Shown: positions 1-64,000 of the stretch, piece after piece
Layout of the letters: the number at the start of each line of letters is the position of its first letter
How positions within the stretch are numbered: position 1 is the first letter of the stretch
Origin: Laetmonice hystrix
Lineage: Eukaryota
Length of the DNA stretch: 64,000 nucleotides
NCBI GenBank assembly: GCA_965235115.1
Contig: OZ249445.1
Location: 15,190,001-15,254,000 of the forward strand
Direction of reading: 5' to 3'
The notes under the pieces: generated by a model
Database searches by the model: none
What the model saw: only the letters and a program-made list of their open reading frames with translations
Told to the model about the DNA's origin: nothing
Translations under genes and position numbers: made by a program

Positions 1-1216
1 GGTTGGATCATCATGGGCAGACTTGGGGTGATTGGTTGGATCGTCATGGGCAGACTCGGGGTGATTGCCTGGGTTGGGTTGGGCAGACTTGGAGTGATTG
101 GTTAGATCATCATGGGCAGACTTGGGGTGATTGGTTGGGTTGGATCATCATGGGCAGACTTAGGATGATTGGTTGGTCCAGATCATCATGGGCAGACTTG
201 GGGTGATTGGTTGGATCGTCATGGGCAGACTCGGGGTGATTGGTTGGGTTGGATCATCATGGGCAGACTTAGGATGATTGGTTGGTCCAGATCATCATGG
301 GCAGACTTGGGGTGATTGGTTGGATCGTCATGGGCAGACTCGGGGTGATTGGTTGGATCGTCATGGGCAGACTCGGGGTGATTGGTTAGATCATCATGGG
401 CAGACTTGGGGTGATTGGTTGGGTTGGATCATCATGGGCAGACTTGGGGTGATTGGTTAGATCATCATGGGCAGACTTGGGGTGATTGGTTGGATCGTCA
501 TGGGCAGACTCGGGGTGATTGGTTGGATCGTCATGGGCAGACTCGGGGTGATTGGTTGGATCGTCATGGGCAGACTCGGGGTGATTGGTTGGATCGTCAT
601 GGGCAGACTCGGGGTGATTGGTTGGATCATCATAGGCAGACTTGGGGTGATTGGTTATATCATCATGGGCAGACTCGGGAGTGATTGGTTAGATCATCAT
701 GGGCAGACTTGGGGTGATTGGTTAGATCATTATGGGCAGACTTGGGGTGATTGGTTGGGTTGGATCATCATGGGCAGACTCGGGGTGAAGGTTTGGTTGG
801 ATCATCATGGGCAGACTTGGGATGATTGGTTGGTCCAGATCATCATGGGCAGACTCGGGGTGATTGGTTAGATCATCATGGGCAGACTCGGGGTGATTGG
901 TTAGATCATCATGGGCAGACTTGGGGTGATTGGTTGGGTTGGGCAGACTCGGGGTGATTGGTTAGGTCATCATGGGCAGACTCGGGGTGATTGGTTAGAT
1001 CATCATGGGCAGACTCGGGAGTGATTGGTTATATCATCATGGGCAGACTCGGGAGTGATTGGTTATATCATCATGGGCAGACTCGGGAGTGATTGGTTAG
1101 ATCATCATGGGCAGACTCGGGAGTGATTGGTTATATCATCATGGGCAGACTTGGGGTGATTGGTTGGGTTGGATCATCATGGGCAGACTCGGGGGGATTG
1201 GTTAGATCATCATGGG
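1..1216. repeat. Intronic minisatellite, 33-bp unit (ggttggatcatcatgggcagacttggggtgatt), truncated by the window edge
   Basis: Directly visible tandem copies with small indel variants. Confidence 0.97.
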
Positions 1217-2256
1217 TAGCGTAATTTGACATTAAATTTGCACCCATGGCCACGAGCCACTAGGAAAAAAGTGTAACCAAATCGTCCTTGGTGGTAGATG
1301 AGTGGCGTTTGGATGGGAATCACAGGGATCTTAACTTAGGGTTAGAACCCTTATGAAACCATATACTTTGACCCTGATGATGGGATCCTGATAACAGCAA
1401 TGTGAACTCACTCGCAGTGATTGACTGTGACTACCGTTCTTGACAACTCAGTCCCGTGTGTCATTGTAATGTCACTCCTCCCATTCTGAATGTAGTTCCC
1501 CATTTCAGTCTGTATAGCAATATACATGTATGTAAATTTGGTTAAGATAGAAGCCCCCTGCCCCTTACTCTGTGCTCCCGAGATGTGCTGCAGCCGACTA
1601 CATTTACTTGCATGAATTCTCTCGTTGCTGGCAGGGATGATGTTTCGCATTCCATTCCTCTTAATTAAGGATTAGATCCAGCACGCTGAAGCTTTCAGCA
1701 ACTTAAGGTATTAGGCGAGAAATTAAGCTGATGTCTGCACAAATGGTCGTCGGCTGCAGGCGCAGCAGGCAGGATATCGGCCTTTTTTGTCAGCATTTTC
1801 AGGCTGCTATAATTAAGGTAAACTGGGCGGGGTCATTAAGTTCGTGCGATAAAGTGACAGTGCCTGAATAGAGTTTAATGTCAGGAATTTAAGTTTGAAT
1901 AACTTCGTAAAGTGCAATATTGCAGACGTGCTCTTTTTTGCTTTCTTTGCCTTTCTTTCACAATGACCTTTTTGTTGGCGTAATCCTGGCATGTTATAAC
2001 GGGATAAAGATAGCATCGGTGAAACGTCATTTTGTTATTGTCTCCTTGACTACCGTCGTGGTACCTTGGAGAAATAGGAATTATAATGAGCATATTCAAA
2101 CTAGCAGTTACAAGACGTTTCCATGGCAACAGGACTAATGACTGCGATGGACTGTTGATGTGATTGGGTTAAAGAAAAAGAAAATTGTGATGCTGATATG
2201 AAGCTAGATGTGAAGCTAGATGGCATGACGTGACGTAGTGTGTTTGGACGTTACAG

Positions 2257-2398
2257 AGACACGGTGTGGGGACTGCTAGCCGGACTGTCCATGGACAACA
2301 CGCCTAGTTTTGTCATGCATGAAGTACGCGAGATTGACACCTGGATCCTCCGCCTTCTCAGTGCACCTGTACCCGTACCGGGGAAAACACGCGTCGAG
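2257..2398 (+). CDS. MADD: MADD core exon w1 (uDENN/cDENN region)
   Basis: ttacag|A GAC...GTC GAG|gtgagg; DTVWGLLAG...[26 protein letters not shown]. Confidence 0.92.
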
Positions 2399-5300
2399 GT
2401 GAGGCCTGCTTGTTAAAGTGTAATTAGGGGCTCTGAGTGCTTCACACTCTGTCGTCTGATGTTGACTTTTACTTGGAGATGATTGAAAAAAGAGGGGCCC
2501 TGACTCCTGTACCGGCTTGCAGTTTCTAATGAAAATAATGCCCTTTACATTATGTTAAATTGGTTCTGACTTTTATGCAGAGTGACATAAAATAGGACCC
2601 AGCCAAATTAATCATCAATTGATAAGCTTCCCCTTATTGGTAGCATCTCCCCACTATTTTCTAAAACATTTGAGAGGCAGTTTTTTTTTAGATATAATCA
2701 TGGACCAAAATTTGATGAAACCAGAAGAAAGTTTTCCCAATGTTATAATGTTTGTATGTAACATTGTGTCCTCTTATTGTAGGTGATGGTGTTGCCGACA
2801 GACCTGCACCCTCCAATGGTGTTCGCACTGCCCGACCACACCCGATTCTCGCTCGTTGATTTCCCGTTACACCTGCCACTGGAACTGCTCGGGGTGGACA
2901 CCTGCCTCAAGGTCCTCACCTGTATCATCCTTGAACACAAGGTTAGTCTACTACAGTATAGGTAGTCCATATCGTATGGTGGTGGACATGAGGTATTAAT
3001 GCCGTCCTTAAACTTAACTTTAACTCCCAAGGCACAGTCACTTGGATTATGGTAATAGTGTTAACTATCGGCAAGCAGTGCCAGTTAACACCTTAATATT
3101 ATTGTGCCCTTAAGTCTTAATGAAATAAAAGCAAGAAATGAAAACAATTCCTTCAAAAAATGTTATTTTTACTCAACAACAAATAATATATCATATTATC
3201 GATCTTTTCCTTGATGGCAACATGTACTAATACTAAATATATGCTGTTGCTTGACACTACTTAATGCAAAGCCACCAAAACTAGCAACACTGCAGAAAAC
3301 GTTAAGTTTATAAAGTAAGCCCTTTAAGCTTCTTTAAGACTTTTTGAAATATAAAAAGTTCTTAAACGAGACTCAACCTGCCCCAATGTGAGCCCCTTGC
3401 CTGGTGATGTTCAGAAATATAATCTCATGAATGATTTGTACTACTATTGGTTTACATAGCGAATATTTCCGACTGAACATGTAGCTCACCAAAACATTTT
3501 TTATTATCTCAGTTTTCAGTTTAAGTACAAGTGTACTTGATCATGTATTATTGACATTGTGTAATTTGAATTTATATAGGGGCACGTATAGCTGGTGTTG
3601 TAAGTGGAGACAGCTGTTCTTGTGATTTGAATAACTTGTAAATTGATATGCACTGTATGAATGGGGGATGGAGACAGAGAGAGAGAATGTGTACATGTTG
3701 CTGGTAGAATGTATGCTGGCCCTGATGTTGTACAGTAAAACACCCCCACGGAACCATCGCAATGAGAGCACCGAGCTGGTGTACATTGTAATAAGACCGG
3801 AAAGAATGATGGAGGTTATTTAAAAAAAAATATTTTCAGGTTTTTAGTTGTAGATCCAGACGCTAAAGTCAAGTATAGAAGCCAGGGACTGAGGGTGGTA
3901 GGGGCATGGAGTGATGGAGGACGACAGTGTACTGTCATGGATGACAGGGTGTTTGATGGTGGTGTCCTGGGCTGAGCTGTTTATGATACTCAGGCCACTG
4001 CTGTCTCGGTGGTCAGTGACAGGCCGGTGTGGAAATCCCCTTAAATAATCCTTTAAATCCAGACCCAGCTTTGGACTGTTGAGATTAGCCGGACTGGCCA
4101 GCCTCTCGGCCTGAACATGATGAGCCATGAGTGCCGGCCATTGGTCGAACCATTCATGTGTTGTGACTTGGTGAAGACATTACCATGTGAACACTGACAC
4201 CCAATCGTACTAACGTCACCTTGAGCGTCCGGAAACCGGCCACGTGACACCGGCGCCCCCTGACGACGGAAATTGGATTCAGTCCGGAATCAGGGTCATT
4301 TGTATGCATCAATTACCAAGGTCTTGTGAAATCATCCAGTCGCCATGGCAACCAGTTTGTAGTCTAGGCCGCAGATCGATAAAATTCCAATTGGGATGTT
4401 TTCATTCACTCCGTTATAATATCGGAAAATTCGAGGCTTTGGGAGAAGGTTGGTTAGATTGTTCTGCTTAGGCAATTAGAAAATTGATTGAAACTAATTT
4501 GCAGAAATTAGAAACTGATGGCAGACGCTGGAAAAAGTGTACCATGTTCCACTCAATTTAGAGTGTTGCGAACATGACATGCTTGGCAGAGTTTGATAGC
4601 TTTCTAACAATTTCTTATTTATGCATTGTTAGAATTATGCAGGCCTTGGTTAGGTTGATGCCAACCTGCCTGGATGGTGTGCCATACCTGGTTCGATAGA
4701 GTGAGAGCAGGAATGACAGAGATCGACGTCTGGGTTTCTAAGTTACTGGCTCACGTCCTCTTACCGTGCTACTCCGTTGTCATAGTGAGAACGCCAGGTA
4801 AACAGCAGCCCTTCCGGGCCGTAAAGGGGCAGGACGTGGGTATTCAGGGTGACACGGTCAAATCGACATTCTCTGATGGGGCAGGCCACATCATATCAAA
4901 TATTACTGAAAGGTTAGCATTTAAATAGGCTGCACTTGGTGTATTTCAGGACAAATGTAAATTAAAATCGGCGTCGTCCGAAATACATCCAGTGGCAGCA
5001 GAGAGTAGTGAGAAAGATGTAGCTGTTTATATCTTCTTAACAAACAGATAGAGTTACGGTGCTGACGTATCGGCCTTTCAACATATGAATATTTGTTGGT
5101 CTAAGGCAGCTCTTTGATTCCATGGAAAAGTGTCAAACGTGCATTATGTCAGGATAATTGCAGAGTGACTTCCACATAGATGTTTTCATGAACTAGACAA
5201 TAGATCTAGGAGAGAAGCACGTCACATGAAAGACTGTGTGAACATAATGGATTCCAATGAAGTGTTCATTGTAGGTGGAGCGTGCGGGAATGAATGGTGA

Positions 5301-8300
5301 TGAATGATTTAGTAGGGTTTGTTCACAGAGAGCCATAATTCAGTCGAGATGAATGCCATGTGACACCGTCCTTTCACAACCTGCGATGCTATTCTTTACG
5401 GCAAAGTGCCTTCCTGTCATCCTTGCCACAGGATTTTGTTTCAATCTTTTTGTTTCTTACTTCCTTAATCCGAAAATATTCACTTAAGCCTGTGAATGTA
5501 CCTTTAGTTTACTAAAATAGTAAGTCAGTTTACAGTAAATGTTTATCAGTTTCTATAAACATTCCAGCTCATTTTTATAACTTCCAAGTCCCGTGGGTTG
5601 TGGGGCTGTAGGCAAGTGACTCGAGAATAGTGTGATTCGATCGGTTTGCAGATTCTATGATAATATGAAAAAAAAGAGTGCTCGTAACCATGATAAGGGG
5701 GCATTCGGCTGTTCATCTGTTTTATGGTTGCCTGTCGATCTAAATTTGCGGCATAAATAAGATAGGACACTCAACAGTAATTTGGTGAGTGATGAAGCCA
5801 CATAAAAATTGTAGTATTCGAGATGATTTAGCAAATTCCACATTACATGTTGGTCAGAATTTTATGACTTGCTTGCACGAGGATTGTATAAACATGTTGT
5901 TGCGTGTTATTTTGCTATTAATGTTGTACACAGTGACGGGGTACGTTTAACATTTCGTTTTTTTTTATATGACATCAAATTCCGAAACCTTTAGTGCCAA
6001 GATTGCTTGGTAAAGTACCCAACCCCAAGGCTTTGTAAGTTACTTTCTTGGATCTGCTAAAGTCCAAGTACAATGTAAAAAAATCCTTGTCTGGAGAGAG
6101 TGACTCGCTTCATGCAAGCAGCCGTGACGTAGAGTTGATCAACTTTACGGGCAGAGCGTTGCCGGGTGTAGACACAAGGAATCCCGTACAAGTAGTATAA
6201 CGAATTGACCGTTTGTATCAGGCTACTGCACCTCTTATACATTCCGGGACCGTCTTAGACATTTCAGGAGGTAACCGTGGGATTAACCTGAGACTGGTTC
6301 ACACAGTAGCAGCCTTATGCTTTGAAACCTATGCACCCTGTGGGTATATACGCAGTGTTCATTTTCCTTCTAAGTCTTCGTATTGATTTATGACGAAAGA
6401 AATGATTGATTTTATGATCTGTGAAGGCATCTAATGGCTGGAAATCGCTCGACAATTGCCAGATCGATGTAACCGTGGTTGCAATTGAATCATTTTGATA
6501 CGACTGATCTTAGTAATTGTCATCTCGGGGATTGAGAACAGCTCTGATGATTAACTTTATATGATTCTCACCACCGACGATTGACTTTTTTCATAGAATT
6601 ACCATTCTTGTCGTGAGGTTGGGTTTACAAGCATTGATTTTGACCTTGAAACGCGTCAACATCTGCTCGGTAGGCTTAAGGAATTATCTGCTAGTTATAC
6701 TACTGATAACTGCGATAATCAATGTTAGAATGATGAATTGACAGATCTGGGAGGTGGTGAAGGATGGCTAGTATGTGAGTGAGCCTCGCCTTGCGGTTTA
6801 CATCTGTTGGTTATTGGTGGTGTTGTGATGAGAGCTGGTGGTTGGAGGGTGATTAGTGAGGCCCCGACTGTCTCGTCTGTCACAGCCACCTGGTCCCACC
6901 ACTCCCCGCTCACATTGGGAGGAGGCAGTCTGTCACGGCTTTCTTCATGGTGTCACGCTTTTATTGTGGAAAGGTAGAAAAAAACACGTTACAATGCCAG
7001 TTACAATGACACACATGACAGACATGTTTGTGAATGTATAATGATTTAAACAGAGGTGTGATGTAGATCACCTGTAATCACAAGTCTTAGAGAGTTTGGC
7101 ACGATGCGGTTTGGAATGAGGCTGGGAAGAATAAAAGGGGAATATGTTGGTTACAATGGTGTTAAATACTTGCAAGTTGGATGTGGCACTAGGGATAGTA
7201 TATTGAGTATGCCTGGAGTGGCAGTCTTGGGGAGACCTGACCAGAGATAGTATATTGAGTATGCCTCGAGTGGCAGTCTTGGGGAGACCTGACCAGAGAT
7301 AGTATATTGAGTATGCCTCGAGTGGCAGTCTTGGGGAGACCTGACCAGAGATAGTATATTGAGTATGCCTCGAGTGGCAGTCGTGGGGAGACCTGACCAG
7401 AGAAAGTATATTGAGTATGCCTCGAGTGGCAGTCGTGGGGAGACCTGACCAGAGATAGTATATTGAGTATGCCTCGAGTGGCAGTCGTGGGGAGACCTGA
7501 CCAGAGATAGTATATTGAGTATGCCTCGAGTGGCAGTCGTGGGGAGACCTGACCAGAGATAGTGGCAGTCGTGGGGAGACCTGACCAGAGATAGTATATT
7601 GAGTATTCCTCGAGTGGCAGTCGTGGGGAGACCTGACCAGAGATAGTATATTGAGTATTCCTCGAGTGGCAGTCGTGGGCAGACCTGACCAGAAATAGTA
7701 TATTGAGTATTCCTCGAGTGGCAGTCGTGGGGAGACCTGACCAGAGATAGCAGATTGAGTATGCCTCGAGTATCAGTCGTGGGAAGACCTGTTGGATTCC
7801 AAGGAGTCCGTTTGGATACAGCAACCAATCATGTGCCTCCAAACATCCCATCCTTACAGTCTCCTGATTGGTGCGTCGACAGTGTGGCATTAGAGATAAT
7901 GTGTTTCCAGATTGATCATCTAGCTACATTAGATAATAAAATCTTGAATCAAATGTGAGAAACGTCAGATTTGCCAGATTTGATCCTATCGTGCAGTCAT
8001 TGCCACCATAGTGAGAGCATAGTGAGTACGCATGCATGAAAAATGTATGAACTCCTTGGTGAATAGAGACCACGTCCTGTTGTAGGCCTAAGTTCTTTGG
8101 GTAAATTGAGTTTGGGCTGCTGATTGTTGTGATTAATTGAAGTGGGAACGTCCGAAGTGACAAGTAAGAGAGAGTAGCAGGAAGAAGATGAGAGTGAGAG
8201 AGCTGAGTGAGAGGCTGGCGGCACGGACTGTGCACAGAGAGCGATGGCCGGTGAATATTTAAACAGTGTATTCAGAGCTGCTGCCGTCAGAGGGATCATC

Positions 8301-11300
8301 CCAAGACAGGCCGCCATTTTACCAGCCGGTCCCCGAACTAAGGCTGGCGGCTCCTGACGACATGACCACCCCGTGCTCCGCTTCACTAACACCGCTCCCG
8401 TATTGCTTACATACAACTGCCAGGGGAAATTGACCCGGGCTGGCTGCCGCCTTACCCGTGCCGCTCCGACTATAAAACCGGGCAGAATGGCGGCTGATCC
8501 AGCCATTTCCTGCCGAGTCGTCACTGTACAAATGTAGGCGACACGATGGTGGCACCACGAGTCTGAGGTCATGAGGCAAGGGTGGGGAGACACACACATG
8601 GGTCTTTACTCTAACAAAAAGTCTCTCATTGCGTTGCTGAGGGTAAAAAAAAAAACCTTTCTTGAAATCGTGACTGACAGAGTGCGATCAAAAAATGTCC
8701 GATTTCCTGTCAGATTCTGACTATAGCTTCGAGATTAGCTTTGAATTGATGGTGAAGAGACTGACTGAAAGTATTTAAACAGATCTGTTTTGTGATCTTT
8801 AAAATTGTTGATGGCAGAACATCTGGTATCATCTGCTGCAGGTCCGGTAATTAAAAATCATTCTACATGGCTCCTAGTAGACCTGCTATATACATACATA
8901 CCTACCGTTTGATTGCCACATCAATTGCTAAGATAAATCTGGACTTCTAGTTAAAATGGTGATTATCTATTTGGATAAATCACTTTTAAACGCCAGTGTT
9001 TTACAAGATTTGGATGGCAGAGGTTTGATGAATGATCACAGATACATAGAGCCACGACGTAAATACCCGACACTGTAATGATCTCCAATGTACCAGGTAA
9101 TTCGGCATCTCAAAGACAGCAGACTTTTGATGTGTGCCCTTGGAAGGTAACAGACGCCTTCATCTTGTTAATACTCTAATCTTAACAAGTTTCACACAAT
9201 CGATTCTTCAGTCGACAGGTGAGATGTCTGTGGCCAAAGGTATGGAGACATGTCCACAGTGGAAGACCTTTCATTAGCTGCTCGGATACGCCGAATCTAA
9301 TAGTGTGTTTGAAACAGTTGGGAATCGTTTTGTATTTTGGTGCAGGAAGTCAGGTAAAGGAAAGTGTGAAGTAGGAAATTAGAAATTGCAGGAAATGACA
9401 GGTGTGAAGTTAGATAATTGTAGCAGGTGGAGAGAGAGGTGAAGGTGTGGGATTAGAAGATCAAGGGTTAGTTTGTAACATGAGTTCCACAGATAATCCG
9501 TATCCCGGGTTTGATTCCGGTGTTGTGTGGATCAGGGGAAACCTTTCGTTCCCCACCATACTGTTTCTTGTAACTTCAGAACGTCATGGTAAGATTGGCT
9601 GGTAAATGTCAGATTGTACCTCCTTTGACAAATCATTTAGATGAAATTGAATGACAAGGTAAGGTACTTTTTTAAAACAATACCAGCCATGAATTTGATC
9701 ATCTTGAATAATAGAAACAGAACGCTGAGAAATAAAGTAGGCGAGCGTGATTAATGATGGCTTTTGTCTGAGACATCTTTTGTCTTTAAAACACAACAGA
9801 AAATGCTGTAACGTGTCGTTATCGAAAGAAAAGCAACGGAAAGGGCAAAAGATAATTTGAGATTAATTTCAACTGTATCTTAATCAAGGGCGTGACAAGG
9901 ATTTTTTTGAGGACCCTTTTTGTAAAAGAAAGTTTTGTTTACGAATTCCGACTCGGAACCGTAACTTACAAACGAGGATAGTACTCGCTGGTAGAAGGAC
10001 TAGACGGGGCAGGGAGTGAGAGAGGTGTTAAGAGAAGTGTTGAGAGAAGTGTTGAGAGAAGTGTTGAGAGAAGTGTTGCGAGAGGTAGTGAGGTAAGGGG
10101 CAGCACAGGCTCCAACCTGGATTAGCCCTGGGCGTTCCATCTGTCCCACAGAGACCAACCTCCGCCGTGCTACATCGGCGACATCTTGTGGAAAGTCAAA
10201 ATCTCTATGTCGTCTGTTATAACCGTGGCAGAATCGAGTAACTAGCAGAGGTAAGGCCGGTTCGGTGGACGGCCACCCAACATGATCAATGAATCTAATA
10301 TAAAATCTCTATGTCGTCTGTTATAACCGTGGCAGAATCGAGTAACTAGCAGAGGTGAGGCCGGTTTGGTGGACGGCCACCCAACATGATCAATGAATCT
10401 AATATAAAATCTCTATGTCGTCTGTTATAACCGTGGCAGAATCGAGTAACTAGCAGAGGTGAGGCCGGTTTGGTGGACGGCCACCCAACATGATCAATGA
10501 ATCTAATATAAAATCTCTATGTCGTCTGTTATAACCGTGGCAGAATCGAGTAACAAGCAGAGGTGAGGCCGGTTTGGTGGACGGCCACCCAACATGATCA
10601 ATGAATCTAATATAAAATCTCTATGTCGTCTGTTATAACCGTGACAGAATCGAGTAACTAGCAGAGGTGAGGCCGGTTTGGTGGACGGCCACCCAACATG
10701 ATCAATGAATCTAATATCCGAGGTCTGTCGTCGCGAATCCTGCTGATGTTTGAAATTAAAGCGAATTATTGATGTTGTAATCTGACGGAGAACTGACTGA
10801 CGTTTGGCGGCCATTGTGTGAGCCGGGGCGAGGGGGACTGCACGGGTCTGTATGTTATTGCCTCATGCTGAATAATAGAAGATGGAGAAGTATAGATGGG
10901 GATGAGGGCAGTAAGTCGGGGATTCGTTATACTGTATATATGACCCCGGCTCCGCCCTTCCTTGGTTCTGTAGATTCCCCGTGATCTGACGTGAAACATT
11001 AACGTACATATTATATAGAGCTTTGATCAGGATAGATGACGTGATCTGAGGCCCACCAGACGGCCTCATGTTCGTTCGTTGTTTCCTGTCGTACAGTTTT
11101 CATCTGGCTTGCCGTATGAGATAAATACTCGACTCAGCCGCTCAGCATGTTTCCCACACGTAGGTTGTTTTTGAGTTTGTATTTTTTTTTACTTGCTCGC
11201 CGTCATATGTTCATTCTATGGTTAAACGTTAATGTCATACAATGTTTTATCTCAGTCTTCAAAAGGAAGCGGGTTAACGTGAACAAAAATGTATAGTTCC

Positions 11301-14300
11301 TAGAAAGTACCTGAGGCTACAGATGACATTCACAATGTGCATGTTGGCTTTGATGAATTATTTTCGGCACCGCTAAAAGCATCCCGCACGGTCAAAGAAT
11401 GAAAAGCACGATGAAGGATGCAGACAAGTTACAAAATTGCGGGATGAATAATTAAAATTAGGCGGAGGGAGGTGATAGGAAATGGCTGCATGGTGGCGGA
11501 AGGCAGGTAGCAGGAGTCGGTAAGGGCAGGGAGCTACTGTTGACTTCTCGGACCGGTCGATATTATAGCCACAATGGTAATCCAAGCCTCAGGGCCTACC
11601 AAACCAACCTGAACCGGCCCCTACCACATCCTGAGCCGACAGCTAGAGTACTATATCAACCGGCGGTTGCTAGGGCTCACGTTTCATCGGGTGGCAGCCA
11701 TTGCTGTGGGCGAGCCGTGCGACATGGGATTATGCTAAGGTCCATGTAAACCACTCTAGTGTCGGATGTAGTGTATACAGAGACGAAGTGTATATTTACA
11801 CTGGATACTAGTAGACACGTGTAACAGGATAGAACATAATCTGATTGACAGCCAGCGCAAGTATTGCACTTTGTGGCAAGTTACTTTTACCCCCAAAGAT
11901 TATATACTTTCTGAAACTACAGATTAAGCAGAAAGTCATAGAGTCAGTGCTGGTCTCATTCATTTGAAATAGAGTTGTTTCATATTGGGCAACAATTGCA
12001 CAGAGCTTGGACGGCAATATGAGACCTTATTTTGGCATTCGAAATAAATATGGAATGTATAATGGTGTTAAGATTATGCTGTAGCTTCTGAAATAATAAA
12101 AAATAAAAGATAACACGTGTAGGCCTAAGTAACCATTTCGTGATCAATATTGCCTGAATAAAGAGAAGCCATTAATTTTGTCCGAAGTATTCAGTCGGTT
12201 GTAGACAGAGACGTATACTGTTTCAGTAACAGACGCTGAACAGCTGGAGAGATATTTGTGAAATGATGAATACGCTCGTGTACCACAGCTGACCTAGAAT
12301 TATTTAACCGTGAATGAATAGGTGACCACTGGCATCTGATACCAAGGCAGCCTTGAAAGACAGATGTTGGCCTCATGTGGCTCTAACAGAAGGATCCAGT
12401 ATTGTACAGTAGGGGACAATATGGTGGGATATAGTAGTTGATAATTACCGGAATGCGATACACATGGGAATGTCAGTATGAGTGGGGGGGGGGGGGGGGG
12501 GGGGGCTACAGGAAAGATGGCATTCACTGTGCGAATAACAAAATCTAGTGGGGAGCACGGAGGCCCCACCTCGCGCACCTGCTGATGGCGGGCGGGCGGG
12601 CAGGCCGGGGGAGTCGGCTGTGTGTGTGCCGTACATCAGCACACACCCACACCCACAAATACACTTATTGATCGGTGAGACAGAGTACCCGACCCGCATC
12701 CTCACGGCGGCGGCGGCGGCGGCGGCCGTGCCAGCACAGAGTGCCGACCATCGTTGTTGGTATTGATCTCCGGGTCCCGGTCTACAACTGCTCCGCGCAC
12801 AAATACTGGTGCACCTGGCGGCTGATAGAGGAAACGTTACCCGCAACCAGGGCTGATGACACAGCCGCCACCGACAGGCACCACCGGAATGCCCGCCTGT
12901 TTTTTAACGGTTTTGTTCGTGTTGTTTTTTCCTCCTGACAATCGGGAAAAAGTAATTCCCAATAAAAGAATGCCACTACAGGCAGGAGGGTTGTATTAGT
13001 ACCGACAACAGTTATCTTAAAGCTGTTGAAGGTTTATCTCGAGGTTATATACAAGGTATGTCTGCCCGCCAAGGCTTGTCTGCAATTATCAGATTGAGAC
13101 ACTAGATCTTATCGTGACGTTGACAGTACACGAGGCCCTCAGTACAGCCCAGTGATCGACAGCCATGTACTTGAGATGGAAATGAAGGACCTGGCAAGTG
13201 GGTTGAAGGTTACCGCAACTTTGAATTCGATAAACAAGTCGGGCAGCAGGGAGATGAGTTCTAACTGAGAAGATTACAATATACATAAGTATTGACATTC
13301 TGCATGGTATTTGTTACGTTGACTGTAGGCGGCAATGGCCGTGGCCCTTGATATAACCATCTATCACTTTAATGTAGTTATTGATCATTTATTTTAGTAC
13401 GAATTGAACAGAACCGTCACAAATTAGATTCAGACTTGGCTGGATACGTTATTAACACACAGAAATGTACTGTGAACTATCTAGAGCAAAGCGATCTAGT
13501 ATTGCAAGGCGTTGTGATGACATATGCAAGAGTGGAGGCTTCCCATGAACACTGGAAGTGGCAGAGAATGATGTTTGCGATGCCGTGTGCCACCCAAAAA
13601 CATTGTATATGAGTCACAAGGCTGGCAGTCGGGATGATCAGACGATGGAGAGATAGAGAGTGAGGATCTGTGACTGAAGAACGGCCAGTGCCGCTGGGAG
13701 ACCTGATGGTATGGCCGACACATGATAGCTGGTCTAAAGCTGCCAACATTGGCACCTGATCGCCGTCCGACCTGGCGGGCATAGGTGGTACGGCTGCCAA
13801 CATGAGGTTTTTATGATGATGCAATTCAGGAAGATTCCGAGCGTCTGCTGGAATTGATGCCTCTTTATCTGCAGATATATTGGTCAGCTCGACCGACCCC
13901 CCCCCCCCCCCCGACTGTTGGCCAGGCCGGGCGTCAGGCCCATTGATAACCTTCGCATCCCGCCCACCTCCGGTAGGTGGTCACGTGATCCGTCATGGCA
14001 CACGTCATGGCACACGTCATTCTATTCTATGACGCAGGAAGTATGTATATTTGGTGTCCAAGGGCGTTGTTATACTAGGGGAGAGGGGGGCTCCGGAAAA
14101 GCTGGCAGGTTCTCACATGTGTCGAGAGTGAAATACCCGCCATGATTATGGTCACAGAGTATCAAAAGTAAACAGTATTCATTTACCACCATCAGAGTAT
14201 GTTTTTTTTAAGTAAAGGACAAATTGTCGGCTGTTGAGCCAGTAGATAACCCCCGGCAAGTCTTGTTCAACAGCCAGTGCCCTTGTATCTATGACATGAT

Positions 14301-17300
14301 GAATATTTAATTTAACAATCATTGAAGGGCCAGGGACTAAAGTGATTTCTTCATGCAATCTCCTTTTCAACTTCGAAAAAAAAAGTTCCGTGTGCTAGCC
14401 GTAGGCAGTGAGTAATTGCTAGAACAGCAGCGTAAGAACAAAGCTTGCCTGATGAGGAAGAATGAGCAGTGGATGTTATTATTGGGGTGTACGGGTCGTT
14501 ACAGGAGGCGGTGGGCTGGGATCCTCACCGTCATGGGAGGCAGTGGACTGGGATCCTCACCATCATGGGAGGCGGCGGGCTGGGATCTGACCGTCATGGG
14601 AGGCGGTGGGCTGGGATCCTCACCGTCATGGGAGGCGGTGGGCTGGGATCCTCACCGTCATGGGAGGTGGTGGACTGGGATCCTCACCGTCATGGGAGGC
14701 GGTGGGCTGGGATCCTCACCGTCATGGGAGGCGGTGGGCTGGGATCCTCACCGTCATGGGAGGCGGTGGACTGGGATCCTCAGTCATGCGAGGCGGTGGG
14801 CTGGAATCCTCACCGTCATGGGAGGCGGTGGGCTGGGACCCTCACCGTCATGGGAGGCGGTGGACTGGGATCCTCACCGTCATGGTAGGGGGTGGGCTGG
14901 GACCCTCACCGTCATGGGAGGCGGTGGGCTGGGATCCTCACCGTCATGGGAGGCGGTGGGCTGGGATCCTCACCGTGATGGAAGGCGGTGGGCTGGGATC
15001 CTCACCGTGATGGGAGGCGGTGGACTGGGATCCTCACCGTGATGGGAGGCGGTGGGCTGGGATCATCATCCTGGTCCAGGTTAGGCCATGGCTGGACCGT
15101 TAATTGGGGACCTGAGTGGTGAGTCTGAGCTGATGTCGGGGTTGGAGCCTGACTGGCTGAATACCTCTGCCCACACACCCTCAGGCTAAGGACAGTTAAT
15201 CCACTGTCGCCTCCATAATGGATGAGTGGAGTGGTGGGGAGAAGTTTGCAGATTACCCCAGGGGTAGGGCCAAGATGGGTGCCGAGTGCACGAATGTCCA
15301 ACACTTGTTCACCCATTCTCTTTCTACTGCTTTCATCCCAAAACCTGCCCGAATCTCTGCCTGCATCGTGTTCCGAGAACCGGCGTCGTTGGAATGAAAT
15401 GGAACCAAGAATGAATAGAAAATGGAGGACCCCGAGATAATTCACAACAGTGGGTTAAAACTTGTTATGGGGTAAACCCTACAGGATGGGTACTGGAATA
15501 GATGAACCTATTCCTATGTAAAATGTCGGTAGCCGTGAGTAGTATATGAGATGTGAGTGTTAGTGCTGGTAGTTATGACGAGAACTTTGCCAGGATTGTC
15601 AGGGTGAGGCCTGGCCGTCACTGAGTACGTACGTGTAACGTTCTCGACGGTAATGGACAAACTGACCGGAATGGAGGATGGCCAGTTAATGCCAAGATGG
15701 ATGTTGTCATTGATAGACTGGATATACCTTGAATTACCCCTGCCGGCCCCGACAGGAGCTTCTATCAATAATATAGGGGGTAATTATATTCCGCCAGTCG
15801 GAGACGTTAGTCACAGTGGTTTCAGTTGTTGGGTAGAACTATATTGTGCCCTAGCCTGGAGAAGGTAATTGTGTGTGTGTGTGCTGTGTTAGAATGGAAG
15901 TATGTACTGGTGTAAGATAGAAGCAGCCCCACCCCCCCCCCCCGCCGGCCTCCGACTTTACCGCGGTTATACCGTACGTCATCAGGCCTCAGGGTCTCTC
16001 ACCATATTGACGACGTTCATGGGACGTCATACCAGAGTGTGCACTTATTGCACATGTCGTCCATACCGCCTCCTGTCTAACCTCACACCCAGAGCACCCA
16101 TCTGTCACCTCCTGTCTCAGCCATCTGTCACCTCCTGTCTCAGCCTACCATCTGTACCACTCAACTGTCCCCCACCGTCCGCGGAGACTTGCCGCCTTTC
16201 TCCGTATTGCCTGCTATATTGTTTTATCCCCCTACCTACTCCCTGTAATATTGCTTGCTGATGAGAATATGTTACAGTGGCAGCCGTCCCAAGTGATACA
16301 TCGTAATGAAAGCTGCAGCTGTAGCTTTTCAAAATATCATTAATCTCCTCGACGTGGCCAGGGAGACTTTTCTTGACATATCCGATAATCTCAGCTTGTT
16401 TGTCGTTAATCCTGTGATTATTGTGTCTCTCGCTGCAGATCATCCTCCAGTCGCGAGATTACAATGCGCTGTCGATGAGCGTGATGGCCTTCGTGGCCAT
16501 GCTCTATCCACTCGAGTATATGTTCCCCGTCATTCCACTGCTGCCTACCTGTATGTCATCTGCTGAACAGGTACCTCCTTTTTATCATCCCACTCAACAA
16601 TCTGCAAATCGCTTATAATTGAATTCCATACATCAGTATAAGAGATTAATTTCATTTTAAGGCCAAAATATACTTATCTTGGGACAGATTATATTTTGAA
16701 TGGTTGATGAATTTGTTAATTCTGTCAAAACTTTGGAACGGGCCGTATTGTGTGTATTGGTCTTGAGTTTTACAACTGGTTATGTTTTTTCACAATAATG
16801 ATTCCTTACCAGAAAGATTAGAAAAGTGCCGTACTAACTGTAGAGTAGTAAATTGGCTTGAGTTTTCCGAAGAAGTAAGTCTGAGAGTGTGGTCAATATT
16901 TGATTGCAGTTGTTGCTGGCTCCGACGCCGTTCATCATCGGAATCCCGTCCAGCTTCCTCATGTACAAACAGAACTTCAGATTGCCCGACGATGTCTGGC
17001 TTGTTGACCTGGATTCCAACAGGGTGAGTGACTGCCCACTGTTGTCGGACGGAAAACCTAGATGGAACATTGATGAACTGAATTGATTACAAAATGAAGA
17101 GTGGTTTTCTAAACAGTTTAAGCTTATTTTTATTTATTTTATTACGAAAGTAAGTACTGGTGAGTCACTTTTGGATCTGAGGTGATCTTGTAACCGTTTT
17201 GCTGAAACGTAACCAGTTTATGGATGATTTTTTTTTTTATACTATCTCAGTTACTAAGTCCGGGACGGTGGGACCAGCATCGTGCAATTAACCAGGCTCA

Positions 17301-20300
17301 TGCCCAAGCCCAGGCCCAGGCTCAAGCTCAAGCCCAGGCCCAGGCCCAGGCTCAGGCCCAGGCTCAGGCCCAGGCTAACCAAGGTGCAGCTCCAAACGTA
17401 CCCCAAGTCCAGCTTCCGCCACAGGGGCCCTACTCAGAGCGCGACAGGATTGCAGCGCAGCAACAACAGCAAATGCTCCAGCAACAACAGCAAATGCTCC
17501 AGAAACAGCAATTTCATCAACAACAGCAACATCAGTACCAGATGCAGCAACACATGCAAAAACAGAATGGGGTATGTTTGATTCTCATTATGTTCTTGAA
17601 ACCTAGCAATTTTTTATCTCAGGTTCCTGTGGTTTTTCACAGTACTTTTTGAACCCCACTTCCTGCTAGTATGAGGTTGAGTATAGAAAAGCCATGTTCA
17701 AAACGTGGAGCCCAGCGTGGGCAGGCAGACCTAGCCATGAGTACTTGAGGAAGGCTGTCCCCACTTGGCGGTTGAGCCGTAGATTGCCGCCATTAAGAGG
17801 CGAGTGGCTGTGGGCCGAACGTGAGACGTCCTTATAGTAATCCATGGGATTCTCTGCGACTCTGTGCGCCGGGCCAGACAAACGAGACAGCTCACTCCCA
17901 CACACGGCTCGATATCAACTCCAGCCGAGTCAGTCCCCACTGCGCAATACTGACTGCTTTATCCTTCTAATGCGTACACGTCCTGTGCTAGTTAGTGCTG
18001 ATTATAGATATGACTTCAATCTGTGTGAACAGTACTCAAATAATGAACTGGGATTCTCTTTCAGCAGTTACCGAGATACACGCGGCGTGTTGTGTCAGAG
18101 CATGGTATTAAAACACAATCGTCGCATATACCGATAGCATACATTTATCATAGGTGTTATTTGATTAGGGTGACAAACAATGCGTGAATCCAGAGAAAAT
18201 TAGAATGTAATCTTTAGAATAACCTGTATTTTACTGTAGCCTGTACTGTGAGAGCGTGGGAACCAAACAGATGGCGTCAGCTTGGAGTCATTCGCTTGCT
18301 GTGTCTTATAATTTGTTTGTTTCACCTCACTTAACTGACCAGATGATTCAGAGCCTCCATTACCTTTCTTTCGGTCAGCGTCAGTTCGTAACTATTCGTC
18401 ATTTTGTGTGATAAAAGTAATCAGTGACCATTCGATTACTAATGGCCTTCATTTTTTATAAAAGAAGAATCTGTATGCTAATGAAACAAACCATTCAGGG
18501 TCGGCCTTAATATCGTAACGTTGATGAGGTTGATCCCGCTAGGAGAATTATAGCGAGAGTAAATGTGATAGGACACATTTCCATGTTAGCCAGTATTTAT
18601 GGGACCGTAAGCGGGTTGACATTGCCATCAGTCAGAACAAAGTGGATCAAGCCGTCATTAGGTGTCATAACCGGGATTTATACCTGACTCAGCAAGTCTG
18701 CAACGTGTGGTCGGTGGGGGGGGGGGGGGGGGGGTGGAGCAAATGAGTTCTGTGAATCTCGCTTCTTCTGTGGCGAGGACATTATGAACTCATTCTAAGG
18801 ACATTAGCTAAAATGGGCAGAAAAGGGGGTGGGGGGTATAGTGCTAGGTGGCTGTATGGTATGCTTATTGACATGGTTGTACAGAAAGGACTTGCATTAG
18901 CGGAGGTCGGTTGGTAGGGTGACCTTGAGATTGATTAGTAGAGGTCAGGTGGGAGCCTGAAGGTCAGTGTGGCTATGTTTGTGTTGTACCAGTGACAGTG
19001 GCTGGAACTGGAGAACAGGCTGACGTCATACAACACCAATCCAACCCAACGCGCGCTTCGTGCGGAAATTGGTTTTAATAAAACCATTCCTGGCCGTTAT
19101 CAAATAAAGGGTTGTTGACTTTCACCGAGTGGTCAGAACAGAAACAAGAGGGCATAAAGTCATATAATTAGGATTGATTTAAATCAGTGACAATGTTCCA
19201 GGAATGCCAGACTCTGCCATTGACTCTGATTATTGACCGGGTGTGCCGGGGGGGGGGGGGGGGGCATCGGTCTCCGATAATGAGGCGCTCTCTGCCGTTT
19301 ATTTATTCCGGACAGTTCTCCGAACTCAGAAGATGGCCCTCAGACAAAGCCAGCACGCATCTTGAGCCGGGGTGGGGCAGTTGGTGACTAATTAAATTGT
19401 TGACTCCCTCGCAATGACGTAAATCATCTCACCTGAGACATGAAGACAAATGGCTGCCGACAACATCTATTTATATAACAGTCCCGCTGTGGCCCCAGCG
19501 GAGACAAGATACATTATGCGTACATATACAGCATCCGAATATAGCGTACGATATGCCTGTGTTATCTCGGTGTATTAGGAATATAGCGTACGATATGCCT
19601 GTGTTATCTCGGTGTATTAGGAATATAGCGTACGATATGCCTGTGTTATCTCGGTGTATTAGGAATACAATTTGTAAAGTGATTGTTATTCAGTCCGACA
19701 TTTTGTCTGCGTTTTGTCTGCGTTTTGCCAGAGGGTGGTTTGAGGAGCTTTATGTGAGTTGTTAGGTGGTCCCTGGACTGACGAGATATTAGAACGCTGG
19801 CGTTTGTCGTAAATCATTACGTTTATTTCCTGCCCCCTGGGGTCGACCGGCGTGGGATTACTGGAGTGGAGGGTGCCCTTGACCTGAGGACGGCGGGTTC
19901 AACCTGTGCGAGATTTGTATTGTCGGTCAGGCCTCACGAGGTGAGCGGTCAGTCCCGGTAACAACACGGTCAACCATGGTCACTAACAATACCCCGGCAA
20001 GGTATTCACAGTAATAACACTTACCATCACAGTCACCCCACGTCATCGTGGACAATGAATTATACAACAGGGCCTTGGTTCCTGGTTGGCATACTCGTTC
20101 AATATGACGTTCAGAAAAATAATAATATTTCTATTTGATGGAACAATCTCTAACAAAGCATGCATTGGGAGCCTGACTGAAGTGTATAAATGAGGATTAA
20201 TAGATTCCCCCTCTGGGCGTTCATTAGCGATATGGATCCAGCTGGCATGCAGTCATCAGATCTCCGAAAGTATCTTCCTACTTCGATAAGATTCACCGCC

Positions 20301-23300
20301 AGATCCCAGAACAAAAGGACTTGATGAAAGAGTAGAGAATCGTCTCTGTACCACTGTATGTATTCTGCCGGTCGTTTTTTTATGGAGTCTCCCTTGTGAC
20401 GGATGAAACAGGAGAAGATCTTTAGAAAGCGCCTACTGTGGTTGCCTAACGACAGGCTATTTATATCTTCGGAAGACGGCAGGAGAAAGGCGATCCCTGG
20501 AGACAGTCGTCAATAGTCGCCGGGGGGGGGGGGGGGGGGGCATTGTGAGGCGAGGAACACGAGTCTGTCCATGTGAGGGGGTACGTCACACACCCCTCAC
20601 ACCTCACCCTAACCCACCCAGACAGAGGGGAAGGTGTTGTCATGGAAACACAGGGAGCACACCTGATAAATCAAGTACTTGGTGCCCTCTGCCCGTCTAG
20701 CATGTGTACATAGAAGTGGTATGACAGAGAGACACCCTCTGGCCTTAATGTAGAATTAGTAGATGAAGCCTTGGTTTAATGCATTGCCGTTCTGCAGCCG
20801 GTCGGGAAACATGGCGGTCTGGGGACCGAGTGATTCTGCTTTGGTACTACTCGGGTTTTTTGGGGGGCACTGTTTTTTTCCATGGTGACGTGAAGAAGAT
20901 AAACTGCCCGCTTGTCCTGTTGCGTCGTTTGTGGCGAGTAGGACGGCAGCAGGCAGTATGGGGGGGGGGGAGGTGGTTGGTCCTCCTGTCGGCTACTGTT
21001 GGCCGTCTCCAGGACGGAAACACGTTTTGTAGAGAGAGCTGCCGAGTCCTGGCCCCGGGTTTTAGTTTGCAAACTCAGTCTTAAGATTCAAATCTTAAGA
21101 CTGAACTCTTGTTTCAGAGCTTCTTTTCCAGTCTTAAGATTGGTAAAGTAACAAACTAAAAACCGGGCCCTGGGGTCAGATGTCATTATTCACGCCTGGA
21201 ATACGCTCCGATATTTCTCAGTTGGTTGGCGGGGTGGATTATTGTCTGTAGAGTTATTATAGCATTTACTGTGCGAGCAGAAAGAAAGAGGGAGAAATTG
21301 TTATTAGACGCCAGAATGTGATAAATGTCTGTCAGGGTGATATCCGATTATCTCACGGAACGAGTAGCGGTGAAAACATGGATAGCGTCAGTTGTAACGT
21401 CTTCGTTTACATCTACTAGCCCTGTCAGAGTCAACTTGAATGTTGCTTGTCGTAGATCTCACAACCGGCCAGCTGCCAAGGGACCGTACATTGCGGGGTA
21501 GACCGTTCAGATACCCCCCCCCCCCCCCTTCCAATTCTGATGGTGGACTGTGCATCCAGACTTAGCATAATGATCACTGAGTCCTAAATTTGATCCCGGC
21601 TGTGCCGGGGTGATGGAGTCGGCCGCCAAGGTTTATGTGAGCGAGGCGGCGGGCAGTGTGATGAAGTGGACCATAGACTGTCGAGTTTATGAGCGGTCGG
21701 TGGGGTACTGGACGCTCACCGCCCTCACCTCCACACTGAGGGTGGGCAAACTGACTGCCGCTACCATAACCTTATCACCAAACCCCACCACCTGCCCTCT
21801 CCCTGACACAGGTGCTAACACTGAATGCTGCCACGGCCGTATTCAAGCCGGCATCCATATTAATGTGGGTGCAAAGTTCTTGCCGGAGGAATTCCAGATG
21901 CAAATGGGTTTACGTCCTAGCAGATATCATCAGTCATTATATCAGGGGGAAAGTTGAAAATTGTTTTGCATATTACATAATATCATAAACGAACTTTGAA
22001 AAATTGGGACAATGTATGGTTCTATGATTTAGCTTAGCGCCATGTTCTCAATGATTATTGACCGATTCCCTCTTGCGGAGACACCGTTGCCATCCCAACA
22101 TCTTTTCCGTCAAAAGAAAAAAGATTAAATTCCTTTGCGGAGTTATTCATTTAATTACATCAGCCTGCCATGAGGTACGGTAAGGGCGACATGATGAAGA
22201 TGTCTGGCAGGGCCATGGAGACGTAGGCAGATGTGGTTTGGGCATATTTGACATCTTGAGAAGAATTTGGTTACATGTAAAATTGAGCATGACTTGATAT
22301 GGAAAGATTGGCCTTCAGCAAGTAAAGTGTTCTTGCACACAGGAACATGGCAGAGAGGCAAATCAATCCATGCAGTTGATGAATGAATCAAAAGCAGGAG
22401 TCACCTGTGATTGAGGGTCACCAGTATGGACGTCAGACCATTTTACACCAAGCCATCTACCTGTCTGTGTTTCTAATTCTGTCTGTATTCATTACACGTG
22501 AGATTCTAACAGCGTGTGTTAAATTTGTCTCTCAGGAATTCAAGCATCCCTGTCAAAATGAGAATCACGCCCGAACAGGAGTTGTTTGACTGCAAGTCAC
22601 GTTGTTGATCATGTGAATGAATTGTGACGTCATTGTAACGTCATGGCGGTTTCTCTTTGTCTTTGACTTAACTAGATGTCGGCTGCCACAGATGAACTCC
22701 CGCAAATGCCAGAACCCGAGGGGACAGTCTTGAAGAACCACCTCAGACAGGTTAGTAACCATGGCAACCACATTGTACATGTACTGCCTTGACAGTAGGC
22801 CAGCACTGATTACTCTCAGTGAACTGATGCTGTCAGCTGCCACGATATCTACAGCTGTTAGCCTACTGCTTGCTCTCAGTGCCAACTATGGCAATTGTTA
22901 CATGTTGTCATTTCGCGATAAAGCTATTTTCTTGGTGTTTTAATAGGAGGCATGCTTGTTGGGAACACATTTGAGTAGACTCTACTTCAAGAGAAATGTT
23001 TTTGAAGTTTTTCCATTGTTCTAAAATGTGAAGGCGAGCGAGAGATATTGCCTGGGCATATTGTTACTGAGAGATATTGCCTGGGGATATTGTTACTGAG
23101 AGATATTGCCTGGGGATATTGTTACTGAGAGATATTGCCTGGGGATATTGTTACTGAGAGATATTGCCTGGGGATATTGTTACTGAGAGATATTGCCTGG
23201 GGATATTGTTACTGAGAGATATTGCCTGGGGATATTGTTACTGAGAGATATTGCCTAGGGATATTGTTAGTGAGAGATATTGCCTGGGGATATTGTTAGT

Positions 23301-26300
23301 GAGAGATATTGCCTGGGGATATTATTACTGAGAGATATTGCCTGGGGATTAAATTTAATGTGCCTGGCTTCCTTTGTGAAAATACTGGGATGGTTTGTTG
23401 TCGAGAAAGCAAGCCGTGTGACTCCTCCCTCACGACCTGATGAGGTTCATTTAGAGTGTTTCCTTAGTGATTAATTGAGGCTGGTTGAAATGTCATAAAG
23501 TAAGTTCAATTAATCTCTCAGACAACCTAGATTCTCTTCACAACACGCCACGGCAGACTGGCTCGCAGTAAAAGGATGGGTTTTTTTATTATTTGACATT
23601 CTCTCATTTGCTAGTACAACATGCTTATGTTCACAAATTTATATTTCATGTCCTTGACATTCTTCAACACATTTGTGTTACCTGTAAAATATAGTTATGA
23701 ATGGGGCAGCCTGACCCGAACTCGCTGAGGTAAAAGCGACCGGAATTTTACTGGGAGATGGTTGGCAAGATTTGAAAGACCTATCCACCCTTATCTTTCC
23801 TGCACAAAAAAGCTTGGGTTTCACCTGTCTAGTGTGGCTGTTGTCTGCATGCCGTGTGACCTAATTATCATGTACGTTTCTTTCAGATGTTGTCAGGTGA
23901 ACGGTCTAGAGTTCAAAGCCTCCTTCAGGTATAATCTCATTGGAAACGGAGCGAATCTTGAGTGTGCCCTAACGTTAAGGTGTACATATCGTACCTGTAT
24001 TTTTGAAACTAAAAAACCTGCCCGCTTTTAAACTTCAGTTTTTCTTGAGCGAGGAAGCAGCAAAGGTAAATGTTGGGTGGTGCCTCTGTAGCTCCACCTT
24101 CGCCTGGTGTCTCTCCCCCTCCCCCCTCCCCTCGACATGCATGAGGTACAGAATTCTAGAAGTAAGTTTTGAACCCTTACAGGCAGACTAAGGTGGTTAC
24201 CCAAGGCTACTCATTGGTTCTTGAACATTAGACATAGGGATATATAAGATATAGGGAATAAATTGTTGCAGTCTAACACAGCAGGACGCCCTCCTATCGT
24301 TATTATAAAGTTTGCGAAATTTTAAAACATAGCCAGTAAGTGCCAAAGTACAGTTCAAGCATGGGATGTCACCGAATAGTTTTAAGTGTAGAGGATGGAC
24401 AGGGAAGGTTGTCGGGAGACGGGACTGAAAGTGAAGGTCGGACACTCTGATAGACAGAAACAAATACAAATGTAGAGGGAACGGAAAGTTTTATGTGATA
24501 ACAATGGAAACGGTTGTTTTCTGTGATTGGAGGAAGATAGAATTTGGACCCTGCTTGTACCTTGTTGGCTATCAGTGACTAAACCATCATTGGCCCTGGT
24601 CCCACCCCGACAGAAACACAAAATGATAATAGGGGTTGATTGACTGCCTGTAATAAATGGCGGAGATCATTGGGCAGTCCGAGGATTCTGGTTACTGAAC
24701 TTGAAGATTTCCAGTATAACTCGCTGAACCTGAAGTGTATGTCATACGTTCGTGTACATACAGGATACAAACTATCATTTTGTCGTAATGTTGATTCCCT
24801 TCTAATCTCACTGAACTCCTATGCTCGTTCTGAAAGCTCACCAAGCCTACACTAACTTCCTGTTAGAATCTGGTCGAGCCTTTGATCTTTCTCCTTTCCT
24901 TGGAATATTTCATTGGTGTTGGTGGTTTCCCTACCTACCACCAGGTGGCGTGTGAGTGTGGAAGATGAGTATTTTCAAAGATGGCTGATTTGGTGGTAAC
25001 CACTTGTAGATCCTGGATGGGAGCAGTCAGTGGTTCCGGCAGTACATGGAGAACTTAGGATCAGTAAGTTCATAGTCAGGTTCACGGCACGTGCCTCAGC
25101 TCTGCTCTTCAACTTAAACTGCAACTTAAACTGCAACTTAAACTCAAACTTAATGTCAAATCGCTGGTGCAATCGAATATTTGGCGAACTTCGAGTAAAT
25201 GCCTACATGACCATTAAAGGTGTATTTTTGTCCCCTAAAAATTCTTTTAACCTTTTAAATACTAATTATCAGATAGATCTCAAACTAAATGAAGTTTTGG
25301 CCTCCTCCCTGCACTGGAAGAATAAGAAATTATACTGTACTTCGGGACAACGAGAAATCCACCCGATTTGTTAGGTTCAGAGAAATGTGTGTTTTTCACA
25401 GTGGATCAGTAGCTAATGTTTAACTAGATGTGTGTATCCAATTAATGGGTTGAGGTTATTTAAATTCTGAGTGTCAGACCAAATATACTAACAGTTACTA
25501 ATGACTAGTTTGTGTTTGAGCCAAGTTCCGATTGCATCGGGTTTGACAGAATCTCACGGAATGTGGGGCTCTTAGCAAACAATCCAATCTGTCTTGTCAG
25601 CTAGTTGGTTTGGGATGAACTATTAATGCTCTAATCCAGTGCATGTCAGATTAACAGGTCAGCCACTAAGTCTGTGATTATGAATGCGGGATTTTATTAC
25701 AGCATGAAGGTGGCTAGAAGTACTAAGTGAATTTGGGGGAGAGTTACACGTTGAAGAACTTGCTGTCAGGCCAGATCTGAATATAGAAACTGACTTTATG
25801 TATAATGTCCAGGAACTGCCCTCATAATAACTTGAGTCCTGTTCAGTACAGATTGATATGAGAGGAGAAAACTTAAGTGTAGTTGTATCAGGAGGTAATT
25901 ATCCATTTTCCGGCTAAGTGACCGAGGGCGGGTTAGGACAGATGACCGTTGATCTCAGAATACTGAAAACTATGGCCGTCAGTTTGGGCAGTGATAAGTC
26001 AGGATATGGTTAAACATAGCTTAGGGAATTCCTCTCCTCTGCTTGTTGGTTTGAAGGGCTGTTTACATTTAGCATCTTTGTGATTGCACTTCATAGCAAC
26101 CAAGGTAAAAATGGGTGCAAATGCTATAAATGCCAGGATATACATTTGACTAACCATACATTCTTAGGAAAATAAAGTCATGAATTTATGTTTACTCACC
26201 AAGGTCAGGCTCAAGGTTTCTGGTTAAGCAAGTTAGAGCTGCTGCTTCGGGGGAAAAATCTTGAATCACCCTGTGTACTGAGTGGGCTTGGAAAGCAAAA

Positions 26301-29300
26301 ACTGACGCTACAGATATCTTCTTGTTTACCGGAGTTTAGTCACTTATTTCAGTTATGACATGTCATGGCTTTCATGTGTTTTGTAATTTTCGATCAGTTT
26401 ATAAAATGTCGACTTTATTTTTTGCACATTTAATTTGGTTTTTGAATTTGTTTTTGTTATCGCATGTAAAACACTTTATTAACAGGTTCTGAACCTTACA
26501 AATCCGTTCATAGAAATGAAATTGTATGCTGACGATGGGCTGTTTACACTTAGTGGTATGACATTGATGTACATGTATTATGTCTGAATAATCAGACCAA
26601 AAACAAAAAACTCATACTGTTTTCCCTTACTTCTAGGCTCTCGCCAGCATGAGTATGAGTCCTCAACCAATCAAAAACTTGGACACTTTCACCCAGAATC
26701 CCGAGCTATGGAAGCGGAGAGAAAGTTTCTCATCAACCACAGGTTTCAACCCTCTCATATACGGCAATGATGTTGACTCGGTGGATGTGGCCACAAGAGT
26801 TGCCATGGTAAGCAAGTCCAGTCAGTCTTAAGTGCTGAACCCACCAAGGTGATTCCCCTTGCGACGCCCATGCGATTTTGACATCACCCTTTTATTTTAC
26901 TGTAATTTTGAGATTAAAGGATGGAACCCATTTCCTGAAAGAGCCAGGAAAAATTTCAGAGTGAAATTCCACCATTAAATCAAAAATCGCATGGCCGTCG
27001 CAAGGGGAATCGCTTTGGTGGGTTCAGCACTTCAGCTTCAGCAGATACATTTGTTAAGAAGGCTCGGTCATACTGGCAACCTGTTTATTTATGGCTGAAA
27101 CAGTTTAAATCTGGGCTTGCAAAATGAGCTTCAAATAATAGAAGTCCAGATTGAAGTTTAATAAAGGTAGGAGAAATGACTGATTGCCTAAACTTTTCTG
27201 TTACTATCAGGTACGGTTCTTCAACTCGCCCAACATTCTGGGACACTTCACGGAGCACACCCGGACACTGCGGCTCTACCCTCGACCTGTTGTCGCCTTC
27301 CAACTCAACAGTTTCATGAAGTCCAGGCCCACACGTACTCACTTCACCACTAAACTGGCACGCACCCAGGTAAGTGGCAGACTGGCAGGTGGGCGGGCGG
27401 GTGCCTACAAAATACAATTACTGGTTACTTGAGTTGAGGTGGGCAGCAGGGTTTTACCTTCTGGGACCATTGTGAGAGACATTAAGACCCCAAGGTCCAC
27501 GACATGATGATGGAAAGTGCATTTTGTCATAATGTCTACTCTCCGTGTTATTTGTGTCACAAAACCTTTTAGCGGAGCTGAGATTTGGTGATTGGGTTTG
27601 GGAGTGTTTCTTTGTGACGGCAGGGACTGTGTCACCAGACGTGACCCCTGAACATGTCCACTGAGGTCAAGGTTACGACCTTGTCTGCCAACAATCACTG
27701 TGCCCCTGCTACAGCAGCAGGAAATGACATTTCTTCCTAATGTCATTGACAAAGCTGTATTTGCAATGATCGGAAGGGTATCTGAGGGGAATTTGTTTGT
27801 ATTTGTACCATCCTATGTTTGTATATTATCCTGGTGAGTTGGATAACCTAGCTGTTGCTAGGCAACATATGAAGAACCTCTCAAATGGCAGGATTCTTCA
27901 AGCGGCTTCCATGGTGAATCAGTAAAGAGCTTGAGTAGGCCCCATTCACCTGGTAGTCGACACCAACGTTAAAGAATCTATTTGTGATGCAGGAATCCTG
28001 ATGTAGGTGGTGCGGCAGTGTTGGGGGTTGATAGGATCCAGTCATACCATGAGGTGATAATCCGGTTACTAGGGAGGAAGGCTATTGTTGAGAGGTTGGA
28101 CCCCACCACGGGTGATACATCAGAGATCAGTTGGAGGCCAGATGTCACAGCCTAGGCACACAGTGGGGTACTGGTCGGACTCTCATCATCACCATATTGG
28201 TGCTTAGGATACAAATGATACGAGTGACACAAGATCATTCCAATCTGATGGATATATTACTTTTTACTTGGAAAATTTAAAAGAAAATCTGCGCCATAAC
28301 TAGTACTTCATGTTTACTTTATTAGTCTTAATGAAGCAAGGTGAAATGTCAAATCTGCTGCAGATGCATGTATTGTTGCCCAGAAAGACCAAATATTGTC
28401 ATGTTCTTCCCACTTTTTGAACGTTTTCAATACCTTATGTAACTTATTTCTCTGAATCACTTGGCTAGAAGGAGCTTCCAGATTGATGAGATGTAAAAGG
28501 TTAAGATTTGTTATATTGTGGTGTTACAGGCAGTGGAGTACTTCGCCGAGTGGTCGCTGTCACCAACAAACGTTGTGTTCCTGCGGGTACAGACCGGCGT
28601 GTACGACCCACTACTGATCGGAGACAAAGCCAAGTGGTTCTGTCAGGGACTTCAAAAGATTGACTTCCTGATCTATGACGAAGGATCGTCAACCCTGGGG
28701 GCGGCTGTATGTGCCAGTCTGAGTGAAGGAAACAGTGACGACATACCAACAGGTGGGCAGATGTGGTCCCAGCCATGTTTGTTTGTTTGTTGTGTCTGCA
28801 TTGTGTTACTGTCGGACTGTAGAACTGGTCATGTTTCCACTGACGTTTAAAAAAGAAGGCATACAAAATATGTAGCCTTGAGACGGGAGATAGTCTAGAG
28901 TAAGATTCTACCTTGTGGCCCTCGCGAGACGCGAGAGCATGTGAGATACGCGCCGAACCGTATCTAACATGCTCTCCACGTCTCGCGAAGGACCAACGGT
29001 AGAATTAACATCAAACTTCACTTGGTAAGTTCGTTTAATTTAAAATGATATTTGATCGTTTTTATTGTTTTCAGATGAGAGTGGGAGTGATAGTGACGGG
29101 GCAGAAAGTACCAGTTCTTCGTATTCATCATTGAGTGACTTTGTGAATGACATTGTCAACAGCGACATTAACGGTGAAACACCAGGTACAGTAATTATCA
29201 TTATATTATCAAGTATGTACCGGTATTCAGTTTGGTTTGTACCAAAGTTTATCTTTTTCTATTTGTATTATCGTTAGCATCATCCTCTCATTTGGAATTT

Positions 29301-32300
29301 GACTTATTAATCTGGAAATAATGAAAATGTATTATACAAGTGGTCAGAACGATGTTGAGTGAGCAGTGAGAGTTTGAGCATGAGAGACTTGAGGAAGCAT
29401 GGCATGTCCAACCTCAGTCAAATCCGAAAGGCTGCATCAAATTATAGCCAAACGTAGCGGGTACTGACAGGCACCCAGCGAGCCTCAAGTGGTTTATTGA
29501 TATGTCATGCCCAACATGAGATACGAAGCAGTTCTGCTAAGTGGCTTTTCACTTTCTTGGCAGCAAATTCTGCACTTGCCAGCAGGGGTTAGGGAGAAAA
29601 TGATGGTAATGTCATCTTCAGGGAGTTGGGCCTGATAGAGAGCACCTGCCCGAGGTCCCCGGGGGTTGGGATGTAGATGATGGTATACAGGAGGCTAATG
29701 GAATGGTTGTGACGTGACTTCAACTACAGACTGGCTGTGGTAGATACTGCCTCATTTACCGGGATTGAGTTAGATTGAGAGACCATCCCACATGAATGGG
29801 GATATTTTATAAATTCAATTCAAACTCAATTCTGTACTCAAAACAGTAAGAAAAGAAAAGAAGGAGACTACCGTAAGTTCAAAGGTCACTGATGTATTTA
29901 TAAATTGGTCAGAAGAACTTACTGAATCTGTATTGTAACTGTCGCTACAGACTACAAGTATGTGTGCGTGTGTGTGTGTTTCAGAGGTGTATTGTGAAGA
30001 CCACATGTTGACGGTAGATGAGTCGTGCGTCTACTCGCCACCATCTAAACTTCAAGTACCTGACGCTGCCGCCTCCACCTTAGACTCGACCATGTCGGCG
30101 CCCGATGACAGTGACGACAATGATGACGATGACGACGACAGTTCATCAGCTTCCTCAAGTCCAACTTATGCAAATGAGCCTCCTAGGCCCCCACCTGGAA
30201 AGGTAAGCCAGACTGCCTAAATTACCCATGTCTTGAAGAAAAAGATATTGCAGTAGGAGTCAAAAGAATTTTTGCTGTGCATACATTAAATTGTTTGATC
30301 TGAAAGAATAATGGAGAGCGATGATGTCGAATCAACAATACACATTCTGAAGCAAGCAAATGTGCCTTGCATTCAAAAATCTAAATATAGTCATTCAGAA
30401 TTGAGGTAGTATTTGTATTTATAATATTTTTTATTTTTTCGAATCAGGCTGAAGGTGACCATTTCCGCTACGACCCCCCTAATGTACAGAAACCAGAAGC
30501 ACGGTATGAGCCAGGAGTTGGCAGCACGACATCTCCACGATCAGATGGACCGTTTAGGTACGACTCTGGAAACGTTACACCAACCTCCAAGGCTGAGGGA
30601 GTGTTCAGGTATGATGGAAGTGGACCGCCCAACCCCCAACAGAGGCCAGAAGTTACCAAGAGGTGGGTGCCCCTACATAGGAAAATCATAGGATATTGAT
30701 GCTCGATAGTGAAATATTCCGAGTATATTATAGATTGCCCCCCGTCATTGGTTCCTTGTAAGACAGGAGCATGAAAATTAGATATTAATGGAAGGTCTGA
30801 CATGTTGAAACAAGTTGACGATTACAGTGTTTGTATGATTTAATTTCAGGGATACCCCTCCACCCCGCCCGGAGCCCCCAGCACGTCCCCCACCTCCCAC
30901 CCACACTGCTTCCATACGGAGTGTTGACTCGGCGTTTGAGTCCATGCCACGGACCTCCTCGGTTGACTCAACAAGGGTGGCGACTCCGCCCCTGCAGCGC
31001 CGAGGGCCACCGGACCTAACCAGGACTGGTTCCCTCAATGTACAGCCCCCAACCCCACCGATAGGTCCGCAAGGTCCGAGGTTACAGAGGCCCGGAGAGG
31101 GCAGTCTTGGACCACCCAAGTCACCACGACCACCCCGCAGTCCGGGAATACCAGGACTACCTGGAGTTGGTATCAGCAAGGTTAGTGTCATCTACACATC
31201 TCCTTTACCTGGTATGGACAATCTCCTTTACCTGGTATGGACAATCTCCTTTACCTGGTATGGACAATCTCCTTTACCTGGTATGGACAATCTCCTTTAC
31301 CTGGTATGGACAATCTCCTTTACCTGGTATGGACAATCTCCTTTACCTGGTATGGACAATCTCCTTTACCTGGTATGAACAATTCTCAAAACCTTGGATA
31401 ACAATTATGGTTTAAATTGCCTTTTAAAAGCGAAATAAAGATTATTGTTATGTTTGAGCCGTGCCTGCTGAGTGCTGTCCGATTCTTTCACTGGCCGTGA
31501 CAACATGTTTCAGAGCGGAGACAGTGATGGAGAAAAGAGCCCGTCGATCATGAAGGCAATCAGCAGTGAACTCAACGACTACGCGCAGACAGCGAGTAAC
31601 ACCATCTCGGAACTGTTCGGTAGGTAGTCACATTCAGTGCAGTCTCATCCTGCTGGTATTGACGTTCGTCAGTGTGATTGATGTCTGTCAGTCTGATCGA
31701 TTGATCCATTATAAACTGCTGCTCACCCTTTTATAACAGTCGAACGATGCATCTTGGTTTATTTCCTGGTAGTTATATCAATGAGGTAAACCCACTGTGA
31801 TTTCTAAGCTCATTTGCTTGCTAGTTCAACTTTTATTTTTGCCATACATTTGTAAAAGGTTTCTCTTGGTAGTGCATGTGACAGTCTCATCCCCTAAAAC
31901 CAAAATAACCTGAATCATCTGGTGTTTTGTGTTGATTCCTCTAACCTGTAGTGGCAATTCATTCGATTATTCTAGAAGTAGTGTGGCTAACTAGTTTATT
32001 TTTTAGGCTGTATTTTTGTCACACTTGGTAATTCCTGTCATTGCTATGCTATTGCTATGTTTTCATGTACCATTAATAGTTGATTGCTTGAACCTGTAGT
32101 CTCTTCACCATTAGTAAATTTCTCTGAGTTTCTTGAGTTGATTTGTTGGAAGATCTGAGCCTTGGCTGTACCCGTGTTTATAGTTTTTGTTAGTGTTAGT
32201 GGTCGTTGACCTGAGCCTCTTGAGTAATTGAGTAAAATGAGGCACTCGTTACTTACAGAGGGGAAAGAAAGTGAAACGGATGAGGAGAGTACAACGGGTA

Positions 32301-35300
32301 AGAAAGCATGCCAACAAGCCCAAATCTTTATTAACCCCCACCCCTTACCCCAAACTCGCCATCCCCATCCCAGTGACGTTGTCAAGGTGACGACTGGCTT
32401 TATACCCGGTAACCCCTCTGTGTTACCATAGCAACTGCTCGCATGGGATTCCATCAGTGGAGGATTTCAGAGTTACGTTTTTGTCAGAGTTGAGAAAGAT
32501 CCGTGAGAGCTGAGTCGAGAAGGACAAAAGTTTTTTAAGGAACTAGGGAAGGACTAGCGTGTGAAATGTTCAACAAAACTTGGGAAGACTTTTGTGTGAG
32601 GAAAAGTTCCCCCTGCACAAGACGTGTTTCATTAAATCATTATCCCACAAAATTTATTTGCTCGTCTGTCATGTCTAATGTAGCGGTAATATAGCATTCT
32701 TTCACTCCATAATTGTATACAATAACACTACCAATCGTTAGCTGGAGTATGGAGTTTGTCTGACCCAGCAAACTTTGACATGGCTACATTCAGTTAAAAC
32801 ATGGTCCCCTGATCCCTGTTTTACAGCTCTTAAAACCTTCAGTAGGCCTTCAATAAGAAATGTTACTCTACTTTCTACGGTCACAAATATTCCAGGCACT
32901 TGTTAAGTGGTGACTGGGAAATTTTGTACACAGATCACAGGGAATGGAAAATGGTTTTATTTATTTTCACGATTTTAGCAAAGGAAGAAACGCTACATCA
33001 TCAAATGATGTTATTTTCTTAACTTATGTTATCTGATTGTCGGAGTGTGGGGCCATTTTATCGTGGCATGTACTTTTCCACAATTTTGAAATAAGTTGTA
33101 AGGTGCAAGACCACCTACTTACGAAACAAAATTTGGTCAATAATTTTTTTCTGTAAGGAAACAGATTTTGAAGTGGGTATTCATCAGTAGGGGCGGCCTT
33201 AGTTACAGATGAATAAAATCCTTGTGTACCAAGACAAACGACCATACTTTTAGACGGACAGTGCCGCATATTCTGTTGGCAAGCTCAAAGCTCACTTCTC
33301 CCTTTGACACAAACTATGATGGCTATCTCCTTACACAGGTCTCTCCACACCAGGGGCAGCAGTTTCAGGTTGTCGTGCCTTTTCAGTAACTTTGATTTCT
33401 TGATTACTTTGCAGGAATTGCAGCGAGCGGCAGTGTTGGTAAATATGGCCAAATGTCCCACTGCTGTGTTGGCTGTCTAATGTAGACACTGTCTTCATGT
33501 GGACTTAGGGACTTGTCAGCTGCCAGAAGTGTTACGTCTTGGCATTGAGTGGCTGAGCACTTTAACTCAATTTTCTTATTTTCCTCTTTACGTTTGGTAA
33601 CATGCTTCACCGCACAATTTCAGACGAAATTGACAGCTTTGGACGAGCCAAATGATTTGAAAACAAGTTAAATGGAATAAGTTAAATAATAAGATTTCGC
33701 TCCCAGTCATTTTATATTATAAGGCCAAGGATGCTGTGATGAGGATATCTCAGAAATCTCACTAAAATAAAGATACCAAGTTTTCAAAGAAAAGATTATT
33801 TTTTCTACGCAGAAATATTTCTCCTATCATGACAACATGATATGCTCTTTGGTCGAAAGCTGTTAATGTCTGAATGAATGGAGATTGTAATGCAAAAGCA
33901 CCGGTACTAAATTTGTCACAAAACTGGGTAATTGACAAAAAGATTTTTTTTCTCTGTACATCTATCTTAGAACATGATTGCTACTTATACTATTAGGATG
34001 ATGCCGTGTCTGTTGAATGGGGCTGGCTGGGACCGATTCCCGAGTCCATCAGCACACAGACCTCCTCTGTTGGCAGATACTGACTGGGTCTCGTAGTTTG
34101 TTGCTATGGTTACGTTATACATTTTTTTGAAGCCAGAGGTTGGTTATTGTTACGTGATGCAACCACTACTAGACGTTTGTTGGGTAGTTTCCTATTGACC
34201 TAGGACCTTGAGATCATACTTTGCCTTTACCGGTACATTGAAGAAAACTTTACCATTCATACATGTAGCTGAAAATGAGACGTATTTTGATTTTAGTTCT
34301 TGTAGTATCTAAGCCAGATTCATAAATTGACTTTTTTGAAGTGCAATATGTTTGACAGCATAAAATAATAGAAAGTGAATGGAACTAAGAAAAAAAGACC
34401 AGAGTATGATTTAAAAAAAAAATAATATTTTTTAAAAATAAATAAAATAAATAAATAAAAATAAAAATATTATTTGTTGAATATTGTAAACATTGAATGA
34501 AATTGTCAAAGACTGGTTAAAATAGCGGTTGGCTTCGGGTACTCGTGAACAGACTAGACGTTGACAGGGTAGAAAGCTCAAAGTCTATTAGGATAGACAC
34601 TGTATTTTGTGCTTCAAGGTCTTGTCCTCCCATATATGCTTAGAGTGGCTTGCTGGTTGGTGTGAAGGCTGCTCAGTCAGTGTCATGACGTGTTGTAAAC
34701 TTGTAGGTCCAAGTGTCTGCCAGTCTCCCCGACATCAACCATTCCAATACTGCTCATGTCGTGGCCCGCACCCTGGTGGTGACCCTTGGCATTTTGGATC
34801 CCAGTGCTGACCCCCAAGTAGCATTGACCTTCATTGTTAACTTAACCATTGTGTATTCGACCGTACTGGAACCACCACAGCAAAGAAGAAATTTAGCTGA
34901 AAGTTGTTTAGGAGAGGCAGAAAAACGATTAAAAATATATCTTTGAGTCGATTGTTATTTTAAAACGGACCCCCCCCCCCCCCAAAAAAAAAGAAGAAAG
35001 TATTATACAACTACATTGTATATTTTCCCACACACTGATTTATGATTTATTGGGTTGAACTCAACTCATTTGTATCGAGTCATTTAAGTATTCACCTAAA
35101 TTCTTTCCCAAATTTCACACACATTGGTTATTTCTCGTACATGTGTGATCTTTCGACACATAGCAAAGATTCTGTGTATCAACTAAAGACAAGAAACAAC
35201 ACAATAAGGTGGCGCAGTGACGACTGTTGAAAGTGACCACAGAGTAGATCTTTCCCGTTGTGCTCAGTCTGAACTAACTTAGTAACTTCAGTGTTGTTTG

Positions 35301-38300
35301 AATCCATTGATTTGATTAGTCCAGCTCTCCCTCAGTGAGGTAACCATACCTAACACTTAGTGTTAATAAAAGTTTAACATAAAATGAAAGACTGAGAATA
35401 GAAGCTGGTAGAACGACAGGGAAATGGCGTGAAAGTAGAGGAAGGTTTTGAATGTGGGCTCTTTAAGTGTTGTCTTTGTGTTTGTTGCATGTGTTGGTTG
35501 ATCTGTATGTACACACATGGACGGTACCCCCTGGTCCGATTCTGTCATGGAATTGGTCCCCGGATCAGATACCTGTTTACTGTGTCACGGCATCCTTCAC
35601 GGCCGGCCTTCTGCTGTCTTCTGTTGCTGTCAGTTTTACTGCCTGTTACAAGTGTGTTGTTGCTGCTATTGTTCATTGTGAATGTTTTGCTGTTCTTTCA
35701 GGGAGTAACAAGAGCAGTAGCAGTACCAGCACCCCCACCGGCAAACCAAGCAAACCGTTCGCACCACTTGGTATGTTTATTCCTAACGACGAGAAACTTA
35801 GAGATAATGTACACGAGTTGTTACTCCTAGAGAACATAGGGAGCATAAGTCTCGCGACCGAAAACGAGGTTCGGTCTAACTAGGTCAGACCGCTGGCGAC
35901 ATGTATTTTTTCTAACATAAGAGATGTTGTTTCTGATACATAGTAAGTTTGATAACAAAGAGAAGAATAATTGTGAAGTTATCAGTTAGAACGTTTTTTC
36001 AATGGGCCTCCCAATGCTAAATGAACGGAACCGGAATTTGGCTGGCGCCAGTTTGGGCCTCCAAACCGCATTTCTCGTTGATTCACGCATTGTGACGTGA
36101 CATACTTACGCTCCCTATAGCCTTGATATCGAATGGATGGATGGATAGATAGATATGAAGATAGGCCTAGGTAGCTGTCCATTCGCATTGAGCGATTAAC
36201 ATCGTATACGCATAACATATAAAGTTTAAATCGGTCCTGTGAAAATGTCTCATATTCCTGCAGGATGCAAAAAGAGAGTTTAAAAGTTGCATCATTTCAT
36301 GCCAAGAAATGATCAAATTAGAATGTGGCTATTTAATGGACTGTTAACATCCTTGCATACTGCAGGTAACCGAAAGGCTTTGGTTGAAAAGTCTGGTCTT
36401 GTTAAACATGCGACGAACCGTAAACAGAACATCCAACGACAGTCGTCTGTGGAACAGAAAACCAGCACTCACAGGTAGAGGCCCTTTTATTAAAACACCT
36501 CCAATCTGTTTCAGCGAGATGTGACACCTGTATCATATTCCAGTTTCAACTTCATGAATTTTTTCTGTAAAACAGAACTTAAGAAATATATTTTCATGCA
36601 GAGAACCCTAGAATAACTAGTTTAAAGTCTTATTTAAATTTTTGCCCATGACTTTTTACCTTGCAGTGAAAACCAACAATTCCTCAAGGATATTATTGCG
36701 AGTGTTTTGGATGGCCAGGGGGTTGGATTCTGGAAACAGAGTCGTGTCAAAAAACTAATGGAAGACGAGAATTACCGTAACTTTGTCGTCAGCCGGCTCA
36801 ACACATCACTGGACCGCAAACTCAATGATGAGGACCAACACCTTGAAGACGTGGTAGGCAGAACAGTTCTCATATTTTCTACAGTTACATTTTGGATTTA
36901 AATTCCATGTTCATCTCTGTTGGTCTTGATGTTTCGATGCAGATTTGTGTTTACAGTATGATGCTACAGTAGTTGAGGTGAATTGTTGAATGAACTTGTC
37001 TTGCATGTTGACCAGAGAGTTTACGATAAATCCAAATATCGGATATGTTGTGTTTTTACAGTCGGTGACGAAGTCCGTGTTCAAGGGTATCGTGGTGATG
37101 GTAAAGGCTTTGATCCAGGGCCTGGAGCACACGTACAGTAACCACGGACTGGGTGGCATGTCGTCCACCTTCATGGTGCTGGAGATCATACACACTCACT
37201 ACTGGGAGAAGGAGGCCATGGGCAGCAGCAAGAGTGACACTAGCAACCAATCAATGGTCAGTACTCGCATTTAATCAGTCAATTCACATACCACTTTTAC
37301 ATAAAGTCCTTCAATTATATTCAAATCAGTGTGATTGGAAGAAAGTTCTTGTAATGACTTGTTCACTGTTATCCGTGCTTTTTAATAAACAGTTTGGATT
37401 TCTGGAAGACTAAGAAATAGAGTTAGATCTGAAGTGATGTTTTTATTGAGTTTAATTCAAAGTTTGATTTTGTCTGACAGACAAGTTCACCATTTGGCAG
37501 TCGGGAGAGCCTCTCGTCTTTGACGGCGGAAACCAGCTCTAAAGCCGAGACAAGAAGTCTACACGAAGAGATGGTTCCCACTGTAGGTGCGTATGTGTTG
37601 CCATAGCAACAGTCCTCTGACTCCACCAGTATTGGAACATGGAAGTGTCATGGCAACGTTTTATCGCTATATTTCATCACCGTCATGTTTTCATGATAGA
37701 TACACTCAGCAAGCACAGGTTTTCATGAGTAATGTTTATTTCTGTGTCATCAGTTCTTTGCCCAAAATGAATATACTAGTTTCGTTAAATTTTTTGAATT
37801 TTTTCTGCACATTTTCATCTTAGAGTATGTAATTCAAAAGTAGTATTCCTTAAAATTAGTTAGGGCAGGGTATTTTTCTACGTCACTCAAAGCCACATGT
37901 TACTTTTACTTCTGAAGTTTTTTACAAGTATGATATTCAGATCTAAAATGGCCATATTATCAAGCTTTCAGTTCTAGTCGTATTGAAAGCATAGATCTGC
38001 TGTTGTATCCAGACAGCTAGGTTCCTAGATTTCAAGACTCTCCAGTTGTTTTGAGTACGAATTAAGATTGAGGGATTGTGCCAAGCATTTACTAGTTTCA
38101 TCATGCACTGGCCCTTTGCTTGCATTTTAGGCTCCGCTGTAGTCGCCTCTTATTTTGCTTGTCACAATTTTATTCTTTTTTTGTTGGCCACTGCTTGCTG
38201 GATAACCACTCATTCACTGTCAACTGTTTGAATAGCCAGCTTCTAGGATGAGCGTCATCTTTAATAAACTCAATTGAGTAGATTAATTTTTGCTGGATTA

Positions 38301-41300
38301 GTATGTGTACTTTCCTTAAAGTTTGCCTTTTATGGTTCATTGAACTAGTTTTGTGAATTATACAACTAATATGTGTACCATTTTTAGAAGTCAAATCAAT
38401 TTTAGAACAATATCTTCAAAATAAAAATAGTATTTAGTATTATTTAGTTTAAGTGTAGGAGCTATGCCCATTCAGTGTTTTTTTTTCCTAAAAGTAGTTT
38501 CCAACATTTCAAAAGACCAAAATGTAGTTTAATTAGATTAACAGATCTATTTGCTTGTATCGTTTAAAATGCTAACAGACAATTCGCTCTTTAATTAAAT
38601 ACACTGATTTGAGCATGATAGCCCGCAGCGGGAAATATACTATATTCTAGCCGTTTATTCTTAATCACATGTTATTTAGCTTTACTCAGTGACTTTCACA
38701 ACTGGTTGAGAATCGCTCTTGCAATGAACCTATGAACTTCCTTGTGGCTTGCATGACTTTACCCTCTGCTCTGTGACCACCTCGCATCTTACCTTGGCGT
38801 TGACCTTTGGCAGTAGGTGGCAGCTCTCCTTCTGCTGGGGTTGGTTGGAGGCTTGAGCTTCCACCAAGTAAAGTCAGTCAGTCGGGCTCGGACCGGTCTC
38901 TCTCTGCCACAAGCACAGACTCAGGCAAGTAGTTAGTGTGAGGACTGCGTGATCAAGTTTCTTCTATAGAGTTTGACCTCTCTCCATCAGGACGCTACGC
39001 AAATCGAGATCGGACATATACAAGTCATTCCCCAGCTCGATCGGCATTTTAAATTTCATTTTATACCTTTAATTTATATATTCTTACTGCTGTCTGAAAT
39101 CCTGGTACGTTTGTTTAAAAACTCGATGTTGAGTTAAGTTATTTTATGATACTCTCTCTGACTGTTAAGGTTGAGGAAGGTCAAACTCTGTTTACATGCT
39201 GCTTTTAATAAGTTGTCTCTTTTGTAAGTTTGTTTTGTTGAAAAATAGAGGGGGTGACGGGTTGTCTTTGGCTCAGGGGAAATGGGGACAAAGTGTCTGA
39301 GGTCACTGACATAATATGTATGACTGTATGTGTGAATGTGTTGATCGGTATTCAGATGACAAAAAGTTAAGTGTCGTGTTTGTCTGAAGTGCTGTGTATA
39401 AGGGTTTGATTAGTTTGAATGTTGAGTTTAGAAGGCGTGCCATCCCTGGGATCACGTCCTGACAGACCCACATAATGTCTCCCTGATAGCCCCAGGGGCA
39501 TGGTGTTTTACTGGTTTCTCTATAGTATTTACTTTACAAGATGAATGTCTCTACCTTCTCCAGGCTCACCCGTTGTCGTCAATGGAGACGAGTTTGAGAA
39601 TATAGAACTTCGACATGTTTGTGAAGTGAACCGTGAAGGTCACATTGTGAGCGGAGGTCAGACCAACCGGCAGCCGACACCAATCCCTGGCAGCAACGAC
39701 AACCAGACTCCGGAGAACCTTACAACCGAGGTCGACAACAATGACAACTCCAAGACTCGCGACATCATTGAGCTGAGTCGGGAGTTGAGCAAGAACCTGC
39801 AGAACCTGGCCTTACAGGGTACGCAGGGCACACAGGGCACGACCTCGGGTCAGGTTCCCACCACTACCGTCACTACACCGCCAGGGATGGTACCTATACT
39901 GCCGGTCGCGCCAGAACTGGAGAAACCTCGAGACTTGAGCTCGGGTTACGGGTCCGAGAGCGGCGACATGCTGCGAGAACTCGTCAAGAACAAGGAGCTG
40001 ATGAAGATGGGGGGACAACGCAAGAAGGAGCTGCCACGTTATTCAAGCATCGATTCTGACGTATCAGAGGGCTCAACACTCGTAAGTACAGGCTCTGATG
40101 TTGGAGACGGCGTAGGCAGCGAGCGTAGGAAGAAAGCACGTATTAACCACCATAGTATACGGGGTGCGTCGTCTGACACTGAAGTGGAGCTACACGCTGG
40201 GGTAAGGAGGCAGTTGACGCGGAACCTTTCTCTGCCCCTCTTCCCTCCACCCCCCATAAACATTAGTCAGGGTTAGAAAGAGACACATTGTCTTTGGTTT
40301 CTGTTGAGAAGATGAGTTGGTCGGGGTAACTTAGGATTGTACTGTACGTTAAGGGAAACTTTCCTAAGTTTTGGGAGATGCACAATTAAGTCTGAAGTTT
40401 GTACCAACAAGTAAGAAAGGCAGATCATCACTAAAAGGTAAGGTCTAGCAAACGAACATCCTAAAATAAATACGTGGAGGTACCGGTATACATGTATGTG
40501 TAAAAAGACATGACAATGATAGAAAGTCCCTGGAACCCTTAAACATGTTAAATAATTGTGAGAAGGATTTGCTGGTACGTAGGTTACTCCGAGTAACTGT
40601 CAAGGTAAGTGTAGTTAGTCAGGGTAGAGGTATGTTGGCGTGTTCGTACCGTCTGGCCTAGTAGTCTACATGAAGTCACTGACTAGTTGTGGTGTGATGT
40701 GTTGCACTTATATATTGTCCAGTGTACAACGTGGTGATCACGGTAGAGCTCATTTCGGGGAAAATGTAATTTTTTATGACCACAGACAGACAGAGAGGGG
40801 TGTGAAAACAGAAATGCTACAAAGTTCTTCACTTCTAGCTGATTAATATTGTAAGTGGCACACACAGAGACTGTTAGAGATTTGGTATCCTCGTCGGAAT
40901 GTTTTCTCTGGGGTTGCACTAGTTACAAGTTGGATTAGCGTAGTTGATAATTTGAAGGCTTTAAGATTACCGGTACTGGTGGCAATGACGTATCAAACTG
41001 TACACTGGACAATGATGTGGTTATAATTTGACTGCGGAGGTGTAGGGATTAACCACTCCAAACAGGACCTTGCAGGAGTCTAGATAATGAGAGTAGAGTT
41101 AACATTAGCTGTACTGGGTTAAATGTGCAAGCACATACTTGTGTCGGACCTGCATGGTTTGTCCTTCTGATTTGTTAACTTTGAAAATATTAATATGATG
41201 AATTTTATGCATTATGCATTTACAAGTACACATATTCCTTTATGTAAGAAGTTTCTTGATATAAAGGTTAATTCCACAATATTTTCAATCTTCCATAATA

Positions 41301-44300
41301 TTTTCAGTCTCATTGTGTAGAGAAAACTTTTCAAGATAAAATTGGCTTTTATCTAAACATATTTTGTAAGGAGAATAATACCAATTTATTGAAACATAGT
41401 GTCTAATTTGGTTTTGTTTGACAAGATTGCCCAGATCATGAAATCTTTGTAAGACCTGACCGTGTTGTTGCACAGATGATGGCGTACGGGCGTAAGAAAC
41501 GTTCGGGGAGCATTATGAGTGTAAAAAGTCATGTCAGCCAAGGTTATCGCTACACGGAGGGTCGTGTTGCAAACACCAACCTACCCAGCCCCGAAACCAA
41601 CAGAACATACGTCTTTGAAGCACTAATAGGTTGGTAACACCACTCAGCCACAGTTATTCTTTCCTATGTTTCTGTTGTTTCTCACTGAAAACGGAATCAA
41701 GATGAGCCAGTGTTTATTTGTAAGAGCCAGTGCTAGTGCTCTGTTTGTCGTGGTTTGCCACTGATAGTTTGGTTATTGCAGGCAAGGAGCGGTCGTGGTT
41801 GTGGGACCAGATGCAGTTCTGGGAGGATGCCTTCCTTGACGCAGTGGCCCAGGAACGAGATATCATCGGCATGGACCAGGGTCCCACTGAGATGATGGAG
41901 AGGTACATCTCTTACTATGTTCATCCTACTCAAATTACTTTCTGTGGAAAGGCAAAATAAATCAAATTCATGGGTGTTTTCAACAAATAACTGAAGTTTA
42001 CGTATTGTTGGTTCCTGGTTGCCTTGATGTTGTCATGATGTTAGCTCAGTGATGATTGGAAGGATGTTTGGAAACATGGGACTGGATCTATACTTTCACT
42101 GCCGATAGGTACAACTCGTTAGGGGATCCAGAGAAAAAGCGTTTAGAACATGACGAAGATCGACTCCTTGCGATTCTGCTCTACAACATGATCGCCTTCA
42201 TGATCATGATGCGTGTCAGTAAGAACGAGATCCGCCGCAAAGTGCGCCGTCTACTGGGCAAGTGCCACATCGGCCTCGGCTACAGCCAGGAAGTTAATAA
42301 CGTCCTGGACCAGATCAATAACCTGGCAAGTAAAAACCTAGTAACTAGTTCTTCTAATCGTGTCGTATTATCTTAAATAACTTTAATTATTGTGAATTTC
42401 AGACAAAAAGATGCTTTCATATAGTTTTATTGTGATTATTCCGGATCAAATATCATCAAGTTAAATATATGTTCATATATTTGCAATATTTGTATAGAAA
42501 TTCTCCAAAAATGCGGAAAGCATAAGTGTGTTGAGGTTGTGAAATGTCATAGGGCAAATCCATTTGCTTCTAGACCCATACAAGTTTCACTATTCAGACT
42601 TTTGTTTAATACAAATTTTAGAATACCCAAATCCTTTGTAAGCTGTGCAAGAAATATAAAGAATTGAAACCTCGGGGAATATTTGTTAGTTTGACATCAG
42701 ATGTATTGACACGTGTCAAACGTTGTTGAATGTACGAGTCCTAGGGCCATACCTAATAGGGTCGCCTTTAATTTATTTCACCTTTTTGCCAATTTTTCCT
42801 AGGGTCTGGAAGCAAAGGTGAGTTGTCAGGCTTAGGCTGGTTTCCAATCAGAAATCCTTTCTTCATTACATTGTACCAGTTCACGCCAAGGCGAATGAAA
42901 TTAGATGGTCTAGTGTGTCACAGACACGGGACATTTGTACAAATAAAATGATTTTCATATGTAAGGGAGTAGAAATGAGACATTGAAATGGGCAAAGAAC
43001 GTCGTTGAATAATCTTGCCATTGGTGACCTTTCTCTGGTGTTCGCAAATTATCAATCTTTAGGTCAGGTAAAGTATTTCCCAGTCGGTCAAATTTACTCC
43101 GATGGAACTATACTGGGGGGTTTTATTTTATCAGAAAGTTTTTTTTCAAAACATATAAACTAGAACATTTTTGTGTTTATTTATATTTTCATCCTAGCAT
43201 GTTGCGTTTTCCATATGTCTATACATGTTTTATTTAATGAATGTTTTTCCGTATAATTGGTGTGAGTGTATCATGTACTAATCTACTCTGCTCTTGTACA
43301 TATAGTTACTACTTGATACCTTGAGTGGTGGATACAGGTTGTTTGTACATGAGGTAATGGTGGGTCAATCTGTTGACAGCACGGTAACGACATTGACCTG
43401 AAGCCACTTGGTAGCCGCATGATGCAGAAACAGTCTTTCACGGTTCACTGGGGGCCTGACAACACTGGTGACATGCTCTTTATGGAGGTCAGTACTAGCG
43501 TGTAGGTCAGGGCAACAAGTAACACAAGTCTTTCAATCATTTCCATATTCGATATGTTAGAGTCATTCAAGAACGATTTTTTGGTGCCAATATTACTGTT
43601 GTGCCAGTATAAGATATCACACAGATATTGTTTTGTAATATCTTTTGGTCGGGTGTTCCTCATCATGTCGTTAGCTTGTCGTGCGTTAAAGTCCCCATTG
43701 AAAATACATTGGCGTTAACGATACGACAAGCTAACGACATGATGAGGAACACCCCCCAGTATTGTCATGCGGGAGTGGAGTCTAGCAGAAGTCATGCAAG
43801 CTTTCAGTGAAGTCCACCATTTTCCCAGCAGGCCTGACAATGGTAATGATGTATTGTGCCTGTTTCAATCAGAGATTTACGACTGAATGTTGCAGGTGTG
43901 TGATGATTGCATCATCCTGCGCAGTGTTACAGGCTCTATTTGTGATCGATGGTGGTATGAGAAACTAGTCAACATGACCTACTGCCCCAAGACCAAGGTC
44001 CTCTGCTTGTGGCGGCGACACGATGGCAAGACTCAGCTCAACAAATTCTATACAAAAAAGGCAAGTCAAGGTCGCATTGAAATAGGACAGATTGAAATAA
44101 ACATAACATCTAGAGTCGTTCTTTGAAACGTTACGTATTGTCATGTGTTTGAAGTTTGTTACTGCCGTGTGTCTGTAACAGCCCTTAGTAAGACGGGTTT
44201 TAACCAGCTCTAGTTAATAACGATTTCTGGTTATTAACTAGCTATAAGTTAACTAGATCGGGCTTAACGATGTTTAGTAAGACGGGCCCCTGAGGTATGA

Positions 44301-47300
44301 TTCTGTCTGTTGCAGTGTAAGGAACTCTACCTGTGTGTGAAGGACTCCATGGAGAAGGCGGCGGCCAGGAACAATGGCAAAGTTCCAGGTAGGACACAGT
44401 GGTGGAGGTCTTCTCCTGCTCAGGGGGGAAGCTCTCAGACGGTGCTGCCGTCTGGAGGCCAGCACGCGAACCAACCCACCCGTGCTGTTCACTCAGTAGT
44501 CAGAACTAGTTTTGAAAAGAGAGATCTGCTTGTTCGTGTTGACAGATCGAAACCAGTAGAGCTTGTAGTGCAGCGCTAAATGAGTAAAAAACATTGTTCC
44601 TAGTGTATGGAAGATGGGAGTAAGTTTGTATAAAAGGGTATTTATATTTGATAATAGTGTTAATGTTCTTCCCTGGATTGATTCATGTGTATCCTCAGTG
44701 TATGGTTAAGTATTATGAGGTGTACTAAACAAGGTAATATCTAGCTGATGATTTCTGCTGATGGTTAGCTGTTAAACTCTGTCAGACTGGTCCAGACATG
44801 ATTATTAACTATAATTTTTAGCATTGCTTTTGGCAAGACCTGACCTCTCTCCAAAGAACAAATCAGTAACTTTTTAATAGATAATATTAATAATGAAAAG
44901 AAAGAGAAATTAAAATTGACATTCACTGATGCTATGAGTCATTCATTGTAGGGGGGGGAGATGCTTTTGCTGAAGGTGCTTGGTGAAAATGTCTTGTGTC
45001 AACCTGTTTTTATTTGTCGCTATTGACTACCGTTGAATCCCTTAGTGATCACTTCCTGTTGGTAGGCATGGCAACCAGTTTGGTGCTCGGTGACTAGTAA
45101 TGAGCCAGACCAGGGGAGAAACTTTTACAGCAGTCTTTACATTTTAAATTCCCGGGTATTGTTCTTACTGGCATTAAAGGACTTGAGCGAAAGGGGCAAC
45201 ATTTACGGTAGAAGATCCCTGTCACTACATTGTTTTGGCTGTACTTTGGCGGAATCCTGAGGTGTAAGTTACTATGTCAGAGGGAGAGAAGATTGTAGGT
45301 GGGGTTCGGGGTTCGGGCTGTGTTACCCCCTGTAGGCTGTCTCATTCCTAGCCCACCAGGCGGCGTATGTTGTTGTATGATGACTAAGTGTTGGTGTTTG
45401 CCCAGGCCCTGAGTTGGGTGGGGAATTTCCTGTTCAGGATATGCGGACCGGGCAGGGCGGCCTGCTGCAGGTCTGCATGGAGGGAATCGGACTGCTCTTC
45501 GCAAACAGCAAGGTGAGTAGCTGTGACCTTGACCTAATTTGTCATGACCTGGTTATATTTTTTTTGCCGACTCGAGTTGACCTAGTTAGTCAGGGCATGA
45601 GGTGAGGGTCACCGTTAGATATGAACAGGATTGCTGCTTAGGCCAAATGTAGGTAGATAGGTAGGAAAGTGACTCTTACCTGTAGGTGTTACATACGTGT
45701 AAAGAACTTCGTTTGAAAATATTTAACTTTTACAGTAAGACATGTTGAGTGTAAATATTTCTAAAGTATTGGTACCAACAAGGCCTGCCAGTAGTGGTAC
45801 ATGTTGTATATATATATATATGTATAGACATCAAAACATTTGGAGATCATATAAAGTATTAAAGGTTCTGCTATATTCTAGCCTAGAAGCCCTGCCCTAA
45901 GATTGGCGTGACCACTCCCATGTGTTTGTGACCTGTAGAGAGTGTAGGTGTCCATGTGGTAGACTGCAGCCCGTGGCCATGTAGAATTTGGAGAAGGGTT
46001 GTAAATATGGGGCACTAAGACAGGTGGCTAATACCTTACCTGCTCCAAATTCACATTTTCATGTGCTACTAGGTCAAGTCTGAAGGACTCCAGAAATATG
46101 AAAACAAAATTCAAATATTCAAAGAAAATAAATGCACAAATACACAATAAATCGCTACTTAAAGTCTTAAAGAGTAAAGACATGCTGCTGAAGCTTAAAT
46201 GTAGAATTATATGAATTGTTGACTCAATGGTAATGACCCCGTGACAATCTGTAAATTGATAGTCGTTCGTCTACAGCATCCTATAACTGATATGCCCACA
46301 TCCAAATTGTGCATTCTTATTCTGAAATCTCTGCTGAAATCCATGGTGTCATATTTTATTCGGAAATCCATGTGCTCATATCCATAATGTCATATGTTAA
46401 TTCGGAAATCTCTATGCTTACGTCTATGACACTATGGTTTTATTCTGAAATCAATATACCTGCAACTATGATGTCATGTTATTCGGAAATCCATATGCCC
46501 ATGCCTATACTTCCACACAATATGCTAGTTGATATTCCGTAAATCCATGCCCACATCCATACCAAGTTGTATGTGAAAAGTGCGCGGAGACTCAACCTGT
46601 TGGACAGAAACACGCAAAGACATGAACAGAAACACAAAACGTGATTTAACCAACATGTAGATGTAGATGAAGCCACCCAGAGAGGAACTAGCAACATTTA
46701 GCGTGGTGCACACAGCCACACCCCCACAGTAGACACCCACAGAGCTGCACCTGTAGCGGCTGAGGTAGTTGCACTTACGACCTGTTTAGGAATGATGTAC
46801 TGGCTCGTGGCTGTCACTTCATAAACTCCTGTACTGCACACCATCTGCTCTTCTTACCTGGGTGTGTCGTCATTCTTCTCCCCCCTTCCCAGCTGCTGCA
46901 ACAGCTGCCCAGCAGTTGCTGCCAATGGGAGTGCAGACAATGGCTGGAACAGGCACTATAGCCGCAGAATTTGGAGTATATTTCTTAATTTAGAAAGAAA
47001 AGAAAAATTGCACGAAATCCAAAATATTTGGCCCTAAATTTATTATCATTGTTTTGTTTTGTTTTTGAATCCCTACAAAATAAAGAGGGGTTAGGTTAGT
47101 GAACTGCGTGCTGCCACCAAGCCAAGCCACTGTGTGCGCCCTGCGCCATTCCTACCCTTACCCATCTCTTTGTTTGCCTCTAAACTTGTACAAGTCTCTC
47201 TGAGCTCAGCTCTGCTCCAATGTGTTCCCTACACAGCTGCCCCCTCCGTAAGGACACGGTAAAAAAAACATCAAGGCTTGGACCTTGCTGTCCTACTGTC

Positions 47301-50300
47301 TCACATTCTGCCCACCTTGGTCACACCACCAATCACGCCTAGTGATCGTATAGATGCACCCAACACTGAAACCCCCACCACATGCATGCCTTGTCAGTAT
47401 CCACTGCAGCCCTGCAGATCCAAGATGGCTGCATGTGAGTGAGCACAGCCCCAAGAGGAGTGAGGTTCAGCCAGTGTGGTTGGCTGTGTCCATACATATC
47501 GTCGTTGTGTTAACTGTTGTGCTGGTGACGTGTGGAGGTGTCATCAAGTTGGATATTTTGCAGTGTCTAGCTGTGGTAGTGTAAGTAGCAGAGGTTGTAC
47601 ATTAGGGTAGACACAACACCGATGCCGACAATTGATGAACATAGTGGTACATCGAGATTCAGGCAGCACGAATAAAGGACATGGAAAGTGGCAGACCCTC
47701 TCAAAGCTCTATTCCAGCCCAACGAAGCACAACGTCCAAACCAAAACTGGATTCCGATCGCTTCCGCAATGGGTGAAATTTTTACTTGAATCTATTTTTC
47801 CATTTTTGATATTAACCTTCCCCCCTTTTCCAATCGGTAATATGTTCTCCCATTTCTGGTCCCTCCACACCTCTTTATCCAATCCTCTTGATTTTTCATA
47901 CCTCCCTATTCAGACTTTAAAACGGAAATTGAAATTTTTCAAAGCGACAAAAGCTATCAAGGATTTTACCCTAATTTTTGTGCTGTATCAGTTTGCATTC
48001 AAGCAAGCCTCTGTTCTGATTGCGACAAAAAAGAACAAACTGGAAAAAAAAATCGAGTTCAACCCCCGCCATTTGCATGGCTTGGACCTTGTCATCTGAA
48101 AATTGCATGGCATCAGTGACAAGCCAATCAGAAAAGAGGAAGGCATTTACCTGCACGAATGAGCTGACGCGGCTGGTTTTGTGTTGTGTGGGAACTTTTG
48201 AGATGGTCTCACTTTCTGCTGCTGTTGACGGGCAGGGACAGTGTCCAAGAGTCAAGTGTCCAAAAACCAAAACAACAAATGGCAAAACCTAGAAGTCTCA
48301 AATGCTAAAACTGACCTTTTCTCTTTTCTACATGCATCGCTTCTGCGGATGGGTTCAGGACTTTGAGGTACGGGTGGCTTTTATACATGGTTGGATGCAC
48401 TTGTGCATTGAGTGATGAATAGACGTATACCTACATCGGTAGTGGCCATCTCATAAGTTCAATTTGGTTGTGCTCATTATTTTGCATGCGATTGGATGTC
48501 ATGTACTGCCATGTTTGTGTTGCTCTGAAATTCGCACACTCGACCATTGCAACCACTTGTGTTGAGCCGGACCGTACGTCGCCCCTGTATCTCATACAGC
48601 GCCCTGGAGTGGCCGTTTGTGGCGACATCTCGGGGCTGTCACGTCTTGCGTACCCTCTCCGGGGTGTCGGTCAAAACCTTCATGTGTCAAGCCCAGTGGC
48701 GGGCGTCTCTACACTGAGGGCAATAGCACGGAGTCACTCCGACGGAAAGAGAATAGAAAAAGGAAAAAATAAAAACGGTGTTCAAAAAGTGTAAACCTCA
48801 CTCGACACTGGATACGACATGATGGTGGGGGCCGGCACGGTGCTTGCCACGTGTATGCACCCCAGTGTTGTTACCTCCATATGTATACATCGAGATATAT
48901 ACGTGTACATACAGTCGCTGTTGTCAATGTCGGAATCTGTGCAGCTTGATATGACCTTTGACCAGCTCCACGTGTCTTGACCATCGACCTGTAACCTTTC
49001 TCTACGTTTAGCGCGCCTTTCCGCACCGACCCTCTTTTTCTGCATTGTGCTTTCCACCCGCCCCCTAGTGTTCACCTGAAGGACCAGACAGCAAGCCTGA
49101 TAGTTCACAATAACAGCGTCATGAGATATTCAAAGGTCTGGCACCAGCCAATCAGAGATGTTCAGAGTTGGCACCAGCCAATCAGAGACGAGATTATAGT
49201 TTGTACTTACATATGACACAAGTGGTGATGCTTGCCTAGTTTTAGTGTGTCCACCTTTCTGATTGGTTGCTGACTCCTTCATTTTTGATGTTTCAGTTCT
49301 TTATTGAGCTAAGTCGTATCAAGAAATGTTTCACCATGAAAGGCGGCATATTTGTACTAGAGGAATTTGGTAAGACCACTGTAGCACTTTTTTGGTTCCT
49401 CTTTACCTCCTCGTAGTTCTGCTTTTGACTTTGGTTTCCTGTACACACATTTGATCATGGATTGAGGCCAGTGGGAATGTGATATTGTGTTCACGTAGCA
49501 TGTCGAATGACGGTGCACATGCTTCCCTGCTGTGCTTGTATATATATTATATACATGTATCGAGTGTCTTTCAATATGATGGTCTGTACATGTGTGTATG
49601 TGTACCTCATGGCCCAAGGTTGAGTTTGCGGCATGAGAACATTTACAGCCTTCGTGCGTGGGTGTGGGCGCGTGCGCGTGTGGGTGTGCGTGGGTGCCAG
49701 TGTCGCTACAGTCCTCAATGGCCAAACCTTTCCTTATTGCTCCTGACTGGATATCAGACTTTAGACAGAATAAAGCGGAATCTCATCAGGTTTTCCATGA
49801 GAGATAACACGACATGCTGCAATATCCGTCAAGTTATATCCAGACAGAGAGAGAGGAATTCATTGGTCATTGATGGAAAGAGTGACACGCGACTGTACAC
49901 GTGACGCGGGGAGACCCGGCCACCTGGTGGTGATAAACAGAACTAACCCTAAGGTTGGCGTCTTTGGTTAAGATAACCCCCTAGCAATAATAACCTTCCT
50001 AAAGGATCAAGAGACGTAGAAGAAAATTAAGCCTTAATAAATTCACTTCACTGAACCTGATCTGTGTAGATTGGTTTTTACTGCTCAGGTTAGTAATATA
50101 GAACATTAACAACAACAAAAGTCGTGTATCAGACGTTGATATGTGATATGATATTCCGTCAGACCAGGATTGACTCAACTTAGACTAAAGGATTTCTAAA
50201 TTACTCCCACGTAACATTGCTGCTAAATTCCATTTCATCTTAAACTCTAACTTTATATCACCTAATTAGAAGTGGAAAAAACGTACCATTCCTAAAACCC

Positions 50301-53293
50301 AGTGAAGTTGGAAGTTAAGTGCATGTGGCTTTGTTGAACCTTTCCAAGTTGTTGGTTTATCTCTCAATTAATGAAAGCCTACGTTGGTTTGGTTTTGGCA
50401 GATTTTGACTTAAAAGCAACCTGTTTGTGAGTTACTTGTAGCGCCAAATTCCCTGGACTGTCGTGACATCGTTTTTGCTTACACTATGATTGGCTTCTAG
50501 TTAAGTAAACGTTTTTTCAAAACGTTTAAAACGGACATCTCCAAGACATCTTATCTCATCAGTTGTAACGGCTTATAACCAGAAATGCATGGTAATTGGT
50601 AGTGGTTTCAACTCAAGCAAATGTCAAATTCCGGTAGGAGTTGAAATTATTATTTAGATCCTAGAAATATACAAATCGTCTCTCCTATAACAATTATACA
50701 CAGTATTATAGAGTCTCGAACTATACATGTATTTTAATTGTAAGAAAAGAAAGAAAGCTTCTGTGACCAATTGCCACGAACATTTGACCTTTAACCCCAA
50801 AGCATGCAATCTTTGACCTTTGTGAGAAGTTCTTGCATGATGTTGGTGTCATTTACTCAGGGTAAATTGTTTCACTACGTTCATAAAGAAAATTTACATG
50901 TTGAATTTGCAGATCCCAAAACTCGGAAAATAGTTCAGAGGAAGTACAAATCAAACATGGTAAGTCTTTACAAAACTTCATTGATTAAGATCTACGAGAG
51001 ATTTTAAGGAATCCCATTATTTTGTGGTGTGAATATTGTGACTGCTGAACAAATTGCAATTTAGGAAAGCGTGTCTAACAACGACAAGGAGACAGGGGTT
51101 GGAGGGCCGGGGGTTGGGAGATAGTGCACAGACCTGCCAGCCTTGTATGAAACAATTTGTTACGATGTACGATACTTTTTCCGTGCTTTGGAATTACGAA
51201 GTTGTCAGATCTGATGGAGAGAGCTGCTATATCTCATATCGTAATTCTCATTCACCGGTTGTTTGACCCGTTTTCCTATTTATGCCTTTAATTTTCTATT
51301 AGTGGTTGTTGTGTTGAAAAGGCGTGGTTTCATGCTAGTGTCCAAATAACTTCAATCCATGTTTTGTTTCACCTGGAAACTCGTAATATTTGGTAATCCC
51401 AAGATCCTCCCTTTTTTAGTAGGTTATCAGAACATTGTTTTCATGCAGTTTGGTTAAACGTTTTGGTATAGCATGACGAACGGTGCCACTTCGTTCTGCC
51501 TTGTATTAGGCTGTAAAACGAATCCTTAAAGGAATGGAACCGGGGTTACTGTCCTAGCCCCTTTATCTGGCAATTAGTCTTAAGACAAATCTGAAGATAT
51601 CCTATTCTTATCTCATATATATCAGTATGAAATTCAATCCTCCAAAACTGCATGCAAGAACATGTTCTTGAAAGACTATTACCCTATCATTTATTTGCAT
51701 TGTTTACCAAATTTTGTTTATCCCTGCATGCTGTAGGCCAATCAGCTAGTCCTGGCTATGCATAGAATCATTGCCATCAAGGTGCAACAAACGATGGCCT
51801 TCAAACTTGACGCCATAGCCAATCAGAGTGAAGGGAAAGGTTCTGTTGGAGAAGCCGGTCACTATGGAAACGGCACGGAAGGTTCACCATCCAACGAATC
51901 GAGTGACACGGAAACTGTGACGTCAGACTGGGACACCATCAGCCTGAGTCCACACAGCCCAGGCGAAAGTGACGTCACAGAAACCGACAGCCAACTGGAA
52001 GCCGACCCGGACAGAGTGGGTCTGGACTCGTGTCCAACAAATAACAATTTTTACAAGGACCCCGGTTACAGTGACGGAGAGCGGGCGTCGTCTGAGCCAG
52101 GCCCAATGTCCAATCAGATCGGTGACAAAAACGACGACTCTGATGAGCCGACACCAGACGGTGCACGTGCCCAGAAGGGGGCGCTGTTAAACGGCGTGTT
52201 GCAGGTCTGTGGAGAGGCGGGAGACATGAGCGGAGGTAGCTCGCTGAGGGTTGGAGACCTTCCCACTGCTGCCACCAACCACCACCACCAACCCTGATCC
52301 CGTGAGCTACATCTAAACAGCTCTTCGACCTCCTCTCAGCTCAACTCACACTCTCGCATGTGGCATCTCGCTGACTTATTAAGACCTCCTCTCCTTTTTT
52401 AACCGGTAGATTGCGTTAACCTGCATGTTGTGTTTTCAGCTTTATTGTGATATTACTACATTATTTGCATTTGTATTAACAGTGAAAAGACTTTGAGCTT
52501 GTTCCCTTTCAGAACATTTTCTACTGGCAAAGGTTTGCAGTTTGGCACTGGTTATAAATAACTTATTACTATACTGACGATGTATTGGTGTGGTATTGTA
52601 CAGCTTCTGAAAGCCATGTCTAATCTCTAACATTCAGTGGAGAAACTAACAAGACAAAACGGTTTCATTTACTTATCAACCGGGGTATGGTGCTAATTGT
52701 GGTCAGCGGTCGATATCATCTCGTCAGGCCCTACTAGTCATTTTTATAGATTAGTATCGCTATGAAATTACACAAGTTCGATGATCTGGAGATAGGCCTG
52801 TATAGGGATATCTAAGATTTAGAAGGCTGACTTAATAGTGTTTGTGCGTGAGAGCGGTTGTAAGCTTAAGATCAGCATCTTGCATTAAACTTGGTATTCG
52901 TATATTTTGCATAGATTCTGAAGAATAGGTGAATCTTTAAGAATGTAAAAAGGCATGTTTACTACTTAACGAAGGAAACTTTCTCTCTGACCAACACCAT
53001 CAGATGGGCCTACAGTATGACCTCTTTGATGTGTAATAGATACTTGGATAAGGTCACAACGAAATCCTGCAAATTCGCTCTTGAAACGTGAAATAATAAA
53101 TGGTTGCCTGCAGTAGCGGAGCTGGAGGTGTCAGTGTGACCCATGAATGTGACCTGTCTATGTTTGTGTGTTTCAGGCTGACCAGATCTGTTACGCGGTG
53201 CTCTGCGTTTTCTCCTACGTGGCAGCCGGGATGGAGGCCCGCCAAAAGTTGTTAGAGGCGGCGCAGCGTGCCAACGTCTCCAAGACGCTATAG
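2257..53293 (+). CDS. MADD: MAP kinase-activating death domain protein / Rab3 GDP-GTP exchange factor (DENN domain), 5'-partial spliced gene, 29 core coding exons in window
   Basis: Exon peptides match hallmark MADD/AEX-3 motifs in the correct order ([107 protein letters not shown]). All intron phases join; summed length is 4642 nt = 1 + 1547 codons. Confidence 0.97.
2783..2941 (+). CDS. MADD: MADD core exon w2 (cDENN)
   Basis: ttgtag|...AAG|gttagt; [53 protein letters not shown]. Confidence 0.96.
7194..7791. repeat. Minisatellite, 52-bp unit, about 11 copies, one internally deleted
   Basis: Unit ccagagatagtatattgagtatgcctcgagtggcagtcgtggggagacctga; the copy near 7553 is shortened via AG microhomology. 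Confidence 0.96.
8310..8500 (+). promoter_or_regulatory. Candidate internal promoter: YY1-type motifs plus TATA box
   Basis: ggccgccatttt near 8310, tataaaa near 8471, aatggcggc near 8487; CpG-containing patch inside an AT-rich intron. Confidence 0.35.
8571..8642 (+). CDS. Candidate alternative first coding exon ([24 protein letters not shown]), phase 0 to w3
   Basis: Two in-frame ATGs (8571, 8598), AGG|gtaaaa donor, TATAAAA about 100 nt upstream. Confidence 0.3.
10031..10078. repeat. 12-bp tandem repeat (agagaagtgttg) x4
   Basis: Visible in sequence. Confidence 0.9.
10198..10717. repeat. 104-bp tandem repeat x5, nearly identical copies
   Basis: atctctatgtcg recurs at 10201, 10305, 10409, 10513, 10617. 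Confidence 0.96.
14504..15064. repeat. G-rich minisatellite, 32-bp unit (gggatcctcaccgtcatgggaggcggtgggct), about 17 copies
   Basis: Directly visible tandem copies. Confidence 0.96.
16439..16570 (+). CDS. MADD: MADD core exon w3 (cDENN)
   Basis: ctgcag|...CAG|gtacct; [44 protein letters not shown]. Confidence 0.96.
16910..17023 (+). CDS. MADD: MADD core exon w4 (cDENN)
   Basis: ttgcag|...AGG|gtgagt; [38 protein letters not shown]. Confidence 0.96.
17251..17571 (+). CDS. MADD: Putative MADD cassette exon encoding (AQ)n and polyQ, 107 aa, phase 0-0
   Basis: T-rich tract then ctcag|; donor GGG|gtatgt; 321 nt, open in the MADD frame; mixed CAA/CAG and GCT/GCC codons. Confidence 0.7.
19537..19667. 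repeat. 42-bp tandem repeat x3
   Basis: gaatatagcgtacgatatgcctgtgttatctcggtgtattag repeated. Confidence 0.95.
21048..21173. mobile_element. Short MITE-like element with GGCCC-type termini and internal perfect hairpin
   Basis: ggccccgggttttagtttg / caaactaaaaaccgggccc termini; tcagtcttaagatt-ca-aatcttaagactga at 21075-21104. Confidence 0.55.
22676..22750 (+). CDS. MADD: MADD core exon w5
   Basis: aactag|...CAG|gttagt; [25 protein letters not shown], matching the family LPEPE...LKKHLKQ segment. Confidence 0.92.
23040..23349. repeat. Minisatellite, 29-bp unit (gagagatattgcctggggatattgttact), about 10.5 copies
   Basis: Directly visible tandem copies. Confidence 0.96.
23887..23928 (+). CDS. MADD: Putative 42-nt MADD cassette exon ([14 protein letters not shown])
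   Basis: CTAAT branch point, tttctttcag| acceptor, CAG|gtataa donor, phase 0-0, no stop. Confidence 0.45.
24938..24950 (+). promoter_or_regulatory. CTCF-like motif
   Basis: ccaccaggtggcg. Confidence 0.4.
25010..25063 (+). CDS. MADD: Putative 54-nt MADD cassette exon ([18 protein letters not shown])
   Basis: cttgtag| acceptor, TCA|gtaagt donor, phase 0-0, no stop. Confidence 0.45.
26637..26807 (+). CDS. MADD: MADD core exon w6 (dDENN start)
   Basis: ttctag|...ATG|gtaagc; [16 protein letters not shown]...[21 protein letters not shown]. Confidence 0.96.
26830..27032. mobile_element. MITE-like element, about 203 bp, about 52-bp terminal inverted repeats
   Basis: Left aagtgctgaacccaccaaggtgattccccttgcgacgcccatgcgattttga; right end is its reverse complement with few mismatches; no ORF. 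Confidence 0.8.
27211..27369 (+). CDS. MADD: MADD core exon w7 (dDENN)
   Basis: tatcag|...CAG|gtaagt; [31 protein letters not shown]...KLARTQ. Confidence 0.96.
28530..28752 (+). CDS. MADD: MADD core exon w8
   Basis: ttacag|...ACA G|gtgggc; [14 protein letters not shown]...[12 protein letters not shown]. Confidence 0.95.
28905..29005. other. 101-bp intronic fold-back (hairpin) element
   Basis: About 45-bp arms, attctacc...tcgcgagacg..agagcatgtgagatac / gtatctaacatgctctc..cgtctcgcga...ggtagaat, 10-nt loop. Confidence 0.8.
29075..29185 (+). CDS. MADD: MADD core exon w9 (Ser/acidic)
   Basis: tttcag|...CCA G|gtacag; [37 protein letters not shown]. Confidence 0.94.
29985..30202 (+). CDS. MADD: MADD exon w10 (acidic low complexity)
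   Basis: tttcag|...AAG|gtaagc; phase 1-0, open frame EVYCEDHM...PPRPPPGK. Confidence 0.85.
30448..30662 (+). CDS. MADD: MADD exon w11 (FRYD-repeat segment)
   Basis: aatcag|...AG|gtgggt; phase 0-2, open frame AEGDHFRYD...PEVTK. Confidence 0.8.
30850..31180 (+). CDS. MADD: MADD exon w12 (proline-rich)
   Basis: tttcag|...AAG|gttagt; phase 2-0 joins w11; [16 protein letters not shown]...GVGISK. Confidence 0.82.
31198..31384. repeat. Minisatellite, 23-bp unit (tcctttacctggtatggacaatc) x8
   Basis: Starts 18 nt after the w12 donor. Confidence 0.96.
31514..31619 (+). CDS. MADD: MADD exon w13
   Basis: tttcag|...TTC G|gtaggt; [35 protein letters not shown]. Confidence 0.8.
32259..32297 (+). CDS. 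MADD: Putative 39-nt MADD cassette microexon ([13 protein letters not shown])
   Basis: ttacttacag| acceptor, CGG|gtaaga donor, phase 1-1 matching the host intron. Confidence 0.5.
32422..32435. promoter_or_regulatory. RFX X-box motif (one of about 8 in MADD introns)
   Basis: gttaccatagcaac; others at 2117, 4339, 20636, 22755, 27854, 34100, 37597. Confidence 0.5.
35702..35770 (+). CDS. MADD: MADD exon w14
   Basis: tttcag|...CTT G|gtatgt; [23 protein letters not shown], preceding the conserved GNRKALV. Confidence 0.8.
36366..36474 (+). CDS. MADD: MADD core exon w15
   Basis: ctgcag|...AG|gtagag; [15 protein letters not shown], matching family GNRRALVDQKSSVIKH. Confidence 0.93.
36667..36853 (+). 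CDS. MADD: MADD core exon w16
   Basis: ttgcag|...GTG|gtaggc; [22 protein letters not shown]. Confidence 0.95.
37062..37256 (+). CDS. MADD: MADD core exon w17
   Basis: ttacag|...ATG|gtcagt; VFKGIV...[28 protein letters not shown]. Confidence 0.95.
37481..37586 (+). CDS. MADD: MADD exon w18
   Basis: tgacag|...GTA G|gtgcgt; [13 protein letters not shown]...AETRSLHEE, echoing family DTRSLKEE; a second GT 4 nt upstream would break frame. Confidence 0.82.
38814..38924 (+). CDS. MADD: Putative 111-nt MADD cassette exon with NAGNAG acceptor and GC donor
   Basis: cag|tag| tandem acceptor; CAG|gcaagt donor; phase 1-1; [37 protein letters not shown]. Confidence 0.6.
39564..40201 (+). CDS. MADD: MADD exon w19 (large low-complexity exon)
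   Basis: ctccag|...GGG|gtaagg; inside ORF 39545-40276; ends [14 protein letters not shown], echoing family RGTLSDSEIE. Confidence 0.88.
41476..41629 (+). CDS. MADD: MADD exon w20
   Basis: gcacag|...ATA G|gttggt; ends [10 protein letters not shown], matching family QRVYLYEGLL. Confidence 0.9.
41782..41902 (+). CDS. MADD: MADD core exon w21
   Basis: ttgcag|...AG|gtacat; [34 protein letters not shown]. Confidence 0.96.
42109..42325 (+). CDS. MADD: MADD core exon w22 (so-called death-domain region), GC donor
   Basis: cgatag|...CTG|gcaagt; [22 protein letters not shown]...[12 protein letters not shown]...DQINNL. Confidence 0.94.
43380..43487 (+). CDS. MADD: MADD core exon w23
   Basis: tgacag|...GAG|gtcagt; [36 protein letters not shown]. 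Confidence 0.94.
43651..43754. mobile_element. Palindromic MITE-like element, copy 1
   Basis: About 40-bp arms gggtgttcctcatcatgtcgttagcttgtcgt / acgacaagctaacgacatgatgaggaacaccc; related copy at 59787-59902. Confidence 0.8.
43896..44060 (+). CDS. MADD: MADD core exon w24, GC donor
   Basis: ttgcag|...AAG|gcaagt; [10 protein letters not shown]...[24 protein letters not shown]...NKFYTKK. Confidence 0.95.
44316..44388 (+). CDS. MADD: MADD core exon w25
   Basis: ttgcag|...CCA G|gtagga; [18 protein letters not shown]. Confidence 0.95.
45406..45512 (+). CDS. MADD: MADD core exon w26
   Basis: gcccag|...AAG|gtgagt; [36 protein letters not shown]. Confidence 0.95.
47237..47257 (+). CDS. MADD: Putative 21-nt MADD microexon (LPLRKDT)
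   Basis: ttccctacacag| acceptor, ACG|gtaaaa donor, phase 0-0, upstream TGC and pyrimidine tract. Confidence 0.5.
48359..48367 (+). CDS. MADD: Putative 9-nt MADD microexon (DFE)
   Basis: CTGAC branch point, ctttttctcttttct tract, TGC motifs, ttcag|GACTTTGAG|gtacgg; phase 0-0. Confidence 0.65.
49297..49369 (+). CDS. MADD: MADD core exon w27
   Basis: tttcag|...TTT G|gtaaga; [24 protein letters not shown]. Confidence 0.94.
50913..50959 (+). CDS. MADD: MADD core exon w28
   Basis: ttgcag|...ATG|gtaagt; [16 protein letters not shown], matching family VVSHKYKTPM. Confidence 0.92.
51737..52297 (+). CDS. MADD: Putative alternative last coding exon of MADD (186 aa plus stop)
   Basis: ctgtag| phase-0 acceptor 21 nt upstream of ORF 51758-52297; begins [12 protein letters not shown], paralleling [12 protein letters not shown]. 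Confidence 0.7.
   Translation, partial: ANQLVLAMHRIIAIKVQQTMAFKLDAIANQSEGKGSVGEAGHYGNGTEGSPSNESSDTETVTSDWDTISLSPHSPGESDVTETDSQLEADPDRVGLDSCPTNNNFYKDPGYSDGERASSEPGPMSNQIGDKNDDSDEPTPDGARAQKGALLNGVLQVCGEAGDMSGGSSLRVGDLPTAATNHHHQP
53177..53293 (+). CDS. MADD: MADD canonical last coding exon w29 (ends TAG)
   Basis: tttcag|; [18 protein letters not shown]...KTL*, matching family AHEICYSVLCLFSYVAA. Confidence 0.94.
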   Translation, partial: ADQICYAVLCVFSYVAAGMEARQKLLEAAQRANVSKTL

Positions 53294-54303
53294 CAAATGG
53301 TCTCCGGTGGCGACACCTCTGGGCAAACCAGCAAACTAAAACCAGACGCCACTGGTGTCGCCACCGGTCGCAACCTGCCGAGACCATCGTCTGTTCACAT
53401 GCACAAACTGCCTTCCACACTTGAAACCTTACTGATCAAAAACACGATGAAACGAATCAGACACGACAAATTGTGAAACGAAGTTTTAACATAACGGCCA
53501 AATAGTCAGACTTCGAACTTGTTTACCTTAAAAAGGGGTTTACTGTAGAGAGTGATTGCATATATATAAAAAAAACCTACACCATGGACTTACTGCTAGA
53601 CAGACCAGGTATGTTCATATTATACTCGGAACGTGAGGAACTTTGTCCTCAGTGGTCGGGTATATTGAACGTACCTACAAGACCTTACCCAAGTGCATGC
53701 GAAAATTTTTATAAGAAGTAGAATGTCATTTCCACCACTCTATCCTTCACATTGCGCATGAAAAAATGCCCCTGTGACGTTTTTCCCCCTCCCTTATAAA
53801 AAAAAAAATCCCACAAAATGAGATCATTGCCCTATGCAGAATTTTTGTTTTTCATATTTCAAGTAGCTGATATCGTCCCGGCACAGGCAGCGTCCTGCAG
53901 TTCGTACGGACCCTTGGGTAATGCCTGTCAAGGCTGTCATTGTTGTCAAATGAGGGGTATTTATTACGTGAAACGATCTGTAACCTTAACATGGTGCTAA
54001 ATGACAGAGTTGTGCTAGGTAAGAATATGGACATATATGGTTTAAGGTATAGTGCTGTGGAGGTTTAGGGACACGTGCATGTGCGTACAGATCTAGATAT
54101 GTATCTATATATTGCAGAACCTGAGCTGTTGTGTGCGTTGTTCTGTGAATAGAGTCCTTTTGTTCCACGTGCGCATTTGGTTACGTCACGTTATCGTTTG
54201 TCTGTTTGCAAGTTTTTATGTCATTTTTTTTTATTTATTAATGTGCATTCCATCACCTGCGTTTGTGAACTTTAATTTGGGTGAGCAACAAGCCCAACTC
54301 TTT

Positions 54304-54309
54304 ATTAAA
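54304..54309 (+). terminator. Possible polyadenylation signal of MADD 3' UTR
   Basis: ATTAAA followed by a T/GT-rich tract about 1 kb after the stop; the UTR could extend further. Confidence 0.25.
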
Positions 54310-55674
54310 GTGATTTTTGTTTGATTTAGTTTTAACCACATGTTGGTTTTAAAACGTTTAGAGCTTCAGTTGAGCAGGTGGTTAGTTTGACTAAGGCTTT
54401 TATTTTTAATACATCTATGTAAGCAGGAGAAAATGCATACACCATAATATAAAAAACGAGTATGCACCTGAAATTTATACGCTCCCTATTTTTACCAATG
54501 ATTGACGTCTATTACACTGTGATGTACGTTTTGGCTTTAGTCGCAAGTGAAACTTTAATCTTTGATAAGAGATATTTCTATTATAGATATATATATCTAT
54601 ATATTCATACTGCAAGACGCAGTAAGGGTTTTGTGTGCGGGATTTATTCTCTGTTTACGTATTGTAAATCCCAGTCCCTATCTGGCCCCAAACTTACCAT
54701 AATACCACAACCCTTTGATCTTACCCATTATACCTGTGATACCATGCAAACGGACATGTTGGATTATGGTGTTCGTAGCTCACTTATGTAACTCACAGTT
54801 TGAGACCTCCTAGGCTTGATAACCACTTAGAACACTGACATAGCGGTGATTTCTCACTTGTCTGCCAAGTGTGTGCTTCGGTCTGTGTCCCTAAGGTGGT
54901 TACATCCGCGGTGTTGTGGACCGAGTGTGCCCAGGACAGGGTAGAGAGAGTTGGCCGTTAGTGACGCCTGTCTGCATGCACTTTACGTGTATTCATTCCT
55001 CACAGCTCCTTCTTTGTTAGTTGTCTGATATTGTGATGCTGTGCTGGTGTTGAATGCTGGCGATGCGCGTAGGTTTTGGTTGCATTGTGGCGGTGATTTG
55101 TCCTGGATCAGTGCAAGCGTGAGCCATGGTGAACGTACGCGTAGATGGTGTACTGGTCAAGATTGTACCATGCATGACGTATGTAATGGATATACTTAAT
55201 ATATATATATGAATATATTGTTAATAACTTTATTTTCTCAACCCAGATTGTTATGGGCATATGAACAATATTGTGAAAATACCCCTCATTCATAACATAT
55301 AAACGTATACTTATAAATATATATATACATACATACATATATATTTACAGTTCTATAAGTCCATGATGATAGACTAGTAGTTGATTATTCTGGCTATATT
55401 ATATGATATTCTATATGAACAGGGCTTCCCAGCCAAATTTAAAAAAAGGTTTCACATATTTTTCCGTATCTGATGTCTATTTTGACTGTAGGCAGATTAG
55501 TGTATTGTATCTTGTGAGCCGTTGGCTATGCTGTGCTTTCGTCCTCGCCACATTTGTGCCACCAACAACATCAAAGTGATAACTGGACAATTTCCCGAAC
55601 AACTGTGTGTGTACCGTCTTCCTTTTGCGGTTGTCGGGCACGAAATATGTTTTAAACGCCGGTGAGTCGGCGTG

Positions 55675-55690
55675 AGCGCCACCTAGTGGC
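55675..55690 (-). promoter_or_regulatory. CTCF consensus motif 3' of MADD
   Basis: agcgccacctagtggc is the reverse complement of GCCACTAGGTGGCGCT, a near-perfect CTCF core. Confidence 0.6.
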
Positions 55691-58600
55691 CCAAACAGCG
55701 CCGCCTCGCGGTCGTGACGTAACTGTTTTTCGCGGACTGACCTCCAAGATCCAGGATGACGACGAACTGGAGACTTTCCTATTCCAGTAAAAACTGCTTC
55801 AACACAAAATGCCACGTAATGCCGGTAAACGCAGAGCATCTCAAAGGGCTAGTAACCGATTACCTCATGCTTACTTGGGCATGGACCTCCAAAATGGGAG
55901 GTCGGAGCGTGGTCCTGCTGCGAAATTCTGCTGCTGGATCGCCAAGTATGGAGTGTAGATAAATGGCTACAGACAGGCCACAGGGAGCCTGGATTTTGTT
56001 GCTCAGTTTTATAATTATTATTCAAGTTTTAGGGAAGGCTGTAAAGTCTTTGATAATGTAGTACATGACCAGCCTTGGAGCAGGTGTATCAGGACGTTTT
56101 TCTCTGAATCCAATATTTAGTTATCTGGAAACAATTTTGAGGTAGCTGAATTGTCTATGATACTATTAAGTGGTGACTTGTGTAATTTATCCATGGTTAA
56201 CTGAACTTGGCGATACTGCAGGATGACTTGCATGCAGTATAAAGGTATGTTAGTATGCGAAACGATCTCGGTGCTTTTAAAGAAAAGGAAAATAGGTACG
56301 GAGGCTCGCAGTAAAAGTGATATTGCAATGAGAGGGTGGGGGGGATCATTAAATATATTGTATCCACACAAAAACACGAAACTCTAACGTGGAACCGGTT
56401 CAGTCAGTCCTCTGTATTGTACTTCATCTGACAAGTTTCCCAGAAAAAAAATGGATAGGATTTCCTTGCATCTATAGAAATAATGCTTGTAAAGTATAGG
56501 AATAATGAATGAAATCTCCCAAAGCTTGTGCTGTGCTGTTGAACGGTATAATGCAGAGCGCGAGAGGAGTAGATGATAGATAATCTCGGATTAATGAATC
56601 CATGCATTAGTCCAAAGACATCATGGCCCCGCGGGGGGAGGAAGGAAAGATTAAGAAAACTCTAGTCAGTATATATACCGTACGTTTTGTACATGTACAC
56701 CTAAATGGGCGTGCACCCACGTAGTGGTACTTAGGAATGTCACCGTTATAGCGAAAGAGATGCAAATTCGCCAAAGCAATAGTTTATCTTTGGTACTGTA
56801 TGAAACTGTAAATGATACGCTACATTTCGAAGGGGAAACGGATAAGTCGTTACTGCTTGCAGTGACTCGAAATACAGACTAGGACGTGAACTCTTAGTTC
56901 TGTGATGGAAGCCAGTGAAAATATTCACAACAATCGACCACACTGATAGTCAATAGCTCCAGGATAGGCAGGAGTAGACAAAACGGTTAGACGGAACAAA
57001 GAGTCAGTATTTGTGAAAACATCAGTCTACACTCGTACGGATGTCGCGATTCGTGGAAGTTATAACATTAAAACGAACGCTGGCATTCAGAGGGAAGACG
57101 CCGTCACTTTTAAACATACCAATGTCTGATGTACCAAAATAAACTCGTTCTCCTCAAATAGCCAGTAGATGTCGCTGTAGTGTAGTTTTATAAAACGTGA
57201 GAATAGATGATACTAGAGAAATTAGAAAGGTCATGTTGCTTGAACTGCCTATCACCTAATGCTAAACTCGAACATCGGCTCTTAATGCAAAATGGAAGCC
57301 CATTATTAGTCATTTAATTATTACACCCAATGTTTGCAAGACCGTGCATTTGAACTTGGCTTATATTCGAAATCCGTGATTCGGTGATAGAAAATTAAGT
57401 TCATGATAGTCCGTGTACGAAATATGTATAGCTAAAACTGGTATTCCAAGTCACTGACTAGTAAAGATTGGATAAATGTCTGGCGAGAACGTAGACTCTA
57501 CAGGTCAGCTGTCAATAAATTATAATACAGTATGTAGAAAACAATGATCATGTATACCTCAACTGATAGATTCCCTTATCTTACCATATCCGTAAAAATG
57601 ACCAATATCTTTGGACTTCCCAATTTGGATTGTAATAACAGCACTACAAATGGTATGAAGGAAGATAAGAAAAGGCAAAGATAATTTAGACATTTATATT
57701 TAGGACAAACCAGTAGTGTGGAAATTGTAAGGCATTGTGTGAACAAATCAAAATATCGCAAAGTAATCGTTGATTTATGTAAAGAGTCATGGTTACAAGG
57801 TGCGCACTGATTGTAGTTCTCTGTTGAACAGTGTCGGCTGGCACTATTCCACATGAAGGAAGCGGGTAAGTTTTCACAGGGCTCTCTATTCAGTGCCATA
57901 TTCACGGAATGGTCCTTCATGCTAAGAAGTCAACAGGTTCCGAAACAATAATGATATCATTGACTGTAGATTGAAACGCATCATAATAATTATAGTAAAA
58001 TGGCACCTCCTCAAGACTGTGCAATATAACGCCAGACGCTGTCCACGTAGCGGTCCCTTGTATGGTTTACGGTTTGCCAGAAGGCATGAGTTATGTCTAT
58101 GGCCATACTTGTGATATCTAAGAGAAATATTCCCATTGATTCTCTCAATATGTAAGATGTTCTGTTACTGTTATTAAGGTTGGACGTTATCCTACTCTCC
58201 GGTATTTGTTAATCATGCCAATATTATCTTCTCCCTGGGGAACAACCTGGTCCCACTCCGGAGCATTAGTCATGCATTTATCATATTATGTAACATGTGT
58301 ATCCGCCAAGGGAGAAAGTGACTAGAAATATGTGCTGGGATACGTGCTGAGATATTGATTTGATTTAGGACTGATTTATCGTTTTTAATCAATAAATATC
58401 ATAAATTCTGAGACGCTTCTATTTTAATGACATCTTGCTTTTCAAAAAGCATTGCATTATGGTGAGATGGAAAGGCGCAGTCATCCATGTATTATACGGT
58501 CGTGCATTAATCGATTATATTGGACCTCCAAGAGCTAGGATGAAAACTTCTGAATTTATCTAGTCACTGGATCTGATGTTGACACACAAAAATCTTCTCT

Positions 58601-59786
58601 CGTGGCCTTAATTCCTAACTACAGGTGCGCACGAATGGGATATCGGTCTGCCATACTAGTAAAGGTGGAATCTTGTAGAGTAGACAACGCAGCCTCATTG
58701 GTACGGAAATCATGTATTGAACAGGACGATAAGGGTGTACAAATTTTAGTCATAATTCTATTGACCAACTGAAACAATGATGTAAAAATTCTATCTTTCG
58801 GGCAAATCTAACTAAGCCGAAGGTGTTGTAATATGGTCAAAATACACTTGTGGTACACTCTACACAAGTGGCATGTTCTGCAAATATTGAAAACGGCACA
58901 TTAAAATCGAAACTGAACCTTGTGTACAAGATAGATAAAAAATTCTTCTTCTCTGTTACGTTCACCGTTGACGAGGTTGACAATCAATGCGGCAGTCTGT
59001 AAGACATTGTAAATATTTCATAGAGTCGTGGCAGTCCTCGACCACAGTCCCAGAGAGTCCCAGAGAGTCCTTGCCGGTCGGTCTGACATCAAATTAATAG
59101 CATCGACCGATAATGAAGTATGCCAACATTGAAATTTGACACGTACATTTGAAAGAAAGCAAGCAATGAAAAGTCTGTTTAGCCTGCAAAGGCGGGCAAT
59201 CAAAACTAGCCTTTTTAAACCCTGAATTTGTTTTAGGATGCGCTGTAGAAAGTGTAACGGAAATAGATAGAACGCCAATAACCTGTCAAGAGATCATTCC
59301 AACTAAAGAAAACTAGGAAATAATAATCTTAGTGGCAGTAACTGAAATTCAAGAAGAAATCTGTATAAAGTCGGGAGACTAGGGGACCACGCGGAGTGTG
59401 CGGATAGTGAAGTATAACACTTTGAGTGTAGTCGTCTGACGTACACGAAGCCTTGTAAATAAGACGTTGATGACGTCATAGCAGGAGGTTACAGGACTGA
59501 CCAATCGGTGATCGCTTACCAAATGCTCTACTCTTACTGTAGTGACTGTCTCACTACAACCCTCTGTCTTATCAAAGTGGCCCTCTTATATAATGTACAT
59601 CGTCAAAACTATTATTATTATTGTACAGGAAACGACCGAGAAACAATAAAATGGAACTGGTTCTAAAAGTACTTCTTGCCTTTGCAGGTCTTTTATGCGT
59701 TATGAAAGTAGAATTTACAGTGTCTCAACTTTCAGTCTTCACAAGGTATCAACCCCCAAGAATTTCTCAGCCTAATCAGGGATCCA

Positions 59787-59902
59787 GGGGGGCGTTTCTC
59801 ATCATGTCGTTAGCTTGTCGTATCGTTAATTATAACGTCCAATGCATTTTCAATGGGGATTTTAACGCACGACAGGATAACGATAGGTGAGAAACGCGCC
59901 CC
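59787..59902. mobile_element. Palindromic MITE-like element, copy 2 (inverted, more diverged)
   Basis: Shares tcatcatgtcgttagcttgtcgtatcgttaa; its spacer is the reverse complement of the copy 1 spacer. Confidence 0.75.
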
Positions 59903-60866
59903 GGGATAGATTACCCGCCTGCCTGCTACGGCTTTCTGGAGGTCAACACCCGGTACAGGGTCCTTGGGGCCCTGTATAAAAAAAATTACATTTACCCTCA
60001 TTTACATTTACATTACATTTACATTAGGCTACATTTACCCTCAGCGTGACTGACTCACTCCAAACCTCAATGATGCTGCTCGACACCTGGAGCAATGTGT
60101 TTGCAGTGTATTTCAGAAAATGTGGTATTTTCTGAAGGGGGCATTCGTCAGTAGAGGCGCTCAAACTCGTACTGTGCCCATGGCACGATGGTAAACGTCG
60201 AAAAAACTAACAATTCGCACCAATAAGAACACATTGAATAGATGCAACTGGCCCCAGGTATAAGTTAATATTCGGCGCAGTACTAGTTTAAGATTTGGCA
60301 CGAGAGAAAGAAAAGAAATGCAGGACATGGTGCACCATTGACCATCCCTGCCAATGGATATCTCGGTTGGTTTTAAGGGAATTATTATTACTTCCATTTG
60401 CAGTGTCTCTGGCGACCCCCTAAATCCAGGCTGGTGACATTTAGTTATGGAAGCGAGTGGCCGGCGGGTCATTCCTCCAGGCAGCAATGTGTGATAACTT
60501 CTCCAGGAGAGACAACACAATATCGCCAGTCAATATCACAAAGTAGTTGTCCAACTGTTTTTTTACCCTTGCCGTGGTCCTTATAAATACGGCATCCCAC
60601 TTTTATTGGAGATTCGCCACAATAACGTGCCATGATGAGTTGCTGTGAGTGGTAAGGTGAATCACTCGGCTGGCGTGGGGGTCCCAGTCGTATTGTCGTA
60701 TTGTCGAGTAGCGTGAGGGTCTGGCTGTTATAGGGACCTCATAAACCTGTCCCAGGATCCGGTTAGACCCCGGCGGGGAGCTTTACAGTAATACAGTCGT
60801 CCTAGCCTGCATGCTGTCCGTGTGGGCATTGTAGTTCTTTATAAACCAGGGCAGAGCAGCCTGTAG

Positions 60867-61108
60867 GCGTCAATACGGAGCTACGCGCGTCTGTAACACT
60901 TTCGATCCTGGCTTCTGATTGATTCTTTTCTTACGCGCGTAAGTTTTTATCTACGCGCGTCAATACGGAGCTACGCGCGTCTGTAACACTTTCCTGGCTT
61001 CTGATTGGTTCTTTTCTTACGCGCGTAAGTTTTTATCTACGCGCGTCAATACGGAGCTACGCGCGTCTGTAACACTTTCCTGGCTCCTGCGTGGCGTAGC
61101 TACGCGCG
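60867..61108. repeat. 86-90 bp tandem repeat x2.5, rich in TACGCGCGT
   Basis: caatacggagctacgcgcgt at 60871, 60961, 61047. Confidence 0.93.
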
Positions 61109-64000
61109 GTTTTGGCCCTGATTCCGCGTCATATGACAGGTCCTCGGCGGGGAGCTTGTACAATGAGGGAAGTTTGAACCCCGCGCTGTGACCAGTGATG
61201 GGCGGTCACAGCTTGGACTCGCGTCAATCATTGACCCGATGTAAACATTGGCCGACAGGTGGCGCGGCAGGCAGCGTCTTGCTCCATAGCGGCGTGTTCT
61301 CTGGTCGCCACTTGACCTGTAGCCCGCCACACTTCTCAGGCAATACGATCCTGAGGGTGTCGTGTTGGAGTCTGGGTCCCGGTTTACGGCAGGGTCAACA
61401 GATGGTCGGGGACGCTAGGAGTCTCTTTGTCCGATTCTATCCCACAAATAAGTCTTGTTACCAAGTGTACAACATGTTGTGGTCAAATATTATATTTACA
61501 TGTAGGCCTATTCTTATACCTATTGGGATGGCTCATATCGGCTCCGTATGGGCAACAGACGGATGCGGTCTATGTTTTGGGGAGAGACTGGATAAATTCT
61601 AGCAGTTCCTGTAGCGTTTTACTAACGTAAACATGCTATAGGCTGTCCTGGATGTGTTTTCATTCTCACCGTGTGTCTCTAGAGGACCATACTCGGGTCA
61701 TCCCTCCGTTCGCTCCAGTTCACATTCTTTGGATTTCTAACTTTTTGTCTGGTATTCATCGATTACACACCGACTGGTAATGTCTGTCCTATGGTGCATG
61801 GCTGGGGACCCGTTTGAACAATGAGACGGTGGTGATAAAAATCGGGGTTGTTTATGTGAATGGTGAGAGGGGCGGTCTAGGTGGGGGAGGGGTGGGGGTT
61901 CACACCCCGTTTGTGATGTAACGCGCCCTGACAGTATAGAAGATAGCAGATATAAAGACTTACTCCTGTATGTCGCCGGTCGTGTTGTGTTAGACGGCAG
62001 ATAATATCAGTAACGTCACCAGCCTCTTGCTCTCTCGATCTCACTACAGGGTCATCTAACATACTCAGTGTCCTGGACGGGGTGAAATACTCATGATATC
62101 AAAGATCCGCTAAATAAAACTGATGCACGGATCTAACTCTATGCGAGGTTTAAATTGACTTTTCACGCGGTATGGAAACTGCTGACGAAGCACGGAAGGT
62201 CTAGGATCGAGTTTTGATTCAGACCCCACCTTCCAAGTCGGACTTAAAACATATGGTGTGGCTGTAAACTGCTATTCTTAGTATCAGGAGATACCGTTGA
62301 CTGATCATATTGGTGGTAAACCACAAAACTGGTCGAGGATGGACAGTTATTAGTTGTTTGTAGTCTGTAGTGGCCTATGGTAGAAATATGAGGCGGACAT
62401 CTGTTACAACTGACAAGTTTCCATGAAAAAAAACATTATGAGACACCAGCAATGTTATGGATGACGTGATTTTGCTGCACCAAAGGGAACTACTTTGGAG
62501 GTGTGAGTGTTGCTGTCTGGCTACGTTCATGCAACCAGTGTTGGTTCATGTCACTTTACTTCTGTGACAAGTCAGAAACAGGCGCGCCACCTCAAATCTC
62601 TCTATGGTTCTCTTAACAGAGGACATGTTAAGTGCACCTTTTTATACTTAAGTCAATATCGAATATTGTGGTGTATACCATGAGAATATATACTTAGACG
62701 TTTTGGGGGTTTTTTTTCATGTCGCTTTCAATTTAGACCATTCTGGGACAAAATTAGGGGATCATCCATGATAACAAGTGGCTTATATTATAGACCCATA
62801 ATCGTTATGATATTTGTTCGCAGTAAATATATCAAAAGAACACCGACCTTCTTACCGTCCCTGTGTATAGTTTGATTACGTTGAAGGTCAACGGAAAGAA
62901 TATTCTCTGCCAGGCATTCATATCACACCCGTCTGAAAGATCTAAAATCGAAACGGACGGCAGAGCGGAAGGCCTCCATTTTAGTTTAGTCTGTTGTCCT
63001 GCTTGGCATACAGATGTTTGAGATACCAGGTTGGGATGGGTCTGGCCAGTTACTGAGGGGAGGTGGGTATAATGTCAGGATTACGCTACATGACCCAACC
63101 CTGGGGCCTACCGAAGATGCTGTTTTATGTGCAACATGTAATCCCCGCACCACTGGCGTTTCCTGGACTTCAGGGCGTCTTCACAAAGGTCAAAGCCACA
63201 AATTGTCTTCACGACGCTGAGCAATAAATCCGGCCCACAGTATCCTTTTGACTTACTGCCTGATAGTCCCCCGCGAATTTACTCAGCCAATTCAAGATCG
63301 TGAGAGGAGAGAAAAGTAGACGGACAGTATGCGCTCATGGATGTTTTCTCCTGCCGCCAACAGCGGTAAAGTTCGGAAGGCGTACGGAAACATATGACTA
63401 AGAGAATAGGAACTTATTATTTCAAGGGTAAACGCTTCCTGTTTTTATGTTGCCCAAACGCGGCTGACATGATGGGGAAAGTTTTGCCCGGTCGGTGAGG
63501 ATGGAGAATGTCTCTGAGAACACGTGCAGGAGAGAATGCTGAGTGAGAACCAGATGGTCCACTCCACGGCGGGCAGGTAGGCCCAAGTCTCAGCGGAATT
63601 TCTTCCTCCTGGCGATCAAAATGGGATGTTATTTCATGAAGGACGTCATGAAAAGTTCAACGGTTCATGGTTGAAAGCTGTTCGACCATGGTTGATTCAG
63701 TATAGGGATACGATACGAGCTGAGGCTTGAGGGTGACTTGTTCTCACCAACAAACCAAGCGTTGTCATTAAAACTTGACCGTTGGGAGGGGGCAGAGATC
63801 GGTCAAAAGGGCAACGGTGGAGGAGAGCATGTCGGATAGCTCATTATTCATACACAGTGTGATATGTATGAACCAGGTCTGTAGGCCTCTCCCCTCACTG
63901 CCCCATACCCTGGCTAACCCCCGCCCTCCCAGCCCACACCGCCCCATGGGGTCAGGCCACCGGCTGGCTGGGTTTGAGGGCAGCCGCCCACAACCTGACC

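Follow-up and report, generated by a model that had tools for sequence, protein, structure and literature searches.

The window, the whole 64,000-nucleotide stretch of Laetmonice hystrix DNA analysed here, carries a gene for MADD (Rab3GEP). Using the MADD orthologues P0156 (Tubulanus) and P0066 as tblastn queries, we obtained 19–25 ordered exon matches at 64–73% identity, which identifies the host gene. Measured against Tubulanus MADD, the exons of the window are 73% identical, run from approximately residue 211 to the C-terminus and encode the DENN, death and PH domains in order; the Pfam domains of P0066 are uDENN, DENN, Death_MADD and PH_MADD. The candidate cassette exon, 17251–17571, sits in a 5.65-kb phase-0 intron of this gene, between the DLDSNR exon (w4) and exon w5 (Table 1). 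Exon w4 was placed by spliced alignment to P0156 and returned 150 MADD matches when used as a query. Because both flanking exons are in phase 0, inclusion of the candidate would preserve the reading frame.

Table 1. Features at and around the candidate frame (positions within the window).
Feature	Position	Strand	Details
MADD exon w4	16910–17023	+	38 codons, LLLAPTPF...VDLDSNR; end of core DENN domain; donor AGG/GTGAGT, phase 0
Would-be short intron	17024–17250	+	AT-rich, 227 bases, GC 0.34; upstream of the candidate
Candidate cassette exon	17251–17571	+	321 bases, 107 codons, phase 0-0, no stop
(GCYCAR)14 hexamer microsatellite	17292–17375	+	read as AQ run; TRF period 6, 14 copies, 83% matches
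Non-repetitive spacer	17376–17457	+	27 residues, GC 0.60; no match elsewhere in the genome
CAA/CAG-rich tail	17458–17571	+	read as QQQQQML x2, then Q/H/M-rich; contains 21-base repeat 17458–17507
Region past the donor	17572–17652	+	donor GTATGT 17572–17577; frame open to TGA 17650–17652
Remainder of expanded intron	17572–22675	+	high-copy repeats 19051–19450, 20451–20650 and 21051–21250 (depth spikes in DNA contigs)
MADD exon w5	22676–22750	+	25 codons, phase 0-0; acceptor ...TTAACTAG, donor CAG/GTTAGT

Translation and mapping of the flanking exons bore out the anatomy given in an earlier note on this DNA: a T-rich tract and CAG precede 107 open codons that fit phase 0-0 and end at GGG/GTATGT. 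In order, the translation consists of a unique start, an AQ run, a unique spacer and a Q/M/H-rich tail. Tandem Repeats Finder assigned 62% of the frame to two simple repeats, and gave 2.4 copies at period 21 for the 21-base repeat within the tail. Glutamine makes up 41 of the 107 residues (38%) and alanine 19, Q+N reaches 42% and nine residues are charged. The term "prion-like", used in the earlier note, therefore holds for composition only. The glutamine and alanine codons are indeed mixed, as had been pointed out (CAG 24, CAA 17, GCC 8, GCT 7, GCA 3, GCG 1), but this is a weak clue to coding since non-coding copies of the hexamer mix GCC and GCT likewise. Apart from its simple repeats, the candidate is unique in the worm genome, and the 1.7 kb around it are single-copy, microsatellites excepted. 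No Pfam family was found in the frame and no Rfam family in 16500–23000. Protein relatives were found neither among proteins of 59–187 residues nor in JGI metagenomes, and a protein-level search of the worm's own genome returned only two repeat arrays with stops and no paralogue.

To the left of the candidate, a T11 tract (17229–17239) is followed by ATACTATCTCAG, and a possible branch point, CTGAAAC, lies ~35 bases upstream of the AG. The acceptor has a PWM score of 6.3 bits, equal to the median score for 13 proven acceptors, and ranks in the top 3.2% of AGs in the window. The donor reached 4.1 bits, just below the proven range of 4.2–11.1, and is among the top 8.8% of GTs. Past position 17622 comes another in-frame site resembling a donor, CAG/GTTCCT. 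At the candidate acceptor the GC content steps from 0.34 to 0.57, as in real exons, and the interval upstream has an intron size typical for the MADD gene. Additionally, an exon-like filter passed almost only real exons on the gene strand and, for the other strand of the window, no decoys of at least 300 bases. The possibility that the T-rich acceptor originally belonged to w5 was rejected, since the first codons of the candidate have no DNA similarity to the start of w5 in relatives.

The (GCCCAG)n hexamer repeat also occurs at at least 60 other places in the worm genome, with 80–91% identity, while the Q-rich tail gave only 72–76% matches to other CAR-rich tracts of the genome. The open frame of the candidate carries little weight because such repeats open in two to three frames and because 10 of 31 control (GCYCAR)n loci of the worm genome lie within AQ-frame ORFs that are equally long (at least 107 codons). 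None of the 31 control loci combined a frame with an in-phase acceptor and donor pair. Thus, the open frame alone is no more than chance; what is unusual is that it coincides with in-phase splice-like sites.

A codon log-likelihood score, which is confounded by composition, gave the candidate +9.5 bits in frame 0 and +20.4 bits in frame +1. For homology-supported coding segments, the true frame scored highest in 25 of 25. In the exon frame, the two unique parts of the candidate scored −0.9 and +3.5 bits (+3.5 for the spacer), and stop-free 41-codon segments drawn at random from intronic DNA had a mean of −4.3 bits (sd 7.6). We also considered the restriction of AQ-repeat interruptions to wobble positions as a sign of coding. 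This was rejected: other arrays commonly contain GCT variants, and in three of eight control arrays with at least five interruptions, all of them fall at hexamer positions 3 or 6.

Among 114 MADD proteins from many phyla (taken from the best 120 of 8000 matches, with isoform-rich annotation sets included and closer annelid proteins possibly lying outside), DLDSN[KR] and PEPE are 12–17 residues apart, so that the two motifs are nearly adjacent in orthologues, as the earlier note had stated for the human protein. No insert between w4 and w5 was found in these 114 proteins or in MADD representative proteins, whether annotated or derived from transcripts. The Tubulanus MADD intron at this site, ~740 bases in length, holds no such frame. 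Contigs of relatives came from five protein look-ups and 40 metagenome/WGS loci, matched the flanking exon at no more than 86% and included no congener. In the 28 worm contigs carrying w4 as well as w5 there was no Q-rich frame between the two, and the tBLASTn comparison with related genomes that had been suggested gave no match to the candidate. Across these 28 contigs and Tubulanus, the gap between w4 and w5 measures 13–2039 bases, and 230–320 bases in the closest relatives. The candidate is no conserved or constitutive part of MADD, and its description as lineage-specific stands, with nothing alike at the site in the proteins, Tubulanus or the contigs covered. Judged from these sequences, its absence in distant relatives would still be compatible with a recent exon origin.

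The Pfam DENN model stops exactly at the DLDSNK motif of P0066, the residue before the junction at which the candidate would be inserted. In an AlphaFold2 model of P0156, the closest orthologue, the junction falls between K393 and I394 and between strands 384–388 and 393–395, in the last beta-hairpin. The pLDDT of this region is 84–90, and the model as a whole is moderate (mean pLDDT 63.5, pTM 0.62). The flexible linker starts ~35 residues beyond the junction, with residues 428–464 left disordered in the model. Residues modelled at Rab-contact site II include L366 and T371/P372 (PMC6526710). These correspond to w4 codons 1 and 6–7, and the junction is 31–32 residues past the modelled Rab-contact residues. 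The insertion site is predicted to belong to the final hairpin of the core DENN domain, not to a floppy linker. An earlier placement "inside the DENN core" was imprecise: Pfam DENN ends at the motif, and the AlphaFold2 model has the junction in the last, confidently folded hairpin. A 107-residue insert would be least expected at such a confidently predicted hairpin near modelled Rab contacts.

Three runs of one sample cover the stretch. Because their contigs continue unbroken and at even depth over the end of w4 (17023/17024) and the start of the candidate (17250/17251), we conclude that these runs are genomic DNA. Their contigs show no joints at 17023, 17251, 17571 or 22676, and the remaining sequencing runs retrieved gave small-share repeat matches only. 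In the DNA contigs, the length of the T tract varies by 2 bases at 17228. Heterozygous differences in the candidate number 0 listed versus ~2 expected over 231 assessable bases, the repeat part being skipped, and this deficit is not significant. A possible in-frame allele with 21 additional bases at 17531 would duplicate QFHQQQQ with two synonymous changes. We give this joint little weight because it appears in one contig at ~2x local depth and may derive from another CAR-rich locus.

We favor, with a probability of roughly 0.55, the interpretation that 17251–17571 is a young lineage-specific proto-exon that is unused or used at noise level. The stretch would belong to the unique DNA of a MADD intron that has expanded greatly, and (GCCCAG)n and a CAA/CAG-rich tract, both common in the genome, may hold a long frame open there. 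The upstream poly-T tract with its CAG and the downstream GTATGT would be in phase by happenstance. Most likely the candidate would be skipped, or spliced in at noise level only, and the normal mRNA would join 17023 to 22676. We infer this lack of use because the frame is 62% simple repeat with a hexamer that recurs at so many other loci, because no relative has the insert and no protein or contig elsewhere is similar, and because the insertion point lies in a confident hairpin near modelled Rab contacts. The same interpretation is suggested by the codon score, which prefers the next frame, by the donor, which is the weakest of the set, and by the pattern of synonymous interruptions, which recurs in control arrays. 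The sequence remains only a candidate exon.

Several of the findings above count against a proto-exon and for a genuine lineage-specific alternative cassette exon, a reading that we regard as possible but tentative. Such an exon would add a 107-residue Gln/Ala-rich segment, probably disordered or helical, after DLDSNR, and the resulting MADD isoform would differ in Rab3/Rab27 exchange activity, partner binding or self-association. The acceptor is on par with proven ones, the GTATGT donor is usable, and the open frame fits exactly in length and in phase 0-0. Neither the 31 control loci nor the opposite strand yielded a comparable decoy, and the exon-like filter, the GC step at the acceptor and the short, typical upstream intron of 227 bases point in the same direction. 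Weaker points are the lack of heterozygous differences and the possible second allele differing by an in-frame 21 bases. Additionally, a kinase exon of the worm genome does translate (GCCCAG)n, with an AQ run and poly-Q of similar style, and the nearby linker of the MADD orthologues P0074, P0075 and P0083 has Q-rich stretches. However, a cassette exon is at odds with the lack of conservation at any distance covered (114 proteins, Tubulanus and 28 worm contigs) and with an ordered site of strictly conserved spacing. The codon statistics are not frame-specific, the donor is weak, and the frame consists mostly of a common non-coding microsatellite. The more specific proposal, that a regulated (for example neuronal) exon was born recently from two microsatellites and provides a prion-like insert tuning Rab3/Rab27 exchange or release-site clustering, has a slim chance of being correct.

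It is improbable that the frame is used otherwise, either as an alternative last exon with a stop at 17650, giving a truncated uDENN+DENN protein that ends in a Q-rich tail, or as the initial coding exon of a short transcript driven by an internal promoter, beginning at the ATG at 17224. The frame does continue 26 codons beyond the donor to a TGA, that ATG starts a 142-codon ORF, and the donor is weaker than the acceptor. However, the closest poly(A)-signal hexamer, at 18107, lies ~450 bases past the stop, and the stretch after the donor has a non-coding score of −7.7 bits. The ATG-proximal residues fall in the polypyrimidine tract, and no such protein is present in databases. A separate nested gene, or a transposable-element remnant with its own coding sequence, would suit a repeat-rich intron but is highly improbable given the single-copy surroundings, the lack of a protein-level paralogue or of a Pfam or Rfam family, and an opposite strand without long frames.

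If the proto-exon is indeed unused, it serves as a caution that expanded introns give rise to repeat-spanning open frames with good-looking splice sites, and that such frames should stay unannotated without RNA or conservation. If the candidate is used, a domain junction whose spacing hardly varies among animal phyla (12–17 residues in 114 MADD proteins) would tolerate a large low-complexity insert, and growth of intronic microsatellites could supply the gene of a synaptic exchange factor with a coding exon. This would provide a natural experiment on disordered inserts in a DENN Rab exchange factor. Were the regulated-exon reading true, repeat-driven exon birth would have been caught in the act, within a catalytic domain of otherwise fixed local spacing among animals.

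Compared with MADD/Rab3GEP/DENN proteins (AEX-3, Rab3-GEF), the flanking exons of the window correspond to two conserved exons, LLLAPTPF...DLDSNR and LPxxPEPEG...LKNHLKQ. MADD orthologues (114 close matches and 150 cluster representatives) lack an insert between w4 and w5, whereas the worm has the candidate there. The vertebrate alternative MADD exons 13L, 16, 21, 26 and 34 are located elsewhere in the gene. The Q-rich stretches of P0074, P0075 and P0083 resemble the candidate in being Gln-rich low complexity within ~40 residues of its region. In contrast to the candidate, they follow the ALASMS helix in the cDENN-dDENN linker and not the DLDSNR junction, and, as far as visible, are not carried by a separate exon.

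Within the worm genome, the kinase gene L095 (G000:C8:16757453-16758433) likewise reads GCCCAG as an AQ run, with adjoining poly-Q and Q/M/H-rich stretches, and its ORF continues from the AQ run into the start of the protein-kinase domain. L095 is not homologous to the candidate, and its repeat occupies a disordered N-terminal region whereas the site of the candidate is predicted to lie inside a folded domain. Young exons and proto-exons are in general lineage-restricted, symmetric and low in complexity, and lie in expanded introns with splice sites that possibly come from poly-T. At 321 bases the candidate is longer than most new exons. It nevertheless resembles exonised repeats and proto-exons in its lineage restriction, 0-0 phase, low complexity, expanded intron and a splice site that could derive from poly-T.

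The host gene is MADD/Rab3GEP. Its exons in the window are collinear with the MADD proteins of Tubulanus (73% identity) and Ptychodera (64%), the match starting near residue 211 and extending to the C-terminus, and the exons neighbouring the candidate were fixed by alignment, junction by junction. The candidate lies in a phase-0 intron of 5.65 kb, 227 bases from the 5' end of that intron, so inclusion of the candidate would preserve the reading frame; an upstream interval of this length falls within the short-intron range of the gene (152-403 bases). Its 107 stop-free codons (17251-17571, + strand) lie in an open frame of 148 codons, from 17206 to 17649. Of the 107 residues, 41 are glutamine and 19 alanine, with mixed codons (CAG 24, CAA 17, GCC 8, GCT 7). 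The immediate 5' flank reads T11-ATACTATCTCAG and the 3' flank GGG/GTATGT. What the earlier note had described here, namely the frame, its splice-like borders, the flanking exons and the phase, was correct throughout. We favor, at a probability of about 0.55, the reading that this would be a young proto-exon, unused or used at noise level.

Segments of the candidate frame and the MADD exons on either side (window coordinates)
Feature	Position	Strand	Description
Upstream MADD exon (w4)	16910-17023	+	LLLAPTPF...VDLDSNR; donor AGG/GTGAGT, phase 0
Candidate, segment 1	candidate 5' end	+	unique start, 14 codons
Candidate, segment 2	17292-17375	+	AQ run; 6-base repeat, 14 copies
Candidate, segment 3	between AQ run and tail	+	unique spacer, 27 codons
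Candidate, segment 4		+	Q/M/H-rich tail; includes 21-base repeat 17458-17507
Downstream MADD exon (w5)	22676-22750	+	phase 0-0

Three sequencing runs, all from one sample of one organism, contain the stretch, and their contigs were placed on 16851-22850. The runs are genomic DNA, because the contigs pass uninterrupted over exon-intron boundaries (16851-17290 in records 1, 9 and 17; 17381-17915 in records 2 and 18), with even depth through the intron and without a joint at 17023, 17251, 17571 or 22676. Two length variants were seen in the runs, a 2-base deletion at 17228 in the T tract before the candidate acceptor and a possible 21-base in-frame duplication at 17531 in the Q-rich tail.

To score the splice sites, we used small weight matrices built from 13 homology-proven junctions. 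The candidate acceptor scores 6.3 bits, the median of proven acceptors, a value reached by only 3.2% of AGs in the window. The donor, at 4.1 bits, falls just below the proven donors, which span 4.2-11.1 bits, and is matched by 8.8% of GTs; a second donor-like site follows in frame after 17622. The w5 acceptor (22656-22675, TTTGTCTTTGACTTAACTAG) combines TAG with a modest pyrimidine tract and by eye looks weaker than that of the candidate. Pairs of acceptor and donor at these thresholds, enclosing an open frame with a length divisible by three, were then sought. On the gene strand, pairs of at least 150 bases occur at nine places, including the candidate. Five of these have a homology-proven acceptor (2783, 26637, 27211, 37062) or lie inside the homology-matched 39548-40222 (39564/39818); further places are 30850 (probably a divergent middle-region exon, with weak matches) and 32259. 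The opposite strand of the window has one place with a pair of at least 150 bases and no pair of at least 300 bases. Such an acceptor is present at 5 of 31 control repeat loci and such a donor at 8, but an in-phase pair at none. The full exon-like configuration is thus uncommon, its chance per repeat locus being roughly 1-2%. Additionally, GC content steps from 0.34 to 0.57 at the candidate acceptor, like at real exons of the gene. The Pro/Ser/Thr-rich open frame at 30850-31326 (+) has good splice-like borders and weakly matches mollusc MADD residues 730-780, and is probably the divergent middle-region exon of MADD; its 3' part enters a tandem repeat (31186-31398).

Trained on 1185 MADD codons, codon statistics ranked the true frame highest in 25 of 25 homology-supported coding segments. 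The proposed frame scores +9.5 bits versus +20.4 for the next frame, a test that is confounded by composition and that we count as neutral to mildly negative for the candidate. Its unique parts are single-copy in the 627-Mb genome. The (GCCCAG)n tract matches at least 60 further sites in the genome at 80-91% identity, including several long arrays, and the CAR-rich tail is 72-76% identical to other CAR-rich tracts. An AQ-frame ORF of at least 107 codons exists at 10 of 31 other (GCYCAR)n loci, and of at least 148 codons at 6; open frames arise easily on repeats of this kind. Interruptions of the AQ run are confined to third codon positions, which we dropped as a sign of coding since 3 of 8 control arrays are alike and GCT units are common everywhere. 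Minisatellite arrays at 169-868 and 14416-15039 (+), with open frames of up to 208 codons and without splice-like borders, are repeat-made ORFs in introns of the same gene.

The same GCCCAG repeat encodes a run of some 24 AQ units at one of the control loci of this genome, L095:254-1234 (G000:C8:16757453-16758433, +), in a 327-codon ORF that also carries poly-Q and a Q/M/H-rich stretch. The last part of this ORF matches the opening 38 positions of a protein-kinase domain (Pfam Pkinase positions 2-39, E 8e-4; GRGQFSVVYRA). L095 is a real coding exon, so the animal does translate this microsatellite at least once in genuine coding sequence, a precedent that makes the prior for the candidate somewhat higher. 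At L077:1-1335 (G000:C2:30942250-30943584), a Ser-rich ORF of at least 445 codons with an AQ/AH run is open over nearly the whole L077 stretch; it matched no Pfam family and is probably another coding exon carrying the repeat.

Using exon w4 as query, we matched 150 MADD cluster representatives, and in every spliced one DLDSN[KR] is followed by LPxLPEPE within a few residues. A search with Ptychodera MADD around the site was read for the best 120 of 8000 matches, which include hemichordates, molluscs, an annelid (Owenia), a nemertean, a brachiopod, amphioxus, arthropods and vertebrates, many of them isoform-rich NCBI sets. In 114 of these 120 the first motif and PEPE are 12-17 residues apart (99 at 13, 9 at 12, 5 at 17, 1 at 15); the flanking motifs, which the earlier note described as nearly adjacent in the human protein, are indeed nearly adjacent in orthologues. 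In the Tubulanus intron at this site (about 740 bases) every frame is interrupted by stops and none is Q-rich. Among 40 worm-derived contigs with the upstream exon, from metagenomes and low-coverage assemblies, 28 also have the downstream exon, at a gap of 13-2039 bases; none of the 28 has a Q-rich frame or a tblastn match to the candidate. In the two closest of these, the introns measure 230 and 320 bases. Upstream exon identity is at most 86% in every match. Since the candidate is absent from the relatives compared, none a congener, it is either recent or not an exon. Summed contig depth in the DNA runs is very high at 21051-21250 (about 117,000) and also at 19051-19450 and 20451-20650; these very abundant repeat families partly explain the greater length of the Laetmonice intron.

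In Ptychodera MADD, the Pfam DENN model stops at residue 390, within the DLDSNK motif (385-391), placing the insertion site at the C-terminal edge of the core domain. We modelled Tubulanus MADD residues 1-640 with AlphaFold2 from a 28-sequence alignment (moderate confidence; mean pLDDT 63.5, pTM 0.62). The exon junction, K393/I394, falls between strands 384-388 and 393-395, followed by helix 410-426; pLDDT is 84-90 at the junction and 77-82 up to residue 420, and a low-confidence linker begins only at about 428. Thus, the earlier placement inside the DENN core is roughly right in the predicted three dimensions, while by the Pfam boundary the junction is at the domain edge. Rab-binding sites of Rab3GEP have been modelled as I353/L366 (site I) and T371/P372 (site II) (PMC6526710). 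Through w4 protein matches, L366 maps to w4 codon 1 and T371/P372 to codons 6-7, so the insert would begin 31-32 residues past site II. Given the predicted structure and the fixed spacing in the 114 listed proteins, a tolerated 107-residue insert appears unlikely here; if the exon were used, an effect on the exchange module would be plausible. In the Tubulanus polymorphus MADD locus, the exon for residues 322-360 (16029-16181) recurs at 82% identity some 3.4 kb further downstream (L011:19546-19662), perhaps as a duplicated or alternative DENN exon.

Next to a young proto-exon, a real alternative cassette exon is the strongest contender, though distinctly the less probable. It is favored by the quality of the acceptor, by phase and length, by a filter that proved specific in three controls, by the GC step and by the translated repeat at L095, but conservation is lacking among the relatives compared, the make-up is mostly microsatellite, the donor is weak, the codon signal is not frame-specific and the insertion site is predicted to be constrained. 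Starting from a 1-6% prior for coding at such a repeat locus, applying a likelihood ratio near 35 for the splice and phase features, and halving the odds for the constrained site, we put splicing of the candidate at all at somewhat below even odds. Use of the frame as a terminal exon or from an internal promoter is improbable, and a nested gene or mobile-element remnant more improbable still. The prion-like behaviour, altered exchange activity and condensates proposed earlier could be envisaged for such a peptide. Our literature search turned up no account of a Q-rich insert at this MADD position. Lineage-restricted, repeat-derived candidate exons are already known as a kind, and this candidate is one more, at an interesting site.

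Follow-up and report, generated by a model that had tools for sequence, protein, structure and literature searches.

How many optional, frame-preserving exons does the MADD-like gene in the 64,000-nt stretch of Laetmonice hystrix DNA analysed here (the window) really carry? The initial annotation had placed about ten of them between 17251 and 52297, namely cassettes of 321, 42, 54, 39, 30, 24, 111, 21 and 9 nt and an alternative last exon, and had read them as a gene-wide combinatorial isoform system of one Rab3/Rab27 GEF. Three of these candidates were supported by orthologues and one was plausible, while one was refuted and five were left unsupported. The best explanation, which we hold with a probability of about 0.78, is a single spiralian MADD/Rab3GEP gene with 29 constitutive exons and three optional modules of remote ancestry, the remaining candidates being chance segments or a miscount. 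The first module would be an exon of 111 nt in intron 18, within the disordered linker, the second an ancient 9-nt microexon that would add DFE to the beta3-beta4 loop of the PH-like domain, and the third a pair of paralogous, mutually exclusive last exons, each supplying its own C-terminal helix and tail; intron 13 may hold a fourth module, an acidic 39-nt microexon.

Gene identity and exon model

The gene lies on the + strand, as do all features given below, and is a MADD/Rab3GEP orthologue colinear with RefSeq MADD (tblastn and junction solving). In conserved parts its identity to scallop, nemertean and brachiopod (Lingula) MADD is 72-75%; searches with orthologues gave no closer relative above ~75% identity and none from the window's own species. 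The Pfam DENN domain (PF02141) matched the exons at 16418-16615 (E = 1.5e-7) and 16904-17083 (E = 4.7e-6), the MADD-type death domain (Death_MADD, PF23629) matched 42056-42376 (E = 4.9e-34), and E26-E29, which form the C-terminal PH-like domain, align at about 90% with the residues of Lineus and Tubulanus placed in PH_MADD (PF25328) by Pfam. Colinearity with MADD orthologues holds along the in-window part of the protein, the uDENN excepted: the gene start and the N-terminal uDENN lie upstream of the window, and alignment of the first exon in the window begins at residue ~186-210 of the orthologues. The proposed identity as a Rab3/Rab27 GEF was thus borne out by the Pfam domains, the colinearity and the open spliced frame, and GEF activity on Rab3 and Rab27 would be expected from orthology.

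The rebuilt model comprises 29 exons and 1499 codons and is free of stops from E2 to the stop at 53293. The core DENN, ending at DLDSNR, is encoded by E2-E4 (2783-2941, 16439-16570 and 16910-17023, all phase 0), followed by E5 (22676-22750; 75 nt, phase 0-0). The joined translation is open through E6-E9 (26637-26807, 27211-27369, 28530-28752 and 29075-29185) and E10-E13 (29985-30202, 30448-30662, 30850-31180 and 31514-31619), and the model continues with E14-E18 (35702-35770, 36366-36474, 36667-36853, 37062-37256 and 37481-37586). The death domain and the start of the PH-like domain are contributed by E19-E22 (39564-40201, 41476-41629, 41782-41902 and 42109-42325) and E23-E26 (43380-43487, 43896-44060, 44316-44388 and 45406-45512), and strands beta4-beta7 of the PH-like domain by E27 (49297-49369) and E28 (50913-50959). 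The canonical last exon, E29 (53177-53293), falls outside the span initially annotated. Introns are of phase 0 in the DENN part (I1-I7) and in most of the C-terminal part and of phase 1 at I8, I9, I13, I14 and I18, in agreement with the host phases proposed earlier (0 in the DENN and C-terminal introns, 1 in the linker). I22 and I24 have GC donors.

Three modules shared with other animals

That human and spiralian MADD genes produce multiple isoforms is already known. Six cell-specific splice isoforms, two of them neuron-specific, have been described for human IG20/MADD/DENN-SV/KIAA0358 (PMC3994957), and the human family likewise consists of one DENN-domain Rab3 GEF gene with optional internal exons and an alternative C-terminal end. 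Between human and window, an exon-level match was drawn for the 9-nt microexon alone, and the apoptosis-related functions are those of the human isoforms. The 'madd-4' of a C. elegans preprint is a different gene from MADD.

Among spiralians, the RefSeq isoforms of 12 species contain optional frame-preserving modules at I4, I5, I13, I18, I26 and I28; the isoform sets included Lineus X1-X9, Liolophura X1-X6, Magallana X1-X9, Mizuhopecten X1-X12, Octopus X1-X10, Mytilus and Mercenaria. Listed by preceding exon, optional modules occur after E4, E5, E13, E18, E19, E25, E26 and E28 in the spiralian RefSeq sets, and these sets and the window have in common an exon with a GW motif, the DFE microexon and a last exon of the ANQ..HR.. 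type. The idea of optional modules spread along the gene therefore stands in so far as orthologues have several of them, frame-preserving and at the introns that had been flagged, whereas their number and the basis on which they were proposed were wrong. The three modules treated below are orthologous by position, phase and sequence to those of other animals, and two of them fall within the predicted PH fold of an orthologue. In this animal they are probably optional and regulated by tissue, judging from the isoform annotations of relatives and from papers on vertebrates and bilaterians.

The 9-nt microexon (GACTTTGAG, encoding DFE) lies at 48359-48367 in intron 26, in phase 0 and flanked by AG and GT. 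Its donor scored 8.4 bits, within the top 0.8%, on a small PWM trained on 28 introns of the same gene, which was used for all splice-site scores given here. An identical DFE insert between ANSK and FF was found in seven proteins from four phyla, DFE being carried by proteins of Tubulanus (nemertean), Octopus, Mizuhopecten (scallop), two spiders and a locust. In Octopus (6 isoforms with and 2 without) and in Mizuhopecten the insert is optional, and in the Tubulanus genome the microexon was located at L001:43525-43533. Given 17 AG-N9-GT sites in I26, the chance expectation of DFE is ~5e-4. The proposed 9-nt cassette was in this way upheld by orthologues, with the same DFE at the same junction in other protostomes. 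In vertebrates, zebrafish madd contains a 9-nt neural, srrm3/4-dependent microexon, for which RT-PCR primers were placed in both flanking exons (PMC12626424 supplement), and only two neural exons have been described as bilaterian-ancestral, the MADD microexon being one of them (bioRxiv 10.64898/2026.09.05.749416). The zebrafish exon (VastDB DreEX0044304) and its human orthologue are likewise 9 nt long, in phase 0 and at the same junction, between exons encoding ...GGLLQV...ANSK/HxQ and FxxL..IKKC. From these correspondences in sequence we identify 48359-48367 as orthologous to the neural 9-nt microexon that is ancestral to bilaterian MADD; neural inclusion and dependence on Srrm/eMIC are features of the zebrafish and human microexon. 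The window would add one further spiralian lineage in which this ancestral microexon is intact and codes for exactly DFE.

In an AlphaFold model of the Tubulanus C-terminus (core pLDDT >90), DFE is placed in a loop between strands 31-36 and 44-47 and the last exon forms the helix 84-100. The Pfam PH_MADD span covers both the microexon and the last-exon region. A UGC motif is present at positions -15 to -13 upstream of the window's microexon; in the Tubulanus orthologue no UGC was found at the same distance, and because of this difference no eMIC-type architecture is claimed.

The alternative last exon (51737-52297) joins E28 in phase 0 and contains 186 codons and a stop at 52295-52297. It opens with an ANQ..HRII helix (pattern A-x-x-hydrophobic...HR[IV][IF]), and its strong acceptor scores 10.3 bits, in the top 0.2%. 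A profile built from 35 protostome alternative C-termini gave further support, matching the alternative last exon with E = 8.5e-6 and E29 with E = 3.2e-6; because one profile matches both, the two exons are paralogous. Alternative last exons of this kind are annotated in Magallana, Mizuhopecten, Octopus, Lineus and Liolophura, and the alternative C-terminus also occurs in insect and chelicerate proteins. At 186 codons the exon in the window is much longer than those of spiralian MADD genes, which have about 25-50 codons. AATAAA/ATTAAA hexamers at 52884 and 53095, ahead of E29, are putative polyadenylation signals.

The 111-nt exon (38814-38924) lies in intron 18 in phase 1-1 and is open in phase 1 only. 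As had been proposed, it is in phase and open, although its donor (G|GCAAGT) is GC and not GT; this donor resembles the two other GC donors of the gene. Optional counterparts of the exon occur in eight spiralian genera (Lineus, Liolophura, Ruditapes, Mercenaria, Mizuhopecten, Mytilus, Magallana and Octopus). Like the optional exons of spiralians, it has a GW motif and ends in S/T-[DE]-S just ahead of GSPV. An HMM profile search ranked the exon third of 2823 six-frame segments (E = 0.5). Raw and local alignment scores were near background because the sequence is S-rich, and a strict regular-expression motif, which was too strict, gave 0 matches. Position, phase, splice sites and motifs together support orthology of this exon to the optional GW...S/T-rich exon.

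Could the three modules be present without being optional? If the gene made one mRNA form only, the modules would be either constitutive, the 111-nt exon being always included, or decayed relics. The few isoforms annotated in Tubulanus and Owenia would agree with this, but in the window all three modules have intact splice sites and open frames, the microexon codes for the conserved DFE without change, the two last exons are both undamaged and have predicted polyadenylation signals between them, and the modules are optional in every deeply annotated relative. We therefore regard a single form as very unlikely. For annotation, the value of these results is that the MADD model of this genome should include the 9-nt microexon, the 111-nt exon with its GC donor and the two alternative last exons, all of which automatic pipelines that work without RNA data will miss.

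Candidates in the long introns

A reading that survives better than a single mRNA form, while still being improbable, is that lineage-specific cassettes (the 39-nt and 24-nt segments of intron 13 and/or the 321-nt segment of intron 4) are real in addition to the three conserved modules. The 39-nt acidic candidate (32259-32297, phase 1) has its acceptor in the top 1.3% and its donor in the top 2.1%, and the 24-nt candidate (probably 33415-33438; GIAASGSV) in the top 0.3% and 2.3%, respectively, so that both splice sites of both segments are within the top 0.3-2.3%. Intron 13 is moreover the most recurrent spot of alternative splicing in bivalves, with acidic inserts, and optional acidic microexons occur at the junction of the 39-nt candidate in scallops, mussels and oysters. 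Against this, none of the candidates showed conservation above background: the similarity score of the 39-nt candidate to relatives' inserts was within background, and no phase of the 24-nt segment contains a stop. Taken together, the 39-nt segment is a plausible optional exon, and the 24-nt segment has good splice sites only. The vertebrate GIMSFASSLY, considered as an insert after E13 that might correspond to the 24-nt segment, was an alignment artefact of E13 itself.

In intron 4, Lineus has an optional 12-aa exon, and the 321-nt (AQ)n/polyQ candidate (17251-17571, phase 0) is the sole open in-phase pair among the 109 AG..GT pairs of exactly this size; among intronic AGs its acceptor ranks in the top 0.5%, and its donor is in the top 4%. 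The openness of the segment is attributable to its microsatellite and Q-rich composition, and intron 26 contains two further in-phase ORFs longer than 300 nt. The (GCYCAG)n core occurs in at least 70 genomic copies, some of them in non-ORF contexts. Variation among the GCYCAR units is confined to third positions; coding selection in the (AQ)n repeat was considered as the cause and rejected, given that the same C/T pattern recurs in other copies across the genome, some of which have flanks full of stops. None of 266 MADD proteins had an insert at this junction, where the spacing is 8-13 aa (21 aa in Lineus), and the spiralian RefSeq MADD sets, in contrast to the window's candidate, contain no Q-rich insert past the DENN core. 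The 321-nt cassette is thus unsupported, having no counterpart in these 266 proteins and sitting on a common genomic microsatellite. That it is nevertheless a genuine lineage-specific optional exon born from the (GCYCAG)n microsatellite is unlikely. If it were one, about 107 residues of (AQ)n/polyQ would be added after the core DENN, and some isoforms would have a condensate-prone or interaction-prone linker unseen in any known MADD.

For the other short cassettes only sizes had been given, and the coordinates used here for the 42, 54, 30 and 24 nt segments are best matches, that is, guesses at what was intended. The 42-nt candidate in intron 5 (probably 23887-23928, phase 0) has a strong acceptor (12.3 bits) and a weak donor (2.9 bits), is open in two phases and showed no similarity to relatives' inserts after E5. 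In the same intron, the 54-nt candidate (probably 24092-24145, phase 0) has a weak acceptor (top 13%), and no homology to it was found among relatives' inserts. The 30-nt candidate in intron 13 (probably 33339-33368) has a weak donor and is open in all three phases, with no homology to MADD inserts found. Nothing beyond splice sites spoke for the 42, 54, 30 and 24 nt cassettes. Altogether, no homologues of the 321, 42, 54, 30 and 24 nt segments were found among ~430 MADD proteins or isoforms, a comparison with proteins at most ~75% identical, which lineage-specific exons could escape. Most likely, these segments are AG..GT pairs that arose by chance in long introns. Conversely, several optional exons of relatives had no counterpart in the window above background, namely the Lineus NNCVDDENMVEA exon (after E4), the Lineus GHRGSLGESM exon (after E19), the bivalve 8-aa exons (after E25) and the short terminal exons ending in 'PKLGK-stop' (after E26).

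Chance level of symmetric segments

Introns I4-I28 contain 12,936 symmetric AG..GT pairs of 9-330 nt, of which 2,235 are open in the host phase. The counts of open pairs in host and wrong phase for five length bins were 770/793, 640/574, 640/625.5, 174/195.5 and 40/34.5. When splice-site score filters were applied, the symmetric fraction was 0.30-0.35 and the in-phase/wrong-phase counts were 54/43 and 7/6.5. The enrichment of symmetric exons over a null, named in the initial annotation as the check on its proposal, was therefore not observed, host-phase counts being equal to wrong-phase counts. For each of the short candidate sizes there are 52-106 in-phase open pairs. Being a multiple of three, stop-free and in phase has almost no discriminating power for short segments, and the candidate set as a whole is not above chance.

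Hardly credible in this light is the reading that all of the roughly ten candidates, including the 321-nt Q-rich segment, are used and combined in a gene-wide isoform code: relatives do carry optional exons in the long introns that host them, the acceptors of the 24-nt and 321-nt segments rank within the top 0.5%, and all but one are multiples of three and open in phase (the 321, 42, 54, 39, 30, 24 and 9 nt segments with AG..GT flanks, the 111-nt segment with its GC donor), but none of the length bins or score thresholds shows an excess above the wrong-phase controls, every short size has dozens of equivalents, five of the segments have no known homologue, and the 21-nt cassette is a 22-nt segment with a stop. 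For exon hunting from sequence alone, the implication is that thousands of intronic AG..GT pairs in a single gene can be symmetric, stop-free and in phase, and that real microexons can be separated from this noise only by orthology or RNA.

The supposed 21-nt cassette (LPLRKDT) in intron 26 (47237-47258) was a miscount. The flanking AG (47235-36) and GT (47259-60) enclose 22 nt, and phase 0 reads TAA at 47249-47251. The length is 22 and not 21 because there are five C's at 47240-47244, and an independent DNA contig (three DNA-like Logan runs from one sample) confirmed the run of five C's with no indel.

MADD gene model and intron phases

Judged by homology, the + strand of the window carries a MADD/Rab3GEP gene: the translated exons matched DENN and the MADD death domain (Pfam), the death-domain exon used as query retrieved full-length MADD proteins, and in two more protein searches the matches were named RefSeq MADD or Rab3 GDP-GTP exchange factor in many animals. 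The nearest MADD proteins were spiralian (scallops, the nemerteans Lineus and Tubulanus, a chiton and Lingula), with 72-75% identity over the alignable parts, and no protein of the same species or genus was found in these protein searches. All junctions were solved against Lineus isoform X3 with splice sites read directly from the sequence, giving 29 exons within the window, from E1 (ending at 2398) to E29 (53177-53293), and a spliced frame of 1499 codons that is open from E2 on; the uDENN portion lies upstream of the window. The intron phases of the initial annotation held (I1-I7 phase 0; I8, I9, I13, I14 and I18 phase 1; I26 and I28 phase 0). Its observation of about ten frame-preserving optional exons was partly confirmed; its interpretation was correct in kind, overstated in extent and not new.

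Exon E11 (30448-30662) encodes three FRYD repeats, each with a donor-like AG/GTA(T/C)GA (after 30503, 30557 and 30608). Together with the donor in use after 30662 these sites are all in phase 2 and spaced by 54, 51 and 54 nt, so alternative 5' splice sites could remove repeat units in frame; scallop isoforms differ in this repeat region (model aa 464-489). Minisatellite arrays at 415-871, 7151-7890 and 14416-15042, two of them within the 13.5-kb intron 2, give periodic peptide repeats in every frame.

Probable optional exons of the C-terminal PH-like domain

A 9-nt microexon in I26, GACTTTGAG (48359-48367, + strand), encoding DFE, appears real from orthologous inserts. A 3-residue insert was present exactly at the E26-E27 junction in 15 of about 130 full-length homologues aligned to the model, and in seven of these, among them Tubulanus, Octopus, two spiders and a locust, an identical DFE follows ANSK. 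DFE is present in six isoforms of Octopus sinensis, absent from two others and present in one isoform of Mizuhopecten, and the genomic counterpart in the Tubulanus polymorphus MADD locus (L001:43525-43533) has AG and GT at its edges. With 17 AG-N9-GT sites in I26, an in-phase DFE would arise by chance at one of them with a probability of about 5e-4. In zebrafish madd the 9-nt microexon DreEX0044304 is neural and srrm3/4-dependent (eLife 2025; PMC12626424 supplement), and the primers used for its RT-PCR code for GGLLQVT and LNHIKKC (PMC12626424 supplement), which correspond to the two exons bordering the 9-nt microexon here. In a 2026 preprint the MADD 9-nt microexon is among just two exons that are confidently bilaterian-ancestral and neural-specific (10.64898/2026.09.05.749416). 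If the intron downstream of the microexon is retained, the frame runs briefly before a stop (48359-48420); annotated Lineus and Liolophura isoforms likewise terminate in '(D)FEV...', suggesting that the retained-intron form may be a conserved truncating variant.

The alternative last exon (51737-52297, + strand) is likewise best read as real, on a profile match and isoform annotation in relatives. Its start resembles the C-termini of numerous protostome MADD isoforms (molluscs, nemerteans, insects and chelicerates), and in a search of 2823 six-frame segments a profile built from 35 protostome alternative ends matched both this exon (E = 8.5e-6) and the canonical E29 (E = 3.2e-6), which indicates that the two exons are paralogues. 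Isoforms with the alternative end are annotated in Magallana (6/9 isoforms), Mizuhopecten, Octopus, Lineus and Liolophura, and polyadenylation hexamers are located at 52884 and 53095, upstream of E29. The 186-codon acidic, Ser-rich tail of the exon is far longer than its counterparts in relatives. The annotated Tubulanus polymorphus MADD (L001 51175-54679) terminates in the alternative (ANQ...) last exon, and the canonical QICYAV/CVFSY exon was not found within 2 kb downstream, so this end is either lost or farther away.

E26-E29 encode the residues to which Pfam assigns PH_MADD. For the Tubulanus MADD C-terminus, an AlphaFold model (input alignment of 54 sequences; mean pLDDT 81, core >90) predicts a classic PH fold with seven strands and a C-terminal helix. 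In this model DFE (residues 41-43) is located in the loop between strands 31-36 and 44-47, and the last exon starts precisely at helix 84-100. The beta3-beta4 loop of PH domains is situated on a ligand-binding face. The microexon would make this loop longer and more acidic, and the choice of last exon would exchange the capping helix and tail.

Candidate optional exons of the linker

The proposed 111-nt cassette is almost certainly the segment at 38814-38924 (+ strand) in I18, with phase 1-1 and a GC rather than a GT donor, by which it would be overlooked in a GT-only search. Its donor, G/GCAAGT, is the same as in introns I22 and I24, and the three sites (38924/38925, 42325/42326 and 44060/44061) represent a high GC-AG share for a single gene. 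Phase 1 is the only open phase, and the encoded peptide, with a GW motif and the end ...ATSTDS, parallels an optional exon in Lineus, Liolophura, Ruditapes, Mercenaria, Mizuhopecten, Mytilus, Magallana and Octopus that ends ...STSTES or ...SNSTGS before GSPV. The match by sequence was weak (HMM E = 0.5, rank 3/2823; raw scores close to background), and on the combined positional evidence the exon is probably genuine.

For the 42-, 54-, 39-, 30- and 24-nt candidates sizes alone had been proposed, and the coordinates used are those of the best-scoring segments, in gene order, among in-phase, stop-free AG..GT segments of these sizes. The 39-nt segment thus located in I13 (32259-32297, + strand) has both acceptor and donor in the top 1-2%, and its insertion point (after ...SELF) is a junction that has optional acidic microexons in scallops, mussels and oysters. 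The similarity of its peptide to the inserts of relatives was not above background, and this exon is plausible, with the chances for and against about balanced. Lying in a disordered Ser-rich linker, the 111- and 39-nt exons would supply phosphorylation or interaction sites.

The multi-isoform concept of MADD is established from human IG20/MADD, whose six isoforms are expressed cell-specifically and include two neuronal ones (PMC3994957), from additional exons under neural regulation (57 and 63 nt) in zebrafish madd (PMC12626424 supplement) and from RefSeq predictions of up to 30 or more isoforms in a species. The 9-nt and alternative last exons, and probably the 111-nt exon, are orthologues of modules already known.

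Chance expectation and the remaining candidates

Among the 12,936 symmetric AG..GT pairs of 9-330 nt in I4-I28, 2,235 were open in the host phase, with 52-106 such pairs for each short candidate size. Openness in the host phase was compared by length bin with the mean of the two wrong phases as an internal control, giving 770 and 793 (9-30 nt), 640 and 574 (33-60 nt), 640 and 625.5 (63-150 nt), 174 and 195.5 (153-300 nt) and 40 and 34.5 (303-600 nt), respectively. Filtering by splice-site score, with a PWM derived from the 28 introns of this gene, left the symmetric fraction at 0.30-0.35 and gave in-phase versus wrong-phase counts of 54/43, 7/6.5 and 4/1.5. Symmetric in-phase candidates were therefore no commoner than the control, an outcome that the initial annotation had itself named as refuting, and as a set they are not above chance. 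I26 also holds in-phase ORFs at 47611-48090 (about 160 codons) and 48423-48788 (about 120 codons), neither with MADD homology, which illustrate how readily long in-phase open segments occur here.

The acceptor of the 321-nt candidate (17251-17571, + strand) is strong and its donor fair, and no other pair of exactly this size is open in phase. The candidate is unsupported as a cassette: its core consists of (GCYCAG)n hexamer units, a repeat that occurs in 70 or more genomic copies, those in non-coding contexts showing the same C/T variation, and the remainder is CAA/CAG-rich. No similar insert was present in 266 MADD proteins: the DLDSNK to LPxLPEPE spacing is 8-13 residues, or 21 in Lineus alone, which has a 12-aa optional exon at this point. 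The Pfam DENN model ends at this site; an insert here would follow the core DENN domain and not interrupt it. A genuine Q-rich cassette after this core is the only reading with novelty, and it is improbable. The 70 or more copies of the (GCYCAG)n family are distributed over the 627-Mb genome (G000; e.g. C20:11158034-11158678, C5:33231025-33232102 and C3:38804634-38804935). Some are arrays of several hundred bases, and some (L005 and L006) lie in open (AQ)n reading frames.

The 42-nt (23887-23928), 54-nt (24092-24145), 30-nt (33339-33368) and 24-nt (33415-33438) candidates, all on the + strand, are unsupported, no homologous inserts having been found in MADD relatives. All three phases are open in the 30- and 24-nt segments, as are two phases in the 42- and 54-nt segments, and one splice site is weak in each of the 42-, 54- and 30-nt segments.

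The proposed 21-nt cassette (47237-47257, LPLRKDT) was a misreading: the five C's at 47240-47244 make the real AG..GT segment 22 nt long (47237-47258), with TAA in phase 0 (CTG CCC CCT CCG TAA), and LPLRKDT would need one C fewer. A search for sequencing runs gave three, all from one sample and none of RNA; they contain 85-94% of all sampled words, and the presence of intron words alongside exon words indicates genomic DNA. A single DNA contig from these spans 46500-47371 and has no difference from the window at 47237-47260. Eight single-base differences and one indel (at 47155) separate this second contig, from the same sample, from the window over the roughly 870 nt of intron 26 covered, corresponding to roughly 1% heterozygosity or haplotype divergence.

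What the first reader, a model, noticed from the sequence alone, without database searches (positions are those of the whole stretch)
48311..48373. 9-nt microexon (DFE) with textbook eMIC/SRRM4-type 3' splice-site architecture
Seen: CTGAC branch point, a pure pyrimidine tract, two TGC motifs, then cag|GACTTTGAG|gtacgg. It sits in the phase-0 intron between FANSK and FFIEL, so inclusion adds three residues without frameshift. Established: neural microexons activated by the eMIC domain of SRRM3/4 (ancestral Srrm234) have UGC motifs between the pyrimidine tract and the acceptor. From memory, other animals' MADD has a very short insert at about this junction; this needs checking. Inference: a neuron-specific microexon in a vesicle-trafficking GEF, invisible to ORF finders.
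Basis: partly seen in the sequence, partly recalled or inferred. Interest (0 to 1): 0.8.

Follow-up and report, generated by a model that had tools for sequence, protein, structure and literature searches.

The report
Ancient 9-nt MADD neural microexon

Summary
Window 48359-48367 (GACTTTGAG) lies between cag| and |gtacgg in the phase-0 intron between ...FANSK (exon ends 45512) and FFIEL... (exon starts 49297) of a MADD/Rab3-GEF orthologue. The closest named relative is an annelid.

The same tripeptide, DFE, sits at this same junction in over 90 database proteins. These come from insects (including Drosophila melanogaster), crustaceans, spiders, mites, Octopus, a brachiopod and a nemertean. Sea urchin has ESE there and a mammal has ERK.

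I found the stand-alone 9-nt exon ag|GAYTTYGAG|gt in the homologous intron of six other genomes. One is an annelid whose gene model lacks it. Only third codon positions vary.

The literature already covers this exon:
- The zebrafish madd 9-nt exon is neural and eMIC-dependent.
- The fly Rab3-GEF 9-nt exon is listed as eMIC-dependent.
- A 2026 preprint names the MADD 9-nt microexon as one of only two neural exons ancestral to bilaterians.

This genome also encodes an eMIC (SRRM_C) domain. No RNA run of this species was available, so neural-specific, eMIC-dependent use here is inferred from orthologues and not shown.

The exon lengthens a loop of MADD's C-terminal PH/PTB-like domain. The finding is real, correctly interpreted and already known.

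The parts
45406..45512 (+). Upstream constitutive exon of MADD, ending ...GLLFANSK. Its donor is AAG|gtgagt.
   Evidence: tblastn of the Capitella and Venturia MADD proteins.
48311..48315 (+). Candidate branch point CTGAC, with the A at 48314, 45 nt before the microexon.
   Evidence: It is the only YTRAY within 80 nt upstream. Its use as a branch point is inferred, not shown.
48315..48329 (+). Pyrimidine tract of 15 nt (ccttttctcttttct), set 30 nt back from the acceptor.
   Evidence: A comparable displaced tract lies upstream of the exon in Tubulanus, Lingula, Venturia and Homarus, and Lamellibrachia has a shorter one.
48333..48346 (+). Spacer carrying two TGC (UGC) motifs, at 48333-48335 and 48344-48346. 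It lies inside a 61-nt AG-free zone.
   Evidence: At least one UGC lies within 60 nt upstream in four other species measured and, read from the printed sequence, in D. busckii. The printed Lamellibrachia flank shows none.
48357..48358 (+). Acceptor AG of the microexon.
   Evidence: It is invariant in the 8-species alignment.
48359..48367 (+). The 9-nt microexon GACTTTGAG, encoding Asp-Phe-Glu, phase 0 to 0.
   Evidence: DFE sits at the same junction in over 90 orthologous proteins. The orthologous stand-alone exon is present in six other genomes, and Capitella has a GFE variant.
48368..48373 (+). Donor site GAG|gtacgg.
   Evidence: The GT is invariant, and +3 is A in 7 of 8 species.
49297..49369 (+). 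Downstream constitutive exon, [24 protein letters not shown] plus one base. Its acceptor is tttcag|.

Best explanation
Window 48359-48367 is this species' orthologue of the 9-nt MADD/Rab3-GEF microexon, which has been described as ancestral to bilaterians.

In most cells the splicing machinery probably joins 45512 directly to 49297. The microexon is too short for exon definition. Its acceptor is also weak, because the pyrimidine tract and branch point sit 30-45 nt back from the AG.

In neurons, the eMIC-containing isoform of Srrm234 probably acts through the UGC-bearing spacer just upstream of the acceptor. It would recruit or stabilise the early 3'-splice-site factors, so that the exon is included.

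Inclusion adds Asp-Phe-Glu without a frameshift. The three residues go into the loop between two beta-strands of MADD's C-terminal PH/PTB-like domain (Pfam PH_MADD). This probably changes a binding surface of this Rab3/Rab27 exchange factor in neurons.

Shown here: the sequence, the position, the orthology and the purifying selection on the peptide; alternative use in other species' annotated isoforms; and the presence of an eMIC domain in this genome.

Inferred from orthologues: inclusion, neural restriction and eMIC dependence in this species.

Inferred from a predicted model only: the structural effect.
For: - The host gene is a MADD orthologue and the junctions are exact.
- DFE sits at the same junction in 91 of 155 long MADD proteins that matched the junction pattern in the first tally. 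They come from Hymenoptera, Diptera, Lepidoptera, Coleoptera, Odonata, crustaceans, spiders, mites and Collembola.
- DFE is also there in D. melanogaster, Octopus, Lingula and Tubulanus.
- Sea urchin has ESE and a mammal has ERK at the site.
- A stand-alone ag|GAYTTYGAG|gt lies in the homologous intron of Tubulanus, Lingula, Venturia and Homarus, D. busckii and Lamellibrachia, whose gene model omits it. Capitella has ag|GGATTTGAG|gt.
- Only codon third positions differ among the DFE exons, and the intron flanks do not align.
- Isoforms with and without the insert are annotated in Venturia and in Octopus sinensis.
- Zebrafish madd DreEX0044304 is 9 nt. Its inclusion is 38% in neurons and 0 in heart, gut, kidney and skin. 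It falls by 39 points on eMIC loss, and the human orthologue rises by 73 points on eMIC expression (PMC12626424).
- Fly Rab3-GEF DmeEX0005937 is 9 nt and is listed as 'MIC eMICdep' (PMC8797185 supplement). Its introns of 3.3 and 3.2 kb match the 2.9 and 3.1 kb around the D. busckii DFE exon.
- A preprint names the 9-nt MADD microexon as one of two neural exons ancestral to bilaterians (10.64898/2026.09.05.749416).
- This genome has an SRRM_C/eMIC match above Pfam's cut-off, with a second collinear exon.
- The acceptor architecture is rare in the window, found at 2 of 4034 AG sites.
- The insert lies in PH_MADD, in a loop between strands of the AF2 model.
Against: - There is no transcript evidence from this species. 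Both run searches returned only genomic DNA contigs.
- Neural restriction and eMIC dependence therefore rest on fish and fly orthologues.
- Torres-Mendez et al. 2022 did not count this exon among the four eMIC exons shared by fly and mouse, so the regulation may not be uniform across lineages.
- UGC placement varies between species: -15 and -26 here, but -43 or further in Tubulanus and Lingula. No UGC is visible in the printed 100 nt upstream of the Lamellibrachia exon.
- All listed RefSeq isoforms of Lineus, Haliotis and Liolophura lack the insert. I did not examine their introns, so I cannot say whether that reflects loss or missed annotation.
- The structural role comes from one predicted model, and the loop has lower confidence than its neighbours (about 83-84 against 92-96).
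Confidence: 0.8

Rival explanations
1. The exon is real and orthologous, but in this species it is not a neuron-specific, eMIC-driven switch. It could be constitutive or broadly included, or controlled by another factor that reads pyrimidine-rich or UGC-like intronic elements.
For: - No RNA data exist for this species.
- All Drosophila proteins retrieved carry DFE, so inclusion can be high.
- The exon is not among the four eMIC exons reported as shared by fly and mouse.
- UGC position is not conserved between phyla.
Against: - The fly exon of this size in Rab3-GEF is listed as eMIC-dependent.
- The zebrafish exon is neural and eMIC-dependent.
- Both isoforms are annotated in wasp and octopus.
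- The preprint infers neural specificity as ancestral to bilaterians.
- This acceptor has two UGC within 26 nt and a 61-nt AG-free zone.
- The genome encodes an eMIC domain.
Confidence: 0.15
2. It is a chance AG-N9-GT match or a decayed relic that the spliceosome no longer uses in this lineage.
For: AG-N9-GT is common: there are 17 in this intron and 12 are stop-free. Gene models of several lophotrochozoans lack the insert. There is no RNA evidence here.
Against: - The exact protostome peptide, with intact AG and GT, occurs once in the window against 0.02 expected.
- Another annelid keeps the same exon even though its gene model omits it.
- The codons differ only at synonymous sites across eight genomes, while the flanks are unalignable.
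- The acceptor architecture is found at 0.05% of AG sites.
Confidence: 0.04

Closest known systems
Protostome MADD/Rab3-GEF 'DFE' microexon, for example Drosophila Rab3-GEF DmeEX0005937 (9 nt, eMIC-dependent; PMC8797185) and the RefSeq isoforms of wasps, crustaceans, spiders, Octopus, Lingula and Tubulanus
   Same: The gene, the intron, the phase, the 9-nt length and the peptide DFE are all the same. So are the flanking AG and GT and the stand-alone position in the middle of a kilobase-scale intron.
   Different: Only synonymous third-position bases and the intron flanks differ. This copy has UGC motifs closer to the acceptor (-15 and -26) than most of the others. I matched the fly exon to DFE by its size, its position in the gene and the intron lengths in D. 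busckii, not by reading D. melanogaster DNA.
Vertebrate MADD 9-nt neural microexon (zebrafish DreEX0044304 and its human orthologue; PMC12626424)
   Same: The junction in the C-terminal PH-like domain, the 9-nt length and the phase are the same. It is neural-enriched and dependent on SRRM3/4 (eMIC). A preprint groups it with the insect exon as ancestral to bilaterians.
   Different: It encodes ERK in the mammalian isoform seen here, not DFE, and sea urchin has ESE. The peptide is therefore conserved within protostomes but not across Bilateria.
APBB1 (Fe65) 6-nt neural microexon
   Same: It is the other microexon inferred to be ancestral to bilaterians. It is a very short in-frame insert in a signalling adaptor. 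From memory (Irimia et al. 2014), it lies in a PTB domain. PTB is the fold class that the PH_MADD model matches best.
   Different: It is in a different gene, has a different length (6 nt) and encodes a different peptide. Its position in a PTB domain was recalled, not tested here.

Membership tests
Bilaterian-ancestral 9-nt MADD/Rab3-GEF microexon | The host gene is the MADD/Rab3-GEF orthologue. | tested here: met
   tblastn of Capitella and Venturia MADD proteins lays collinear exons across the window. Orthologues carry uDENN, DENN, Death_MADD and PH_MADD.
Bilaterian-ancestral 9-nt MADD/Rab3-GEF microexon | Same intron and phase: between ...(F)xxSK/NQ and (F/V)F(I/V)xL... in the C-terminal PH-like domain. 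| tested here: met
   Protein alignments put the insert in the same column. The homologous intron was located in eight genomes.
Bilaterian-ancestral 9-nt MADD/Rab3-GEF microexon | Nine nucleotides bounded by AG and GT, encoding the lineage's tripeptide (DFE in protostomes). | tested here: met
Bilaterian-ancestral 9-nt MADD/Rab3-GEF microexon | Alternative inclusion that is enriched in neural tissue. | not testable with these tools
   Only DNA contigs of this species were served. Alternative use is annotated in Venturia and Octopus and measured in zebrafish.
eMIC (Srrm234 / SRRM3 / SRRM4)-dependent microexons | UGC motif(s) close upstream of the acceptor. | tested here: met
   TGC at -26 and -15. 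At least 2 TGC within 30 nt occurs at 5.8% of AG sites in the window.
eMIC (Srrm234 / SRRM3 / SRRM4)-dependent microexons | A long AG-exclusion zone with the pyrimidine tract and branch point set back from the acceptor. | tested here: met
   The AG-free zone is 61 nt, the 15-nt pyrimidine run starts at -44 and CTGAC has its A at -45. The AG-free zones are 82-147 nt in the four other species measured. The feature list is the one given in PMC8797185.
eMIC (Srrm234 / SRRM3 / SRRM4)-dependent microexons | The genome encodes the eMIC domain. | tested here: met
   PF15230 SRRM_C scores 29.9 bits (cut-off 27) at G000:C18:20459758-20459838(-). A collinear second piece lies 3.5 kb downstream on the same strand. 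The open frame reads ...RRKGSPSHLDRRRITR.
eMIC (Srrm234 / SRRM3 / SRRM4)-dependent microexons | Inclusion falls when the eMIC domain is removed and rises when it is supplied. | not testable with these tools
   Shown only for orthologues: zebrafish dPSI -39, human +73, fly 'eMICdep'.

The most novel reading that the evidence does not exclude
The invariant Asp-Phe-Glu, kept from annelids to flies, may be a neuron-specific docking or autoregulatory element on the PTB-like C-terminal domain of MADD. If so, both neural microexons inferred to be ancestral to bilaterians (MADD 9 nt, APBB 6 nt) remodel loops of the same fold class. That would suggest the ancestral eMIC programme began as a switch on PTB/PH-type adaptor surfaces. 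Nothing here excludes this reading and nothing here shows it. It rests on one predicted model, fold matches, and a recalled position of the APBB1 exon.
Probability: 0.15. Interest if true: 0.5.

Novelty: already known. Interest (0 to 1): 0.25.

Why it matters
This is a clean positive control for the scan. A 9-nt exon that no ORF finder can see was called correctly from splice-site grammar alone, and orthology confirms it.

Biologically it adds little that is new. The MADD microexon is already annotated in dozens of genomes, has been knocked out in zebrafish, is listed as eMIC-dependent in flies and has been described as ancestral to bilaterians.

There are three small additions:
- The exon exists in annelid genomes whose gene models omit it. 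Lamellibrachia has it, and Capitella has a probable GFE variant.
- The peptide DFE is almost invariant across protostomes (Artemia has DYE, Biomphalaria ELE, and Capitella probably GFE), whereas sea urchin and a mammal carry other tripeptides.
- The insert maps to a strand-connecting loop of a PTB-like domain.

For annotating this genome, MADD should be given two isoforms at this junction.

Tried and rejected
- RNA evidence. Two run searches, one over the intron and one over exon-rich 41476-42325, returned only runs of one sample. Laying all four on 44250-50200 showed contiguous genomic contigs, no joints and no RNA. Usage in this species therefore could not be tested. The DNA contigs listed no variant within 48230-48428, although the intron is otherwise polymorphic. 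Nine variants were not shown, so I give this no weight.
- Full-text search for 'Rab3-GEF' plus 'eMIC' found nothing. The information was in a supplement.
- Locus look-ups failed for isoforms that are not a gene's longest product: P0315, P0064 and P0334. I used other species or the longest isoform instead.
- Intron flanks do not align between phyla. Conservation of the TGC motifs as homologous positions cannot be claimed, only recurrence of the architecture.
- I considered chance. It is rejected for the DFE exon but true for bare AG-N9-GT.
- I did not attempt a complex prediction, because no specific partner is supported.

Full report
THE OBSERVATION

One search shows, on the + strand, aaaaCTGACcttttctcttttctacaTGCatcgcttcTGCggatgggttcag|GACTTTGAG|gtacgg. 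CTGAC is at 48311-48315 and a 15-nt pure pyrimidine run is at 48315-48329. TGC occurs at 48333-48335 and at 48344-48346. The acceptor AG is at 48357-48358, the 9 nt are at 48359-48367 and the donor is at 48368-48373.

The exon upstream ends ...CTCTTCGCAAACAGCAAG|gtgagt at 45512 (LFANSK). The exon downstream begins tttcag|TTCTTTATTGAG at 49297 (FFIE). Both junctions are phase 0, so inclusion adds Asp-Phe-Glu with no frameshift.

IS IT MORE THAN CHANCE?

An AG, nine bases and a GT is not rare in itself. The 3784-nt intron holds 17 such sites, and 12 have no stop codon. Two things single this one out.

- The pattern AGGAYTTYGARGT occurs once in the whole 64-kb window on both strands, against 0.02 expected from dinucleotide-preserving shuffles.
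- The acceptor is unusual. It has at least two TGC in the last 30 nt, an AG-free zone of at least 55 nt and a pyrimidine run of at least 12 nt set back from the AG. Only 2 of 4034 AG sites in the window have all three.

THE HOST GENE

tblastn of two proteins found with a conserved exon of the window lays collinear exons from the DENN core to the C-terminus. The two proteins are Capitella teleta R7VCW9 and Venturia canescens MADD isoform X4. The gene is the MADD/Rab3-GEF orthologue. The best named match is an annelid protein.

THE DECISIVE EVIDENCE IS COMPARATIVE

I aligned the two flanking exons to the full-length MADD proteins recovered. The wasp protein reads ...[21 protein letters not shown]..., a sea-urchin isoform reads ...SK-ESE-AFIEL... 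and a mammalian isoform reads ...FMHNQ-ERK-VFIELNHIKKC.... Sister isoforms lack the three residues.

Two searches restricted to this region then returned several hundred MADD proteins. DFE sits at this junction in 91 of the 155 long proteins that matched the junction pattern in the first tally. These cover Hymenoptera, Diptera, Lepidoptera, Coleoptera, Odonata, Hemiptera, termites, Collembola, Daphnia, shrimps, lobster, barnacle, spiders and mites. DFE is also there in Drosophila melanogaster, Octopus, the brachiopod Lingula and the nemertean Tubulanus. In Tubulanus the surrounding sequence ([27 protein letters not shown]) is nearly identical to the window's. Variants are rare: DYE in Artemia and ELE in Biomphalaria.

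Isoforms with and without the insert are annotated in the same species, in Venturia and in Octopus sinensis. The exon is therefore alternative in both an arthropod and a lophotrochozoan.

At the DNA level I fetched the orthologous loci and located the homologous intron. A stand-alone ag|GAYTTYGAG|gt lies inside it in six genomes.

| Species | Locus and position |
|---|---|
| Tubulanus | L001 43525-43533 |
| Lingula | L004 21212-21220 |
| Venturia | L005 20466-20474 |
| Homarus | L006 72972-72980 |
| Drosophila busckii | L007 14939-14947 |
| Lamellibrachia (annelid) | L008 41785-41793 |

The deposited Lamellibrachia gene model omits the exon. Capitella has ag|GGATTTGAG|gt (GFE) behind a pyrimidine tract with two TGC (L009 4657-4665).

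In the eight-way alignment only AG, G, TT, GAG and GT are invariant. Among the seven DFE exons the differences are confined to third codon positions, and the flanks do not align at all. This is the signature of selection on the peptide and the splice sites, across an intron that is otherwise free to drift.

WHAT THE LITERATURE ALREADY SAYS

- Zebrafish. Supplementary data of the microexon knockout study (PMC12626424) list madd DreEX0044304, length 9. Inclusion is 38% in HuC neurons, 16% in telencephalon and cerebellum, and 0 in heart, adipose, intestine, kidney and skin. It falls by 39 points on eMIC loss. In human the neural difference is +21 and the rise on eMIC expression is +73. The RT-PCR primers translate to GGLLQV and LNHIKKC, which lie in the two exons that flank this junction. 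The products are 100 and 91 nt. Thirty codons plus one base is 91, so nothing else lies between them.
- Fly. The supplement of Torres-Mendez et al. 2022 (PMC8797185) lists Rab3-GEF DmeEX0005937, 9 nt, class 'MIC', 'eMICdep'. Its flanking introns are 3.3 and 3.2 kb. Around the D. busckii DFE exon I measured 2.9 and 3.1 kb. I take them to be the same exon but did not read D. melanogaster DNA.
- The main text of that paper counts only four eMIC exons shared in position by fly and mouse, and Rab3-GEF/Madd is not among them.
- A September 2026 preprint (10.64898/2026.09.05.749416) states that only two neural exons are confidently inferred to be ancestral to bilaterians: microexons of 6 and 9 nt in APBB1/2/3 and MADD.

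The exon in this window is that exon.

THE REGULATOR

The window's genome (G000, 627 Mb in 35 contigs) has a match to Pfam SRRM_C, the family that covers the eMIC region. The match is above the curated cut-off, at C18:20459758-20459838 on the minus strand. A collinear second piece lies 3.5 kb further on. The frame reads ...RRKGSPSHLDRRRITR.

The cis features listed for eMIC exons in PMC8797185 are long AG-exclusion zones, UGC close to the acceptor, long UCUC-rich pyrimidine tracts and strong branch points. All are present here: a 61-nt AG-free zone, UGC at -26 and -15, ccttttctcttttct, and CTGAC.

The four other species measured share the long AG-free zone (82-147 nt) and at least one UGC within 60 nt, but at varying distances. 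The printed Lamellibrachia flank shows no UGC. The architecture mostly recurs rather than being conserved position by position.

WHAT COULD NOT BE SHOWN

Both searches for sequencing runs returned only runs of one sample. Laid on 44250-50200, they are contiguous genomic contigs with no joints. There is no transcript evidence from this species. Inclusion, neural restriction and eMIC dependence here are inferences from orthologues.

WHAT THE THREE RESIDUES DO

In Tubulanus MADD the insert (residues 1548-1550) lies in Pfam PH_MADD, which spans 1513-1604. An AlphaFold2 model of that region was built on a 33-sequence alignment. It has mean pLDDT 80.8 and puts ANSK-DFE in the loop between strands 51-56 (GIGLLF) and 64-67 (FFVE). 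Confidence there is somewhat lower than in the neighbouring strands.

Foldseek matches the model to PTB domains (Numb, X11, GULP1, ARH) and to FERM F3 lobes at E about 1e-4. The microexon therefore lengthens a surface loop of a PTB-like module by an acidic-aromatic-acidic triplet. What that loop binds is unknown. This step is inference.

VERDICT

The exon is real by orthology, and its mode of regulation is probable but untested in this species. It is not novel: it is one of the best-conserved microexons known, annotated in many genomes and described in the literature.

The modest additions are the annelid copies missing from gene models, the near-invariance of DFE across protostomes against other tripeptides in sea urchin and a mammal, and the loop position in a PTB-like fold.

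Noticed in passing
window 47237-47258: Another first-stage note (s1-311090) proposes a second microexon here, 21 nt, LPLRKDT. Between cag| and |gt the piece is actually 22 nt. In the frame set by the upstream exon it reads LPPP followed by a stop. It would shift the frame, so it is not a clean in-frame microexon.
   Followed up: partly
window 51758-52297 and 53177-53287: Two alternative C-terminal exon types are both present in the window...MHRIIAIKV... and [18 protein letters not shown]. Both types recur across taxa in alignment A1 ([11 protein letters not shown] against IVLAFHRVVSV). This agrees with note s1-311002 on alternative last exons.
   Followed up: partly
G000:C18:20456197-20459838 (L002, L003), minus strand: Two collinear exons match Pfam SRRM_C (the eMIC region). 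They are presumably the 3' end of this species' Srrm234 gene.
   Followed up: partly
L008 41785-41793 (Lamellibrachia satsuma) and L009 4657-4665 (Capitella teleta): The deposited annelid gene models omit the microexon. The Lamellibrachia intron nevertheless holds ag|GATTTTGAG|gt, and the Capitella intron holds ag|GGATTTGAG|gt (GFE) behind two TGC.
   Followed up: yes
window 415-871, 7151-7890, 14416-15042: Long tandem minisatellite-like repeats in the MADD introns give spurious repetitive ORFs.
   Followed up: no
window 44250-44300: Very high summed contig depth and many loose ends in the DNA runs suggest a dispersed repeat just upstream of the exon at 44313.
   Followed up: no

What the first reader, a model, noticed from the sequence alone, without database searches (positions are those of the whole stretch)
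51737..53293. Duplicated, mutually exclusive last exons give MADD two C-termini
Seen: after KYKSNM there are two phase-0 acceptors. One starts [16 protein letters not shown] and runs 186 aa into an acidic Ser-rich tail ending HHHQP*. The other is canonical [16 protein letters not shown] (38 aa). Both share A-x-Q-[LI]-x-x-A-[MV]-x-x-[IV]-hydrophobic, and each has its own stop. The upstream acceptor carries TGC motifs (ctgcatgctgtag). Inference: exon duplication swaps the terminal helix and adds a long disordered tail, selected by alternative splicing/polyadenylation.
Basis: partly seen in the sequence, partly recalled or inferred. Interest (0 to 1): 0.7.

Follow-up and report, generated by a model that had tools for sequence, protein, structure and literature searches.

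The report
Conserved alternative last exon of MADD
In a marine worm's gene for MADD, the protein that switches on the synaptic-vesicle GTPase Rab3, the last intron hides a second, evolutionarily conserved final coding exon that would replace the protein's last helix and add a long acidic floppy tail; no RNA data were available to show when it is used.

Summary
After the 47-nt exon ending KYKSNM (50913-50959) there are two phase-0 acceptors: 51737, opening a 186-codon frame with its own TGA (52295-52297), and 53177, the canonical 38-codon last exon.

The upstream frame is a real coding exon, not a chance ORF:
- It is a GC island (0.56 against 0.39 in the flanks).
- Polymorphisms in three DNA runs are 6 synonymous to 5 non-synonymous, and the only indel is +3.
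- A 195-aa homologue lies downstream of the MADD PH exon in another species.
- The same intron holds an AG-preceded, phase-0 ORF with its own stop and the motif A-x-x-h-h-x-x-[MLV]-H-R-[IV]-[IF]-[AS] in three further, deeply separated species. It is 198 aa in one, 35 aa in another and 25 aa in the third.

Its first 16 residues resemble the canonical exon's more than column permutations allow (P = 3e-4). The Pfam PH_MADD profile aligns into it. AlphaFold gives a helix (2-30) plus disorder. Sense-strand TGCATG (the Rbfox site) is enriched in this intron across species (10 found, 1.7 expected).

No RNA runs exist for this genome, so junction use, tissue and 3'-end architecture remain untested. 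Mammalian MADD has a known neuronal alternative exon 34; I could not test homology to it. I class this as a new member of a known kind.

The parts
45405..45515 (+). Constitutive exon encoding the start of the MADD C-terminal PH-like domain ([36 protein letters not shown]; approximate limits)
   Evidence: Pfam PF25328 profile 1-37, 64.2 bits. It is 84-97% identical in other species' loci.
49297..49369 (+). Constitutive exon (F)[23 protein letters not shown] plus the first base of a split codon, followed by the donor G|gtaaga
   Evidence: Pfam PF25328 profile 32-60, 40.1 bits. The sequence and the join to the next exon are shown.
50913..50959 (+). 47-nt constitutive exon (D)[15 protein letters not shown]. 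It ends in phase 0 before gtaagt and is the shared donor for both terminal exons.
   Evidence: Pfam profile 61-76. Homologous exons in L003, L008, L009, L012 and L014.
51712..51736 (+). 3' splice site region of the alternative exon: pyrimidine-rich tract, TGCATG at 51725-51730, then ctgtag
   Evidence: L008 has tttttgcatggatag at the same place.
51737..52297 (+). Alternative last coding exon: 186 codons plus TGA. Residues 1-30 are predicted helical and residues 31-186 form an acidic Ser/Thr-rich disordered tail. How far the exon extends 3' is unknown.
   Evidence: - Open frame.
- GC 0.556 against 0.385 and 0.396 in the flanks.
- 6 synonymous to 5 non-synonymous SNPs, and only a +3 indel.
- Homologue P0001.
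- Related exons in L003, L008 and L012.
- AlphaFold helix 2-30.
- Tail pI 4.1.
52298..53176 (+). Sequence between the alternative stop and the canonical acceptor. It is either the 3' UTR of the alternative exon, or intron, or both. It holds a GTGAGC donor-like site at 52302, TGCATG at 52422, ATTAAA at 52884 and AATAAA at 53095.
   Evidence: No SNP falls in 52298-52563 in the three DNA runs.
53177..53293 (+). Canonical last coding exon [18 protein letters not shown]..., 38 codons plus TAG. It supplies the last helix of the PH_MADD domain.
   Evidence: Pfam profile 77-92 when joined to the 47-nt exon, 37.6 bits. The first 14-31 residues are 54-93% identical in all other loci.

Best explanation
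Window 51737-52297 is a genuine, evolutionarily old alternative last coding exon of the MADD/Rab3-GEP gene.

Splicing the donor at 50959 to the acceptor at 51737 instead of 53177 would keep the whole protein up to KYKSNM. It would replace the final alpha-helix of the C-terminal PH-like domain (canonical [16 protein letters not shown]) with a related but distinct helix ([16 protein letters not shown]...). The hydrophobic positions 4-6, 8, 11 and 12 are kept. The invariant Leu-Cys at positions 9-10 becomes a conserved His-Arg. In this annelid lineage the exon also appends about 155 residues of acidic, Ser/Thr-rich disordered tail. Because the exon carries its own stop codon, the two C-termini exclude each other at the protein level.

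Inferred, not shown:
- The exon most likely arose as a tandem duplicate of the last exon.
- Its use is probably controlled by Rbfox-type factors that bind the (U)GCAUG elements clustered in this intron, which would make it a neuron-enriched isoform.
- It probably changes what the C-terminal module of the Rab3 exchange factor binds, or how it is held inactive.
For: Shown in this locus:
- Acceptor, phase, open frame and own stop.
- A GC island that coincides with the ORF.
- Population data from three DNA runs: 6 synonymous to 5 non-synonymous SNPs. P = 0.02 for that many synonymous changes, and pN/pS is about 0.25. The only indel is +3, while the flanks carry -1, +1 and -5.

Shown in other species:
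- The only hit among 1.84 billion representative proteins is P0001, 195 aa, 45-50% identical, with conserved blocks MHRxIAIxVQQxMAxKLD and SNExSDTxTVxSxWDTISLS.
- P0001 lies 6.5 kb downstream, on the same strand, of a MADD PH-exon ORF whose exon part differs at 1 of 36 residues.
- The homologous intron of L003 holds a 198-codon ORF that starts right after tatag (AGVIALSLHRVISC...; P(open) about 3e-6). L008 and L007 hold a 35-codon exon (ASDAVRCMHRVFSVAL...). L012 holds a 25-codon exon (ANELALAVHRVISVRL..., 9 of 16 residues identical to the window).
- L012 is the best non-self phmmer hit (E = 0.038) among 14,790 six-frame segments. A three-sequence HMM ranks the L008 and L003 exons next.

Helix slot:
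- The 47-nt exon joined to the alternative exon aligns to PF25328 profile positions 61-89 at 20.7 bits. Joined to the canonical exon it aligns to 61-92 at 37.6 bits.
- AlphaFold2 gives a helix at 2-30 with pLDDT about 77, and the rest is below 50.

Duplicate origin:
- The mean anchored BLOSUM score of alternative against canonical exon is 9.8, against -10.4 +/- 5.5 for column permutations. P = 3e-4, or 1.5e-3 without position 1.

Regulation:
- Sense-strand TGCATG occurs 10 times against 1.66 expected in this intron over five species (P = 1e-5). It occurs 0 times in L014, which lacks the exon.
- There are 13 sense-strand copies in window 47.0-54.1 kb.
Against: - There is no transcript evidence at all. 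No RNA run holds this locus, the runs laid were DNA, and a degenerate spliced-junction pattern found nothing in JGI contigs.
- SNP density in the ORF (11 in 561 nt) is not lower than in the flanking intron, so constraint on the tail is weak.
- The tail is not alignable with L003 beyond composition. It is absent in the species with 25-35 codon exons, so the long tail is lineage-specific.
- L014, a relative of L012, has the intron but no recognisable exon. L004/L005 and L010/L011 have no intron there.
- The L009 candidate is statistically weak (E = 140).
- The L012 acceptor follows an A-run rather than a pyrimidine tract.
- The gain from the Pfam profile over the shared exon is only about 6 bits. 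Similarity to the canonical helix could reflect shared structural constraint rather than duplication.
Confidence: 0.78

Rival explanations
1. The exon is real and conserved but is not a duplicate of the canonical last exon. It arose independently, for example by exonisation of intron sequence, and resembles the canonical helix only because both must pack against the same PH-like beta-sandwich.
For: Within one species only 3-6 of 16 residues are identical. The shared positions are mostly hydrophobic helix-face positions plus Ala1, which the G after the AG favours. The Pfam profile gains only about 6 bits. Exon lengths differ greatly in the annelid, 186 against 38 codons.
Against: The similarity is anchored, ungapped and in register from the first codon in five species (P = 3e-4, and 1.5e-3 without position 1). 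It includes non-hydrophobic positions: N/D at 2, Q at 3 and S at 13. In the species with short exons the two exons are similar in length, 25-35 against 30-66 codons. Both exons lie in tandem in the same phase.
Confidence: 0.3
2. The exon is not an alternative terminal exon with its own polyadenylation site. It may be a stop-containing cassette exon, with a donor shortly after the stop and the canonical exon becoming 3' UTR. Or it may simply be the product of an upstream alternative 3' splice site of one long last exon that uses the canonical poly(A) site.
For: No poly(A) signal is conserved after the stop. L003, L008 and L009 have none between the stop and the canonical acceptor, and the introns are only 283-727 nt in L008, L009 and L012. 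Donor-like sites follow the stop in the window (GTGAGC at 52302, 4 nt after the TGA) and in L009 (GTAAGA, 21 nt after the stop). Human MADD exon 34 is listed among the alternatively spliced exons, and a study reports its increased inclusion (PMC12603207, PMC13756106).
Against: The window has ATTAAA at 52884 and AATAAA at 53095, and L012 has AATAAA about 100 nt after its stop. Donor candidates score poorly or are absent in L003, L008 and L012. Nothing discriminates between the models without RNA 3' ends.
Confidence: 0.45
3. The ORF is a separate small gene nested in the MADD intron. It would be translated from the ATG at 51758 (codon 8) and would not be part of MADD.
For: A gene caller called it that way in the window and in the other species (179 and 195 aa). 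Met8 is shared by the window, P0001 and L008.
Against: Conservation extends upstream of Met8 to the AG: ANQLVLA in the window against ANELALA in L012. L003 and L012 have Leu or Val instead of Met at that position. The frame opens exactly at the acceptor in every species, in the phase left by the upstream exon. No promoter-like evidence was found.
Confidence: 0.04
4. The ORF is a chance or decaying intronic ORF with no function.
For: There is no RNA evidence. SNP density is as high as in the intron. The exon is absent in L014.
Against: ORFs of 186, 195+ and 198 codons are kept in three species whose neutral sequence is no longer alignable (P(open) 1e-6 to 1e-3 each). The peptide motif is conserved in five species. 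The ORF is a GC island. Synonymous changes are in excess.
Confidence: 0.04

Closest known systems
Mammalian MADD/IG20 alternative exon 34 (isoforms KIAA0358 and IG20-SV4)
   Same: It is in the same gene and also near the 3' end of the coding region. Exon 34 is one of the alternatively spliced exons. The isoforms named KIAA0358 and IG20-SV4 are reported only in neuronal and neuroendocrine tissues, and KIAA0358 is the orthologue of rat Rab3 GEP (PMC12603207, PMC3994957). Inclusion of exon 34 changes on loss of a splicing factor in neural cells (PMC13756106). From my own memory, not checked here: exon 34 carries a stop and gives a different, shorter C-terminus.
   Different: I could not obtain the vertebrate exon or its position. 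It is untested whether it lies in the intron after the KYKTPM-type exon, whether it encodes an A-x-x-h-h-x-x-x-H-R-type helix, and whether it is homologous. No long acidic tail is reported for it.
Tandem-duplicated, mutually exclusive alternative exons (for example SNAP-25 exons 5a/5b; general knowledge)
   Same: Two neighbouring exons in the same phase encode alternative versions of the same structural element in a presynaptic protein. Their sequence similarity is in register.
   Different: Here both are terminal exons with their own stops, so exclusivity follows from the stop codon rather than from splicing rules. Lengths differ five-fold in the annelid. Similarity is weak, 3-6 of 16 residues.
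Rbfox-regulated neuronal exons ((U)GCAUG RNA map; general knowledge)
   Same: There is strong strand-specific enrichment of TGCATG in the regulated intron in several species, including copies directly before the acceptor in the annelid and in L008.
   Different: Binding and regulation are untested. Motif positions are not conserved in all species. A site directly upstream of an exon usually represses it, so the direction of regulation is unknown.
Drosophila Rab3-GEF long C-terminus
   Same: The fly orthologue is described as having about 300 extra residues at its C-terminal end after the death domain (PMC4791486). This shows that long low-complexity C-terminal extensions are tolerated in this protein family. 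The canonical last exon of L008 has a poly-Gln tail and that of L009 a Pro-rich tail.
   Different: In L008 and L009 the extension is on the canonical ADQICY-type exon, not on the alternative exon. I did not have the fly sequence to compare.

Membership tests
MADD/Rab3-GEP gene (host gene) | Death_MADD and PH_MADD domains encoded by collinear exons on one strand | tested here: met
   PF23629 at 116.7 bits (42056-42373). PF25328 at 64.2 and 40.1 bits (45384-45602 and 49246-49413), with profile positions 61-92 completed by 50913-50959 plus 53177 onwards.
Alternative last coding exon | AG acceptor in the phase left by the upstream constitutive donor, an open frame and an own stop codon | tested here: met
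   The same holds in L003, L008 and L012.
Alternative last coding exon | Own cleavage and polyadenylation site upstream of the canonical last exon | tested here: inconclusive
   The window has ATTAAA at 52884 and AATAAA at 53095. No such signal lies after the stop in L003, L008 or L009.
Alternative last coding exon | Transcripts that join the upstream donor to the alternative acceptor | not testable with these tools
   No RNA run holds the locus. The laid runs are genomic DNA. The junction pattern is absent from JGI contigs.
Protein-coding exon under selection | Frame, peptide and position conserved in other species | tested here: met
   P0001. L003, L008/L007 and L012 lie in the homologous intron. 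Exceptions: L014 lacks the exon, and L004 and L010 lack the intron.
Protein-coding exon under selection | Excess of synonymous over non-synonymous polymorphism, and only frame-preserving indels | tested here: met
   6 synonymous to 5 non-synonymous SNPs on 127 and 431 sites, P = 0.02. The only indel is +3. The numbers are small.
Tandem duplicated alternative exons | Sequence homology between the two exons, in register | tested here: inconclusive
   The anchored score is above column permutations at P = 3e-4, and the Pfam profile extends to position 89. Only 3-6 of 16 residues are identical, so convergence is not excluded.
Tandem duplicated alternative exons | Similar exon length | tested here: not met
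   186 against 38 codons in the window and 198 against 38 in L003. Lengths are comparable in L008 (35 against 66) and L012 (25 against 30).
PH_MADD (PF25328) C-terminal helix | Match to profile positions 77-92 and helical conformation | tested here: inconclusive
   The joined 39-mer aligns to 61-89 at 20.7 bits, below the 27-bit family cut-off. The canonical 39-mer scores 37.6 bits. A helix is predicted at 2-30.
Rbfox-regulated exon | Enrichment of (U)GCAUG on the sense strand near the exon, conserved across species | tested here: met
   10 found against 1.66 expected over five species, P = 1e-5. There are 13 sense-strand copies in 47.0-54.1 kb of the window.
Rbfox-regulated exon | Binding by Rbfox and Rbfox-dependent inclusion | not testable with these tools
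   This needs CLIP, knock-down or minigene experiments.
Homologue of mammalian MADD exon 34 | Same intron position and related peptide | not tested
The papers held give no sequence.

The most novel reading that the evidence does not exclude
Protostome MADD genes, and possibly bilaterian ones generally, carry an ancient pair of duplicated last exons that act as a switch on the C-terminal PH-like domain. The canonical helix (Leu-Cys at positions 9-10) is exchanged for a His-Arg helix under Rbfox control in neurons. This would change autoinhibition or partner binding (Rab3-GTP, kinesin-3) of the Rab3/Rab27 exchange factor. Annelid-type lineages have added an acidic, phosphorylatable tail to this switch. 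If mammalian exon 34 is the same exon, the neuronal MADD isoform would be over 500 million years old.
Probability: 0.3. Interest if true: 0.65.

Novelty: new member of a known kind. Interest (0 to 1): 0.5.

Why it matters
MADD/Rab3-GEP is the non-redundant activator of Rab3 and Rab27 in regulated secretion. It is also an adaptor for kinesin-3 transport of synaptic-vesicle precursors, and its C-terminal region is needed for activity and partner binding (PMC11141940). A conserved isoform that rewrites only the last helix of the C-terminal PH-like domain points to a specific regulatory surface that can be tested. It also offers a handle for asking what the poorly understood neuronal C-terminal isoforms of mammalian MADD do. 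For genome annotation it shows that this exon, which gene finders treat as an orphan ORF, belongs to MADD.

Tried and rejected
- RNA evidence: the look-up of sequencing runs returned only three runs of one sample, none recorded as RNA. Laying them showed continuous genomic contigs with no splice joints. They were useful only for polymorphisms.
- A degenerate 45-nt spliced-junction pattern covering both the annelid and the L012 lineages found nothing in JGI contigs.
- The search for related loci with the alignment of the two long exons found no relative in JGI contigs.
- Word-seeded protein searches with the exon found nothing, and with its alignment found only P0001.
- PDB sequence searches with either exon gave only spurious armadillo-repeat designs or nothing.
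- The ESM Atlas gave no usable hit.
- Pfam on either exon alone gave nothing.
- The bacterial promoter/terminator scan is irrelevant to an animal gene and is discarded.
- DNA of the P0001 contig and of the P0054 contigs could not be fetched because the files were too large.
- L002, L006 and L013 end before the relevant intron.
- The idea that SDWDTI is a conserved LC3-interacting or adaptor motif was dropped as a claim. The Trp is kept in P0001 but not in L003.
- The in-frame stretch upstream of 50913 ([17 protein letters not shown]) was considered as part of the exon and rejected. The Pfam register and the phase-1 join to the ...EEF exon place the acceptor at 50912/50913.
- The papers that first described human exon 34 (PMC2760438, PMC2679454) are not held.
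- Searches for Rab3-GEF or Madd together with 'alternative last exon' gave nothing relevant.
- Folding the spliced PH-like domain with either helix was not attempted.

Full report
**What is in the sequence.**
The window carries the 3' half of a MADD/Rab3-GEP gene on the + strand. By other agents' notes in this scan the genome is an annelid's; I did not verify that. The window has no N.
- Pfam places the death domain at 42056-42373 (PF23629, 116.7 bits).
- The C-terminal PH-like domain (PF25328) is spread over exons at about 45405-45515 (profile 1-37) and about 49297-49369 (profile 32-60).
- It continues in the 47-nt exon 50913-50959, (D)[15 protein letters not shown] (profile 61-76).
- That exon ends in phase 0 before gtaagt.
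- Downstream there are two acceptors in phase 0. The first is ctgcatgctgtag|GCC at 51737 and the second is tttcag|GCT at 53177.
- The first opens 186 codons ([16 protein letters not shown] ... HHHQP) to TGA at 52295-52297.
- The second opens the canonical 38 codons ([18 protein letters not shown]...) to TAG at 53291-53293.

**Is the upstream frame coding?**
Several independent lines say yes.
- Composition: the ORF has GC 0.556, against 0.385 and 0.396 in the flanking intron and 0.598 in the canonical exon. The rise and fall coincide with the ORF.
- Length: 186 open codons has P about 6e-6 at intron composition and 7e-4 at the ORF's own composition.
- Polymorphism: the three public runs that hold the locus are genomic DNA of one sample.
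  - They show 11 SNPs in the ORF, 6 synonymous and 5 non-synonymous, on 127 and 431 sites.
  - That gives pN/pS of about 0.25 and a binomial P of 0.02.
  - The only indel in the ORF is +3 bases, whereas the flanking intron carries -3, -1, +1 and -5 indels and a 3-to-36-base replacement.
  - These numbers are small, and SNP density in the ORF is not reduced. Constraint on most of the tail is therefore weak.
- Homology: an exhaustive HMMER search of 1.84 billion representative proteins gave exactly one hit.
  - The hit is P0001, 195 aa, E = 2.5e-8, 45-50% identical.
  - It has near-invariant blocks MHRxIAIxVQQxMAxKLD and SNExSDTxTVxSxWDTISLS between unalignable stretches, and its stop is at a similar distance.
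  - P0001 sits on a 400-kb ENA contig, 6.5 kb downstream and on the same strand as an ORF with a PH_MADD hit.
  - That ORF (P0002) differs from the window's exon at 1 of 36 residues. Similarity fades about 10 codons into the intron.
  - So this is a related species in which neutral sequence has diverged while the ORF has been kept.

**The same exon in other animals.**
I used ORFs homologous to the PH exon to fetch MADD 3' ends from unannotated contigs. I then mapped the constitutive exons with tblastn.
- L003: the 1296-nt intron between ...RKYKSNM and ADQICYAV... holds a 198-codon ORF that begins directly after tatag.
  - It reads AGVIALSLHRVISC... and is followed by an acidic Ser-rich tail.
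  - P(open) is about 3e-6.
- L008 and L007: the 727-nt intron holds ASDAVRCMHRVFSVAL..., 35 codons and a stop, after tttttgcatggatag.
- L012: the 371-nt intron holds ANELALAVHRVISVRLSLKYNKESL and a stop. Nine of its first 16 residues are identical to the window.
- Statistics against all 14,790 six-frame segments of every locus and the window:
  - The window's first 30 residues find L012 as the best non-self hit (E = 0.038) and L008 next.
  - An HMM of window, P0001 and L012 ranks the L008 and L003 exons first (E = 0.69 and 1.5 database-wide).
  - Scaled to the homologous intron alone, by my own arithmetic, these become about 1e-3 and 4e-3.
- L009: a 26-codon candidate (ANQILLHHLRIFSKCM...) starts after an AG in a 283-nt intron, but it is statistically weak.
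- L014, a relative of L012, has the intron but no such exon.
- L004/L005 and L010/L011 have no intron at this site.
- L008, L009 and L012 differ from the window in intron structure, because the exon before the GPELGG exon is fused to it there. I take that, plus lower identity of the constitutive exons, to mean they belong to clades well separated from the annelid. Their taxa are not known to me.
- Conservation extends upstream of the only Met (codon 8) to the AG, and L003 and L012 lack that Met. This rules out a nested gene that starts at the ATG.

**Relation to the canonical exon, and structure.**
- The consensus of the alternative exon is A-x-x-[ILA]-[VLA]-x-x-[MLV]-H-R-[IV]-[IF]-[AS]. The canonical exon is A-D-Q-I-C-Y-[AS]-V-L-C-V-F-S-Y.
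- Aligned from the first codon without gaps, the mean BLOSUM62 score between the two sets over five species is 9.8. Column permutations give -10.4 +/- 5.5. P is 3e-4, or 1.5e-3 if position 1 is left out.
- Hydrophobic positions 4-6, 8, 11 and 12 are shared. Positions 9-10 are invariantly Leu-Cys in canonical exons and His-Arg in four of the five alternative exons compared (Leu-Arg in the weak L009 candidate).
- The 47-nt exon joined to the alternative exon aligns to PF25328 positions 61-89 at 20.7 bits. Joined to the canonical exon it aligns to 61-92 at 37.6 bits. The shared exon region scored 15 bits.
- AlphaFold2 on the exon alone, with a three-sequence alignment, predicts one helix at residues 2-30 (pLDDT about 77) and disorder after it.
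- The tail has 29 Asp+Glu, 8 Lys+Arg and 32 Ser+Thr in 156 residues, with pI 4.1. The figures are similar in P0001 and L003.
- So the exon would swap the last helix of the PH-like domain and add an acidic disordered tail. The tail is long only in the window, P0001 and L003.
- Duplication is the simplest origin. Convergence on the same structural slot is not excluded.

**Regulation (inferred).**
- TGCATG, the Rbfox site, lies at -12 to -7 of the alternative acceptor in the window and at -10 to -5 in L008.
- Over the homologous intron of five species there are 10 sense-strand copies against 1.66 expected (P = 1e-5). L014, which lacks the exon, has none.
- In the window, 13 sense-strand copies lie in 47.0-54.1 kb, which also contains two microexons noted by others. 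I estimate about 2.4 expected there from the window-wide shuffles.
- This fits neuron-enriched regulation. It is motif evidence only.

**What stays open.**
- No RNA data could be had, so use of the junction, tissue specificity and the 3' end are untested.
- Poly(A) signals (52884 and 53095 in the window) and donors after the stop (GTGAGC at 52302 in the window, GTAAGA in L009) are not conserved between species.
- Three models remain: a separate terminal exon, a stop-containing cassette, and an upstream alternative 3' splice site of one long last exon.

**Comparison with what is known.**
- Mammalian MADG/IG20 is in fact MADD/IG20: it is spliced alternatively at exons 13, 16, 21, 26 and 34. The isoforms KIAA0358 (the Rab3 GEP orthologue) and IG20-SV4 are confined to neuronal and neuroendocrine tissue (PMC12603207, PMC3994957). 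Exon 34 inclusion responds to a splicing factor (PMC13756106).
- That is the closest known case. I could not obtain its sequence or position, so homology is untested.
- I found no paper that describes this exon in invertebrates. Automated isoform annotations may already contain it.

**Verdict.**
- This is a real, conserved alternative C-terminal exon of MADD, and I class it as a new member of a known kind.
- Confidence is about 0.8 that it is a functional coding exon and about 0.55 that it is a duplicate of the last exon.
- The 3'-end mechanism and the tissue of use are open.

Noticed in passing
window 47000-54100, + strand: Thirteen sense-strand TGCATG copies lie in 7.1 kb, against about 0.34 per kb expected and 6 on the antisense strand. 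They span the two reported microexons and the alternative last exon. The whole 3' end of the gene looks like an Rbfox-type regulated splicing region.
   Followed up: partly
window 50861-50912: The frame of the 47-nt exon stays open for 17 more codons upstream ([17 protein letters not shown]), back to another AG at 50860. The Pfam register and the phase-1 join argue that this stretch is intron. An alternative upstream acceptor was not excluded.
   Followed up: partly
window 52727-52731 and 52277: Allelic variants appear in the three DNA runs. At 52727-52731, 3 bases are replaced by 36 in the intron. At 52277 an ACC is inserted in the CAC/CAA run that encodes the His-rich C-terminal end.
   Followed up: no
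window 52298-52563: No SNP falls in the 266 nt directly after the alternative stop in any of the three runs, although the ORF and the rest of the intron carry 1-2% differences. This may be a constrained 3' UTR or regulatory stretch. It includes TGCATG at 52422.
   Followed up: no
L012:13867-14090: In this species the canonical last exon is split by an extra intron after ...AVLCVF. The remainder, SYVAAGSEQR..., follows about 130 nt later.
   Followed up: no
L004:6212-10000, L010:4090-7914: Two compact genomes encode most of MADD as a single 1262-1274 codon open frame. They have no intron between the KYKSNM-type and ADQICY-type segments, so no alternative last exon is possible there.
   Followed up: partly
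L008:16482-16679 and L009:11881-12288: The canonical last exons carry long low-complexity tails, poly-Gln in L008 and Pro-rich (136 codons) in L009. C-terminal extension of MADD has therefore happened repeatedly and on either exon.
   Followed up: no
window 415-870 and 14416-15040: Long open frames made of tandem repeats, with units such as GWD(H/R)HGQT(W/R)GDWLD and [31 protein letters not shown]. They are probably satellite or minisatellite DNA in introns.
   Followed up: no
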